Source: Candidatus Omnitrophota bacterium
GTDB taxonomy: Bacteria > Omnitrophota > Gorgyraeia > Duberdicusellales > 4484-171
Length of the DNA stretch: 64,000 nucleotides
Assembly: GCA_041652815.1 (NCBI GenBank)
Contig: JBAZGN010000002.1
Location: 8,209-72,208, forward strand
Direction: 5' to 3'
Every line of letters starts with the position of its first letter. Position 1 is the first letter of the stretch. Below are positions 1 through 64,000 of this stretch, piece after piece. The notes beneath the pieces are model-generated. The model was not told where the DNA came from. It saw nothing but the letters and a program-made list of their open reading frames with translations, and made no database searches. A program made the position numbers and the translations under genes.

Positions 1-3000
1 GTTTTACTGGTTCCGACAATTTTGCTATATTCTATTAAGCTTATCGGTAAGTTATTTATTGTTCGCGATAATTTATCTTCAGCAACTAATTTAAATACCT
101 CTGCTCCCAATCTTGAAGATCAAGTCATTCGCGTACGAGTAGCATGGATTAACCGCCACCTTTATTTAATCGCTCCTTTTAACGAATATTTGATGAATTT
201 ATATAAGCAATCACCGGAGGCGCTATTAAATAAATATTATCCCAATGGCCATGAAAAACGTGCCGACGTAGACAAGGCAAGAAAAGATATCGTAGATGAG
301 GAATCAAAAATAATATTTATTGAAGATTATTTTGTTCGCCCGATTTCCAACCTTTTCCTCGCTATCATGACTGATCAGGGTGAAAAATGGAAGAGTGATA
401 TGGAAGGTAAACGTAGCAACAATCTCCGCACTCTTATTTCAAAGAACGGTTGGCAAAAAGCAGGAACATACTTTGTTTTTACAGATAGAGATTTGAGGCG
501 CCTATTCACTATTTTTGCTGAAAAAGGAGAAGACCCGGTCACTTATTTTAATTTGAATGATCATCTTTTAGTTGAAACCGCGGAAAAAGGAATAGGGCGT
601 TTGCAGAAAAATGGCGATGCCGTAGAATTGCTGATTCAGCCATTAAGAAAATGGCTTAAGGAGCAGTATGAAGATGGCAAAAACAAAAACCAGCAAAGAG
701 TAAAGGGATTTGTGCTTTCTGCTATAGCATTATATTTTGTCCCCATAGCTTCATTTATTCTAAAAGCTTTTGGTGTAATTAGTATTCCTGTTAATCCTTG
801 GGTAATTGGCTTAGCTATTGCCATGGTATCTTTGGCGACCATTCTTTACGCAGTTGGGCTTTTATCTCAAAAATGGCTTGTGCAGCCCACCTTCCCGGTT
901 GGCTTAGAAAAGATTGTTTCAAGCCGCATTGGCAGAATTATCATAATTGCATTAGGCTTAAGCATGGGGTTAGTGCTTCATTATACTTTAGGCGTCGGGC
1001 TAAAAGGCAGCATTTTCAGCGCGGCAGTAGTTTCTTTTGTTATATATGAAATTATACAAATGCTGCCCTTTTTAAAATTCCATTTATGGGATTGGTTTAA
1101 GGCAGTATTCATTATTTGGAAAACAAGCAACAATTATGCAGGTTCGCTTTCGCAAGAAAAAATTAGCATCAAAAAACAATTCTTTTTTACTTATTTTAAA
1201 TGGCTTTTATTCTATGGCACGGTTATATTTGGAATCTGCTTATATTACGGCTGGGGCGTAATTCCTGTCTTTGGCTGGGTAATGGGAGGATTGCTAATTA
1301 CGCTTATAAGTATAAGAGAATCCGTGAGGAGCTGGTGGTATTTATTTATAGAATCAGCTTCAAGAAGCCTTGCAAGAAATCAACGCTGGGATACGTTAAA
1401 ATTATATCGAAATATCAAAAAAGAACATTTAATCAGAATCCGCAAAGATGGTTATTTTAAAGATGCATATTTAGAGATTCTTGTCAAAGAAACTCTCGAA
1501 AACTTTGATTTGGTAGACGCAGATCAAGCCGAGCAATTACGAAACGTTGTAAACAATGGTTCTTTGCCGGGCAATTTAAGCCAGCAAGCTCGCGAAGAAA
1601 TAATAAAATTTTTCAACAAAATCGAAATGGCTATCACAATGAGCGGCGGAGAAGAAAAATTCCTAGCTCGCCTTGAGCTCGATCCCGGCATAATTGTGTG
1701 TAAAGGAACAGGAAAGAAAAGGATTATCCCCAGCGTTAAATTTTTGGATGGCGAAGAATTGGACGCCTTGGCTAAAACTAAACAAAAACCGCAGAGAGTA
1801 TTAAAATCGGGATTCAGGATTTTTAAAGAAAATTTCGGCGATTCATGGATGATTTTTATTAAGGGCAGTTTATATAAGAAATTAAAAGAAATAGAAGAAA
1901 GTTTGGGAATTAATGAAATAAGTAATACAACAATTGACCAAAATACCGAAGCAAAATTATTATCCATTACGATGAGCTTGAAAGAAACAATAATAAAAGC
2001 TGCAGAGAGATTTTATGGTAACAGTTTTACCGAACAACAGAGAAGCAGAGTTGAAAAAGCCATAGTTACCGGTTGGGTTATGTATCGTGCAGACGGCTAC
2101 TTGAAAACATTACTTTTTGCCGAAAAAGCAGCTGAAGCTTCCTTGAGGGTGTATCTTAAGCATATGATTATTAAGACTCAAAATAGAATACCGACTGCCG
2201 CTGAAGTTGAACAAGAAGTTGAAAAACGCCTTATGTTTGTCCATATACATGAGGATATAGATCCTGATAAAGGCAATGAAGCCGATCCTAAAAAACAATG
2301 GGGCGGTGTGGAGCCGAAAACTCTTATTGATATATTGGGCGCGAAAGGTTATGTTGTTAATAAACACGGCCGTAAAATTATTGTTTCAACAAAAGATTAT
2401 GAGGCTAATGACGGGCAGTATAAATATCCCAAGAAAGAATCAGGAAGGTGGGTAGTAAAGACAGATAAATGGAGTATAGCCGGGCGTTTCATTGAAAAGT
2501 TTTTATTAGACCAAGAGAAAGACGATGCAACGCTGGTTAATTTGGATAGAGACCATTTCTTTTTCCCTGCCGATTATTTCTTACTGCCATTTATTGCCAG
2601 GCGCTTCATTGACGAGCCAGACTTAGGGTTTTTAACTACGCGCCTTGCTGTAAAAACCGGTGGTGTAAGCAACGTTGCCGCTAACCATAAGGTTGCAGAA
2701 GACACTTGGAACAGTTTTATATTGCCGGCAGAATCAGCGATAGGAACCCATGCGTTTTATGGACCGGGTATTGTGCGTTGGTCAGTAATGAGAATTTGGG
2801 GTGCTTACATGTCAAATATCGAAGATACAGCAGCAGCTCAGGAAGCACAGTTCCGCGGTTTCAGAGGTGAATATACACCTTGGATTTCCTGGGGCCGTCC
2901 CCGTGAAATGCTTGCGATTTCTTTGCCGGACTTCCAAAACAGATTTGGAGGCTTAGTAATGGATGAATTCTTATCAACCCATTTCCAGAAGCTGCTGCAA

Positions 3001-6000
3001 GCTGACCAATTGCATTGGACAGAAAAATTAACACTTCTTGAGAACTTTGATTTCTATTTCAACAAACCTATGATTCCCAGATATAATTTATTTGTATTTC
3101 TTTTTGCTTTCTTTTTGAATTTTACACCATTCTCCTATTTATCCTTCCCGTTATTATTTGTGGGCTTGCAGTATTTATTTGCCGAAGCAATTACCGCCGG
3201 AGGAATTAGGCTTTTTAGCACAGACAGGCACCCAGTTATGGGTTATTTTAAATATTTAAGCAGATTCTGGAGTTTAGTCTTTACTTTTGCTCCTTTGATA
3301 CCATTACACGACGAGAAGGTTCGTAACGCATTTAAGGGCAAAGCAGGGTTATTTACTTCCGGGGTTAAAGATATTGTTTATTCGATTATTCCTTTTGAAG
3401 AATTATATGAATGCTATAAGACAACAATCAAATGGGGATTGGTGCTTGCTGTAATATTATTGTTTGCGCCAGCACATCCTTACGCTGTTATCGCACAATT
3501 TTTCTTCTATATTTTCCCATTTGCTTTTATCTTTGGCCCATTCTTGAATAATGGTTATTCAAAACCGTGGTGGGCTATTACAACTCTTGCAATGCTTATA
3601 GGTGCCATGTTTGCTCCTTCAATGATTTTAACTGCAGTACTGATTGCGGGCGGTATATTAACTTTTCTTTTAGGGGTTAAAGCAGAAGAACGCTACACAA
3701 AAGGTATTTACCAAGGATTATTAGCTTCACTGTACTATACCTTAGAAGTCTTCCTGAGCTTATTTTTTATTAAGGTTGATTTCTTTGAGTGGTTAGCAGC
3801 TATGCCCGATGTTACTAAACGTAAAGATGGCGAGCCGGTAATAAAGAGTGGTAAACCGGACAATGAGATGCTTAACTTAACTCTTTTCTTTAAAGGAAAA
3901 AACCCCGGTGTTGTTGGTGGCGAGAAAGATGCTGGTAAAGGAAAAATGGTAAAATACTATGATAACCCGGCTACTAATAACAGCAGCCATAACATTTATA
4001 AGGTATTTGGGCAACTGATATTATTGACTGCGACAATAGCCGCATCTTTCGCTGCACTTTATACCGCTATAAAAGTGTTAATGATTAGCGTGGTTACATT
4101 GGCAGTTTTAAGTTTAATTGTTTATCCCGTATTGGTTTATAACGAACGATTTGCACGAAGTATGAAGGATTTCATTAAACCCATTAAAGACGATGATTTG
4201 CCTAAACAGGATGAAGTATTATCTCTTGATTACAAACTTCTCAAAATCTGGCAGTCCTTAATACCAAAAATAAATAAAGTATTTAGTTGGTCTTATCCAT
4301 TGAAAGTTATGGTATTAAGCATTGAATATGGCTTTGTTTCCATGGTTTATTTCCTCTCCATTGCATTATGGCAAAAAAGTAATAACAAAAAAATTACCAA
4401 AACTACTTATCCCGCCACCATGCCTGTTGTTAATATTCCTGATAGAAACGCTACGCAAGAAGAATTACAAATAATTATTAATGCTTTTGGTGGCAGTAAA
4501 GCATTAGCGCACAATAAAATTACTCTTAATACAAATAATACGGTAATTAGCGGTTTATTAGAATCGCCGGCAGAAGTCAGTAATGGAATTTTATTTATAA
4601 ATCCTAATACCTTACGTGGTCCACCGGAGCAGTTAAGAGTTATTTTTGAAGGACATGAATTATTCCATTTACTTAACCCGGATTTTTCAGAGGAAGCTGC
4701 ACGCCAATACACTATTGAGTATTTGTCCGCACGTAATCTTTTAGCGAGACATATTCAATTTCTGCAGAAGAATGATATTGGGCTTGTAGCGAATAGTTTT
4801 TGGATGGAACAATCAAAGATTACAAACGAACCTAAATTATCTACTAGGTTAGAGAATTTCCAGAAAGTTGAGAAAATTGAGAGAATCGCCGAAGTAGTGA
4901 TTTATATTCTAGTGATAGCATTGCTGGCTATATTTACACCTCTAAGAAATCCTGTAAATTTATTTCTCCAAATTATTGGAGTACTAGTAGTAACAAGTTT
5001 TCTTATTCATATTATTGAGAGTAGCATTAAGGAAACAATATTTGGAATTATAGAGATCCCAGCTTCTTATAGGGGAGAAGTTGGTAAAACCTATCGCGGT
5101 TCAACAGCTGAAGAATATGATGACGATGAAGACAACGATTCAGTGGATTATTCTTCAAGTCCAATAGAGTCAAACGAACCGGGCTTCTTTGGCAGGATCT
5201 GGCGGGATATGCGGATAAATTATCATATAGGGCAGTTGAGAAGTGAAAATGAAAAAATTAGACAAGCATCGGCAGATGCCTTGACCAAAATTGGCGAGCC
5301 GGCAGCAGAATTAATTATTAAAGAATTAGATACCCCTATTAATAAATGGTATAAGCCTGCAAGAAATTCCCGAAACACCCCTGTGGCGGAGTTGATAGAA
5401 ATTTTAGGAAGAATGAGAAGTCTTAGAGCTATACCTAAACGGCAATTTCAAACATTAACTAGTTTTGAATTAATTCCCCGCTATTCAACCCAGCTTCGCC
5501 TGCCTTTAACCCGTGGCCCTCCGCAAAATGCGATTACAAATAAAGATTCATCCCCAATATCTACGGTTTCGACTTTTGCTCCAAAAAGCATTAGCAATTT
5601 AATCCGCTACAGTGATTTAGAAGAGGCGTTTACTAACGAGTATGAGTGTGTTCTTGATTTAGAATTCGAGAAGAAAGATGAACGATTCTCAATTTTAGCA
5701 TTACCATTAGCAGTTAAGGTAAAAACCCCTCAAGACTACGATAGAGAAGCAAAAGAATTAGCATTTTCATGGGGCACTTCTGATAACCCGCGACATCAAT
5801 ATTTTGAAGCACTACAGCAAATAAGAGAGAAAGACAGACAGGAAGCAACTAAATACAGAACTGCCCAAAGATTTGCCGAGATACTGAATCAGGCTTTACT
5901 TACCGTTGAAGAAATAATTCATCAGCAAGGCGGAGCAGAATTCATTCGCTATTTCCAAGCTAAGTTAAATTCACCTGACAATAGAGCGCCTCCTGTCCGC

Positions 6001-9000
6001 ATTAGAGTTAATTCCAACTTACCAGTAAATTCAGCAAGATACTACAATAAAACTAAAAACGAAGTAGAAATACTTTTTAATGACAAATTTGCTCTTGAAC
6101 TTATAGGTGCATATGATACTTATAGAGAAGCAGTTATCACCATTTTTGGTGAACGTCTTTTCCATGAGCTCTGCCATACCAATAATGGCGATATAAGAGT
6201 AGCTACGGTTAACGAAGCCCGCCGCATAGAGCGCGACTATCAATTGCATAAATTGATTGTAACGAACAAAAGACAAGAAGACGTTGACCTTTTCTATAGA
6301 GAATACCACCCGTCATGTCGCTCCGGTTATTACTTCAAATTTTTAGAAGAGCTCGAAGGCCTTGATGCGCAGCAAAGGAAAATTGCGATTTTAAACTATC
6401 TTTATGCCAATTATCCCGTAGATACAGCCGCCAACCTTTCTATTATTTTAGGAAGAATAGATCTTTCCAAATATGATACAAAAGCCAAATTTGCCATCTA
6501 TTCTGGCCCTCCGGGAGGCGGCAAGGGAGCAGTATCCGAAGAATTTAATAAACTTTTTGGACGTCATATACAGAAATTTATTCTTTTCCATACCAGAGGA
6601 ATACGGCCGGGAGAACGTCAAGATGAAAACTATCATTTCCGCACGGAAGAACATTTAAGGAAATTAAAACAAGAAGGGAAAATACTCACTACTTTGATTA
6701 ACAACCAATTGCAGGGTTTAGCTGTAGAAAGTTTTACCGATACTTATGCCGATCCAGTAACTAACGAAGAAAGAACAACTGAAATTAATGGTCTCGATTC
6801 TGTTTTTAACGGATCACGAATAGTCATCCTTGAATGTGGGCTTTCCTGGTTTGAAATATTAAAAGAAAAATATCCCGATCTTTATGCAATTTTTATTTCG
6901 CCGTTCAATGATAAATATTTAAGCGAAAAATCACATAATCCTGATGCCGCTTTTGAGGCAATCGTAGGCAAGGAAATTGCTTTAAGAATACATGACCGAG
7001 AATGTAAAAATGCCAAAAAAGCCGCTGCCAAGTTTTCAGAAGAGAAAAAATTCTACATCCCTACTTCACAAGGAGAATATGTCAACCGTATCAACGAGGC
7101 GGTAACACAGGTCAAAAGAAGGCATGAATACAGAGTGAATTTAGTCAATGAATGGGTGCCGGAAGATCGTTATGAAGCAGCAATAGGTATATTAACCGAA
7201 CAATTCGCGCAAGCCATCTTCTCAAACGTGCTTACCGCAATGGAGGTTGAGTTTAATGCTGCTGATTCTGCTGAACAGCTTTCTACACGTTTAGGTACCG
7301 TTGATATAAAAGCCAAAGAAAGCCAGGCAAAATTTGTCATCTACTCCGGACCTCCGGGAGGAGGAAAAGGTGCCGTTTGGGATAAGTTCAAGAAAAGATT
7401 CGGCGAATCCAATAATAGTTACGGTGAAAATTTGCTCAATAAATTCCGTCTTTTTCATACCAGGAGCATACGACCCGGCGAAGTCCAAGATGTTGATTAC
7501 CACTTTAGAGATGCAGCGCATTTAAATAAATTACGACAAGAAGGGAAAATCATTACCGTTTTGATTAATGACCAACTACAAGGTTTGCCTTTGGTTAATT
7601 TCCACGATACCTACAAGTATCCGGATCCGGATGATCCTACGACAATTCATGAGGGCGAGTGCGATGTTGTCGGCCTTGACTCGGTATTCAAAGGTGGGCA
7701 GATAGTTCTCTTGGAAGGAGGCCTAGGCTGGTTTGAACAGTTACAACAGATGTGCGGTAAGGATATTTTTAGTATCTTTATATCACCTTTTAGCGATGGC
7801 TATTTAGAGGCGAAATCCCATGATCCAGAGGCAATGCTTGAAGCGATTGTCGGCAAGGAAATTGCATTACGTATCCATGCCAGGGAAGTAAAAGGCGCCG
7901 CATTACAAAAAGCAAATAATGAAGAAAAATTTCAACAAGGAAAAACAGATGAGATTAAACACTGGTTTCCGACGAAACACGAGGAATTTGTCAACAGGGT
8001 CAATGAGGCCGTTATCCAAATAAGAAGAAGGCATGAATACACAAAGGTATTAACCAATGAATGGGCTAACAGTCAGCAAGAATATCAACGTATCATAAGA
8101 AAGCTTACCGAAGAATTTTCACAAGCTATTTTTGGAAATCTTTATAATAACCTCAACGAAGGTTATGTTAAGGCATTCGGCGGAGTAAGCTCTCCTATTT
8201 CAGAAGAATCTTCTCCAAGCGCAAACTTTATTTCCCCCTTCTCTCCCCATAACATCGCGACTCTCATACGCTATGCAGATTTAGAAAATGGTTTCAATGA
8301 TACATATGAATGCAGTCTTGATTTGGAGAAAAAACCATTGAAGAGATTCAGAGCAATAGGCAATAAAGCTTATGATTTAGCAATGGTTTTAAACGAAGCA
8401 TTAATAGTAGTTGAAGAAATTATCTCAAAAGGCGCCGATACAGAACTTACGCGTTATTTCCAGACCAAGCTTAATATGTATTATAACCGTGGACCCCCTA
8501 TTAAGATAAGGCTCAATTCCAAATTAACAGTTAACGCCGCAAGATATTATAACAGGGTTACTAATACGGTAGAGATTATTTTAAATGAACGTTTTGCCTT
8601 GACTCTACTTGCTGCCCGTACGACTTTCCCAGAAGCTATACCAGTTATCTTTGGTGAACGCCTTTTCCATGAGCTCTGCCACACTAATAACGATGATATT
8701 AGGCTTGCCGTAGTCCATGAAGCTCACCGTATCGAAAGAGATCTTCAACTCCATCAATTAGTTGTCGCCAGCGGAAAACAAGCATTTATAGATGATTACT
8801 ACCAACAATTACATCCTGTATGGCGCTCGGGCTATTACTTTAGGTTTCTTGGTAAACTAGGTAAACTTGAAGATAAAGTTCAACGCGGGAAAGCCATAGA
8901 TGCTTATTTAAAGCGTGAATATCCCGTTATTACAGCTTCTAATCTTTCCATAACTTTAGGAAGGATAGAGCTGGGCCAGCATAACACTTCTGCCAAATTT

Positions 9001-12000
9001 GCCATCTACTCCGGGCCTCCAGGAGGAGGAAAAGGCGCTGTCTGGGAGAGATTCTCCAGTCTATTTAGCCATCAAATCGAGCGTTTTATATTATTCCATA
9101 CCCGTTCAATGCGCAGCGGAGAAGTGCAGGATGAAACTTACCATTATAGAAGCGAGGAGCATTTAAAGGCACTGGAAGCAGACGATAAAATTATAACTAC
9201 AAAAATCAACAACCAATTACAAGGTTTAGCCATAGAGACATTTACAGATACCTATATTGACCCTGAAACAAAAGAAGAAAGAACAACAACGGTAGTCGGT
9301 CTTGATACGGTATTTAACGGAGAGAAGGTAGTTGTTCTTGAATGCGGATTAGCCTGGTTTGAAGTTCTAAGCGGTAAATATCCTGACCTTTATTCTATAT
9401 TTATCTCACCATTTTCCGCTGAATATCTTGAAAAGAGTTCACATGACCCCCAAGCGGCATTTGAAGCAATCATCGGTAAAGAGATTGCTTTGAGAATTCA
9501 TAGCAGAGAATGTAAGAATGCTAAAGCAGCCGCAGACAAATTTAAAACGGATCCCCAAGCAAAACTCTACACCCCCACTCCCCAAGCAGAATATATCGAT
9601 AGAATTAAAGAAGCAGTAGAACAGGTAAGAAGGCGGCATGAATATAAACTTGTTTTAGTCAATGAATGGGTACCGGAAGATCAGTTTGAAGAAGCTATTT
9701 TAAAGCTGACCGAAGAATTTGCCAAAGGTATCTTCTCCAACCTCTTAAGAGCGTTAGAGATGCCTTTTGACGATAATGCTTCAGCAGACCAATTAGCAAT
9801 GATTCTGTCGGCAGCAGACCTTAAAACAAAATCAACTTCTGCCAAATTTGCCATATACTCCGGGCCTCCAGGAGGAGGAAAAGGCGCTGTCTGGGAGAGA
9901 TTTATCGAACATTATAGTAATGTTTATAATATCTATGGGGAGCCATTAATTGCTAGATTTAGGCTTTTCCATACCCGGGCAAAAAGGCCAGGAGAAACAC
10001 AGAATGAACATTATTACTATAGAAACGGTATTCATCTCAACAAGCTAAGAATTGAAGGTAAAATTATCACTACCTTGATTAATAATCAGCTTCAAGGATT
10101 GGCTTTAACCAGCTTCGCCGATACTTATACTGATCCCGAGACCAATCAGCAGGAACAATTTGATGTTGTCGGCCTTGACTCGGTATTCAAAGGTGGGCAG
10201 ATAGTTCTCTTGGAAGGAGGCCTAGGCTGGTTTGAACAGTTACAACAGATGTACGGTAAGGATATTTTTAGTATCTTTATATCACCCTTTAGCGATGGCT
10301 ATATTGACAGGCAGTCCAATAACCCGCAATCAGCCTTCAAAGCCATAGTAGGCAAGGAAATTGCCTTGAGAATCCATGCCCGTGAATGCAAAGATGCCAA
10401 AAAGAGAAAAGAGAATGCTGAAGTAGATAAAGAGCAGGGCAATCGTGAAGCTATAAGACTTTTCTCCCCTACGCCACAGCAGGAATTTATCAACCGGATA
10501 GAAGAAGCAGTAGAGCAAGTCGCAAGAAGAGGAGAATATAGTGATATCTTAGTAAATACTTGGGTGCATAACGAAGAAGAATTCCGTCAAGCAGTAAGGG
10601 AACTTACTGAAACATTATCTGTAAATGTCTTCTCCCATCTTTTTAATGAACTGAGAGAAGGTTATGTCAAGGCATTTGGGGGAGCGAGTTCGGCGGTGGC
10701 AACCGCGCAGCATATTATCGTAAACAGGATACTTTTCCAGAGACGGCACGATAGGGCTGAAGTGCTTGTGCATCAAGGCATAAACCCTTCTACTATAGAA
10801 AATATAGCGGGAGGCGCTATTGATTTATTATCTGAAGACGGTTTTACTAGAGCAGTTTTGACTGCAATGGGTGTTGTTGATTTTGACTCTCTTGATAAAA
10901 ATAACGAAGACATAAGCGCAATCACTATGCTTGAATCGTATCGAGATATAAATGATAGCATCGCGGCTGGCACAGTAAGCCTATTCGCATTCAGGGCAGA
11001 TATGCAGCGAGAAATCATTGATCGCTTGATCAATGATTTCAAAATGGTGGGATATAGTGGCGAATATAATGAAGCATACGTTGATGTGTATGACAACCAT
11101 GCAAGAACAACGGGCGTGGTTATGCCACGTGCGCAAGTTCATATGGATGGAGATTTGCACGCGGATGTATATGTGTTTGTGTTTAATGACGACGGGAATA
11201 TTTTGATGCAGACACGTTCTGCCCAAAAGGAGATTTATCCTTTAAAAAGAGAGGCGTCAGTGAGCGGACATAGAAGAGCTGGAGAAGACGCAAAAACAAC
11301 AGCTGTACGCTTATTAAAAAAAGAAATTGGTTTGGAAGCGCGACTGGACAACCTTGTCCAGCTTGGTACAGAAAACAGGTTAAGACGCACGGAGGATTTT
11401 AACAATAACCTTAAAGAAAGGCTTTTTACAACAGTATTTGCCTATGTTATCTCTATCAATGACACTATTACTTTTAATCCCCAGGAAGTTAAAAGTATTG
11501 AGTTTGTTAACGCGGACAAGGAATTGCGCGAGCTAAAGGCAAACAGCGATAATTACGCAAGCATAAAATACGTTTTGTCTGATAGGGAAGTAATAGATGA
11601 AATAAGAAGAATAGGTTCTGAAATCAGTGAGTATAGAATTTCCGTAGGCCAAAGAAGCAAAGACAATGAAATACTTTTTAGAATAAAAAATGTTTTTTCT
11701 ACAGATAGAATAAAAAGTGCCGCTTTCGTCACACCGGAAGCAATACCTTTTGCCAAAACCGGCGGACTAGGGGATGTCTCCGGTGAACTGCCTCAAGCTG
11801 TAGCAGAGCTTGGCATAGCAACTTATATATTTACTTTAGGTTACAACGCAATCTTTCAGAAGTATGACCTTGTCGACACCGGCATAACAATAGAAGTTGT
11901 TATTGACGGCAAGCAGGTACCGGTAAAAATTTGGACAAAACATGAGCGCAATGTTACTTACTTCTTTTTATCAGCACAAGATTATGCCAAGGTACCTTAT

Positions 12001-13146
12001 GCCGGAGATAAATTGCATCTAACATTACTTTTATCCGAAGGAACATTAAAAGCAATTGAGCAGCTTGTTGCCAGGGGTATAATTGTCAACCCGCAAATTA
12101 TACACGCTAACGATTGGCAAACAGCCTTAGTTCCAGTATTTATAAAAACAAAATACAACACGCATCCGCTTTTTACTCATACAGCGACATTATTTACAAT
12201 ACACAATCAAAAGTATAGGGCTGATTGGATCCCGGTACAAAGATTTCCAGAATTAGGTATAGGCTGGGAGCATTGGTTTGGTTTGCAACAGCCGGAAGCC
12301 CCGCAGTATTTTAGTCTTATGCGAGGCGGTATATTCCACGCTGACAAATTGAACGCTGTTTCACCTGCCAATAGAGAGGAGTTATTAACCGTTAAATACG
12401 GAGAAACATTGGTCGATTTATTTCAGGCAAGGGCGCTTGATATGGTGGGTATCATGAACGGTGTTGACTATGACGTTTGGAATCCGGCAAATATTGAAGA
12501 CAAGCCCATAGAGAAAGCTTTATTGCAGGCAAATTTAGGCTTTGAGGTAAATCCAAATATTCCGTTTATCGGTATGGTAGCAAGGATTGCCGCGCAAAAA
12601 GCCGTAGATAAAGTAGTTGCTGTTATTGGAAGATTATTAATGGAAACTAATGGTCAGCTGCAATTTGTTTTTCTCGGTAAAGGTAATCCTCAGGATCCTT
12701 ATAATAGCAAGACAATGAGCATGATGCAGAAATTAGCTTCGAATTCCCGCTGGGCGAAGAATATCAAATTTATGCATCAGTATACAACCGATGAGCAGAT
12801 AAAAGTTTTTAGAGGGATTGACATGTTTCTATATCCTTCTGAGTATGAACCGTGCGGTACCAAACCGATAGTCGCTCTTATCAATGCTGTGCCTTGTGTA
12901 GTTCGAAAAACAGGAGGTTTGGCTGATAACGTACAGGAATATAACAAATTAACTGGAGAGGGAAATGGTTTCATTTTTGAAGAAAATGCAGGCCCGGTTT
13001 TTTATGCTGCTTTAAAGAGGGCGCTTAAAACATTCAGTGATAAAACACATTGGCCTAGAGTCGTCATCAATGCACAGAGTAAAGATAGGAGTTGGACACT
13101 ACCGGCAATGGAATATATAGAATTGTATAAAGCCGCTATTTTTAAA
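1..13146 (+). CDS. Giant multidomain protein, part 1. It is 5'-partial: open from the window start in frame 1 and ending at TAA 13144-13146. Contents: a polytopic membrane region, HExxH modules, four guanylate-kinase-like domains, a Nudix/IDI-like domain and a glycogen-synthase-like domain.
   Basis: Manual frame-1 translation from nt 1 found no stop until TAA at 13144-13146 (...EYIELYKAAIF*). Every 60-nt line starts a codon, and I checked frame alignment at many line starts. The domain motifs are listed in the features below. Confidence 0.85.
706..5013 (+). other. Polytopic membrane region. It contains at least 12 hydrophobic helix-length segments, with an embedded soluble stretch at about 1320-3080.
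   Basis: Translated hydrophobic runs include GFVLSAIALYFVPIASFILKAFGVISIPVNPWVIGLAIAMVSLATILYAVGLL, FYGTVIFGICLYYGWGVIPVFGWVMGGLLITLI, WGLVLAVILLFAPAHPYAVIAQFFFYIFPFAFIFGPFL and VFGQLILLTATIAASFAALYTAIKVLMISVVTLAVLSLIVYPVLVY. Confidence 0.6.
4654..4668 (+). other. HExxH motif (HELFH), a candidate zinc-metallopeptidase-like site inside the membrane region.
   Basis: cat gaa tta ttc cat, in frame. The context is VIFEGHELFHLLNPDFSEE. Confidence 0.3.
5542..6460 (+). other. HExxH-containing domain of repeat unit 1 (HELCH at 6163-6177). It is a paralog of 8245-8980.
   Basis: ISNLIRYSDLEEAFTNEYECVLDLE...IFGERLFHELCHTNNGDIRVATVNEARRIERDYQLH. The HExxH motif is in frame. Confidence 0.4.
6475..7290 (+). 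other. Guanylate-kinase-like domain 1, with a variant P-loop GPPGGGKGA.
   Basis: KFAIYSGPPGGGKGAV (P-loop at 6505-6528), then LFHTRGIRPGERQDENYHF, which resembles the guanylate kinase TTRxPRxGExDGxDYxF motif, and AIFISPFNDKYL. Confidence 0.55.
7321..8160 (+). other. Guanylate-kinase-like domain 2.
   Basis: KFVIYSGPPGGGKGAVW (7348-7371), LFHTRSIRPGEVQDVDYHF and IFISPFSDGYLEAKSH. Confidence 0.55.
7663..7803 (+). repeat. A 141-bp near-identical tract shared between otherwise divergent guanylate-kinase-like paralogs. It looks like a gene-conversion tract.
   Basis: gatgttgtcggccttgactcggtattcaaaggtgggcagatagttctcttggaaggaggcctaggctggtttgaacagttacaacagatgtgcggtaaggatatttttagtatctttatatcaccttttagcgatggctat matches 10162-10303 (and 15118-15259) with 2 mismatches. 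Confidence 0.85.
8245..8980 (+). other. HExxH-containing domain of repeat unit 2 (HELCH at 8668-8682).
   Basis: IATLIRYADLENGFNDTYECSLDLE...IFGERLFHELCHTNNDDIRLAVVHEAHRIERDLQLH. Confidence 0.4.
8986..9810 (+). other. Guanylate-kinase-like domain 3.
   Basis: KFAIYSGPPGGGKGAVWERF (P-loop at 9013-9036) and LFHTRSMRSGEVQDETYHY. Confidence 0.55.
9835..10695 (+). other. Guanylate-kinase-like domain 4.
   Basis: KFAIYSGPPGGGKGAVWERFIEH (9862-9885) and LFHTRAKRPGETQNEHYYY. Confidence 0.55.
11080..11490 (+). other. Nudix-fold domain resembling type-1 isopentenyl-diphosphate isomerase (IDI).
   Basis: GDLHADVYVFVFNDDGNILMQTRSAQKEIYPLKREASVSGH resembles the IDI-1 pattern LHRAFSVFLFN..G.LLLQ.R...K.TFPG...CSHP. 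A degenerate Nudix box follows: GHRRAGEDAKTTAVRLLKKEIGL. Confidence 0.55.
11716..13143 (+). other. Glycogen/starch synthase-like glycosyltransferase domain (GT5, GlgA-like). It is the last domain before the TAA.
   Basis: AAFVTPEAIPFAKTGGLGDVSGELP carries the KTGGL motif (11755-11778). The C-terminal FLYPSEYEPCGTKPIVALINAVPCVVRKTGGLADNV resembles the GlgA pattern PSRFEPCGL....G..P.VR.TGGLADTV. Confidence 0.75.
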
Positions 13147-13163
13147 AAAACAGGCAATATTTC

Positions 13164-15658
13164 TTCTTCTCCAAGCGCAAACTTTATTTCCCCCTTCTCT
13201 CCCCATAACATCGCGACTCTCATACGCTATGCAGATTTAGAAAATGGTTTCAATGATACATATGAATGCAGTCTTGATTTGGAGAAAAAACCATTGAAGA
13301 GATTCAGAGCAATAGGCAATAAAGCTTATGATTTAGCAATGGTTTTAAACGAAGCATTAATAGTAGTTGAAGAAATTATCTCAAAAGGCGCCGATACAGA
13401 ACTTACGCGTTATTTCCAGACCAAGCTTAATATGTATTATAACCGTGGACCCCCTATTAAGATAAGGCTCAATTCCAAATTAACAGTTAACGCCGCAAGA
13501 TATTATAACAGGGTTACTAATACGGTAGAGATTATTTTAAATGAACGTTTTGCCTTGACTCTACTTGCTGCCCGTACGACTTTCCCAGAAGCTATACCAG
13601 TTATCTTTGGTGAACGCCTTTTCCATGAGCTCTGCCACACTAATAACGATGATATTAGGCTTGCCGTAGTCCATGAAGCTCACCGTATCGAAAGAGATCT
13701 TCAACTCCATCAATTAGTTGTCGCCAGCGGAAAACAAGCATTTATAGATGATTACTACCAACAATTACATCCTGTATGGCGCTCGGGCTATTACTTTAGG
13801 TTTCTTGGTAAACTAGGTAAACTTGAAGATAAAGTTCAACGCGGGAAAGCCATAGATGCTTATTTAAAGCGTGAATATCCCGTTATTACAGCTTCTAATC
13901 TTTCCATAACTTTAGGAAGGATAGAGCTGGGCCAGCATAACACTTCTGCCAAATTTGCCATCTACTCCGGGCCTCCAGGAGGAGGAAAAGGCGCTGTCTG
14001 GGAGAGATTCTCCAGTCTATTTAGCCATCAAATCGAGCGTTTTATATTATTCCATACCCGTTCAATGCGCAGCGGAGAAGTGCAGGATGAAACTTACCAT
14101 TATAGAAGCGAGGAGCATTTAAAGGCACTGGAAGCAGACGATAAAATTATAACTACAAAAATCAACAACCAATTACAAGGTTTAGCCATAGAGACATTTA
14201 CAGATACCTATATTGACCCTGAAACAAAAGAAGAAAGAACAACAACGGTAGTCGGTCTTGATACGGTATTTAACGGAGAGAAGGTAGTTGTTCTTGAATG
14301 CGGATTAGCCTGGTTTGAAGTTCTAAGCGGTAAATATCCTGACCTTTATTCTATATTTATCTCACCATTTTCCGCTGAATATCTTGAAAAGAGTTCACAT
14401 GACCCCCAAGCGGCATTTGAAGCAATCATCGGTAAAGAGATTGCTTTGAGAATTCATAGCAGAGAATGTAAGAATGCTAAAGCAGCCGCAGACAAATTTA
14501 AAACGGATCCCCAAGCAAAACTCTACACCCCCACTCCCCAAGCAGAATATATCGATAGAATTAAAGAAGCAGTAGAACAGGTAAGAAGGCGGCATGAATA
14601 TAAACTTGTTTTAGTCAATGAATGGGTACCGGAAGATCAGTTTGAAGAAGCTATTTTAAAGCTGACCGAAGAATTTGCCAAAGGTATCTTCTCCAACCTC
14701 TTAAGAGCGTTAGAGATGCCTTTTGACGATAATGCTTCAGCAGACCAATTAGCAATGATTCTGTCGGCAGCAGACCTTAAAACAAAATCAACTTCTGCCA
14801 AATTTGCCATATACTCCGGGCCTCCAGGAGGAGGAAAAGGCGCTGTCTGGGAGAGATTTATCGAACATTATAGTAATGTTTATAATATCTATGGGGAGCC
14901 ATTAATTGCTAGATTTAGGCTTTTCCATACCCGGGCAAAAAGGCCAGGAGAAACACAGAATGAACATTATTACTATAGAAACGGTATTCATCTCAACAAG
15001 CTAAGAATTGAAGGTAAAATTATCACTACCTTGATTAATAATCAGCTTCAAGGATTGGCTTTAACCAGCTTCGCCGATACTTATACTGATCCCGAGACCA
15101 ATCAGCAGGAACAATTTGATGTTGTCGGCCTTGACTCGGTATTCAAAGGTGGGCAGATAGTTCTCTTGGAAGGAGGCCTAGGCTGGTTTGAACAGTTACA
15201 ACAGATGTACGGTAAGGATATTTTTAGTATCTTTATATCACCCTTTAGCGATGGCTATATTGACAGGCAGTCCAATAACCCGCAATCAGCCTTCAAAGCC
15301 ATAGTAGGCAAGGAAATTGCCTTGAGAATCCATGCCCGTGAATGCAAAGATGCCAAAAAGAGAAAAGAGAATGCTGAAGTAGATAAAGAGCAGGGCAATC
15401 GTGAAGCTATAAGACTTTTCTCCCCTACGCCACAGCAGGAATTTATCAACCGGATAGAAGAAGCAGTAGAGCAAGTCGCAAGAAGAGGAGAATATAGTGA
15501 TATCTTAGTAAATACTTGGGTGCATAACGAAGAAGAATTCCGTCAAGCAGTAAGGGAACTTACTGAAACATTATCTGTAAATGTCTTCTCCCATCTTTTT
15601 AATGAACTGAGAGAAGGTTATGTCAAGGCATTTGGGGGAGCGAGTTCGGCGGTGGCAA
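13164..15658 (+). repeat. Segmental duplication, copy A-prime. It contains guanylate-kinase-like domains 5 and 6 (P-loops at about 13969 and 14818) and HELCH at 13624-13638.
   Basis: Identical to 8207-10702. It starts in frame 2 and is restored to frame 1 by a 1-nt shorter run: cttctcccccat here versus cttctctccccat in copy A. The preceding TAA at 13144 is the only in-frame stop in the window. Confidence 0.9.
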
Positions 15659-18600
15659 AAGGCAAAGATTTTGACATCATTGTTCGATTTTTTGATGGTG
15701 ACCAAGATGCGACCTTTGCCGCATTAAGAAACTGGCAGCGTGAATTCAAAGAGATTCTGGGACAAGATAGAACTATGGTGCAACTCACTACTTTCAAAGA
15801 CGATAAGCATCCCGATGGCACAGAATATTTCCGTGTTACAGACGAGAACGGAAACTATACAGGAGAAATTCGTCCTCGTGATCTTTGCCATATTGATGGC
15901 ACTTGGCACAGAAGCGTATTTATGATTTTAATTGATAAAGAAGGGCGAATGTTAGTTCAGATAAGGTCTGACAATAAAAAGTTTTTTCCTGGTTGCCGTG
16001 ATACTTCTGCCAGCGGTCATTTAGGTCTTACAGAAGATTATATCGATGGAGCGATCAATGAAACTCAGGAAGAAGTATTTAATTCCCAGCTTAAGCTAGA
16101 TAGGGCAAGGATAATACAAATCGGCGGAGATTCTTTTCTTACCGTAGTTCATTCGTATCCCGATAATAAGCTTAATGATCGGGAACGCTCATCTTTATTT
16201 GTATATATTGTTAATAATGAAGAAAAATCAAGAATTGAGAAGCAAGAAAGTGAGGTTAAAGCTCTTGAATGGGTAGATTTGGAAGAAGAATTGTCCTATC
16301 TTGATTTTTGGATGAAACATCATAATGAGGCTGCCCGTAACGGTCTAGATTATGCTGCCTTGGGAATTGATATATTATCTAATCAAGCAATTGTGGCTAA
16401 GCTGCGAAATATAATAAAAGATAAAGCTATCGGAAGAAATAGTTTAGACGATAGCAGCTCTTCCTCGATTTCTACAAAACCGCTATGGCGTGTTCAGATG
16501 GAAAAGCATACTAGACGAATATTTGCATGGGTTTGCGAACGCGAGGTTATCCCCCGGGATTATGATCTTCTTTGGGTATTAGGATCAGCATCAGTCCGTG
16601 TTGCGGTAGAAGCCGCAAATCAATGGAAGAGAAAACCAACAAAAGTCCTTATTACTGGTGGCATTGGCCGTGAAAGTGTCACCTTTAATCAAGTAAGTAG
16701 TGGGGATTTTTCTCAGGAGGCATTAAGGGCGATAGACGATACTTTAGATCGGTTATTTCGTTTAAGAAGCGCAAAAGTTGCGGCAATTTTCTGGCAAGAA
16801 ATATACAGAAGGTCCGGCATTAAAAACGGTAAAGACAGAGAAAAAATAGCTAATCCAAAAATTATGAAAACAATACGACAAATTGCTAAAAATGGTGATT
16901 TCGTAGGAAGTAGTTCACCGGTTGAAATAAAAAGACCAGAAAAAATAATAATATGGCCAAACGATAAGGAGGCCGCTTATGGTGAGCTTGTTGGCGGTAA
17001 AGGCAAGAGTTTAACCGAATTGGCGCAGGTAGTCGATGTACCAGAAGCTTTTTTTATCAGTACCGAGGCATACAGATATTTTATTGTAGTAAATTATATC
17101 AACAGACTAATCAATGAATTAGATGTGTTATCTCATGCTTGGATCCTATCAAAATTACAAAGCGAGTTAAGAATTAGCAATAAAAATAGCGAAAACGAAG
17201 AGGAGCTTCGTAATCGCATTGAAAGTAAATCAAAGAAAATTAGACAGGTAATTCAGAGTGCAGAATTCCCTATTTTTATTGTTGAAAGCATAACATCCGC
17301 ATATAAAACTTTATCCGTACAATTTAACCAAGACGATTTAGCTGTTGCAGTTAGATCTTCGGCAACATCTGAAGATCAAGCGGGTATGTCTGCAGCCGGT
17401 CAACACGATACGTATCTTAATCAGAAAAACATAACGCAAATCCTGGTTGCCACTAAAGGTTGTTGGGCTTCACTTTTTAACGACAGGGCCGTTGATTACC
17501 GCAATAAGCAAGCGTTTTCTAAGCTTATAAGAAAATATAGAACAAACGAAACAGTAAAGCTAGAAAAAAATATGTCTGGTATTCCTCTCCATGCAGCGGT
17601 AAATATGTGTACGGTCGTGCAAAGAATTATAGAACCTAAAGTTTCAGGAATTGGTTTTAACGTTGACCCCGTAAATGGTCAAAAAGTTATACGTCTTAGC
17701 GTCAATTATGGTTTTGGTGAGTCAATTGTTGCTGGTAATATTACACCGGAAGCATGGTGGATTGATGCTGAGGAGGATAAGATTATTGGATGGAGAATTG
17801 GTTCCAAAGTTGAAAAGATTATAAAAGGAAGGGACAGTGGAATAGTTTCTATACGAACATCAGAAGCAGAATCCAAGACATTTGCTTTAAGGGACGAACA
17901 AGTTCTAGAAACAGCACGGGCAATTCGTAAGATTGCAAGGCATTATGCGTATACGCAAGGCATAAAGCGAATTGATACAGAATATCTTTTTGATGAAAAT
18001 GATAGGCTTTATTTTGTCCAAACTCGTCCAGAAACAGCTTTCGAACAGAGAGATATGAAATTTACGGTTTCTCCCGATGCTATTCAGGATATTGACAATG
18101 TAACTCTCAATGGAATAGTTGCTAGTTTAGGCTCTGCTATAGGAAGATTAAACATTGTTAGGCATCCCAGTGAGGTAAATGATGGAGATGTGGTGGTTAC
18201 TTTTGCAACAAATCCTGATTGGGCTTTAAGTATGGGCAGGGCAAGAGCGGTTATTACGGACAGAGGTGATGATTTGTGTCATGCTGCTATAGTGAGTAGG
18301 GAATTGAATTTCCCATGCATAGTCGGAACAGGTAAGGCTACTGATTCTTTACAAAAATATCAGGGAGAAATTGTAACGCTTGATACATTTAGGCGCATGC
18401 TTTTTAAGGGTGCATTACCTCTCATTGAAAAAACAACCAAGGGTAGCATAGAAGACAAAATCGTTACTGTAAAAACTATAAAAGAAACTATAACTGAGGA
18501 TATTGATGAAATTAGGGCACGCGGACGAAGCATATTTGATGCAATAGGAATCGAATGGCACGGAAGGCCACCACATTATGTACCAACACTTCAAAGAGAT

Positions 18601-21600
18601 TTGATGGTTGAATCATACCAAACGGTAGGACAAATGTTTAATTGTCAGTTTAGAACAATGGTTAAAGACGGTATTGTCTATGTTCGGATAAGCGATAATT
18701 TTAATCCACGCTACGTTTTAGAGGCAATTTCTTTAGAAGATTTTGAGAAGTTGATGGCTTCAAGAGATGAAAATGTCGAAGAATTATTACGATTTATGGA
18801 ACATTTTACTTTTACTCCAGAAAATTTAAGAAAATTCAGAAAGCTTTATATTTTATTCATTGCTTATATGTCAATATCCCGAGAGCTGAGAACTCTTACC
18901 CAGAGAATGCTTGTTGAGCCATTTAATAGAATACCTTCTTTTTTAAAGGAAACAATCTTAACAGCAGCAGCGCAACAATTTCCGCTAACCTCTCTTGACG
19001 CGATAAAAGAGTACGAAGGAATTCTTTATGAAGCAAGAGGGTTGTTGCAGTTATTCTTGGAAAATGAGCCTATCACGGTTAGTACTTTACTTGATGAGTC
19101 CAACCCATTATTATCGCAAAAAATTAAAACATACATAAGTAAGTATAAACATCGCGGCATGAAGGCTGATATACAAGTTGCACCTCCGATAGATGACTTT
19201 TTTGAACACATTAAATCAGATTTACTAGAGAAGGCTCCGCGATTCGAAGAAAGAAGGTTAAGCCTTGAACTCGAACTTGAAAAAACTAAGGACTATTTTG
19301 AGAACGATACAGAATTTCAAGAATTTAAGCATAAAGTAGTATTAGGTGCAGCTGCAGCAGTACAAATGGAAAATGAACACCATTATAAAGCCCGTATACA
19401 TTTCAAAATAAGAGAAGAACTTATAAAATTTGCAAATCATATGATGGGGCTAGGCATAATTGATAGCCAAAATGATGTTTTCGAAATTCCCATTGAAAAT
19501 ATTATTTTGCTGGCAGAAGAGAGTTCTTCTCCGTTGCAACTTCCGGTTGAGATCGAAAAAGAATATTTAACGAGAGTAACGCATCTTGCTAGAACCGGCA
19601 TAATTAATCCCGATATAGTTAAGCAGGTTGAATTTTCAATGCGTAGTGAAGAACTTAATATGTATTTTATTGCCATGCAAAGTATTCTCTCTGCTGAAGT
19701 TAAAACCAAAATTACAGCCGAAGTTGCATTTAAAGCTGCTCAAAGAACTCTTGGGAGTAGGCAATCACATGTGAAAGCTAACATAGGTCTTCACCCGGGC
19801 ACAATGAATCCACTTACCTACGGGCATATTATCGAAGATTTAGGAGTAATTTTGGATAAGCGTCTTGACGCAGTAGTTATTGCGGTTGGAGGAAATGTGC
19901 CAGATAAGCCTTTTGCGCCTGCGCATTCATTACGTAGGGAAATGACCGAAGCGGGTATAAATAGTGCAGACCATTTAGGCAACTATATATTTGTAACTTC
20001 TATACGAGAACAAATTGCTAATATATTTGTTTCCAATAATGCGTTGGCTTTTGTAGGCGAAAGCCCCGAAGAACGCAGGTTAAATATGGATATTGCGGCA
20101 TTTGCATGGCTTTTTGCGGCCTATCCTTTTGTGCATTGGCTCTATATTATAGGTGAAGATAAGCTTATCGATTATGGAAGAAAAAAGGAAGTTGAACTTT
20201 TACAAAATACTCTTTACAGGGTAGGCGCCAATATAGTTTATTTCTTGCGTAAGGCTCATGGGGGTTTTTCTTATGATGAGCATATTAAACCTTTTCCTTG
20301 GTTAAGGGCTCTTTGGGATGAAGGAATATTTATCAAATGTACGATTCCTTACATTGATTATATCTCATCTACTATAGTACGGAAAGCTTTCGCTGGCTCG
20401 ACAGAAGCTATAGAAGGATTATTTTTTAGCGAGGTAATTCCGCAAGGTGTGATTGATTTTATACAGGCTCGACCATTTCTTGCCAAATTATATTTGATAG
20501 AGCACTTAATTAATGAGGCAAGGCATTTTGCCGATGAAGGAAACTTTGACGGTGCAAAGAATAGATATACACAAGCTTTAAATATTATTAATACTTTAGA
20601 TAGTGCTAATATAAATATCTCTGGAGTAGATTTATTTGGTTTAAGAAAAATGATAATTACTGAAATGTTCAAGATAGAAGATACAGTTAATGATAATCTT
20701 TCGAATGGGGATATGGTGTCTTCAGCCTCAACAAATCCTATGTGGCGCATTGAGGTGAGAAGAAATATACTTAACATATTAGGTTTGATTTATGAACATA
20801 ATAATATTAAAGCAAAATCTTCAAACCATATTAATTTAAGGTTTGGAGATTATGAACAGAAAAGGAACAGAAAGAATAGTAACGCAAATTCACCCGTATC
20901 TTTTACGCAACAGGCGATAGCTGATATTAAAAATGCAAGAGAAGCGGCTCGACAAAAATTAGGGATATCTTATGCGATACCGATAATTTTATACGGTAGT
21001 TATTCTAAGAGGAGCCAAAGAGCCGGATCTGATTTAGATATATCTGTTGTGTATGGAGATATGCCATTTAGCGGTAGATTTAAAAAAATACAAAAAGCAT
21101 ATGAATTTGCTGATGTTTTTCATGGGGAATTACGCGGGCTGGGATATTATATTGATTCAACGCACGATTTTCTTTTGGTAGAAAGCTTGGATGAATTTGT
21201 CAGAGCGCGCTATATAGATACATTAGCTGCTTTAAAGAAAGTAATTCTAATAACAAAAAATAGTGTCGAGTTAGTTGATATCAATCGGGTAGTTGCATTA
21301 GTAAGATTAGCGCATTTTGGAAGTCAAGAGATTGGTGGTAATCTCGCAAGCTTAATCTCTTCGCGCAGTTACCCATTCAATGGGCTCACCGATCAAGAAC
21401 ACCAATTATTAACCAAAGGATTAACGCGGCAAGGACTATTGGAAATAACCAGTTCGCCGGCACAAGCTGCCAGTCGGTCATTTAAATATCCCGTTGTTTT
21501 TGACCCCAGAACCCAGCAAATAGGAAGATATCGCATGCAATTTGAGACAGAAGTAAATGTAAAAGTTGAGCGGGGCAAAGTAGCGATTATCAATCATCCA

Positions 21601-24600
21601 AAGGGAATTAAATATGCGTATAATCTGGATACCCTGCTGGAGCGATTGAAAAAAGCCGCAGCGACACTGCCCTTAACGGCTTCGTTTGAAAGTACAATTG
21701 TTCTCACGCCCAATGTCAGCGTAATTGAAGTACCGGGAGTTGGCGAGTGTAAATTTGTATCTGAATATGACATTTTAACCGGAAAAATCAAGATTTACTT
21801 TTTATTCGCCTTGGATGACGACGAAACGTTAGCTACCTGCTTACGCAGCACCCCACAGGAAGCTGATCATTTTCTTGTTACAGCTTTGCGTGATGAATTA
21901 CTACACGCTGCAGGATTAAACCAGCAACAAGCAGATAGTACAACTTTAGAGTGGTTGGCGCGGCCCGCCAGTCGAGATTATCTATGGGCTAATATTACCG
22001 TGCTAGATCCAGCCAATAAAAACAGTATGTATGCATTGGGAAGATGGTTTACGTATTTAGAGTCGAAAGAAGTAGGAACATTACGTGATAAAACCCGGAT
22101 TCAAAAATTAGACCAACGAATGACAGGGCTGATTGTTAATGATGTAGTTGAAGATAACCATATTTATCACGCAATAAGCAACTGTTGTCCTTGCCGGCAT
22201 AAATATGGTTATTACCATTATGGAAGAGAATACAACAGTTATTTCAATGTTATGGAAGCAGTTGAAACCGGGCCGACAGGAGCTGACTCTACAGACTTAG
22301 AACGGTATTATGGATATAGCATTCGTTACCGAACAAAAACAGAAAACATTAGAGAGATCCATTTCTCTGCAGCTAATTTTATTTGTGCCACTGTAAATAA
22401 CCTCAACCCGCCATTGGATGGAAGCAATCTTTGGGATGGCATAGAGAATTATAACTTGGTTGAATTTGTACTTTTTTCGCCGAAATTTTCCTCTACCCGT
22501 ATTACCCCTGTACAAGGTATGTGGTTATCGCGTTTCGCTAACATTAAAGATGATCGGATATTAGCTTATTGCGTTATGCACGCCCCGTATATTATTAGAA
22601 CATATGACAGTGATCAGGTCTGGGATGAATTCATTTCAGGATTAAAAGTAGAGGATTTACCAGAGAATTATCAAACTCTTAAAGTAAGTTCATCAATCGC
22701 TAATTGTGAGATAACAAGTGTAAAAAATAGAAAGTGGCAGATTCCAAGTGCAAGTTCTCCGGCAAGGTTAGAGGAATTAAAACGGAACACTAAGAGGCTC
22801 GAGTTAGAGCTTGATAAGATAGATAGTGCCATAGCCAGTGACAGATACAAAGAGCTAGGAGAAAGGCCATTTGAAGGTGTTGAGCAAGATAGCTGGCCTT
22901 ACCGTTATCTATCAACCTTGTTAGCCGAGTTAGGTAATTTACGCAGGTTAAGAATAACATTTGGTGTTGAGTTAAAAGAGGCCAGCAAGGAAATTTCTCA
23001 ATTAGAAAATCCGCCAACCACAAGCTCGCCGGTACCTTCTACACGACAGGCAATAGCTGATATTATAAATGCACGAGAAGCGGTTCGACAAAAATACAGT
23101 AAAGATGCAATTTCCTCAAGTGTTGAGCCTATTTTAAGCCATCTGATTCATGGAAAGTGGGAGATAAACAAAGCTGAAAATGCAGATGCGGTTTATCTGA
23201 AGGGAGATTTGTATTATCGGGACCAGCTAATCGGTTCTGTAGGGAGGAAGAGAGAATCGCAAGGAATACTTATAGATGCAATCGGTTGCGCTATTTATGT
23301 GTGCCATGATGTAAAAATGAACTTACATACATTAGATTTGGCAAAAGAGTTTGCTGCCAGAAGCTATCTGATAGGGTATTTAATCGGCAAAGCTTTGGGG
23401 TTTAATCCCAAGTGGGCATTGGCTTACTATGTGATTACTGCAATTGATTATCAAAGAGATGATCAGATGAGTACGCCTCATACTGGCTTAATAGTTACAA
23501 TGCGTAGAGAATGGGGGAAGCTTGCTACCTCATTAGGATTCAATAAAGGCGAAAAGGATGACCGGCTTGCTGAATTTGATAGGCGAATAAGAAGTAAGAT
23601 TGGGCCAAGCGATGAATTTGGCTATAGGTATTATGACTTTTATAAGTTTGTCCGTGATGTATCGCGCGAGTGGATAAGATGGTTTTATCTGGACAGGGCT
23701 CTGGGTTTTTATGCTCAGAGAGATGTTTCGGACGATGGCCTTCTTGTCCGAATGGGATTTGATGGCAGCTGGCAAGGTGTAAGAAAGCAGTTACAACTAA
23801 GCCTCGAAGAAGAGTTCAGCCAGTTAAATTTAGGCCCAATCCCAGAGCAGGTTTTTACAGGAGTAGACGCAGCAGAGAGCGTAAGCTCGCCTGTTAATGT
23901 AGAGGAGCAGATTAAACAATCAGACAGATTACGAGGATTGGTTATTCCATTAATTGAAGGTATTACTGAGGCTGCCGAAGAATGGTCAGCGTTAGAGAGG
24001 AACGGTTTGGAAGATGAAGCATTAACAGCTAGCCTTAAGTATGCTTACAGGTGTTTAATCTATGCAAGAGATGAATTAGTCCAAATGCAGCAGGATTTAC
24101 AACAGCTTCGTAATGATTTAGAGGCAGGCATTCGTGAGGCAACAAGAGAATTAATGGGGGGTATAATGCCGGCTGAAGAGCATGAAACTTGGTGGAATTT
24201 TGTTATTAAATATACTGAAGAACGTATTGAAGGAATCGAAAAACTATTAGCAGAATTAAACCAGCTTCATCAGATTATACTGAACGTTGCCCAACGGGAA
24301 AATAAAGGCACAGGCTCATCGGCGGTTGCAGCCCGTGCTCAACGGTCGATAGCCAATATTGACGCAGTTGCAGCAAACAGCAGCGCATCTTCGGATGATA
24401 GGTTGCCATTGGTTGAAACGCGCAAAAGCCTTACCTATATATATAGAGGACTGGAAGGTAATAGTTTTAACCCAAGAGGCTCCAGCCCGATAAGTGATGA
24501 TGAATTTAGAGTTCAACTTGGAGAAGATTATTCGCTATGGTTAGCGCAATTCCTAAGCGGCATTAAAGAAGAAGTTGCGCGTCTTATCATTAGCCATTGG

Positions 24601-27600
24601 AATATTTTTAGACGGATACTGCATCCGCACTATCGCCAGGTACAAAAATTGCTGGAAACATCAGAAGATAACCGTCCACGCTTTACCGAACGCGGCCAGA
24701 CTAGTTTTGTGACAAGAGACGTTACGGACGGAGAGATATATGAAAGAGACATATTTGACGTTGTTTGGTTTCAAGTTCCTAAGTTTGTTTCGTGGCCTGA
24801 AAGTATTTGGAAAATTTTTATTGGTACCCTTACCGTTACCACGGCAGATAAAATAATAAGGCAAGGCGGCGCAAGCTCGCCGTTGACAGAGCACCAGAGC
24901 ACTAGCGCACCAGCCTCCAGTAGAAAGACGAGAGACGAGAGACCAACGACGAATGACGTTCTATCAGCAGGTAGCAGTGCGGTAATAAATAACGAGTTAC
25001 CGTTAGTTGGAATAAGAAGTAGCCTTACCCCTATATATATAGGTAATGCGAGAAATATTCACAGCCCAAGAGCGCCGCCAGCGAGTTCACCGCTATTACC
25101 GGGCGCAAGTTCGCCTGCAGGATTTGATGTTAGGGGCGAAGAGTTCAGGCAAAGAAGAAAGGAATTAGTGCGTAATCTCGAAGCAGTGCAAGGAAATATA
25201 CGTAAAACCGAATGGGAAATTCAAAAATTAGAGGGAATAATTTCTACGCGCAGAGATTCGCGCGTTTTAGTAGAGAGAAAAGCAGCACTGAGATTAGAAT
25301 TAAGGAATTTGCTGGCTTACGAGCAACAGTTGCAAAGTATTTGGGCAGAGTTAGCCGAAGAGTTTCAAGAGTTGCAAAAAATAACCCATCTTCAACATAT
25401 TGCAGATATATTACGCCAGTTGCCATCGTTTGAGGGAAGAAGAGACGCTGATAGTGACGCAGGAAGCTCGCCGGTTGCAGACGGCTTTATCAGTGAAAAA
25501 CAGAGAGACAATATTGCCACTGCAATCAGGCGGATGTATCATTCAAGCGCTACAGAAGTTATCCCTTGGATTATTCGGATACAGTCATTAATCGCCCCCC
25601 TTAAGTTAAAACTTAGCGTAGATGCAAAATACGAAAATTTAACCGAACAAATTTCCACAATAGAAATTAAATTGAATAATATATTCCTCGGTCCCCAAGG
25701 CCTAAACCGCCTGCATAAAGACGTTAAAATTGGAACAAGTTTTCTTAACCCGCCAGCGGTAGTTGAAGTTGCTGATTGGAGAGAGCGTTTCGATGCAATT
25801 ATTAGAGATGTAGAAGCTATGGAAAGCGAAATGTCCGGCATATTTAAGCAGCATTCTGATGTCAAAGTAATACAGCAACGCAAAGATGAAACATTGCGAT
25901 ACTTTGGTGTGTTGTCGTACATACTTAAAAGCAGCAGGGCTCTTTTTGACGGCAAACGTAGTAAACAAAAAGTTTCTTTGGCCGTGCTTGAGGCAATAAT
26001 CAAAAAAGCCGCAATTCATGGAGCAGCAGAGAATGTGCATATTATTAATAACATAAAAGGCAGAAATGTTGTTGTTAGCTTAGAGCTTTTGGAATTTGAA
26101 AATATAATTTCTAATTTAGTAACTAATGCGCGGGAAGCACAGGAAAACGATACCCAGAAACGTAAGCTAATTGTAATAGGTATTAATATAAATAAAGGTA
26201 AACTTGTGGTGTATGTGGCGGATATCGGCCCAGGTATAGAAAAAGACAAATTGAAATGTAGTAATTATGATAAATGGCCAGTCATAACCGGTTTAAACAT
26301 TTCAACCAAGAATGTTCATACTGACGGGCATTTTGATGTGGCTGTTGATGAATTTGATAATATACGCGGGTTAGGATTGGCAGAACTTCGTGTATTCCAG
26401 AAAGATGTTGGGGAAAATGGCAAGCGTACGATACGCACTATTTCTCGAGGAAAACTTTTAGGGAAAATCCCGAAAAGCCTTGTTAGAAACCTTGCCAAAG
26501 GCAGGCGTGATGTTCGCGGTACGACTATAGCCGTATATATCCCTGTTGAACATTCCGGACGCAGAAAAACAAGCAGCCCTCTATCGGCAAGCCATAACCA
26601 ACTTACATATTCAGAAAAAGAAAATAATCCCGCGGCAAGCAGTTCCCCTGTTTACGACCACAACTTGGTTTTAGACCAAGTTCAATTAAGGGGCCTTTAT
26701 GAAGCCCAAATGAAAGGTAACTGGGGTCTCATTCAGGGTCGTCAGGCAGAACTGCAGGCAACTATGCTACGTGATGTCGCAAATTCCTGGAATATTTTCC
26801 AGGGAAATGATTATTCCATCAAACCGCTTTTCGATATGAATAATCCTTTGGCGCAGTCCCATACCCTCGAAAAGCAGGAATGCGTAAAATATAATCTTTA
26901 CAAAGTTAACGCTGAAGGTAAATCCACCGGCCATTTAACCGAATTCGATGATAAATCCGAAGCTTCTACCGCCGGCATTCGGGCTTTTATCAATCTTTTG
27001 TTCAGCCATGACCCCAATAAAATGTATAACGACAGGTTCTTGGCCATACTTATCGAAGCCGAAGCGCAATTCTTACGCGAAGTCCATGCCAAGCTTCGTA
27101 CTCAGTTTCCTCAGGATGATGCCGGAGTAATTGAACTTGCCACCAGGCTGCGCCATGAAATGCCTGAACAGGCTACAAGGGTTATTGAGGAAATTTACGA
27201 AAGGCCTCTTGAGGAAATTATCCCGTTTCTACGAGACAATGTGGTTAAGCTCGTGGGAGGAGAAGTAAGAGTACATACAGCTAAGTTTGTAGAGATGGAA
27301 ACACGCATGCTGGCTTCTCACGGCATCTATACTATCACTTTGCCCCGTTATACCGATAGTGTCACAATTTATATGTTCAGCTTCCTTACCTTTATATTAG
27401 GAGCCTGCGGTGCTACCCACTATACTTCAAGCCACAGCGCTAACTATCTCTACGGCCGAAAAGTCCTTGCGCCGGACGGCTCGCAGCTTTTACCCGATGT
27501 TTACGAGCGTTACCGCCAAATCTTACGTAAGATTATCGTTGATAAAATCTATAATGGAGAAGGCTATTCCCTGAATATGGCTTCTCTGAACGACCCTCAT

Positions 27601-30600
27601 ATTATGCGCACCCTTACTTATGAGCGTATGGCAAAACTCTACGCACCCATATTGAACATAAGCCGTGCCGATATCGAACGCATTAATGAAGCTACCAAAG
27701 CTGGCCACCGCATCGTGCTTAATTGCTTAAATGGTTCAACCTATAAGACCCTTATACCGATATTAAAAGAGTTAGGCATCGACTCAAGCGTTTTTATTCC
27801 GGTTAATGCAGAAGAGAGCAGATTCTTTAATGCCGGCTATATGGTGCTTATGGATAAGGAAGGCTATCATAAAATAGAACATTTAGGTGTCGATACAACT
27901 TTAGCTAAAGTTGTGCGCACTATTCCTTATGCCGCAATTTTGGCTAATGAACCTATCGGCAGAAAAGTCTATGAAAAAGACCCGGATTCAGACCGCTTTG
28001 TCCTAAAGCAGATTGTTCCCAATACCCCGGCCCAACAGGCAGTCTTTGCCGAATACGGGCTTACCAGTTATAAACTCGATAACGAACGCTCTCTTGTTGC
28101 GCCTTCTCCCAACAAAACGTTCCTGATCCTTGATATTGTTGATTTTGAGCGTATGGAGCAAGCCGGCACCTGGGCGGATTATCTCTCGCTCTACTTTATC
28201 ACCTATGTATCTACCAACGCTTGGGTGGAATTTGCTAAGGCTATCGAGGGATTACAGGCGGTTATGGCCATGGTTGGTTATAAGAACTTAACCGCATTGC
28301 AGCGGGCGATAGAAGATTGGTATTTTGGCTTACCGCACGAATCCACATTTACCCTGATAGACCAATTAGGCAATCGTATTGTCTTAGAACGCGGGAAATT
28401 CAATAAGTTACGTGTCCACTCTAAAGAGGAAGAAAGCGGTGGCCGAGTTGCCGGAACTGCAGAAGCCGTCACCAACGTTATAGGCCAGAAAGTACTGGCT
28501 ATGCCGGAAAAAAGCGCCGCTGATTCGTTGGTTGCAGAATTGGCGTTTTCTTCAACCCACTATCTTACAAATGGCGGTATGGAGGGTACATATTCTTTTA
28601 CTACCTTCATGGATAGCGCCTTCAAACGCTATAAACTCGTCTCCAAAATAGATAAACGTATTGACATAGAGCATGGCCAGCAAGGGATTATTGCCCAAAT
28701 GATGTATGAGGAACAACAGGCAGCGCTTGCCCGTTGCAAAGCCATTAAGACCAACTTCAATAACTTCTTCTTCTCTTTAGGTAAAGCAGTGCGTGATGGG
28801 ACTATCGACATTCCTGCGGCACGCAGGATTCTTACCGAGGTTATGCCTAAATACCGTGATACCTGGCAGGCGCTTCGTGCCATGACGCTTACCGAAGAAG
28901 AAGTAGCCGGCGGAAAGACCCGTCCCGAAGGCGTACCGATGTACTTTGAAACTGTCGAAGGCCAATCTAAACCATTGGTTACCAAATTCGCTTTCCGTCC
29001 CTCAGGCACCGACCCCTTAAAGAGCAAAGTCTATTTTGATGCCGAGCAAGTTCCAGCTGGCCTTAAGGAAGAATTTGAAGCTTATTTTATTGCGCTTACC
29101 AATTATGATCTTTACGCAGTCCTTGCACACTTTGGTATTGTGCCTATCGTGTCAAAACCGGAAAATATCGTCGAAGCAGCCCAAAAGCTGGACGAAGTCA
29201 GCCTTAAAACACTGACTTTAGATATTGGCCCGCAGGTTGAGGTAAGTTCGCCATCGGCTGAGGGAGCAGAAGAGAAACCAGAGAATGATTCTATAGTATT
29301 TACTGCACGTTCACAAAGCGGAGAGTTAATTGGTTACAGCTTAAATAATGTTCACGGCCATAAAATGCCGGCCACATTTGGCGATAACTACGATATTATT
29401 TGGAATGCCCGCCGAGATGAACTCGAAGTTTATGTCAACGCACACAGCATGCATACTTATATGGTTAATCTTGCTGATGGCAGGCCGCTATGGGATGTTC
29501 GTGAAACAGATATATCTATTCGCGAATATGTAACAGGGGTATGGAAAGAAGCCAGCTCGCCAGCATCCCAGCGGCTCGCTCCTTTCTTTGATAAGTATGG
29601 AATAAATTCTAAAGACAAAGAAGCCGTTATCTTAGCGGCAATTGAATTGAGGGAATCGCTGATAACCTTGAAAAAGCCGGTTAAATGGATGCCGGTTTAC
29701 AAACTCAACAAAACTCTTTTTGCCGGCAAGCCGGTTGTTACGGTCTATAGGTGCGAAGTGGCTGGTCAGGAATTAAACTATGCCATATTTGATTTTAAGA
29801 ATGACAAGAAAGCGCTGCTTCTATTTTTTCTGCAAGGCTATAGTGGCCTTTCAGTCGAAGACCAGCTAGAGGTACGAAGAGTATTGAATATTAAGGATGA
29901 GGATATGGGAAATCTTAATTATCCAGGCCTTGAACAAGCATGGTTTGTTGATTATCCGCAGGATGAATTAGAAACTATTGCGTCGCTGCAGGAGATGCGT
30001 CCAGCGGGAATGATTTCCGGAAGGGATATTCTTGCCAAGAGATTAGAACCTGCGTTAAAACAACAGATAAGAGAACTTACTGTTGGATACTGGAGCCCTG
30101 AAAGTTTACAGCGGCATAATGTCCCGGCAAGGTTAAGCAGCTTTATTGGGCAGCACGTAGGTATAAACGCTGAAGTGCCGGAGATTGATCGTGCTTTTGA
30201 TAAGTTATTTGATTTAAGCCAAGAGGAACAATTAAAATATTTTCCGGATATTATATTTTGGCTTGCGTGGATTGTTGCACGGGGCCACAGCGGATTATTG
30301 CAAAAGTTTGTCTATACCTTAAATCAGGATTCCGGCCAGCTTACCCGCCAACAACAATTTCTGCAATTAGCGCCGCAAGCATGGGAGTTACATTTTAGGG
30401 GTGGCTTAAAGGGTTTACTATTAGACCTAATTTCCCTGCACACGATAGCTACTCCAAAGATTCTTCGTTTGGTAAATGAGGCCATTTCATTATCCAAAGC
30501 CGCAAATGGCACCAGTTCCCCAGCCACAGAAAGCCGCCAGAGCGCTCCTTCGACTTGGTTCGACCTCGTCCTTCGGCAAGCCCAGGACTTCGCTCACCAC

Positions 30601-33600
30601 AGGCCGCTTAGGACAAGCAGTGCACTAGTTGCCAGCAATGGCGCAAGCTCGCCGACACTAACCACAAATCACGATGCACTGCAATACGCTGAACTTGAAT
30701 CTATCCTTTTACCAATCAGGCCGGTTAATCCCTGGGCAGCTTCTGCTTATAGCCGGCCAAGAAAGATTAACCCTACGTCTCGAAAGATAAAAGATGCCCT
30801 CAATACAGTGCCAGATATCCTTCTACGGTGCAAACCTATTGAGCCAGATTTGGTGCAGCCGGCGCTGCAAATGTTAGATAGATATGGCCACCTCGGCACT
30901 AGCCAACTCTTGGATGAACTATCCTCAACCCATAAAGGCCGTACCCTGCCTTTGGTGCTAATTGTTCCGCATGATTTATTAGAGGCCAATAATGCTTTAA
31001 AGGGTATTTTTAGCAGGGCCTTCGTGGTAGTTGGTTTTACTATTGAAGCTAATCCCGAGCCTTATATCCTTTTAGCCCCTGACCTCATTACCCGCAACCG
31101 CCGTGAATTAACTCCTACTTTAGTCTATGCGGCAGAATATGCATGGCGCACACCGCGCGGTTCAACATCACAAGAGGCGCATAACTTAGCAACGATTCTT
31201 GAATCTGCGGTTCGAAGGTTAATAAGAAACGAAAAACTACCCACTAAAAATCCGACAGAGGCAAGCACAAGCTCGCCGGTTACTTCAGAAATCATTCCTT
31301 CCAAAACCATTCTTTTTGGCATATCCGGCGGAGATTGCCCGGGGTTAAATGCCATACTTTCCGGCCTCTTGGAAAGCGCAACCGAAGCCGGTATCAGTGT
31401 CGCTACCATGGACGGAGGCTTTGAAACTCTTTGCGCAAAACCTGAAAAGTTTACTAAAGGATTACGGCTGGTTAATCCCGACGAAAAAGATGCCTTGAAA
31501 TACCTGCCTTCGATAATTTCCCGTTCTTCACGCGCTAAATTAGACGATAAAAATCAGGATAATGCCGTAGCTAACGGAAAAGATTTCTACGCTATATTTT
31601 TTGTGGGCGGAGATGACCACGCCCGCCAAGCTAAAAAATTAGCTGACCTTTTTGTAAAGCTTGGCATACAGGTCCCTATATTTATCGCCTTAAAAACTGT
31701 AGATGATGATACGGCTGCTCAAGCCATAGGCGCTCACACCGCTATAAGCCACGGGCGCCAGGATTTCTTATCTACCGCAATAACCACTTGGGCACATAGA
31801 AAGCTTTCTGTCGATGAAAATATGGGCAGAAACAGAGGTTGGATTACTATTCAGGCAGGAGATATGCGTTTGGGAGAACGCGATAAGAATTATCCAGAAA
31901 GAAAATGGATTTTAGCTCAAATTGGCCCAAGTATTGTCCAGCTTATTCCGGAAAAACCTTCTTACCTGGTAGACTTCCTGATTGAAACTGTTAATCGTAT
32001 GGGAGAAATTGAAACTTTATATGATGCAATGGTGAGGCCAATAGGCCAAAGGATTAGGCTTTATACTAATACTAATGCTTCTGAAGGTTATCAATTCAAG
32101 GATTTTTCACCTTTACATAGAAAGAAAAAAGATACTTTATTCTATAAGCTCCTTGCCTTAGATGAGTCGCTTAAGGCTGAATTTTATGCGGTAAAAGAAT
32201 ATGATGTCCATGGCAATCCCAAGTTAGTAGGATTGTCCAGATATATCGTATCAGCATTAAAATATTTACCGGAATTAGCCAGATACAACCAGCAGCTTAA
32301 GGCGGCGCTTGATATCCTTAAAGAGAAAATGCGGCAAGAAGGCGTAGCTGAAAAGTCACTTTTCGGTAAAGAAGAGCGCTACCATGGTATTGTTAAGTGG
32401 GTAAGAGAACTCTTAAGCCTGCCTACTGCGCTTACTATAATCTCAGGCGTACGCCACAATTTACCTAACTATATAATTAGAGGACAATCTCCAGATGAAG
32501 AAGACAAAACTTATGGTGTTAATATTGGCCATTATGGTTTTAGGGCTATACAATTAGCAAGAAGGCAGATTAGCAGAGGAAGGCCGCTTACTTTAACCGG
32601 TTATGTCGTAACGGTGCATAGAGGGGCAAATCTTTTAAGCGCTAAACCTATGCTTATGCAGGCGAAGGATGCCGCTAAGGGAGTTGATGTTACGACAGTT
32701 TATAGCGATGAGGATTTAAAAAGTATGGGAGTGTGGTGGAAGGAATCCGCAAGTTCAGCGGCAGCACAAGTTGTAAACAGAAATGATACCCTGCGGCAGA
32801 AAATCTCCGGCTTAGATAACGAAATCACCAGGCTAAGAACCGTATTAACCTCTTTACAGAGAGAACTAAACAAATTGTTATCGCAAAAGCCTTCCAATTT
32901 CCCCGGAGAAATTTTATTGGCCCTAAGCACATTAAATAGAGTCCGCGCTGAGCTATCGTTACTGGAAAGAATCAGGGCTCATCTTGAGGCAGCAAACCAC
33001 GGCAGAAAATATACGCCTAATCCGGCATATCTGATTCCAGGCACAGGGTATAGGGCGGTAAACGGAAGCCATCGTATCCCGGGCGCAAGCTCACCGTTGA
33101 CAGAGTACCAGGCTATCAGGCTACCTGCTACCAGCAAGAATGCCGGTTTTTCACCGCTAACCACTAGCCGCTATTCGCCATGCGCTAATGTAGGCAGTAG
33201 CGTAGCGATAAATAGAAAATTGCCGTTAGTTGTAATACAAGACAGCTTTACCTATATATATAGGGAGCAAGTGATCGATAACCATAACCCAAGAGGGTCG
33301 CCGGCATTTCCCATAATTATTACCAGTGGCTTCGAATTAACCCACGGTTTAGTCAGTGAAGCCGACATTGATGCCAAGGCTGTTTTTATCCACCCTTATT
33401 TCTTTTCGGCTGATGTATCGTGGTTAGAGATATTACGTCTTGAACGCCAATGCCAACAAAGGCAGGAAGATAAATTAAATAGGTTGCGTAGAGAAGTCGG
33501 TAGTAGAGAAAAACCATCCGGCTCTTCACCACTTAAAAAAGCCCTCGTCCTTGATTGTGATGGTGTACTCTGGGAGGGAATAGTAGCTGAAGATGGTATT

Positions 33601-36600
33601 GAGGGTATTCTACTTTCCCCTATGCATATAGAGTTTCAGAAAAAAGTAAAAACCTTCAAAGAAGAAGGCGCCCTTTTGGCAATAAACAGCAAAAATGACC
33701 CTGAAGATGTTTTGGCAGTATTGGATAATCATCCTGAAATGGTTTTGAGAAGGGAAGATTTCGCTGCCATGAGAATAAACTGGCAGAAAAAAACTACTAA
33801 TTTGAGAGAAATTGCAAAGGAATTAAATATCGGCATTGATAGTTTAGTATTTCTAGATGATAGTCCTCAAGAGAGAGAGTTAGTTCGGATGAGTTGTCCA
33901 GAAGTTGTAACGGTTGATTTAACCAGTAGACCTTCAGCTCGCCTGCAACAAATAGAGGAATTAAGCATTTTATTTTCTCAAGTAACAGTGACTGCTGAAG
34001 ATAAGAAAAGAACACCTCTTATTGCCATTCAGAGACAAAGAGAGCAACTAAAAGAACAAGCAGCATCTCTCGAGGGTTATTATCGCTCTTTGAAAATGAA
34101 GGTTATTGTTCGAGAAGGAAATGAGAATGTAGTTTATGTTTCTCGCATATCTCAATTAACTCAGAGAACTAATCAGTTTAATCTTACAGGCTATAGATAT
34201 ACCGAGGAAGAAATTCGAAGGTTGTTGCGAAATCCTGATTATGCAATATTTACAGTAGAGCTTGAAGACAAATTTGGTAACGATGGTATTGTGGGGGTAA
34301 TGATACTTTTTAGAACAAGCGGGACACAGTTCAATATAGATACCTTTTGTTTAAGTTGTAGAGCCTTGGGAAGGATGGTGGAAGTGGCATTCTTTGGCTC
34401 AGTGGTAAACAGATTAAGAGAACGGCGAGTTGGAGTTCGTATTTTGAGGGGTTATTATAATAGAATGAAGAGAAACAGGATGGTGGCTGATCTTTTCCAC
34501 CAGTTTGGTTTTAAAAGCGAACCGTTTAAACCGTTGTTGCATCTATATTGCTCATATAGCGAAAAATTCAAAGATGCAAAGAGCTGGAGCGTTGATTTAG
34601 AAAATGTTTTTCTTATGGTTCCTTGGTGGATAAGTGTTTATCAGAAAAAGGGAAATAGGTTCAGGCCTATTAAATTTGGACCGGAACCAGAAAGTAGCCA
34701 TGATGATAAAGTAGCTCAATATAAGAATAGTGTGAAAGGTATAGAAATGACGGTTAGGCTGGGAGGGGATAGTTACCACCATAACATAATAGGTAAAGTT
34801 GACACATCTGAATTTGATCGTTTCCCCCCACAATTAGAAGATTTTTCGGGAAACAAAAGATTATTTAAAATGTTGTTGGATATAGAAATTTCCTTTAGCT
34901 ATCTTGCTTTTGAGTTGGAATGGCTTAATACCATACAAGACGGCACATGCCCTGATTACGGAATGGAATTTTTCATGAGCTGGTATAATTTACATTTTTA
35001 TTTGGTTTCTCCCATTATGCATACAATCATACAAGATGGGGAAGAGTTTGAGCGTTTTACCAAGGCATTTCATAACTTTTGTATGCAGAATAGCGAAAGT
35101 TTAGCTTTATTATCTTGTGCTTTGCTGGGTCGCCCTTGTGATTATCATCGAAATTTTAAACGAGATAGAGTAAGGCTTCTACTAATGAATATTTATAGCG
35201 ATTACCGTCAAGAAAAGGTTGACCATTGGGCAAAACATTTTGAGTTTTCAACTTATTTGGAATTGTCAAACAGAACTTCAAGTCCCAGCGCTTACCCCGG
35301 TCATACCAGGTTGGGTCATATCAAATGTTTGTTATGGAAAAACCACAATATTAATCTTGCTGATGGCAGGCCGCTATGGGATGTTCGTGAAACAGATATA
35401 TCTATTCGCGAATATGTAACAGAGGTATGGAAAGAAGCCAGCTCGCCAGCATCCCAGCGGCTCGCTCCTTTCTTTAATAAATATAAAATAAATTCTAAAG
35501 ACAGAGAAGCCGTTATTTTAGCGGCAATTGTTTCGTCGGCAGTCACAGATTCCATATTAATTAAAGAATACAAGGAAAATACAAGCTCGCCGATTGCATT
35601 TCCGTTTTCAACCACCACTAAATCCTTGCCGTCGAAAAGCGATGTATTTAAGGCGCTTAGTGGAATACGAATGGGCGATAGCCGATTTGTTTTTGTAGCT
35701 AATAAAGAAATTTTATCTCCGGCGTTAGACTTTTTATATCACAGCGGAGAAGCTGCAGCAGGAGAATACCTCGAAGCAATAATGGCTGGGCATAGAATTC
35801 TTGCTCCGCCGCAAGAAATGCTTGAACAAAATCCAGATTTACAGAAAATTTTAGGCGACATAGACGCTATAGTCTATCGCGATAAAGGGAAAGATTGGAT
35901 TTTCCTTGCCTCTTCTCTGTCTACCGGCAATAAACTCAGGTTGAAAGCATCTTTAATTTACGGTTCCGTAATAGCCAGGCAATTATCTGAGCTTTCTTTT
36001 ACCACCAGAGAATTGTACAGAGATAATTATGATGAGATTAATACTTACGCCTCAAGGTTAGCGCGCTTTAGTATGTATGCTTACATAGCCGGACCTACCC
36101 ACTATAGCAGGCATAGTGATAAAGATGATCAGGTATTCGTTATATCTAAAGAGGGCGGTTTAGCTTTTTATACTAACGGTAACCGCAGCGGTCAGCATCT
36201 TTTCCATAAGTATCCTTTTAATTCAGCAATTACTTTTAGCCAATCGCAATGGATTACTACTGATTTAGCAATCAAGCTAATCGCCAGTTATTTTGACGCT
36301 AAAGATACGCATTGGTTAGCTGTATCTGCTTTGGTCGGCAATAGGCCTGTTACCGGTTTATTAGTTTATGGAGAAAATAATTTTAAAGTTAAACACGGCC
36401 GGCAGGAGCAAGAATTAGAAGCATTGATAGCAGGAATATTATTTGACCTTATTAAGGTACGCCAGGCAAGCGTTTTATCCTTTCAATACCCCGTTATCAC
36501 CAATAATACCGTCGAAATAGAAACACAAAATATACCCGACAGATATAGGCAAAACACCCAACGTTTAGCGCAATTGATGAAATCAGAATCCTGGCCGCCG

Positions 36601-39600
36601 TTTTTAATCAAGATAGAACCCCGTTTTGTGGATATTCGTTTAGGTGTTGGCGGAAAAGCTTCGTTGGCCCCTTTGAATAGGAGCATTCCGAGAGGAAAAC
36701 TGTTTAAGAGTGTGCAGCAAAATGCTGTAGAGGTTCAGCAAATTTCCAGCTCAATAGAATCGTCTTTCAACGATATAAGCAGAGCCGCGACAACCGTGGC
36801 GTCCGGCTCTGCTGTTTTCTTTACAAAAGTTGCAGATGGCTCAGGGTTCGCCTCCCCACTACGAGCGTCTGCAATTTTTGGTTCTTCGCGCCATGCCGGA
36901 TTTTTCATTCCTTTAGTCCCAGCCTCCGCAAGCCCGGCTATACCAGATGTAAGCAGGCGCCAGAGGTCACGAATGAATAATATGTTGTTACGGTTGGCAA
37001 TATTAGAGCAAATCTCTGCACAAGATAAGCTCACGCAAACAGATAGAGCAGTGGAAGAGGGCAATTTATTAAGTACTTTAGGTGAGTTAAGTGCGTTACA
37101 AGCCCGCGCGCCACCGAAAAAGTTATCTGAAAAAGCAAATTGTTATTTATCCAAACGCAAAGTCCATATACGAGAATTAGAGAGAGGCCGCTATAGCCAA
37201 TCGCACCATTTATCACGTTTATACGGTTTGGGAAAAGTTTCCTACAAACTAAACATTTATTTAAGCACTAGGCTTATTTCAAAAGCTATCGACAGGGTTT
37301 CCTCAAGCCTCGTTTCGGTTCCAGAGGGATTAGGCATCGCTAATCGTCGCGGGTTTATGATAAGTGTATTGAGTATGTTGACATTGGCTGCATTGGGCTG
37401 TAATAAAAGAAAAAATGCACCATCTCAGCAAAAAGCAAATAATCAGCCTGCAAAAGCTGAAACGAAGGTGCTTTCCGAAGAAGAAGTTAGAACAGAAATC
37501 ATTAAGCGATTAAAACTTTTGAATAAGCAGGAGGCCGAATATTTTTATTTAAGCTTAGTGGTTATAAGTATGATTATTTCCGGCCCCCCGGGAACTACTA
37601 TTAATCCTTCCAAGATGCTTGTAAAAACTATCAATGAAGGAAAACTTGTGATCTATAAGGTTGACAGAGAAGAAATGCGGATAATTTATGCTCTATTATA
37701 TTCTATCGGCCAAGGCGAAGCAATAAATGAGAATGCCGAGGTTGAAGGGGTAACTATTTATTCGGATAACCCTGAAAATCCTTACATTGTTGTTTTGAAT
37801 GAAAAAATCTTTGATAATGCTACCGAAACATTAGCAATATTTATTCACGAATTAGCTGGGCATGCTGCTTACAAGATTGCCGGCAAGCAATATCAACATT
37901 ATAGCCATGAAGAGATTGATGCCTATGGCGCGGAGATTGGCGTATTAGAATTATTGCAGAAAGAAGAAGGAAGAACAGGCCTTATCAAGGTAATTTCTAG
38001 AAATTTAGCCGGAAAGGTATCTCCGGCCGCACTTGAATGGTTAAAGAAAGCTTTAGACCCCGAAGAACTTGCACGAGTTATTGAGCAAGCAAAGAAGCAC
38101 AGGCAGCGATATCGCGATATTCTCAAAAATCAAAGCCTTTTGATTCCTCAGGGAAGATTTCAAGCGGTTCATAGCGTTAATAACTCATTTAGCGGCAAGG
38201 ATAGCGACACGCTTCTATCAGCAATTCAAGAACAAACCCTAGGCTTTACCTCTCAAAACGCCATGCGCCATGCGCTATACGCTATGCGAAACACCGCCTC
38301 CTCAAGCCCTCTGTTTGTTCCGGATTTTATAGCCACTGCTGTCGAAGAAATGGTTGACGCATACAAAGCAAAAATTAATGCTGCGAATATTTATCAAATG
38401 CATTTATTGATATTAGTAGATTCAGCACCATTCTTGGAAAGTTTTTGTGCGCTTAGCGGCGAAGGACCGTTTATTACCAAGCTTAGTGAGCCGTTGCCAG
38501 AAGATGCAGCTCATAAATTAGGGCCAACGCTTACTGCAGTAACGTCCAAGCTAATGGAAATTCCCCAAGAGCAGCGCGGTGAGATCTGGGTTATTAGAAT
38601 TCTTCCTATCGCAGAAAGGCCGTTTGAATATCCTATTGAATTAGATCGAAAAATCAAAGCTAGCCAAAGTCCAACTATTATTTTTATTGCGCCGAATTCA
38701 ACACTAAGAGAAAATTTAAGATTCATTGAATACATCCGGTCTGTCAATCAATTCGGCGAAGCAAAGGCTATATTAGTGACTGATAATCCCGAAGTCTTTC
38801 TTGCGCTTCAGGATTATAGGGCCGGCACCGATCAACTAATGGCGGACCGTATGGGTATGCGTCCTTACGACCTTCGTAAAGAAATTCTTACTAAGCCATC
38901 TGATTCACAAACAGATCCCGCCTCCTCAAGCCCAAGTATGTCCCGCCGCGCATTTTTGGGAGGAATGGTAAGCGCAATAGCATCAGGAAAATTTTTATCC
39001 GCTGCCGAACCTACGCCAATTGGCGCTGCCTCAAAAGACGTCGAATATTATAAATTTGATAACCCCGACTTTAAGACTAAAGAAGGCGAGGTAAATGTTG
39101 CCGTTAAACCTGCCACATACCCTTTAACGAGGGTGGTAGAGGTTGGTTCGCTCGCCGAAATTATCAGTATGCATCCTGAGTTTCCTATGCATAAGGTGAA
39201 TAAAGAATTCTTGCAGGCACATCGTATTTATAGAATAAAAGGAACAAACATATTCCATATAGAATTCGTTGATGAAGTCTTTATGAAGTTTTTCAATGGC
39301 GGCGAAGTATTTTCTATGAGTGCAGATGAGTTTGCGCAAAAGTTTAATGCAGCAAATGAAGCGGTTAACAGAGGCAAAGACGGTATAATCGGCTATATAA
39401 CAAAAGAGCTTAATTTAGCTATCGCCGGACAGCAATTAGCTGATGAACTTGCAGGAAGATTGCCGCGCTACTTGGCCGCGTTAGAGTTTGATTTATGCTC
39501 TTTGGGTATACTTCAACGCAGTAAGGATAAATGGCGGTTTATTTTAAGCGGTAAAAAGACAACGGCAATTATGGGGTCGAACGTTTGGGTTCCTGTCAAA

Positions 39601-42600
39601 CCAAGGACAGTTGGTTTACGCAGGGCTTTTAACTTGGGATTTTTTGTTTCCGACAAACAATACGAAAATTATGTGCGGCGCATCTGGCAGGACAGATTTA
39701 GCGCCAATCAGAGAGGCAGGCTGCGCAATTTTATAGCAGTGATTTTAAGCCAGAATCTCGATAGTAAAGAAGCCGCACGCTTAGGCGATGAGATTAAAGG
39801 TTGGAACGACGATAAGATTTTGTCTCAACTGGTCCTTTATTTTACCGATATGCTTGTAGGAGGCTCTGTTGGCGTCGACAGTGGGGTTAGCCTTGAGGAT
39901 AGAAAGCTGGCATTTCAGATGAGTGTTGAACTTGGGCAGAACGAACCCGCTATTTTGGACAAAAATAAGCACGCCCGCTATGATGCAAATTATGACAAAG
40001 ATATTGTAACTGCACGAAAGAGAACGAAATTGGAAAAATCACAACCGCAACAGTCGCCTAAAGGTAAAGACAGCTTCCGTTTAGAGTCGCAGTCAAAGAG
40101 CTTATCATCGTCTCCTACGGAAGAATCGCCAGAAGTGGATTTAAGATATGCAAATTTCTTTCTAGAGCCAGGGAGGATAGTAAATTGTCTTGCTATGGGG
40201 CCTAAACCGCACACAAAATTTTTAGTAGCCTGGGAACAAGAAATCCAAATAGTTAATCAACAATTAGAAATTACGCCTACCGATTTCAGCCTGCCAGCTG
40301 AATTAGGCAAACTTATTCTTCCTTACCGGTTTGCGTCAAGCCCGTTATCACCGAATGTTGATAGTGCTAATCTTTTCCGCAGATTTAAGCAGATGGCTTT
40401 TGAGCTTCGGTATAGGATGAGAGGAAACGAATTCGAACCAGCCTGGAGAGGACGAGCTTTCCAACTCAAAAAAGATTTAGAATATTTTCTGGCTGCCCAT
40501 AGTGAATTGGAAAAATCCAAAAGTGAAATTAACAGAATGAGAGCCAAGCTAAATATATCCATACAAGCAGTAAAGGATAAAACCGGATTAAAGGCAATAG
40601 CAGTGAATAACGATGCTATTAAATGGCATATGCCAGAGATGAATGAATTCCAACTTCTGCTTGATTCCTATCGCAAGCAGTATGCCAACGCAAGGTTTTT
40701 ATATCAGTCTTTTTATAGCTCTTATAGAAGCTTAAGAAATGAAATGACAGAAGCGCTGAACAGGGCTTTGCCTCTGGTTGTGGAGGCAGAAGAAAGCATA
40801 GATGCCTCTATTGGTGAAGAGTTAAGCGGGTTTTATGAAACAATACGGATAGCAATGGGTATCTTTTCTGACCTTGAAGAAATGAGGGCTAGGTTAGAGA
40901 AAGGCCCCAATGAAGATTATTTAGCAGGAGGGTTAAGGGCTGAATATGAAAATGAGGATGGCGTATTGAATTTTACTTATATAGAGCCTGCCCAGCAGCC
41001 TATAGATGAAGGTGAAATGTGGTGGTCCTTAAGATACAAGCTTGTTTACTCATGGTGGAAATTTCTATCTTATAGTTCAGCTGAATTTGCGAACTCTTGG
41101 GCCGAGTCAGCAGAAACTCCTTCTATCTGGCCATTTCAAATGGCTAGAACTTTATTAGAAGATATTGAAAAACGTTTAGCCGGGGTTAACAAAAAAAGAA
41201 ATAATTTCGCTCACCATACAGTTAAAGAAAGCGCTTATGCTGATTTGTCAGAGTTAGCAGCCAAGATAAGAAAGAAATGGCCTAAACAAATAGTTGAGCT
41301 CACCCAAGAAGAACTTAGTATTTTAAAATCTATCATTGACGAGTTAGAAAAGGAAAAAGGCGCAATATCTAAAGCTTATCGTTCAGGAAAAATGAAAAAA
41401 TTTGATGACGAAGTATGGGTATATATTGGAAACCTTTACAGATTAACTGAAATTAATAGGGATAACGCTGTAGGAGCTATCTTGGCACCAGTTGTTTTTC
41501 CTAATATTGGATTGAACTCAAGCTATTTAGAACGGGAAGAGCATGAGTCGGTGGAAATGATTTTCGGTATTGATGAAACTAATTTAAATTACGCTGTGAT
41601 GCGTGTAAAGAGCAATTTTGGTTTACGCGCTAAATCAAGAGCATTTGCTGATTATAAACAAACGCATCGCAACGTAATAGCTTTATTACACACAATCCTC
41701 GGGCAGAAAAGAATTGTTCTGGTAATGAATTTCAATGGAGAACGTAATATTATCGATATTCAGGCAACTCTTGAGCTTGACGATAATGATAATTCTGCTG
41801 CTTCGCCTGTTGCCTTTGGCGGCAATTCAGATGCCATAGGTAAGGCCGCCTCAAGCCCCATCGCGAAAGCGGCTGTGCACAAGCGCTATACTGTTACCAA
41901 TCTTGAGATTGGCGCAAAACCTACAGTTAATCCTTACGGAGATGGCAAGGTGCCCTTGGAACGGTTAGTTTCAGGAGCGTTTCTGCCCGGCTGTTATAAG
42001 GCGTTACTGCCACAAGGCATAGCTTCTACGCTTCCCGAAGTAATTACGCGGCATATTCGTGAACGGGCGATGGCTGCCGCAATTAAAGACCCAGAAGTAA
42101 GAGATGATGATGATAAGAGATGCCTTGCGGTTATGCTAAACAGTATAGAGCAATTAGCGAGAGCCATAGCAGAAACCGTTACGCAAAGGCAAGAGCCATA
42201 TACGCGAATAGTGCTTTTTGGCGGGGTTACAGAATATGCAGGAAAATTTTATTACAATAGGCTGCAAGCAAAAGTTGAAGAATTTTTATCCAAAGGCCGA
42301 ACCGTCGAAATTGTTCTTTCTTCTATGGGCAATGCTCGAGCAATTATCGGTGCTGTGGCTAATAGCCTTTTTGTTACCGGTTCTGCCCAGACTACCAAGA
42401 AATATGCCGCAGGGGTAGATTTAGGAGGAACAAACATCAGGGCCGGCTTGGTAAATTTAGAGGCAATGCAGGTAGAAGGGCCTATCGAGAAAGGCCCGGT
42501 CTTACCGGATGATGAGAGTAGAGCCGGCATGGTTAAGATAAGCCGGAAGCTTCAGGACAACTCCTTAGGAATGGATTTTGATAGTTTACCTTCTGATTTA

Positions 42601-45600
42601 GAGGTTTTCTTGCCGGATGCCAAAGATAGAGCGCTGCATCAAGAGCTTACTGCGAAATTATTAAGCCAGCTGAAATCTGTTATTGGCATGCTTGATTTAA
42701 CCCAAGTGGCATCTGTGAGTATTGGCGCACCAGGAATCTTTCCTGAACAAGGGCCGGTTAAACTTGCCTATAATCTTCCTACAACCAGAGTTGATGTTTC
42801 CGGTTTATTGGGCAGCCACTTTTCCTTACCTATATATATGGGCAATGACGTTAGCTGCGCAGGTGTAGGTGAAATTGTATCCGGAGCCGGCAAAGGGCAT
42901 AAGATGATTTTCGCTCTTAATGTAGGCACTGGCCTTAATATGTCTTTGGTCGAGGAAGCTTCCTCAAGCCCTACAGTGCATTCTTATGGCCTTTTTGTGG
43001 GAGATATGATTTATCCTCATAAAATAGGACAAGAGCTTCCCACAAGCTATAGAGATATTAAAAGGGAAGAAAAAGACAACGCGATGATAGTTGTTCCCAT
43101 TGAGTGGATTGAATGGATGCTGGGAGAGCTTAAAAAGAAAGGAGTCATTCCGAGCACTAATTTTGGCGGACCAGCCAATGCTACTACCTCTATTTTAGCA
43201 GTCTTAGGAGATAATGTAATTTTGGTTGCTCCTTATGGAGATGATGAACCGGGCTATCAGAATATGGTGTATCTTGGGCGCATTGGCGTGGATACCCGGT
43301 TTATGCCGTTTCTCGGTAAAAAGATAATGAGCGCCGCTAATCTGATTAGGAATTTACAAATTGGCGTTGATAAAAGTGGTAACGAGGTTTATGCCAAGGA
43401 CTATGCACTTTCACTTGACCCCATCCTCGGTTTTGCCTATTCACAATCGCGCGCCTTGGACACACTTACCCAAGGTGATATTGTTCATTTAGGAGGCATG
43501 GACCTTGTCTTATCTTCTCAGGAAGAAAAAATTCCAGAATTTTATCAAGCCGCCATTAGTGAGATGGTTAGAGTTGCAGCAGGAGCAAAGCAAAGAGGCG
43601 CCTTGGTGGTAGCTGATTTTTGTATGGGAGACCCGCTTTTCTGGAAGACGGTGCCGGATAGTTTCTTTAAGAATGTTGATGTAGTGAAACCGAGCGTTGA
43701 CCAGGCAATTGGTATCTATAACAGCCGTCATCAGCACAAGCTCGTGCTTGACCCCCGTGATAAAAGCGTGCTTTTTACAAAATATAGTAGTGAGCTTCTC
43801 AATATTCAGCGTTTCTTGTTGGAATTAGGATTTGGTGCAGTTTTTATGACTCTGGATGTGAGCGGAACCATTATCTCAGCAGGAGAAAATAGTATTTTTG
43901 GCAAAGTAGAACCAGAACACATACCGATTGTCCCGGCAAGAAAATTTGTTGATGGCACAGGTTGTGGCGATGGCTTTGTGTCAGGGATGATCCATAGTAT
44001 GTTGAACAAGTGGAATATGCGCCGCGCTGTTCAATTTGCTACCTTAATTGGAAGCCTTATTGCTGAGCGGCCAGGAGTCACTATCGAAGAAGAGTATTTA
44101 GGGAAAGGCAAATGGTTACCTGTTGTCGAGGCACGCTTAGCAGAGGTTGTTGCCTCTTCAAGCCCCACCCCCAATGTAAGTAGAGAGGAGAGAGGAGAGA
44201 GTAAAGAGATAAAAAGAATAATGAGCGAAGGGGGTAGGACGTGGAACGTAGAGCATAGAGCGAAAAGCTATCGAGTGTCATCTCCAACAACATATAAGTC
44301 ACGCCTTAGGAGATTACTCGAAAATTCGAGTCTAGAAAAATGTTTCATCGATAAGCTCCTTGGCGCTGTCGCACGTAAAAAAGATGCTCAAAGGATTGGC
44401 GCAGCCTTTATCTCTTTGGTTGATTCTTTCACAGTTGCAGGAGTAGAGATGGAGCATATCGGCAGCATTATTGATGCTATCGCAGGCAAAAAAGACGCTC
44501 AAGGGTCCGCCGTAAGATTACAAGCGGCGGGAACTCCTGAAATATTCGCCGGCCTTCAGAGCTCGCTTACCAACGAAGGAGAATACCTATATCAGGGTGA
44601 GATCTTTGAAGTCATCGCACGCAAAAAAGATGCTCGAGAGATTGCCGAGGCCTTTATTCCCATCGTCGATTCCCTGAGGGTTGAAACGATAGACATAACT
44701 AACGTTGTTTATTTTGAGTATTGTGTAGAGGGTATTCTTCGAGCCATCGCAGGCAAAAAAGACGCTCCAAAGAATGCCAAGAAGATATCATACATTGCTA
44801 GTAAATTACAGAGGCATGTATTGCAAACTAAAGAGAGAGAGTCTAGGCAGAGAAAAGTTAAGGGAGAATTTAGTCGTAGCTTAGGGTATTTTCCAGATGG
44901 GGGTAGCTTTTTTGTAGTTTCCTATAGGATGGGCTATTACATCGTCCTTACCAATACCCATGTGGTACATACAGCAAGACAACTTCGACTTCTTACCCAT
45001 ACAGGCGAGGAAATAGGCATTGCTAAGGTAGGTATACACAATAGAGAACCGCATCTTTCTAAGGATGGCGATATCGCACTCCTGATTATTCACCATAATG
45101 ATGTAAAGTTAGAGCCACTTTCGGATAAGCATTCAGATGGTAAACCGGTTAAGCTTAAACCACTTCCTTTGGTTCCCTTTGAAGAAGGGGAATTTGCTAC
45201 TTTGATAAGCGGAAATAACGACATTATCTCCAGCGGCCTGCTTGGCAGGATAGGAGATACTGTAGCGCTATTGGGTGGGTTTACAGAACCAGGAGACAGT
45301 GGTTCTCCCTATGTTGTTGAACGCAAAGGAGGCCTCTGTGTGGCAGCCATACATGCACAGTTAGGCCCTATAGGGATGCTGCTTAATGAAAAAATGAAAG
45401 CTGAAATGTTAAGGGCTTTAGAGGAAGATACTTCAGATATCTTTGAAGCAAATCCAATTTCTCAAGAAGAAAAGTTAGCATCCCGCTTATTCTTAGAAAC
45501 TATTCCAACTTCCGCCTCCTCAAGCCCGGCTTCTGAAAAGTGGAAACCGGAGATAACTTATGATATCGAAGGCTGGGAGAATATTGAACGCGTATTAGCT

Positions 45601-48600
45601 TATAGAGGCGTGAGAGTAAATGATATAAGGGGTTTATTAGCTTTAAGGCAAAAGCATCCAGGTGCTTCGGCAAAAATAACAAGAGAGGATATCGATTACC
45701 GTCATCACGTTATTGCTGTTCAAGCGAATAAAACCGATGTTGCAGGACGTGTTACACAGGCAGCGATTTATCTTTTTAGAATTATATCGAAAGGCAATAG
45801 GAAAAGAAATCTTTTACCAATTTCTTTCGAGGCAGGTAATGGTTCTGGCCGCGGCCTCTTGGTGCGACTACACGAATTTGAAGCTAAAGGGCAATTTGAG
45901 ATATTTCAGACCAGAATTAAAGAGATACCTTTAGTAATGTGTATGGTTCCGCAGGAAGCGGAAAATGTTTTAGCTCTATATGATGCACTTACCGGAAAGA
46001 TCTATAGAGGCCCTGCAGGTGAAGCATTCTATCGCAGCCCCCATGAAAAGATTCTTAACTTTAGGCCTTACGTTTTAGGCGAAACAGGTTTAGGCGTTGT
46101 ACTCACTACCGCCTCTTTTTTAGCTACTTTTGATGATGAACGAATTGAAATAAAAGCAAGTTCTTCATTGCAAAGCACAGAAAATAATAGCATTTCTGCG
46201 AAACCAGTAGATGCCGTCTCCTCAAGCCCCATCTTCTCGAAAAATATTTACACCTTAACGAAAGCCAATAATCTTATCCAGGGAATAGAAAATCAACAGG
46301 CAGGCTCGCCGATTGGTAATGGAGAAAACGGCAAAGATACGCACGAGGCGCGTTTATTTTCAAGATATAGGCCAGTATTCTTAGCCGCTGACAAATTAGA
46401 CCATCATTATCTGCCCAGAGTCGGCCGTCTCTTGAGGCGGCAGGGGCTTGAAGCAATGTTTGAGTATTTGGGAACGGTAAATATTATACGCGGGCCGCCG
46501 GAATTATTTGCAGAATTAAAGAAAATAGGTTTGGATAAAAATGCACTTACCTGGGTAGATGCCGATTCTGCTAAATGGATTGTTCTTCATAGCAATCTCT
46601 ATGAATCTCGAAAAATAATAAAACATGTTGCGCGTTCTTTAGGCATTCTTTTCGGCCTTGCCCCTAATTCAGCTGACCGTTTTAAAAGATTAGGAACTAA
46701 TGGTTTTTCAAATGGGGATAGAGAGCGTTTGTCAAGGTTTGTAGATAGAATAATTCAGAATTCTTTTTTATCTGTGGCAGGTAAGTCTTTAAAATCCGAA
46801 TTCTCAGACCCCGCCTCCTCAAGCCTCACAGTTATTAAGATTGCCACTTCTGAGGCGTTAAGAAATATTGGATTAGCCATCGAAAGTCAGTGCCCGCAAA
46901 TAGATAGTCTTGCCGCAGGAGTAACAGAAACTAAAGTGGCGTTTGAGCCGCGTTTTGGGTTTGTGCGCGTAGAACTTTCAGAGGTGGCATGGGTTTTTAT
47001 TTACAGCGATGGCAGAGTATTTTCCCGGGTTACCTACGATATATATGACCACAGATTCGCCGAGCAGCCTCTTAGGCCGGATATGTTCACGAGTTTAATC
47101 ACAGAACTTATAACTATCTTTCAGCAGTTGCAAGAACCAGATAGTGCTTTGGTTGAATTCTTAAGGGATGCCTCTCTGGTGCGGGAACAATATCTTAAGA
47201 TGTTTAACGCTACGCCGGAGTTTCTCCCTTATGGTAGGAGGAGCGATTGTATTGAATTATATGACCTTCAAGGAGCGCACTATAGTGTGCGTTTAGAGGG
47301 CAGCATTTTCAAGAATAACGAAGCCGTTCCTCCGCAAAAAGATAATATTGACCTTAAGTATTTATTTAGGAGGATGCGCCAAGCCGCCCAAATTCCAGCT
47401 CAACAAAATATGATTCTACACAACTATCCAAGTATGTTGCAGGAGTGGGTCGAGATACTTAGGCTAAGGAGGTATATGCGGGCAATGGGAGTGAGCTGCT
47501 TTGAAGATTTGCCTCAGGTAGATTCATTCGGAGGAGTTACCTTTAAGACCCCCAAAGGTCGGATTAGTTTTAATAGTCATAGTGGAGAAATATCTTTAGC
47601 TTCGTTTTCTGCTTCTTTGACAAAATCAGAATGGCGAAGATTGCGAAGATTAATTAAGGTCGCGGGTAGATTTGACCGTAGAATTACTACAACTTGGCTA
47701 GAAACTTTACAGCAAAGGCGTATTATTCAACGGCAAGGTTTTCGTGAACCTAAAGATGTGCCTGTGTTTCATTACGGATTAGGTATTGAAGTATTAACTC
47801 CTGACCAGAGAAGATTTACAGCTCACCACGACGGTAAGATTAGAGTAAAAGAGTCTGTCGTAGAAAGGCCGGCTACCTTGCAAGAAATTAGATATGTAGA
47901 AAGGTTTATTCTCAGAGCAGAGCCTTTGCGTGCGGGTATTGTTGCTTTTTGGCGCCAAATTCTCGCTGAACGCGCCCGCCTTGAAGAATTAGGATTTAAG
48001 TCTGCTGAAGGTATGCCGCAACTGCATTTAGATGAAATTGCGCTAACCCAACTGTCTCGCCCCGCGGTTACTTTCACCAAAAGCGGTATTGTCAAAAGGG
48101 GTGGTGTGGCCGTTTCAGGTCAGGAGGCAAAAGCTGCGCTTTCTGATTTGGATATTCGTATAGAGCGCTTGGCAGATATAGGGTTAACTACTTTCTTTGC
48201 TGAAGCTGTTGAGAGAAGAATTAAAGCTATTGCTGCTGGTTTAGCTGGGCCTGAGTTTATTCCCAGACTGCAAACTGCTATTTCCGGGAAAGAATTGTAC
48301 GGGCTAATGCAAGGCCAGCAAGGGTTTTCGGTGAACTCGCGAGGCGCAATTGCAATAAATGGAGTTATACTGGCCCAGGGCGCCTTAGAAAATCTTGTGG
48401 CTTGGATTGATGATGCAGTGCGTTTATCTCGTGCACTTGAAGACGCAGATCCAGCGGTTGCTGAATTTTGGGATAAAGCCAAAACATTTCGCAGGCGCGC
48501 GCAATTATTTGGCTTTAGCAATCCTAATACAGTGCCTCGACGCATCCAAAACCAAGAAGTATTTGTAGTCAAAGGCATTGCCTCGCAGGGTTTCCACATA

Positions 48601-51600
48601 CAAGATGAGATAGTTATTCCTCTGTACGGCCAAGACTACTATGTTAATTCTTCGGGAGAAGTTATGGTGGTGCCTACAATCCAGCCTAAGCTTCCGTATC
48701 CGGCTTTTCTTGTCCGGATAGGAAGAGAAATCCCCCAGCGTTTATTTGAAGTTATGGATAATGTGATGGGTAGAGCCATAATGTTTGACCAGAGTTTTAG
48801 GGTGTTCTGGGAGAGTGTCAAGCGGCAACGCAGCAGGCGCCTATTTGCTTCCAGCCCTGCCTCGCTTATTGTTGAAATATTAGACTGCAATTATTCTCTT
48901 AGTATAGAGAAACGTAATGACGGCGCTTGGTTCCATTTATCTGATGCACAAGATGAACCAGCGGGATTTGTTTATTTTCGTTTAGAAGCATTTTCAAGGA
49001 ACGCTGAATTTGGAGGAATTTGGATACATAGAGATTTAAGAGGGCAACATTTAAGCAATGCGCTTTTTTATGTATACTTTAATTATTTACGTGATTCTAA
49101 GTACACGCCCACCGAAGACCATCTTACTACAACAGACAGCTACTCCTTAGAGGTTTATTACGAAGCAAAAATGAAGTATTATTTTAAAAACGCACCGCCC
49201 CCATTTAAGATAGTTAAGGGAAAGTTAGATTTTGCTATTTCAAGCCCCACCCCGCAAGAAGATTACAACGTCACGAGATTGCCAGTCCCCGGTTCGCCCA
49301 GTAAAACCGTAAATAAAGGTTTCCCCCAGATTTTAAGTCATTTACCTCCTGAAAGTAAGATGACTAAGATTGTTGCTACTATCGGCCCGGCAACTGAACA
49401 AGAAGAAGCTTTAGAAAATATAATCTTAGCCGGTGTAAATGTAGCCCGGATTAATTTCTCTCACGTTAAAGAAGGAGATTACCAGTCCAAGGAAGAACTT
49501 ATTACCCGCATTAGGTCAGTGGCACAGAGATTAGGCCGGCCCATCACTATTTTAGGAGATTTGCAGGGGCCAAAGATTCGGGTGAGCGGTAACTTTCAGG
49601 CAATGCATGTTGTGCCGCAAGAAATAGTATTTGTAATAAGCGAAACTGATGTTTCTTCTTTTCAAGATCAAAAAGCAATCTCAGTGGATTATCCAAAAGT
49701 TGTCTCCGAGGCAGATATCGGCAATAGAGTCCTGATTGAGGATGGAAAGATTAGGCTTTACGTTGTAGATAAAGAGCAGAGACGATTAAAATGCAGAGTC
49801 GAAGTAGGAGGGGAAATAAAACCAAGAAAAGGCGTAAATCTTCCTGATAGCAAGCTATCAATGAGATCGCTGACAGGAAAAGATATTAGAGATTTAGAGT
49901 TTGCCGTAACTCAGGCGCACGTTGATATTGTGGCTCTTTCCTTTGTGCGTTCAAAAGAGGATATCTTAGACCTTAAGCGGGAATTGAATAGGTTAAATCA
50001 ATCAGACTTTCCAATTATGGCTAAGATTGAAACTCCACAAGCAGTAGCCAACATTAACGAGATTCTTACTGAGGTTTTTGCAATTATGGTAGCCAGAGGA
50101 GATCTAGCTGTCGAAACGCGCTTAGAAGATGTGCCGAATATCCAAAGAGAACTAGTAGAGAAAGCCATCGTTCAAGGAATTCCAGTAGTAGTGGCTACCC
50201 AGATGTTAGATTCTATGGAACGTAACGCCACTGCTACCAGGGCAGAGGCGACTGATATTAATACCGCAGTTATTCAAGGAGCAGATGCAGTAATGCTTTC
50301 CGGAGAAACCTCAACCGGAAGCTATCCGGTAGAAGCAGTAAAAACCATGACCAGCATTGCTAAAGCAGCTGAGCAGGCTAATAGCTTACGGCCACAATTA
50401 CCTTTGCAGACAGGAGCTTTAGCCAAGACAATCTCTGAAGCAATTACTCGTTTGGCTTATAGCGTACCCCAACATCTCTTTGATGTAAAAGATTTGGTAG
50501 TGTTTACTAGATTCGGCACTTCAGCCAGGCGAATGGCTCAATTAAGGCCACACGTACCTATCATTGCTATTACGCCTTTAGAACTTACGGCTCGGCTGTT
50601 GAATCTATTGCGTGGTGTTTATCCGGTATGGGTTAGCCATGAGCCGGATGATTTAGGTGAGTTCGTACATTATGCCACTTCTGTGGCCAGAGGAATACTG
50701 AGAGAACAAATTCTTCAGCCAGCTAACGGCCATTTCTATGTTTCTCTTACCTATGGTGAACCGGGGAAAACCGGTACCTCCAATAAGTTAGAAATAATTG
50801 ATCTTGCCGAAGGTGCCTCCTCAAGCCCCATCTTTGGCCCGATGAAGATTGGTGGCTTGGCAGAGGTGATGGTGGGCTTGTCAGATGCTTTCGCGCTGCT
50901 CTATCCGCAATTAGCCATCAGCGTAATTACCCATGGCTGTCCGGGCTATACGGGAAAGCTTGTATTTAATCCCCTAACGGAAGTGAAAATTCCTCTTGGC
51001 CAGCAGCTTGAAAATGTTTTGGTAAATAGAGCGCAAGTAAGTAATAGAAATAACCTTACCATTTATACTCTTTCTGCTCTCAACCATCCGGCAATTTCCG
51101 AACGCCCCTATATTGATGAATTTAAAGCAGAGCAGGCAGTTATTTTATCAAGAGGGTCATTAGAGCTGCTCAAATTACTCGGCGCACCAAGCGTCATAAA
51201 TACTCATAACGCCCAGCCGGGATTAATTCCTGCCTATATGCGTATGCATCCGGACTATAGAGAATTCTTTACGCCTACAACAAAGTCAGTTGGCACGTCG
51301 CATAATCGGCATCAGGGCCAATTCGAAAAAGCTAAACTTGCAATAATAGATTTGCCGCAAGAAGTATTACAGTTTGACCCATGGGGCAATATAACTCCTT
51401 TGGGAACAGGAATTAAATTTGCGGATGCCATAACCGCAGTCAGTCCAAAATGGGCAGAAGAGATTCAGGACGATAAGTTTCCATGGCCTATCGATGGCTT
51501 AACGGGATTGTTAAGGTCTAAAGGCGTGCATGGAATACATAACGGCCTTGTTGGAGCAAGAAATGTTGCAGCAAGCCAAGGTTTATTTATCGAACAGGGT

Positions 51601-54600
51601 ATTGAGGCTGTGTTAGCTGCCAAGCGCCAGAAGATGCTGAGCTTGCAGCATGAATTGGGTTTGGAAGAAAAAGCTGACGCTATACTTATTGTTTTAGCTG
51701 CGCGTTTAGACGAACAAAAAGGTCTTTCGTTATTAATACCGATTGCGCGCGAAATACTAAATTATAATCCTCGCGCACAGTTAGTTATTGCCGGAAAAGC
51801 CTATGACATTGCGCAGGTTGAACAGCTTAGGGCAATAGCGCGGGAGCCAGATTTTAGAAGCCGTTTTTATGTCGGAGGAGATTATGCTGATAACTATAAA
51901 TTTTTTGCTGCAGCGCAAATAAACTTAGGGCCTAACGCGTATGCGCCGTTTGACCTGGTGGTAAGAGAAGCAGGGCTTTTAGGGGCGGTTTCTGCTGGGC
52001 TTCGTACAACCGGCGGTTTGGCGGTATTTAAACGGTATAATCCGGCAACCTATGACACATCTACAAATGATGCCTACGCTTTTAGCTTTGATGATTACAA
52101 GCCAGAGCCTTTATTAGAAACAATCAAGCTGGCTATCGATACCTATATCAACCGGCCTGCGCACTGGTTTAATTTAGCCAAACAATGGATGCTGGTGGAT
52201 TATTCCTGGGAGATAGCAGCTCGTCAATATGCCGATACCTTTGCAACAGTAATGGATATGCCTATCGGCAACGCCCGGCATATCGTTTTTGTCGCTCCGG
52301 AATTTAATCCAGATGCGGTTTCATCGCCTCTTAACTTCACTCTCGGTAAAGTGGCAGGGTTTACGCATGGTTTAGTCGGTGAATTTGGCGTACCCCTTAA
52401 ACAGCTTGGAGATGCCTTGAGAACTTTGAGGGTTGTTTCGCCAAATGAGGCGATACAGCACTATGAGGAATTTGATATTTGGCATTGGGGCGGGGATGCT
52501 TTTGTTATGTCGGCAATGGTGATTGTGGATAATAAAGCAGGCCAAACATATGAGCGGAAATTTGTTGCGAAAGCAGTATTAAAATGGCCGATAGTAATGG
52601 TTGCAAATGAATGGATGGAAAAATTTTCTTTGTTAAATAAAATGGGTATTCATATTCCAAGAATCTATTCATATTTCAAGGGCACATTTTATCAGCAGTG
52701 GATTCCTTTTAGTGCGGCAGAAGTATTGGAAAAATCGCAACGCCTGGAGAGAAGGCCGTTTATAGCGCAATTAGCACATATAGCTGCAGTGCTAGATATT
52801 TTTGGTTTTAGCCCGCAAGCTTTTATAGCTGATTTACGTAGCAACGGGAAATATTTTTATTATGTTGATGTAGGGGAAGATTTAGGATGTTCTTCGCTTA
52901 CTCCCGAAACAAAGAGCAGAAGACAATTGCTCGAAGTATTCAGCCAGCAGCCAGAATATAATTTTGCCCAAGAAAAATATGAAAGGGCATCCGGAAAAGT
53001 TGCAAAGCATAAAGAGCAATTAGAGTATCAAGGTTTATTAAAGTGGGATACAATCAGAAGCTGTTATACATTTCTTTCTCTCGATAGGTATTTAAGCCAT
53101 ATAGAAGTTAAGGTTAGCGATTTAATTACTGTAGGTGCCGGTAGTTCCTCGCCTTTATCTCTTTCTGGCGTTCGGGCTTCTACGATCTTGCTTAAAGGCG
53201 GAGAAGACGGCGGATTACGAATAAAAGAAAAAATTATTGAGCATTTATTACCCATCTTAAAAGTTGTTCAAGGCGTAGTCGCCGCGGGAAATATCAGCAA
53301 AGCCATCAAAAGATGGACAGATACGGGCTTCAAATATAGATTTGATGCATTGAGTGAAGATGGCAGTTTGCTTAAGCCGGATATCGAGACAGGCAGAGCG
53401 TTGGTAGCGTTGCACGATAGTCAAGGTTTTATGTCGTGGCTGGCGCAGACGAAAAAGGAATACTCCGGAAATTTAGTATTTGAAAGTTTTGTCTTTTGGG
53501 TTAAATATTATACAAAACCTACACAGCAACTATTGTTATTACCATTCGTCGATCTTCAGGAAATATTAGACTATTTAAGGTTAACTGTTGCTCAGGCCAG
53601 GCAATTATTAAAAGGCCAAGACCCCTTTACTGTGCATTGGCAGAATCTCACTAAAGCAATAATAGTCGGCGCAACCGATGCCGCCGTTGCTCATCAAGGG
53701 AGTTTAAGGAGTATCGTAGCTCAAGAATATCGGGAAGGTGGATTACTTTACGATTTCGCCAGGCGAGCTGCAAATTTTGCTACGGCTGATGCGCCTTTAA
53801 CCATTATGTTTAACGGTTTGCATTGCGCGTCTTACAAGGAATTACCTTTAGAGATTGAACTTATGGAGAATGAAGATAGGTGTTCATTCAAGCAAATGCT
53901 AACGAGTTCACCGCTATCTATATTCAGCCAAATTCCGGCTATAATTGTTGCCGGGCCATCTGGCGTAGGAAAGTCTACTTTTATAAACGAGATTTTAGAA
54001 AGTTACCCCCATAGATTTATTATGCCTACTTTAACTACTACCAGAAAGCCAAGAATACCTGAACCCGGCAAGGCAGATGATAAATACAGGCGATGTATAA
54101 GTGTTGAGCAATTTGAACGGGAAATGCCCGGTATGATGTTAGTAAGAGAAAGCCATGGCCGCTCGCATTTTTATGGTTACCGAGAAGAAGAGCTTTTAAG
54201 ATGCCGTGAAAAATTACAGGAGCGTAATGGAGCTTTGATCTTCGATACTACCTCGATAAGAGGGATTAACCTTATTCAGGAAGAATTCCCCAAGAATAAA
54301 GTAATCGCCATAGTCCCAGTTTCGTTCGAGAACCTCGTTACATTGTTAAAGATTCCTTTTGGCGAAGTGGCAATTAAAGGCATCCTTCGCAGGAGAATTG
54401 ATGAAAGAAAGATGGATCCTGAAGAACGAGAGCTGCGCTTGGAAGAGGCTATCAAGGCATTGGGAGAATTTTCGAATATAAAGGAAACATTCCACGCAAT
54501 TATCGTCAACGGCGACATAAAAGAATTAAATTCAAATCATCATTTGTTTAGGCAAGCTGTATTTTCTGCTACCAGTTCACCCATTTGGCTAGATGCTAAA

Positions 54601-57600
54601 GAAGAATTCGATAGGCTTTTATCCGAAAGGCCGGTACAGCTGCAGTTACAAGCTGCTTCATTATTCGATGCTCAGGATTTAAAGGTTGAATTGGTTGCAA
54701 ACGCTAATTTCTTTAGAGTGCGGGGAACAAGAAATAGCTTAAGGGTAAGTTTACGTGAATTAGCCGATACAAAAGAAAGAGAGTTAGTGAGGTTAAGCGA
54801 TTTTATCTTTGCTTTTGCCGAGGCACAATTTATTAGAAGCATTTCAGATTATAATAGTTCAGGAGCTTTGGATATCTACGCAAACTACCATTTCAGCCGT
54901 ATTGTTATAGAAAGTATTGCTATTTTGACTTTGCAGGAATCGGCAAGAGCAGAAGAACTCAATAACTATCTGACAGGAAGGCGTGATTACTATACAAGGG
55001 ATTTTGCCCTGCATAGTGATATGAATATTGAAGAGCGCGTGGCAGATCTTTTCGGCCAAGGGCTTAAAGCCAGAATTCTTAAATGGTTTACCAGGGCAAT
55101 ATATTTCGGGTTAACTGATTTAGCAGATGAGATTTATGCTTGTGCCTTAAAGCACGGCGGATTGCAGTTGGCCGCTCTTAGGAAGGTCGGGAATTTTTAT
55201 GTAAATCAAATCAGGAATATTAACACTAAGGATGAGATTTTAGCCAGGCTTAATACCTTTGATTGGGAAAGTATAGCACGTTTGACAAGCGATTATTTAC
55301 GTTGCGGAGTATTACTTCCGGCTAATGTTACCCCCTATGAAAGAGGCTTGGTAATAGATTTGTTAAATCATCATCCGGCAAAATTCAGATTAGATAAATG
55401 GGGACAGGATTCATCTTTGCAACCTTCTAATACTGCTAATAAAGAAATAGCGCTTAGAATACCTGAAAGCCAAGAAGAGGCTTTAGATGGCTTAGTCGAA
55501 AAAGGAATTGTTGTTTCTCAAGATGGACTTTTTGGTTTAGCCCCTGATTGGCTTGATTTTGTAGTGGCCAACAGTCAGATAGAGGCTTCCAGCCCGGCAC
55601 AGTATATTCATTGGAACCGGCAGCCTAAAGTAGAAGAATACCTAAGAAGACTAGGTGTGCGATATGACAACGACGGAGAATTCCCCGAAGCCACCTTCCC
55701 TTATAGCCACAACATTTTTGAAAAATGGAAGTTGTATAACTTACCGGGTAAATCAATATGGTCTGTGTTGTTTATTTGGGGCGGGGTAATATTAGGCGAT
55801 GCAACTCTTTATCTCGGAGACAAGAATTTGTCAATATCCACGTGCGAGCTTAAGCCTTTTTATGGCGGAATAGGAATCAGAACGGAAATGACAGCACGAG
55901 TATATTTACGGGGTATGCAGATTAGCCGGTTGCTTGGATTTCCTGCAATTGAAGAACTGCACAGATATTATACTTCCGCAGTAGATTTATCAGCGATGGA
56001 ACTGGAGCGGCATTTGATAGAAATGCTCAATAAATTCGGATTTAAAAGATGCCGTCATTTTGACTATATTAACCGAATGGGAAGGGGTTGTATGAAAGTT
56101 ACGCCGCAAGAATTTATGTTTAATGTTGCGCGCCGCGGACGTGATTTATTCTATGAATACAAAGCTAAAAAGGCCCAAGCGCAAATCGCTTGGAATGAAT
56201 TTAATTGGCAGAAAGCAGATGAAATTAAGAAGGCAAACGACACAATTGCCCTTAGGCTGATAACCAATCGTCTCGAAAGAAGAGGCTTTAAGCCCAATGA
56301 TGCCAGTATCGAAGAAGCTTTCAATGATTTTACCCCTTTTACCAGCGCAGCCAGCTCACCTATTTATACAGAAATTTTTCTTTTAGAACGATATAAAAAG
56401 ATTGTCGTGGGCACTCAAAACCCCATTCTTATCAACATTGTTGCTATCAATAAAAATGGCAGAGAAGCCGACGTGATTGTTTCAAGGAGCCATGAGAGCG
56501 ATAGGTTAGTTCCTGTTTCTAGATTTAAAGAAACAGTTATTGACCAAACAGAGAAAATTTCCCTGCAATTGATACAGAGCCAAAGACAGCTGTTACCTGT
56601 GCGTCAAGGCTTAACTAGCCGGATGGAAATGAGAAGTGAAAATTTATTACGGGTTATAACGCCTCAGGGGATTGAGGTTAAAGAAGATGACCCTCTTTTG
56701 AAAGAAATTCCAGTAGACGGTGGATTAATTTTAATGCGAAGCAAAGAAGACATTGGAGAAGCAAATATAAAAAGAAGGCAGTTTGCGGTTGGCGGATATA
56801 ATTTTGAAGTCACGGGTATCTGTTCAGAGCCGTATATGCTTTTTGTAAAAGACGGAGAAAGGTTATTAATGTTGCCTAAGGGCGATGTAAGGATAGTTAG
56901 AAAAGGTATTTGGTTTAAGTTTGTCGGTTCAGACAGTGGCCGTCATGAGGATAACCCGCGAATACAAATTTTTGCTCCCGGTATGCCTATCGATAGGCCA
57001 GATATAAAGAGCGGCGCGAAACCCAACCATTCCTCCAGCCCTATTTCGGTGGCAGTCATCGGCGATATCCATTCGAAATTTGGAAACTTAACAAAAATTT
57101 TAGAAGACAAAAATAAAAGAGGTGTCGGGAAAACTATATTTTTAGGCGATTATTTAGATAGAGGAAAAGACAGCCGGGCAACAATGTCTTTGGTAAGGCG
57201 CGAAGCCGATAACGGCGCAGTTATGCTTTGGGGTAATCATGAGTTAATTTCTGTTGAAGCCGCTAAAGGAGACCAGCAATCGTTTACAGATTGGCTTACT
57301 AATGGAGGAATTGCAACTGTAAGGGATGTTACGCAGAAAGATGATTTTACGAACCAATTATCCGATAAGGCAGACAGATATAAAATCTTGCGTGATAGGA
57401 TAAGAAATCCATCCGAATCCGACGAATTTATTGATTTATCTGAAGAGCTAAGGCAGATTCAGGAAGAACTTTTGCAAACTGAGCCATTTTTTATCGAATT
57501 AAATAGTTGGTATATTCAAAACCTGAGGCTTTACCATCATGATGCATTGAGCAATTTCTACATTCATGCAGGCCTACCGCGTTGCCGCTTAGGCCAGCTT

Positions 57601-60600
57601 AGCGTAGGTAATTATAAAGGAAAAGTTGATTTAGAAGCTTTGTCCAAAATGGATGAGGATTTACATAATTTGAAAGCTTTGAATGGTTCGATGGTAAGGG
57701 CTATCGAAGATATCGTGGCAAACAGAGATTGGAAAAATGTTTATACTTTGAGCGAAGAAGAAGAAGAGAATGTTTCCGATAGCCTTTTACATAATTTTAG
57801 TGCAGCAATTATGATTATGGGGCATAACCATGCTCACCCACATCTTTATAGAAGGATAGGCAGAAGAATATTTATTATTAATAATGGTTTGAAAGGCTAT
57901 CTGTTGATATCAGAAGACAGAGGTATTGAGTTAGTTGATCCGGGGAAAGAGGCGCAAGTAATAATGCCGGCAGAGGAATACAGAGAACTTCGTCAACCTC
58001 TCATTGAGGTTTCTTCTCCGGTTGCACAAATTGTTACTGACTTAGCTGGAATTATCAACAATGGAAATACTCGGTTGCAGCAGAGTTTAAAAGAGCGGTT
58101 CAACCTCTTCCGTGGCTGGTGGAGGACCGTTCTCTCTGTTGCAGCCGCTTTACCTATTTATATAAGAAAAGGCGCGTTAAGCAAATTTTTAAAGGAAAAT
58201 TTTGGAACAAGGAGGTTAATATGGTTATCCGTGGCTTTGAAAACCTTACAATTACCAGAATTATCCCCACGAGAAATGGGCTTATTGTTAGGGCAACTTA
58301 TCCGGGATGGGCTTCGCGCTTTACCTTTCTTGTCCAGCATAGCGGAAATATTAAGGGCATCAGCGGGTTTAGATGGCAAAATGTCAGTACCGCAGCCACA
58401 AGAATTATTGCGGCAAAAATTTTCTCCAGTATCAGCAAACAGAGCCGTTGGATTTCTTAGAGGATATGTGGACGAAAGAGCTTCTTCTGCTGGAGGCAAT
58501 CATAGTGAGGACATAAACTTGTTCGGGTTAACGCGTTATCAAAAAGTGTTGCTTGAACATTTAGGTATTTCTTTTAATCGGTTTCCGCCGTATGGTTTAT
58601 GGGGCGAAGAATTAAGTATGACAGATTTAGGTATGCAGTTCCGCGACCGTAGGAATGAGCTTCGTGCCGCAATGCGAATTGTATGGCGCAATAAAATGTT
58701 TGCTCGGCTTGTAAGCTATACTAAGCGTCATTATGGAGAAATTAATATTGTAAATGACGTTAATGAATGCTACGTTGAAGCTTTTGTGAGGCTTTCAAGA
58801 AATGCTACTGCACGGCGAGCAGGAGCACAAGCATTTACCTATCCACAGGCAAGAAAAACTATCATTGAGATATGCCGTCAATTACAAAGCGAGGATAGCC
58901 AAGGCAGTTCTCCTCTTGTCTCCGATGACAATGATCAAGAATTAATTAAAACCTCTTCACCTACTGCAATCGCAAGGTCTTCCGCAATTTTCGAGACAAA
59001 AATTACTAACCCCGTGGAAGATATAACAATGCTATTAGGCCGATATAATACATGCTTGGGTGATGGTAGGGGTATTCTAAGCGATTATGGCAAAAGATTA
59101 TTTGCAACAAAGAAATTTAGTTCTATAGATATAGAAAGTTTGCAAGGAGAAACTTTTACGCGCGCAATTGAAAGGCTGGTCTTACCGCCTGAGCATGGTG
59201 GAATAAATAGGGACGCAAATTTATTCATATCCCCTACAGAATATGTTGCAAGGTCAAATTGTAAATTCATAGGCCGAGGTTTGCAAATTTCACACGACTG
59301 TAATAATCATTGTCTATTCTGTATGTCAGGAGGCAAAAATCAAGAGCAATCGTTATTTTATCCTATAGCAATAGAAAGTTTTTTAAGTTTTGCTCAAGAA
59401 GGAGGACGCAAGGCCATACGTTTTACGGTTGTGCCATTCTACTCAAGAACCGACGGTGACGACCTCTCTACTAAAGATGACATTTGTGGTGCAGATATAT
59501 CTGACATTATTTTATTCAATCAATGGAGTTTTAATACATTTTGGCCAGAGGAAAAAGGCATGGCAGATGTACGTAGTGCCGGTTATTCTCCTTTCCATAG
59601 AACTGCATTTTGGTCAAAGAGGGCAGTAAAAAGACTACATGATGCCCAGATTGATGGAAGGAGATTTCGGTTCCTAATCTCATTTCATTTATTCAGGCCG
59701 GAAATTTTATGCGCCGTTCTGGGCATGAATAAAGAACGATTACGTTTTATAATCAGCAAATTTAGCCAAATGTACAAGGATGTTATATTGTGCTGGGGTA
59801 AAGACAATCAAGTATTTGTTTTGCCCCGATGGTTATCACCGGAAGATATTTCTGATCGAAGTTTCCCTACAACGCTTAAAGTGATTGATGGGCTGCAAAG
59901 GAGAATGCTGGAAGATTTATTGGCCGATCACGAAATAAAAAGAAGGATTGTGATAGTGGATGGTGATATTTCATGGAAATACCCATATGCGCGTAGTGTG
60001 TTAGAAAGAATCGTTAAACAAGAAAAGGCGCAATCGGATATCTTTAGCAGGGCTAAAGATATGCTTGTAAAAGAAAGTAACGGCGCCGTTTCTTCGCCTT
60101 TGGCAGGTAGAGAAAGATTTACGACCGTAATTTCCGATATCGGCGGCGTGTTAGGCGGATTCGATGGCGATTCTTTTGTAAAACAGGTTTTACCTTATAG
60201 CCGAATGCCGGCGAAAGACATTGTGGAAGCTCTGCGGACATCTAAGGCAAGAGAGCTGTCCGCCTTAGGAATTATTGATGATAGGCAATTTATCAGAATG
60301 ATTTCTGAAGAATTACAGTTAAAAGGCATAAACTATGGCGATTTTTATAGGATTTATAACTCCGGTTTTACAGTAAATGCAGAAATGGTTGGCTTATTGA
60401 ATTTATTGATGGCACAAGAACTAAAAGTGGCAATTCTTTCTAACATAGGCACTATGCACTACCAAGCTGTAAAAGAATTTATGCCGCAACACGGATTGGA
60501 TATCGAGCGCCTTGATGGGTTTTTCGCATCCTGCGAATTAAGGATGAAAAAGCCAGATCCCGCGATATACAAATATGCTTTGGGTAATTTAGGAGTTAAT

Positions 60601-63600
60601 CCGCAGGAAACCATATTTATCGACGACATGCAGGAAAATGTCGAGGCAGCGCGGGAATTAGGCATAATCGCTATTGGGTTTACGCGTATAGAGCTTCTTG
60701 GACAGACATTAATTGAATTGGGTATTTTAAATAGGAGCTCTTCGCCTTCCAGAGCTAATAATAATGGCAGCTTGGGTATTATGTCGACTTCTGTCGGGAA
60801 ATGGATAGGTTATCATAAAAACAGCCCGCCATTTAACACAGCTGAAGAAACCATTTCTTCTTCTCCGGCGAAAAAAGACAGCAAACATTCTTTTTCTTTG
60901 GCTTTTTCACGCATCCGCAACAGGTTTAGCCGTTTGCCCAGGAACAAACAGCTAAACATATTGGTAGATGCTATTTCTACCGCAGCTTACGTATTTATCA
61001 GCGTAATTTCATTAGGCTTCTTATTCCTTACCACCGGCGTAGCTAATATCATTTTCGGCGTTACCGGAATTCTTTTTGTAGCCCTTAAAGCTACCGCAAC
61101 CTTTATTAAGAAAATCATCAATAGCGGTTTGATTGCCGTTTTAATTTCTGTCGCGCCCTACTTTAAATATTTTGTTATTATAATTATATTTTTTGCCAGA
61201 ACTGTAAACGCTTACGTTAAAAGAATAAATGTGCCGGTTAATCCACGGGCAAATTCACCCGCACTGAAAAATTGCCAAAGTTTAGGCCCTGCATCTTCCC
61301 CAATCGGAAACATCGGCCAAGCCCTAAGAGATGAATTAGTGGTTAACCCGTCTTTACTTTCCTTAAAAGATACCCCTCATTTATTTCTTCAACAGGCTTT
61401 GCAAGCTCAAAATGCCGGCGCAGGGATGATTCATTTTGACCTAATGGATGGGATTTTTGTTGCCGCTAACAACTTAAATATTTTTAGCCCCGAGAAGGTG
61501 TATGAACTGACACAGCGGTTAAGCATTCCTTTGGATGTGCACCTTATGGTTCGTAAGTCAAAACAAGAGCTTGAGTTACTTATCAGCCGCTATCAAGATG
61601 CCGGAGCAGGTATTATTACTGTCCATAGAGAAGTTTTTGAGGGAGAAGACGAGATGATTGATATATTAGAGCATATTCGTAAACAAAATGTAAAAGCCGG
61701 AGTTGCCCTTAATCCTGACCGGCAAGTTTGCGATATCGCTGATGCTTTAGCCTATGCCGATATGGTTCTTATTATGTCAGTGTATCCGGGAAAAAGCGGA
61801 CAGGAATTTATTGTAAATGTTTTAAGCAAAGCAGACATTCTACGTAAACATTACGGTTTCAAAGGCGCGATAGAAATTGACGGCGGAATTAAAACGCCGC
61901 AGGCATTTTTCGTTTCTTTATGGGGAGGAGTTAATATTTTTGTTTCCGGAACAGGGGTATTTAATCAAGAGCCCATTCAAGCCAATATTGCTTTATTAAA
62001 ACAGGCTTTCCGCGCCGGCAAAGCAATGCGGTTAGCTAAGGTGGGAAAATCTATAGAGGCCGGAATTGTATCGTCATCTCTTGCTTTCGATGGGAGCAGC
62101 CGTAATGCTTTGGTTTTCGGGCGCAGGCCTGGAGAAAAGTTGATTGTTTTCGGAAGTAAACTCACAACTATTACTATGGTTGGCTATGGATATAGTTTAG
62201 AGGGCAGAGAGCCGGCAAGCGTTGTTATAGTTTCCCGCGATGGAGAAGATGACAGGTTGGTTGGAGTATCTCAACAAAAACCTGTTGTGGATATTGGCGA
62301 GGATATGTCTGTTTTTGTGCCTCAAAAATATCCGCAAAGGCGTATAGGAATTTTGGTTTTACCTTCAGTTAACGTACAGAGAGCAGAGCAATTACCAGAA
62401 GAAAGCCCTTCTCTTAGCGGGATTGTGGTTACTCGTTATATGAATTATTGGGAGAGAAGAGGTTTTGATGTCGGAGAAGTCGCATTTAAACTTGACGGCA
62501 GGGAAACCATAAGAAGGCCTTATCTTGCTTATCTTACGATGATAGAGCCTAAGAAGCGAAGAGAAATTATCCTCATCGAAAATTTTCAGCGTTATGCAGG
62601 AAATAATATTTGGCTTACATTTTTACCTGTTGAAATTGCGCCCGGCCAAAGTAAAAAAACAAAATTTCATATTATAGCGCCGAACAAGTTTGTTGCGAGA
62701 TGGGATTTTAAAGGGCATAGCAGTAAGGTAGGCAATGGAGGAATTCATAGAAATTTTGGCGCAGGTTCTTCGCCGGTTAAAGATGCGCTTAGAACTACCA
62801 GCCCCACTCGTGGTCCGCCGGAATTTAGCTACAAGCTACGAGCTATCCTTCGAGCATACTCAGGACAAGTGAGCTATGAGTTTAATTCTTCTTCGCCAGT
62901 TCAATTAATTAAAGAAAAGCATCAAGCCCAATTTAAAGAAGAGGCTGTAAATTGGCTTATGGAATGGTTTAGGACGGAAGGCGGCGTCGCTGATGTTACA
63001 CGTAATGGCGCTGAAGAAGTATATGACAAGTTTTATATCTGCCCGGCAGGAACTGTAGGCTGGCTTACTAAGCCGTTTGAGGATTTAAGTCCGGAAGAAG
63101 AAGTTGTATTCCTACGAGCGATAATGAGAAGATATGCTCAATACGCCAAGCTTGAGCCTCAAGGAGGAGTATTGAGGTATTTACCCGGAAGCTTAGAGAC
63201 TTATGAAATTGATTTAACTAAAGCAGGCGAAAGCGGGAAATTAATTCTTAAGTTAAGGCCGACCACTAACGCTCTCCCCTTTGCGGTAATGTATGAGTTT
63301 GGCTATAAAGGCGATGAGTATATCATTACTCTTCACCGCGCGCCTTACGGCGTAGAGCGCCATGTGGTTGTAGGCAAAAAATTCTCCCAGAGTACTCCCC
63401 AGGAACTATCGTTGGAACGGACAGAGCTTATTCTACGCCTAACACGGATGTTTGGAAGTGGGTATGAAACCACCTTTAACCATGTGGGATGTGGAGTACC
63501 AGAATTCCATGCCCACTTTTTTAAATTGATAACGCCGTTATGGACAACTTCGACCCATATTGGTATATCAAGCAAATATCTTAAAGGAATTCAAAGATTA

Positions 63601-63999
63601 AGTGGTTCCGACTCGGCTATAGTAGCGCAAGAAGCATTTGCAGCTTGGAATAGATATTTTAAAGGCGGTTTAAGCGGCAGTATCCAAGCTGACCTTGCCA
63701 GCCATTTTAGCCAAGGCCAGATAAGTTGTTATATAACCCCCAGGGCTTTTCCCAGGCCGCAGACAGTTTTACTGGAGGAAGAAGGATATCGCCAATTCTT
63801 CGGAACTCTGGAAGTGGGAGGTTTATTAATAAATATTAAACCTCTTGATAGAATTTCTATAGATGCCGCACATAAGGCCGTAAGAAAACTTCAGGATGAT
63901 CCAGCTCTTTATCTCCAAGCCTTAAGGGAAATGAGTATATCTTCTGAGCAAGCATTAGCGGGTAGTATTTCTTCACCAGTTAAAATCGGCTGGTGGAGT
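13201..63999 (+). CDS. Giant multidomain protein, part 2. Frame 1 resumes after the duplication junction and stays open to the window end, so it is 3'-partial. The true start is unresolved. It is most likely the same gene as part 1, interrupted at 13144-13200.
   Basis: Frame 1 from 13201 (PHNIATLIRY...) matches copy A codon for codon (offset 4956). I saw no in-frame stop through nt 64000 and checked alignment at 20101, 30001, 40021, 50041, 60001 and 63961. The first in-frame ATG is at 13339 and a TTG is at 13279. Both lie inside a domain and lack an RBS, so neither is a convincing start. Confidence 0.8.
15865..16290 (+). other. Second Nudix/IDI-like domain. It is a paralog of 11080-11490 and follows copy A-prime.
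   Basis: IDGTWHRSVFMILIDKEGRMLVQIRSDNKKFFPGCRDTSASGHLGLTEDYIDGAINETQEEV. Confidence 0.5.
16978..18060 (+). other. PEP-utilizing enzyme N-terminal (PEP/pyruvate-binding, ATP-grasp-like) domain, of the PEP synthase or pyruvate phosphate dikinase type.
   Basis: YGELVGGKGKSLTELAQVVDVPEAFFISTEAYRYF resembles the GGKGANL...VP.GF.ITT.A pattern. Confidence 0.55.
18100..18360 (+). other. PEP-utilizing enzyme mobile (phospho-His) domain-like.
   Basis: GDVVVTFATNPDWALSMGRARAVITDRGDDLCHAAIVSRELNFPCIVGTG resembles GGRTSHAAIVARELGIPAVVG. The His is retained, with TSH changed to LCH. Confidence 0.55.
19750..20400 (+). other. Cytidylyltransferase-like domain with an HxGH motif (nucleotidyltransferase fold, NadD-like).
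   Basis: ANIGLHPGTMNPLTYGHIIEDLGVILDKRLDAVVIAVGGNVPDKPF. The TYGH here resembles the (T/H)xGH motif. Confidence 0.4.
20944..21150 (+). other. Minimal nucleotidyltransferase (Pol-beta-like) motif region.
   Basis: IPIILYGSYSKRSQRAGSDLDISVVYGD resembles the GS.ARG....SD.D. pattern. Confidence 0.4.
26050..26565 (+). other. GHKL / histidine-kinase-like ATPase domain (HATPase_c-like).
   Basis: ISNLVTNAREAQEND...KLIVIGININKGKLVVYVADIGPGIEKDKL...GLGLAELRVFQKDVGENGKRTI. Confidence 0.45.
29467..29644 (+). repeat. A 178-bp in-frame repeat, copy 1 of 2. It encodes ADGRPLWDVRETDISIREYVT(G/E)VWKEASSPASQRLAPFF....
   Basis: About 96% identical to 35353-35530 (offset 5886). Both copies produce the shared +frame-2 shadow ORF tail LMAGRYGMFVKQIYLFANM in the supplied track. 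Confidence 0.9.
31291..32100 (+). other. 6-phosphofructokinase-like domain.
   Basis: KTILFGISGGDCPGLNAILSGL (31327-31353) resembles the PFK GGDAPGMNA motif. YAIFFVGGDDHARQA resembles IGGDGS. Confidence 0.55.
33541..34500 (+). other. HAD-superfamily subfamily IIIC (FkbH-like) phosphatase domain followed by a GNAT-like fold.
   Basis: KALVLDCDGVLWEG (33550-33573) is HAD motif I. AINSKNDPEDV carries the SKN motif. MRINWQKKTTNLREIAKELNIGIDSLVFLDDSPQERELV. Confidence 0.55.
35353..35530 (+). repeat. The 178-bp in-frame repeat, copy 2 of 2.
   Basis: Matches 29467-29644 apart from about 6 substitutions. Confidence 0.9.
42400..42960 (+). other. ROK-family / ASKHA sugar kinase (glucokinase-like) domain.
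   Basis: AAGVDLGGTNIRAGLVNLEAMQVEG (42418-42460), SIGAPGIF and GNDVSCAGVGE. The last resembles the ROK E.DANAAALGE motif. Confidence 0.55.
43150..44139 (+). other. PfkB-family carbohydrate kinase (ribokinase-like) domain.
   Basis: KFVDGTGCGDGFVSGMIHSM (43948-43977) resembles the PfkB C-terminal signature DTTGAGDAF. Confidence 0.5.
44340..44800 (+). repeat. Four imperfect tandem repeats of about 130 bp that encode HEAT-like helical repeats.
   Basis: The AVARKKDAQR, AIAGKKDAQG, VIARKKDARE and AIAGKKDAPK repeats start at about 44355, 44478, 44613 and 44745. Confidence 0.5.
44890..45381 (+). other. Trypsin/chymotrypsin-like serine protease domain with the catalytic triad present.
   Basis: YIVLTNTHVV (His, 44959-44961), DGDIALLI (Asp) and FTEPGDSGSPYVV (Ser motif GDSGSP, 45292-45309). 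Confidence 0.7.
49360..50805 (+). other. Pyruvate kinase domain (barrel plus C-terminal domain). It begins with an in-frame Met.
   Basis: [36 protein letters not shown] and [59 protein letters not shown] resembles the PK MVARGDLGIEIP...PVICATQMLESM pattern. Confidence 0.85.
51130..52251 (+). other. Second glycogen-synthase-like region (GlgA catalytic and C-terminal part).
   Basis: IKFADAITAVSPKWAEEIQ resembles GlgA LKAGL.YAD.VTTVSPTYA.EI. Also HGIHNGLVGARN, LAARLDEQKG and GLRTTGGLAV. Confidence 0.55.
53932..54480 (+). other. Canonical guanylate kinase domain.
   Basis: IIVAGPSGVGKSTFINEIL (P-loop GPSGVGKST at 53953-53979) and LTTTRKPRIPEPGKADDKYRRCISVEQFERE, which matches the TTRxPR motif. 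Confidence 0.75.
57046..57900 (+). other. Calcineurin-like metallophosphoesterase domain.
   Basis: VAVIGDIHSKFGNL (GDIH), IFLGDYLDRGKDSRATMSLV (GDxxDRG) and VMLWGNHE (GNHE). Confidence 0.7.
59251..60000 (+). other. Radical-SAM-like region with a CxxxCxxC motif.
   Basis: ISHDCNNHCLFCMSGG: tgt...tgt..tgt at 59299-59322, in frame. Confidence 0.35.
60100..60720 (+). other. HAD-like hydrolase domain with a degenerate motif I.
   Basis: MKKPDPAIYKYALGNLGVNPQETIFIDDMQENVEAARELGIIAIGF resembles the HAD pattern KPDP.IF..AL..LGV.P.E.IFIDD...NV.GA...G. Motif I reads ISDIGGVL (DxGG where DxDG is expected). Confidence 0.55.
60961..61200 (+). other. Internal cluster of hydrophobic transmembrane-length segments.
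   Basis: LNILVDAISTAAYVFISVISLGFLFLTTGVANIIFGVTGILFVALKATATFIKKIINSGLIAVLISVAPYFKYFVIIIIFFA. Confidence 0.5.
61321..61992 (+). other. Ribulose-phosphate 3-epimerase-like domain.
   Basis: NPSLLSLKDTPHLFLQQALQAQNAGAGMIHFDLMDGIFV...IPLDVHLMV...AGIITVHRE...VKAGVALNPDRQVCDIADALAYADMVLIMSVYPGKSGQEF...IEIDGGIK. This lines up with the RPE pattern APSILSAD...AGAD.IHVDVMDGHFVPN...PLDVHLMI...ADIITVH.E...KAGVVLNP.TP......LD.VDLVLLMSVNPGFGGQ.F...IEVDGGV. Confidence 0.8.
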
Positions 64000-64000
64000 G

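Follow-up and report, generated by a model that had tools for sequence, protein, structure and literature searches.

The TA-rich palindrome TATATATATA, which recurs along the stretch of DNA analysed here (64,000 nucleotides, hereafter the window), is best explained as the trace, in codons, of a short Tyr-Ile-Tyr peptide lying in a linker segment that is present three times, a reading to which we assign a probability of about 0.62. The conserved peptide S-[LF]-T-[YP]-I-Y-[RI] would be the core of an unannotated inter-domain linker cassette, duplicated three times in a giant gene and common to the giant gene of an Omnitrophota MAG, and the motif would be its imprint at the nucleotide level. The recurrence itself is real and far above DNA-level chance. 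The rival explanations that give the motif a role as nucleic acid, even taken all together, we consider unlikely, although they keep an appreciable share.

The window is a single stop-free reading frame (1..64000, forward strand, frame 1, 21,333 codons), open at both ends and carrying serial enzyme domains, and it is part of a giant multi-enzyme gene like those reported from Candidatus Omnitrophota. Since it is one ORF, every motif site is under coding constraint. Pfam domains along it include NUDIX, starch synthase (GT5 plus GT1, twice), PPDK_N with a PEP-utiliser domain, PFK, ROK, PfkB, pyruvate kinase, metallophosphatase, HAD and ribulose-phosphate 3-epimerase; guanylate kinase is found three times above the Pfam cut-off and a fourth time just below it, and weaker matches, also below the cut-off, correspond to HATPase_c and a trypsin-like domain. 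For the GT5 domain the match of highest identity (52%) is a partial Omnitrophica starch synthase.

Two exact copies of the 14-mer CCTATATATATAGG are present, at 25030-25043 and 33251-33264. Copies with one mismatch lie at 24434-24447 (ending in AGA) and 42829-42842 (reading ...TATGGG), and a copy with two mismatches at 58153-58166. A previous sequence-only reading had reported a perfect palindrome at four or more sites, with a degenerate copy at 58153-58166; it was right about the recurrence and about the degenerate copy, but not about the exactness, and its coordinates were off by 1-2 bases. The five sites with at most two mismatches compare with 0.36 expected, and none of 100 dinucleotide shuffles reached five; similarly, TATATATATA was observed three times against 0.17 expected at the DNA level, and the 19-mer CTTTACCTATATATATAGG, with at most three mismatches, five times (seven when both strands are counted) against 0.03. 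An unbiased k-mer scan placed the motif among the two most recurrent 12-16-mers of the window, and perfect palindromes overall are not enriched (25 against 22 expected). Concerning the encoded peptides, [LF]-T-Y-I-Y-R is found at 24434 and 33251, where the palindrome begins at codon position 2, and at 25030 (L-T-P-I-Y-I-G), 42829 (S-L-P-I-Y-M-G) and 58153 (A-L-P-I-Y-I-R) it begins at codon position 1. The peptides therefore differ and use two codon registers, contrary to the earlier statement that all sites encode L-T-(Y/P)-I-Y-I.

Sites 24434, 25030 and 33251 each belong to one copy of a linker cassette (42-80 aa) that has no annotation and whose copies are paralogous; its pattern is GSSAV.N..LPLV..R.S[LF]T[YP]IY[RI]....N.H[NS]PR[GA].P..SSP. 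Copy 1 (24373..24498, forward strand; aa 8125-8166, ANSSASSDDRLPLVETRKSLTYIYRGLEGNSFNPRGSSPISD) contains the one-mismatch 14-mer, with core codons AGC CTT ACC TAT ATA TAT AGA at 24427-24447. Copy 2 spans 24868..25092 on the same strand in its long form, from GASSPLTE to ASSP (aa 8290-8364), with a 42-aa core at 24967-25092; its codons AGC CTT ACC CCT ATA TAT ATA GGT, at 25021-25044, hold a perfect 14-mer that stands +2 nt out of codon register with copies 1 and 3 and is extended by its flanks to the near-palindrome TTACC-CC-(TA)5-GGTAA. Copy 3, also on the forward strand and in the long form from GASSPLTE, spans 33082..33315 (aa 11028-11105; 42-aa core at 33190-33315) and carries AGC TTT ACC TAT ATA TAT AGG at 33244-33264, with the other perfect 14-mer. 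The core form thus measures 42 aa and the long form of copies 2 and 3 about 70-80 aa, starting at the GASSP boundary motif, and in every copy the core is followed by SSP (SP in copy 3).

As proteins the copies are similar over 61-78 aa (BLASTP E 1.7e-10 and 2.7e-4), a cassette HMM recovered only these three in the 21,333 aa, at 76-85 bits, and 13 residues are invariant among them, inside and outside the TA core (LPLV, SS, PR). At the level of sequence comparison this establishes their paralogy. At other invariant residues (SS, L, P, L) synonymous codons vary freely, so that the copies are not recent DNA duplicates. Pfam gave no significant match over aa 8125-8166, 8323-8364 and 11064-11105, only weak coiled-coil-type matches nearby (E > 0.01), and AlphaFold2 run on the single sequence yielded no usable structure of the peptide (pLDDT 36). 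The suggestion that the palindrome is a feature of a repeated peptide module is supported by these data, as is the remark that a shared PLV context precedes three of four sites, LPLV being found before exactly 24434, 25030 and 33251. The linker-like context proposed for the sites is confirmed for those in the cassette but not for 42829, which is part of a ROK kinase domain.

When 1.84 billion protein representatives were searched with a profile of the cassette, a single true relative came up, P0001 (E 1.9e-8), a 6,706-aa fragment of a giant protein carrying ...SSAVVDRELLLAGMTNSLTYIYREPAVDNHSPRAPPVVSSP and deriving from 'MAG: Candidatus Omnitrophota bacterium STA_84'. The homologue keeps the exact 14-mer, although LPLV is there replaced by LLLA.

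The palindromic form can be traced to codon choice. In this gene TAT is preferred for Tyr (77%) and ATA is the second Ile codon (33%); Tyr-Ile-Tyr written as alternating TAT and ATA gives (TA)5, and any (TA)n run is self-complementary. The palindrome would arise because these codons alternate, with the CC end supplied by a neighbouring ACC (Thr) or CCT (Pro) codon and the GG end by AGG (Arg) or GGT (Gly). Since (TA)n reads Tyr-Ile-Tyr-Ile in every frame, copy 2 may have retained this DNA while its reading register moved by 2 nt (YIYR to PIYI), most simply through a compensated +2/-2 pair of indels. It should be noted that, from codon usage alone, TATATATATA would form at each site with a probability of 3-11%, and that synonymous-codon shuffles predict 0.30 occurrences against the three observed (P about 0.001).

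The two remaining sites have another origin. Look-alike site 4 (42826..42842, forward strand), TTA CCT ATA TAT ATG GGC or L-P-I-Y-M-G, belongs to the ROK domain at aa 14221-14312, in a conserved strand aligned to GLPVVVENDANAAAWGE of glucokinase 3vgk; look-alike site 5 (58150..58166, forward strand), TTA CCT ATT TAT ATA AGA or L-P-I-Y-I-R, lies in an unannotated protein context. Neither matches the cassette HMM, and they are not cassette copies. Given the protein sequence and the codon usage of the gene, an exact 14-mer outside the cassettes has P = 0.07, which is not significant, and the DNA matches of the two sites are explained by their own peptides and by that codon usage: they are unrelated peptides (LPIYM, LPIYI) using the same common codons by coincidence. 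We also evaluated whether the whole pattern could be the chance recurrence of an AT-rich word. These two sites do fit chance once their peptides are given; however, the strong enrichment under both dinucleotide and synonymous-codon shuffles, the homology of the peptides at the three main sites and the reappearance of the motif in the sole homologue make this extremely improbable for the pattern as a whole, and for the three cassette sites it is refuted.

Conservation below the peptide level was then compared across the copies. At the core residues S, T, I and Y the synonymous positions are identical in four copies out of four, including the homologue from another species, and the same seven codons would be found in the homologue with a probability of 6.5e-4 if codons were chosen independently. 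Among the other columns of invariant residues, five out of five have changed synonymously, and no core column has. This uniformity is unusual, but the test is only borderline (p about 0.05-0.1, a rough estimate from four copies in total). Between species the nucleotide identity of the cassette is 72-75%, high for about 50% amino-acid identity, with the differences spread evenly over codon positions, and copy 2 retains a perfect 14-mer despite drastic changes in its peptide (Tyr to Pro, Arg to Ile). The idea of a DNA-level signal had been submitted by its proposer to two tests, enrichment over codon usage and synonymous variation in homologues. By these it is not refuted: the motif exceeds the codon-usage expectation and the lone homologue preserves it exactly, in a set of only four copies related by descent.

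One way to account for such uniformity would be a nucleic-acid switch, in which (TA)5 is a slip-prone tract that gains or loses a TA in replication or allows a +/-2 ribosomal slip on UAUAUAUAUA. Either event would bring a stop codon into frame, at the tract or directly behind it, with an out-of-frame TAG built into TATATAG, and truncated products ending at the linker would be a route to shorter proteins from the giant gene. Besides the invariant synonymous positions of the TA core in four copies from two organisms, we found that in every cassette copy a stop is reached 0-15 codons after either a +TA or a -TA shift; in the +2 frame the TAG is immediate in copies 1 and 3 and in the homologue, and a TAA follows one codon on at copy 2. 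Moreover, a (TA)n tract would allow perfect re-pairing of the tRNAs in both the P and the A site once they had moved by 2 nt. However, the median off-frame distance to a stop is only 7-8 codons, so that a quick stop is expected by chance, and the synonymous-constraint test is, as estimated above, borderline. The tract has length 5 in all four copies, homologue included, with no length variant, and five dinucleotide units are short for a contingency tract. Folding z-scores between -1.3 and +0.6 indicate no stimulatory RNA structure, and the cassette copies show neither the stimulatory structure nor the meaningful alternative-frame ORF of a programmed ribosomal frameshift. We therefore regard slippage as improbable, and equally improbable the stronger form in which the (TA)5 core and its out-of-frame TAG are selected as a frame-proof slip site. 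If it were true, 2-nt slippage would end translation at defined linker positions, giving graded shorter multi-enzyme products, and the cassette, with the SSP boundary motif discussed below, would mark subdivision points of the giant product.

Another proposal was an internal promoter or operator; here the TA run would act as a -10-like box, an unwinding element or a palindromic protein-binding site (TTACC-(TA)5-GGTAA) and would drive or block transcription inside the giant gene. The palindrome does extend at 25030 and 42829 to 16-nt arms with 81% complementarity, and TTGAAA and TTGTAA stand 17 nt upstream of the TATATA hexamer at copies 1 and 3; furthermore, the existence of sub-transcripts from giant genes is treated as an open question in the literature. 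Against this, sigma-70-like matches in 23500-34500 number 19, compared with a shuffle mean of 22.8, and none of the 19 falls on a motif site. TATATA lacks the critical T at -7 (position 6), the -35-like hexamer is absent from the homologue and from copy 2 (spacing 19 or more), and reading the sequence by eye revealed no in-frame start codon with a ribosome-binding site that recurs downstream of the sites. As for an operator, both half-sites are present in only two of six sites, the extended arms TTACC...GGTAA occurring only at 25030 and, imperfectly, at 42829. The proposal is unsupported and, in our view, very unlikely.

A further possibility is that the motif, together with GGCGCAAGCTCNCCGTTGACAGAG and CCGCCTCCTCAAGCCC, marks recombination or gene-conversion junctions, that is, microhomology adapters in linkers through which domains or linker pieces would be shuffled or homogenised, leaving islands of identical DNA between diverging flanks. 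Identity is indeed mosaic: GASSPLTE.Q is identical at 28 of 30 nt between copies 2 and 3, with unalignable neighbouring segments, and the second 16-mer, CCGCCTCCTCAAGCCC (x-A-S-S-S-P), is found at 10 sites with at most three mismatches and unrelated flanks. In the homologue, a stretch identical at 53 of 54 nt is shared by a full and a half cassette, and the SLTYIYR segment is replaced; from the end of this stretch it is 8 nt to the 14-mer and 11 nt to the TA run. However, it is the single breakpoint observed near the motif, the full copies are similar on both sides of the motif, which is therefore not at a breakpoint, and gene conversion cannot account for identical DNA in two separate organisms. 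Pfam detected no recombinase, transposase, restriction-system or HTH domain in the window, and inverted half-sites are not conserved at all copies; the suggested recombinase or restriction site is unsupported here. Recombination is slightly easier to entertain than slippage, but still improbable. The motif [AG]-[SAT]-S-S-P-[LIVA], found at domain boundaries and much more frequent than the SLTYIYR cassette, is probably more interesting than the palindrome.

Returning to the peptide explanation, we infer that the cassette acts at the protein level. It may form a small structured element, with two beta-prone stretches (LPLVxI, SLTYIY), in an otherwise Ser/Pro-rich linker, and its position just upstream of a domain boundary could suit a docking or processing-recognition element. 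Nothing shows a promoter, operator or enzyme-recognition function of the palindrome, which alone is of little weight and is best read as a by-product of the repeated peptide. The SLTYIYR cassette and the SSP motif offer candidate positions at which semi-tryptic termini in proteomic data, or transcript ends, could be sought; should the uniform synonymous positions of the TA core hold up in more genomes, a signal acting as nucleic acid inside giant genes would be indicated.

Compared with known systems, the motif resembles sigma-70 -10 elements and other AT-rich promoter boxes in being TATA-rich, but unlike them it fails the consensus scan and has no -7 T and no conserved -35 element or downstream start. 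With simple-sequence contingency loci it shares an in-frame (TA)n tract where the gain or loss of one unit leads to a nearby stop; unlike phase-variable tracts it has only five units, a fixed length in all copies and a conserved encoded peptide. The window itself, an uninterrupted ORF of tens of thousands of codons with many metabolic and regulatory Pfam domains tiled along the polypeptide, shares these features with Omnitrophota giant multi-enzyme genes, for which 'Archaeovorin' and 'multi-enzyme metabolic cluster' classes appear in two preprints (West-Roberts et al. 2023, bioRxiv 10.1101/2023.11.21.568195; bioRxiv 10.64898/2026.06.07.730766). Their domain lists share starch synthase PF08323, GT1 PF00534, ROK, PPDK_N, NUDIX and HAD_2 with the window, and likewise include HATPase_c and AAA_5, weak here; term searches of the two preprints met no mention of a motif, linker or palindrome. 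West-Roberts et al. (10.1101/2023.11.21.568195) also describe numerous transmembrane regions and a divergent SecA-DEAD domain in giant proteins, and Pfam scans of the window fragment found none of the published SecA-DEAD or C39 domains. The cassette is short, of low complexity, Ser/Pro-rich and placed between catalytic domains, like the inter-domain linkers of large multidomain proteins, and, like intragenic repeated linker modules, it is duplicated within its gene and fast-evolving outside a small conserved core. Unlike ordinary Ser/Pro linkers, it has a strictly conserved hydrophobic-aromatic core (LPLV...SLTYIY) with a PR[GA] element, and it is conserved in two organisms with giant genes that can hardly be aligned elsewhere.

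The window is a single open frame (frame 1, + strand) of 21,333 codons with no stops and both ends open, and each of its other frames carries 766-2,009 stops. As this frame takes up the entire window, an ORF listing came out nearly empty, and every copy of the motif is therefore under coding constraint. A Pfam scan found more than 20 domains of metabolic enzymes one after another, most of them from glycolysis, kinases of sugars and nucleotides, or glycogen synthase: guanylate kinase (three domains pass the gathering cut-off and a fourth narrowly misses it), starch synthase GT5 plus GT1 (twice), PPDK_N plus PEP-utiliser, NUDIX, phosphofructokinase, ROK, PfkB, pyruvate kinase, metallophosphatase, HAD and ribulose-phosphate 3-epimerase, with weaker matches to HATPase_c, AAA_5 and a trypsin-like domain, the first and last of these below cut-off. 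The domain lists of Omnitrophota giant genes (bioRxiv 10.1101/2023.11.21.568195, 10.64898/2026.06.07.730766) match this repertoire, and the window is a fragment of an Omnitrophota-type giant multi-enzyme gene. Related giant genes were also sought through the GT5 starch-synthase domain, and the two closest matches looked up were stand-alone glycogen synthase genes.

The gene contains an internal duplication of about 2.5 kb (nt 8209-10710 and 13165-15666, aa 2737-3570 and 4389-5222) with 99-100% protein identity, which is either very recent or an assembly collapse/expansion; it lies within a set of six repeats of about 290 aa with guanylate kinase (51-61% identity). A 63-aa segment (GRPLWDVRETDISIREYVT.VWKEASSPASQRLAPFF…) also occurs twice, about 2,000 aa apart and 87% identical, at aa 9819-9881 and 11781-11843 (nt 29455-29643 and 35341-35529).

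The TA-rich palindrome CCTATATATATAGG, with its (TA)5 core, is present exactly at 25030-25043 and 33251-33264, with one mismatch at 24434-24447 (ending AGA) and 42829-42842 (ending TATGGG), and with two mismatches at 58153-58166. The sequence-only reading had reported a perfect 14-mer at four or more sites; the recurrence is indeed far above composition, but only two sites are perfect. Five sites with at most two mismatches compare with 0.36 expected from dinucleotide-preserving shuffles of the window, TATATATATA occurs three times against 0.17 expected, and the longer word CTTTACCTATATATATAGG (at most three mismatches) has five sites against 0.03. In an unbiased count of all 12-16-mers, which left out large internal duplications, the 14-mer word was among the two most recurrent. 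In general, perfect palindromes show no enrichment in the window (25 of 12 bp or longer versus about 22 expected; 8 of 14 bp or longer versus 5.4), and the longest ones, 20 bp (ACAACTTTAGCTAAAGTTGT, 27895-27914) and 16 bp (AATCTTACGTAAGATT, 27519-27534), also lie inside the ORF. The oddity is thus the recurrence of the word and not its symmetry.

Translation revealed two codon registers among the motif sites. At 24434 and 33251 the DNA reads AGC YTT ACC TAT ATA TAT AGR (S-[LF]-T-Y-I-Y-R), and at 25030 it reads AGC CTT ACC CCT ATA TAT ATA GGT (S-L-T-P-I-Y-I-G). The peptide L-T-(Y/P)-I-Y-I, previously assigned to each site, therefore holds at 25030 (LTPIYI), but not at 24434 and 33251, which end in Y-R, nor at 42829 and 58153, where TTA CCT ATA/ATT TAT ATG/ATA encodes L-P-I-Y-[MI]. 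The idea of a repeated peptide module is supported for the first three sites (copies 1, 2 and 3 in order of position), which lie in a homologous block of 42 aa, [AV]-x-S-S-…-L-P-L-V-x-x-[RQ]-x-S-[LF]-T-[YP]-I-Y-[RI]-…-[NS]-P-R-[GA]-…-P, with 13 residues invariant. Self-BLASTP aligned copies 2 and 3 at 44% identity over 78 aa (E 1.7e-10) and copies 1 and 3 at 36% over 61 aa (E 2.7e-4); copies 2 and 3 share an extra upstream part starting GASSPLTE. This cassette is set in Ser/Pro-rich sequence between catalytic domains, no Pfam family covers it, and a Ser-Ser-Pro (SSP) motif follows YIY by 13-19 residues in every copy (SP in copy 3). An AlphaFold2 model of aa 8090-8380, built without an alignment, was uninformative on the fold of the cassette (pLDDT 36).

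A cassette HMM matched exactly copies 1, 2 and 3 in the 21,333 aa, and the sites at 42829 and 58153 did not score (E > 12). Site 42829 lies inside the ROK domain, and alignment with glucokinase of known structure (3vgk) places its peptide, SLPIYMGNDVSCAGVGE, on GLPVVVENDANAAAWGE, the conserved ROK strand. When synonymous codons were shuffled with the protein fixed, an exact TTACCTATATATAT outside the cassettes appeared in 7% of shuffles and at least two matches with at most one mismatch in 8.5%, so these two sites need no DNA-level explanation. The ROK strand, the shuffles and the HMM together rule them out as cassette copies.

The 300-aa region with copies 1 and 2 had no relative in a protein database of 5.8 billion clusters, in genome contigs (one genome per GTDB species) or in JGI metagenome contigs. 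With a three-copy profile and full HMMER on 1.84 billion representatives we found one real match, P0001, a 6,706-aa fragment that NCBI assigns to a MAG of Candidatus Omnitrophota (GCA_028713415.1) and that is the single member of its 90% cluster; its sequence …VGSSAVVDRELLLAGMTNSLTYIYREPAVDNHSPRAPPVVSSP… is clearly the cassette. A second match, P0002, has a sequence like that of a low-complexity repeat protein and was dismissed as spurious on that ground. A four-cassette profile had no match in the 5.8-billion-cluster database even at E <= 10, and a degenerate, codon-unbiased DNA pattern for S[LF]T[YP]IY[RI]x4[ND]x[FH][NS]PR[GA] hit only the contig of the Omnitrophota homologue among genome contigs and nothing in metagenome or viral contig collections. 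The cassette is very rare.

In the homologue the DNA reads AGC CTT ACC TAT ATA TAT AGG GAG, so the exact 14-mer is present again. This organism also has a half cassette, with RIADAIGRLINTPEVLS in place of the SLTYIYREPAVD segment, which shares with the full one an island of 54 nt, 53/54 identical (L001:14492-14545 and L001:25238-25291), encoding …SSAVVDRE[LS]LLAGMT… between unrelated flanks. Identity in patches of this kind points to short tracts being recombined or converted among linkers. The island ends 8 nt before the 14-mer and 11 nt before the TA run, a single observation that would fit a motif acting as a recombination adapter; in the full copies, however, similarity continues through the motif on both sides, and we consider this role improbable. 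Extended inverted arms (TTACC…GGTAA) are found only at 25030 and, imperfectly, at 42829, and Pfam detected no recombinase or restriction domain in the window, which disfavors the recognition site for a recombinase or restriction enzyme that had been suggested. A length of 14 bp is in any case too long for a restriction-modification site, and this option was discarded.

Between copies 1 and 2 lies a small unannotated segment, SSPISD[DE]E[FL]… (aa 8161-8290, nt 24481-24870). Segments with this start occur at least three times in the homologue (aa 518-653, 1187-1231 and 4037-4082). Over the first 24 nt of the window segment the two organisms agree at 96%, and the segment may be a family specific to these giant proteins.

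Is the motif then constrained as DNA or as protein? Several results speak for the DNA. The codon-usage expectation, set earlier as the level that the motif has to exceed, is exceeded: with the protein fixed and codons drawn at the gene's own frequencies, three occurrences of TATATATATA compare with 0.30 expected (P ~0.001), and two of the 14-mer with 0.05. The S, T, I and Y codons of the core are identical in all four copies (three in the window plus the homologue), whereas synonymous codons differ at each of the other invariant residues (S, S, L, L, P), and the 14-mer of copy 2 is perfect though its peptide changed to PIYI. The probability that the homologue carries the same seven codons would be 6.5e-4 if codon choices were independent, which they are not, because the copies are related by descent. 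Codons are identical at 8/15 residues invariant among the three window copies, against about 1.7 expected, and synonymous sites are therefore unsaturated throughout the cassette. Copy 3 and the homologue differ 9, 10 and 12 times by codon position; since differences between copies are evenly spread, the flanks evolve almost neutrally (roughly 0.3-0.4 substitutions/site). A rough estimate, which counts about 4.3 synonymous-site equivalents for the core and puts the length of the four-taxon tree at about 1, gives about 4-5 expected synonymous changes against the one seen, AGA/AGG (P ~0.06), a value suggestive of constraint on the core but not decisive.

We favor, with a probability of about 0.62, a reading of the palindrome as a mere trace of codon choice: it would reflect the conserved core peptide of a linker cassette that was duplicated between the domains of a giant gene of Omnitrophota type. 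Because (TA)n encodes Tyr-Ile-Tyr-Ile in every frame, +2/-2 indels spare the DNA and most of the peptide. Two nucleotides (CC) gained ahead of the TA run and two lost directly behind it would thus account for copy 2, with no selection needed; its alignment has three mismatches and two 2-nt indels when gapped, and eight mismatches when ungapped.

The TA run might instead be a slip or truncation switch, as in each cassette copy the gain or loss of one TA leads to a stop 0-15 codons away, and in the +2 frame the stop is immediate: a built-in TAG in the homologue and in copies 1 and 3, and a TAA one codon further in copy 2. Off-frame stops are, however, spaced 7-8 codons apart in any case, no copy departs from (TA)5 and RNA folding around all six sites showed no excess stability (z-scores -1.3 to +0.6), so that such a switch seems quite improbable. 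A rare-codon pause was discarded, ATA (33%), AGA (34%) and AGG (20%) not being rare in this gene. An internal promoter or operator, also raised from sequence alone, is very unlikely: none of the 19 sigma-70-like matches in 23500-34500 (shuffle mean 22.8) falls on a motif site, TATATA lacks the -7 T, and direct reading of the sequence gave no consistent in-frame start downstream. A -35-like hexamer at 17 nt accompanies copies 1 and 3 but is absent from copy 2 and the homologue, and a promoter and terminator scan returned nothing at the motif sites. Taken together, nucleic-acid-level readings are possible but rather doubtful; the synonymous uniformity of the core is unexplained, with four copies only as a test set.

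The SSP motif, with consensus [AG]-[SAT]-S-S-P-[LIVAT], occurs 58 times in the window versus about 4 expected (for example at aa 5638, 10424, 16941, 17969, 19012, 20031 and 20432; nt = 3 x aa - 2) and 25 times versus 1.5 in the homologue (L001 gene 9612-29729). All 58 fall outside the Pfam envelopes, in which 9.3 would be expected, and 8/20 domains start no more than 45 aa downstream of one (P = 0.0004). AGY and TCN codons are both used at either Ser, and SSP is therefore a protein-level motif, a candidate mark of domain boundaries, processing or modification in giant proteins; term searches of the two giant-gene preprints found no mention of it. The two Ser codons come from different families (AGY+TCN or TCN+AGY) in 39/58 cases in the window and 22/25 in the homologue, against about 49% expected, and in 33/98 SS dipeptides without a following P; this mixing is unexplained. 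A second recurrent DNA word, CCGCCTCCTCAAGCCC (at most three mismatches), was found on the + strand at 36920, 38294, 38918, 41843, 42956, 44150, 45512, 46214, 46811 and 50813, always in the same frame and never on the minus strand. It encodes x-A-S-S-S-P with the same codons, GCC TCC TCA AGC CCx, in otherwise unrelated flanks, and shows DNA-level uniformity in a subset of SSP boundaries clustered at nt 37-51 kb.

With its two beta-prone stretches (LPLVxI and SLTYIY) and its PR[GA] element, directly ahead of a domain boundary with SSP, the cassette may be a small structured element that serves in docking or is recognized in processing. Among known systems, the published giant multi-enzyme genes of Omnitrophota match the gene context, and the cassette belongs to the ordinary class of repeated linker modules, as a new, very rare and unannotated member.
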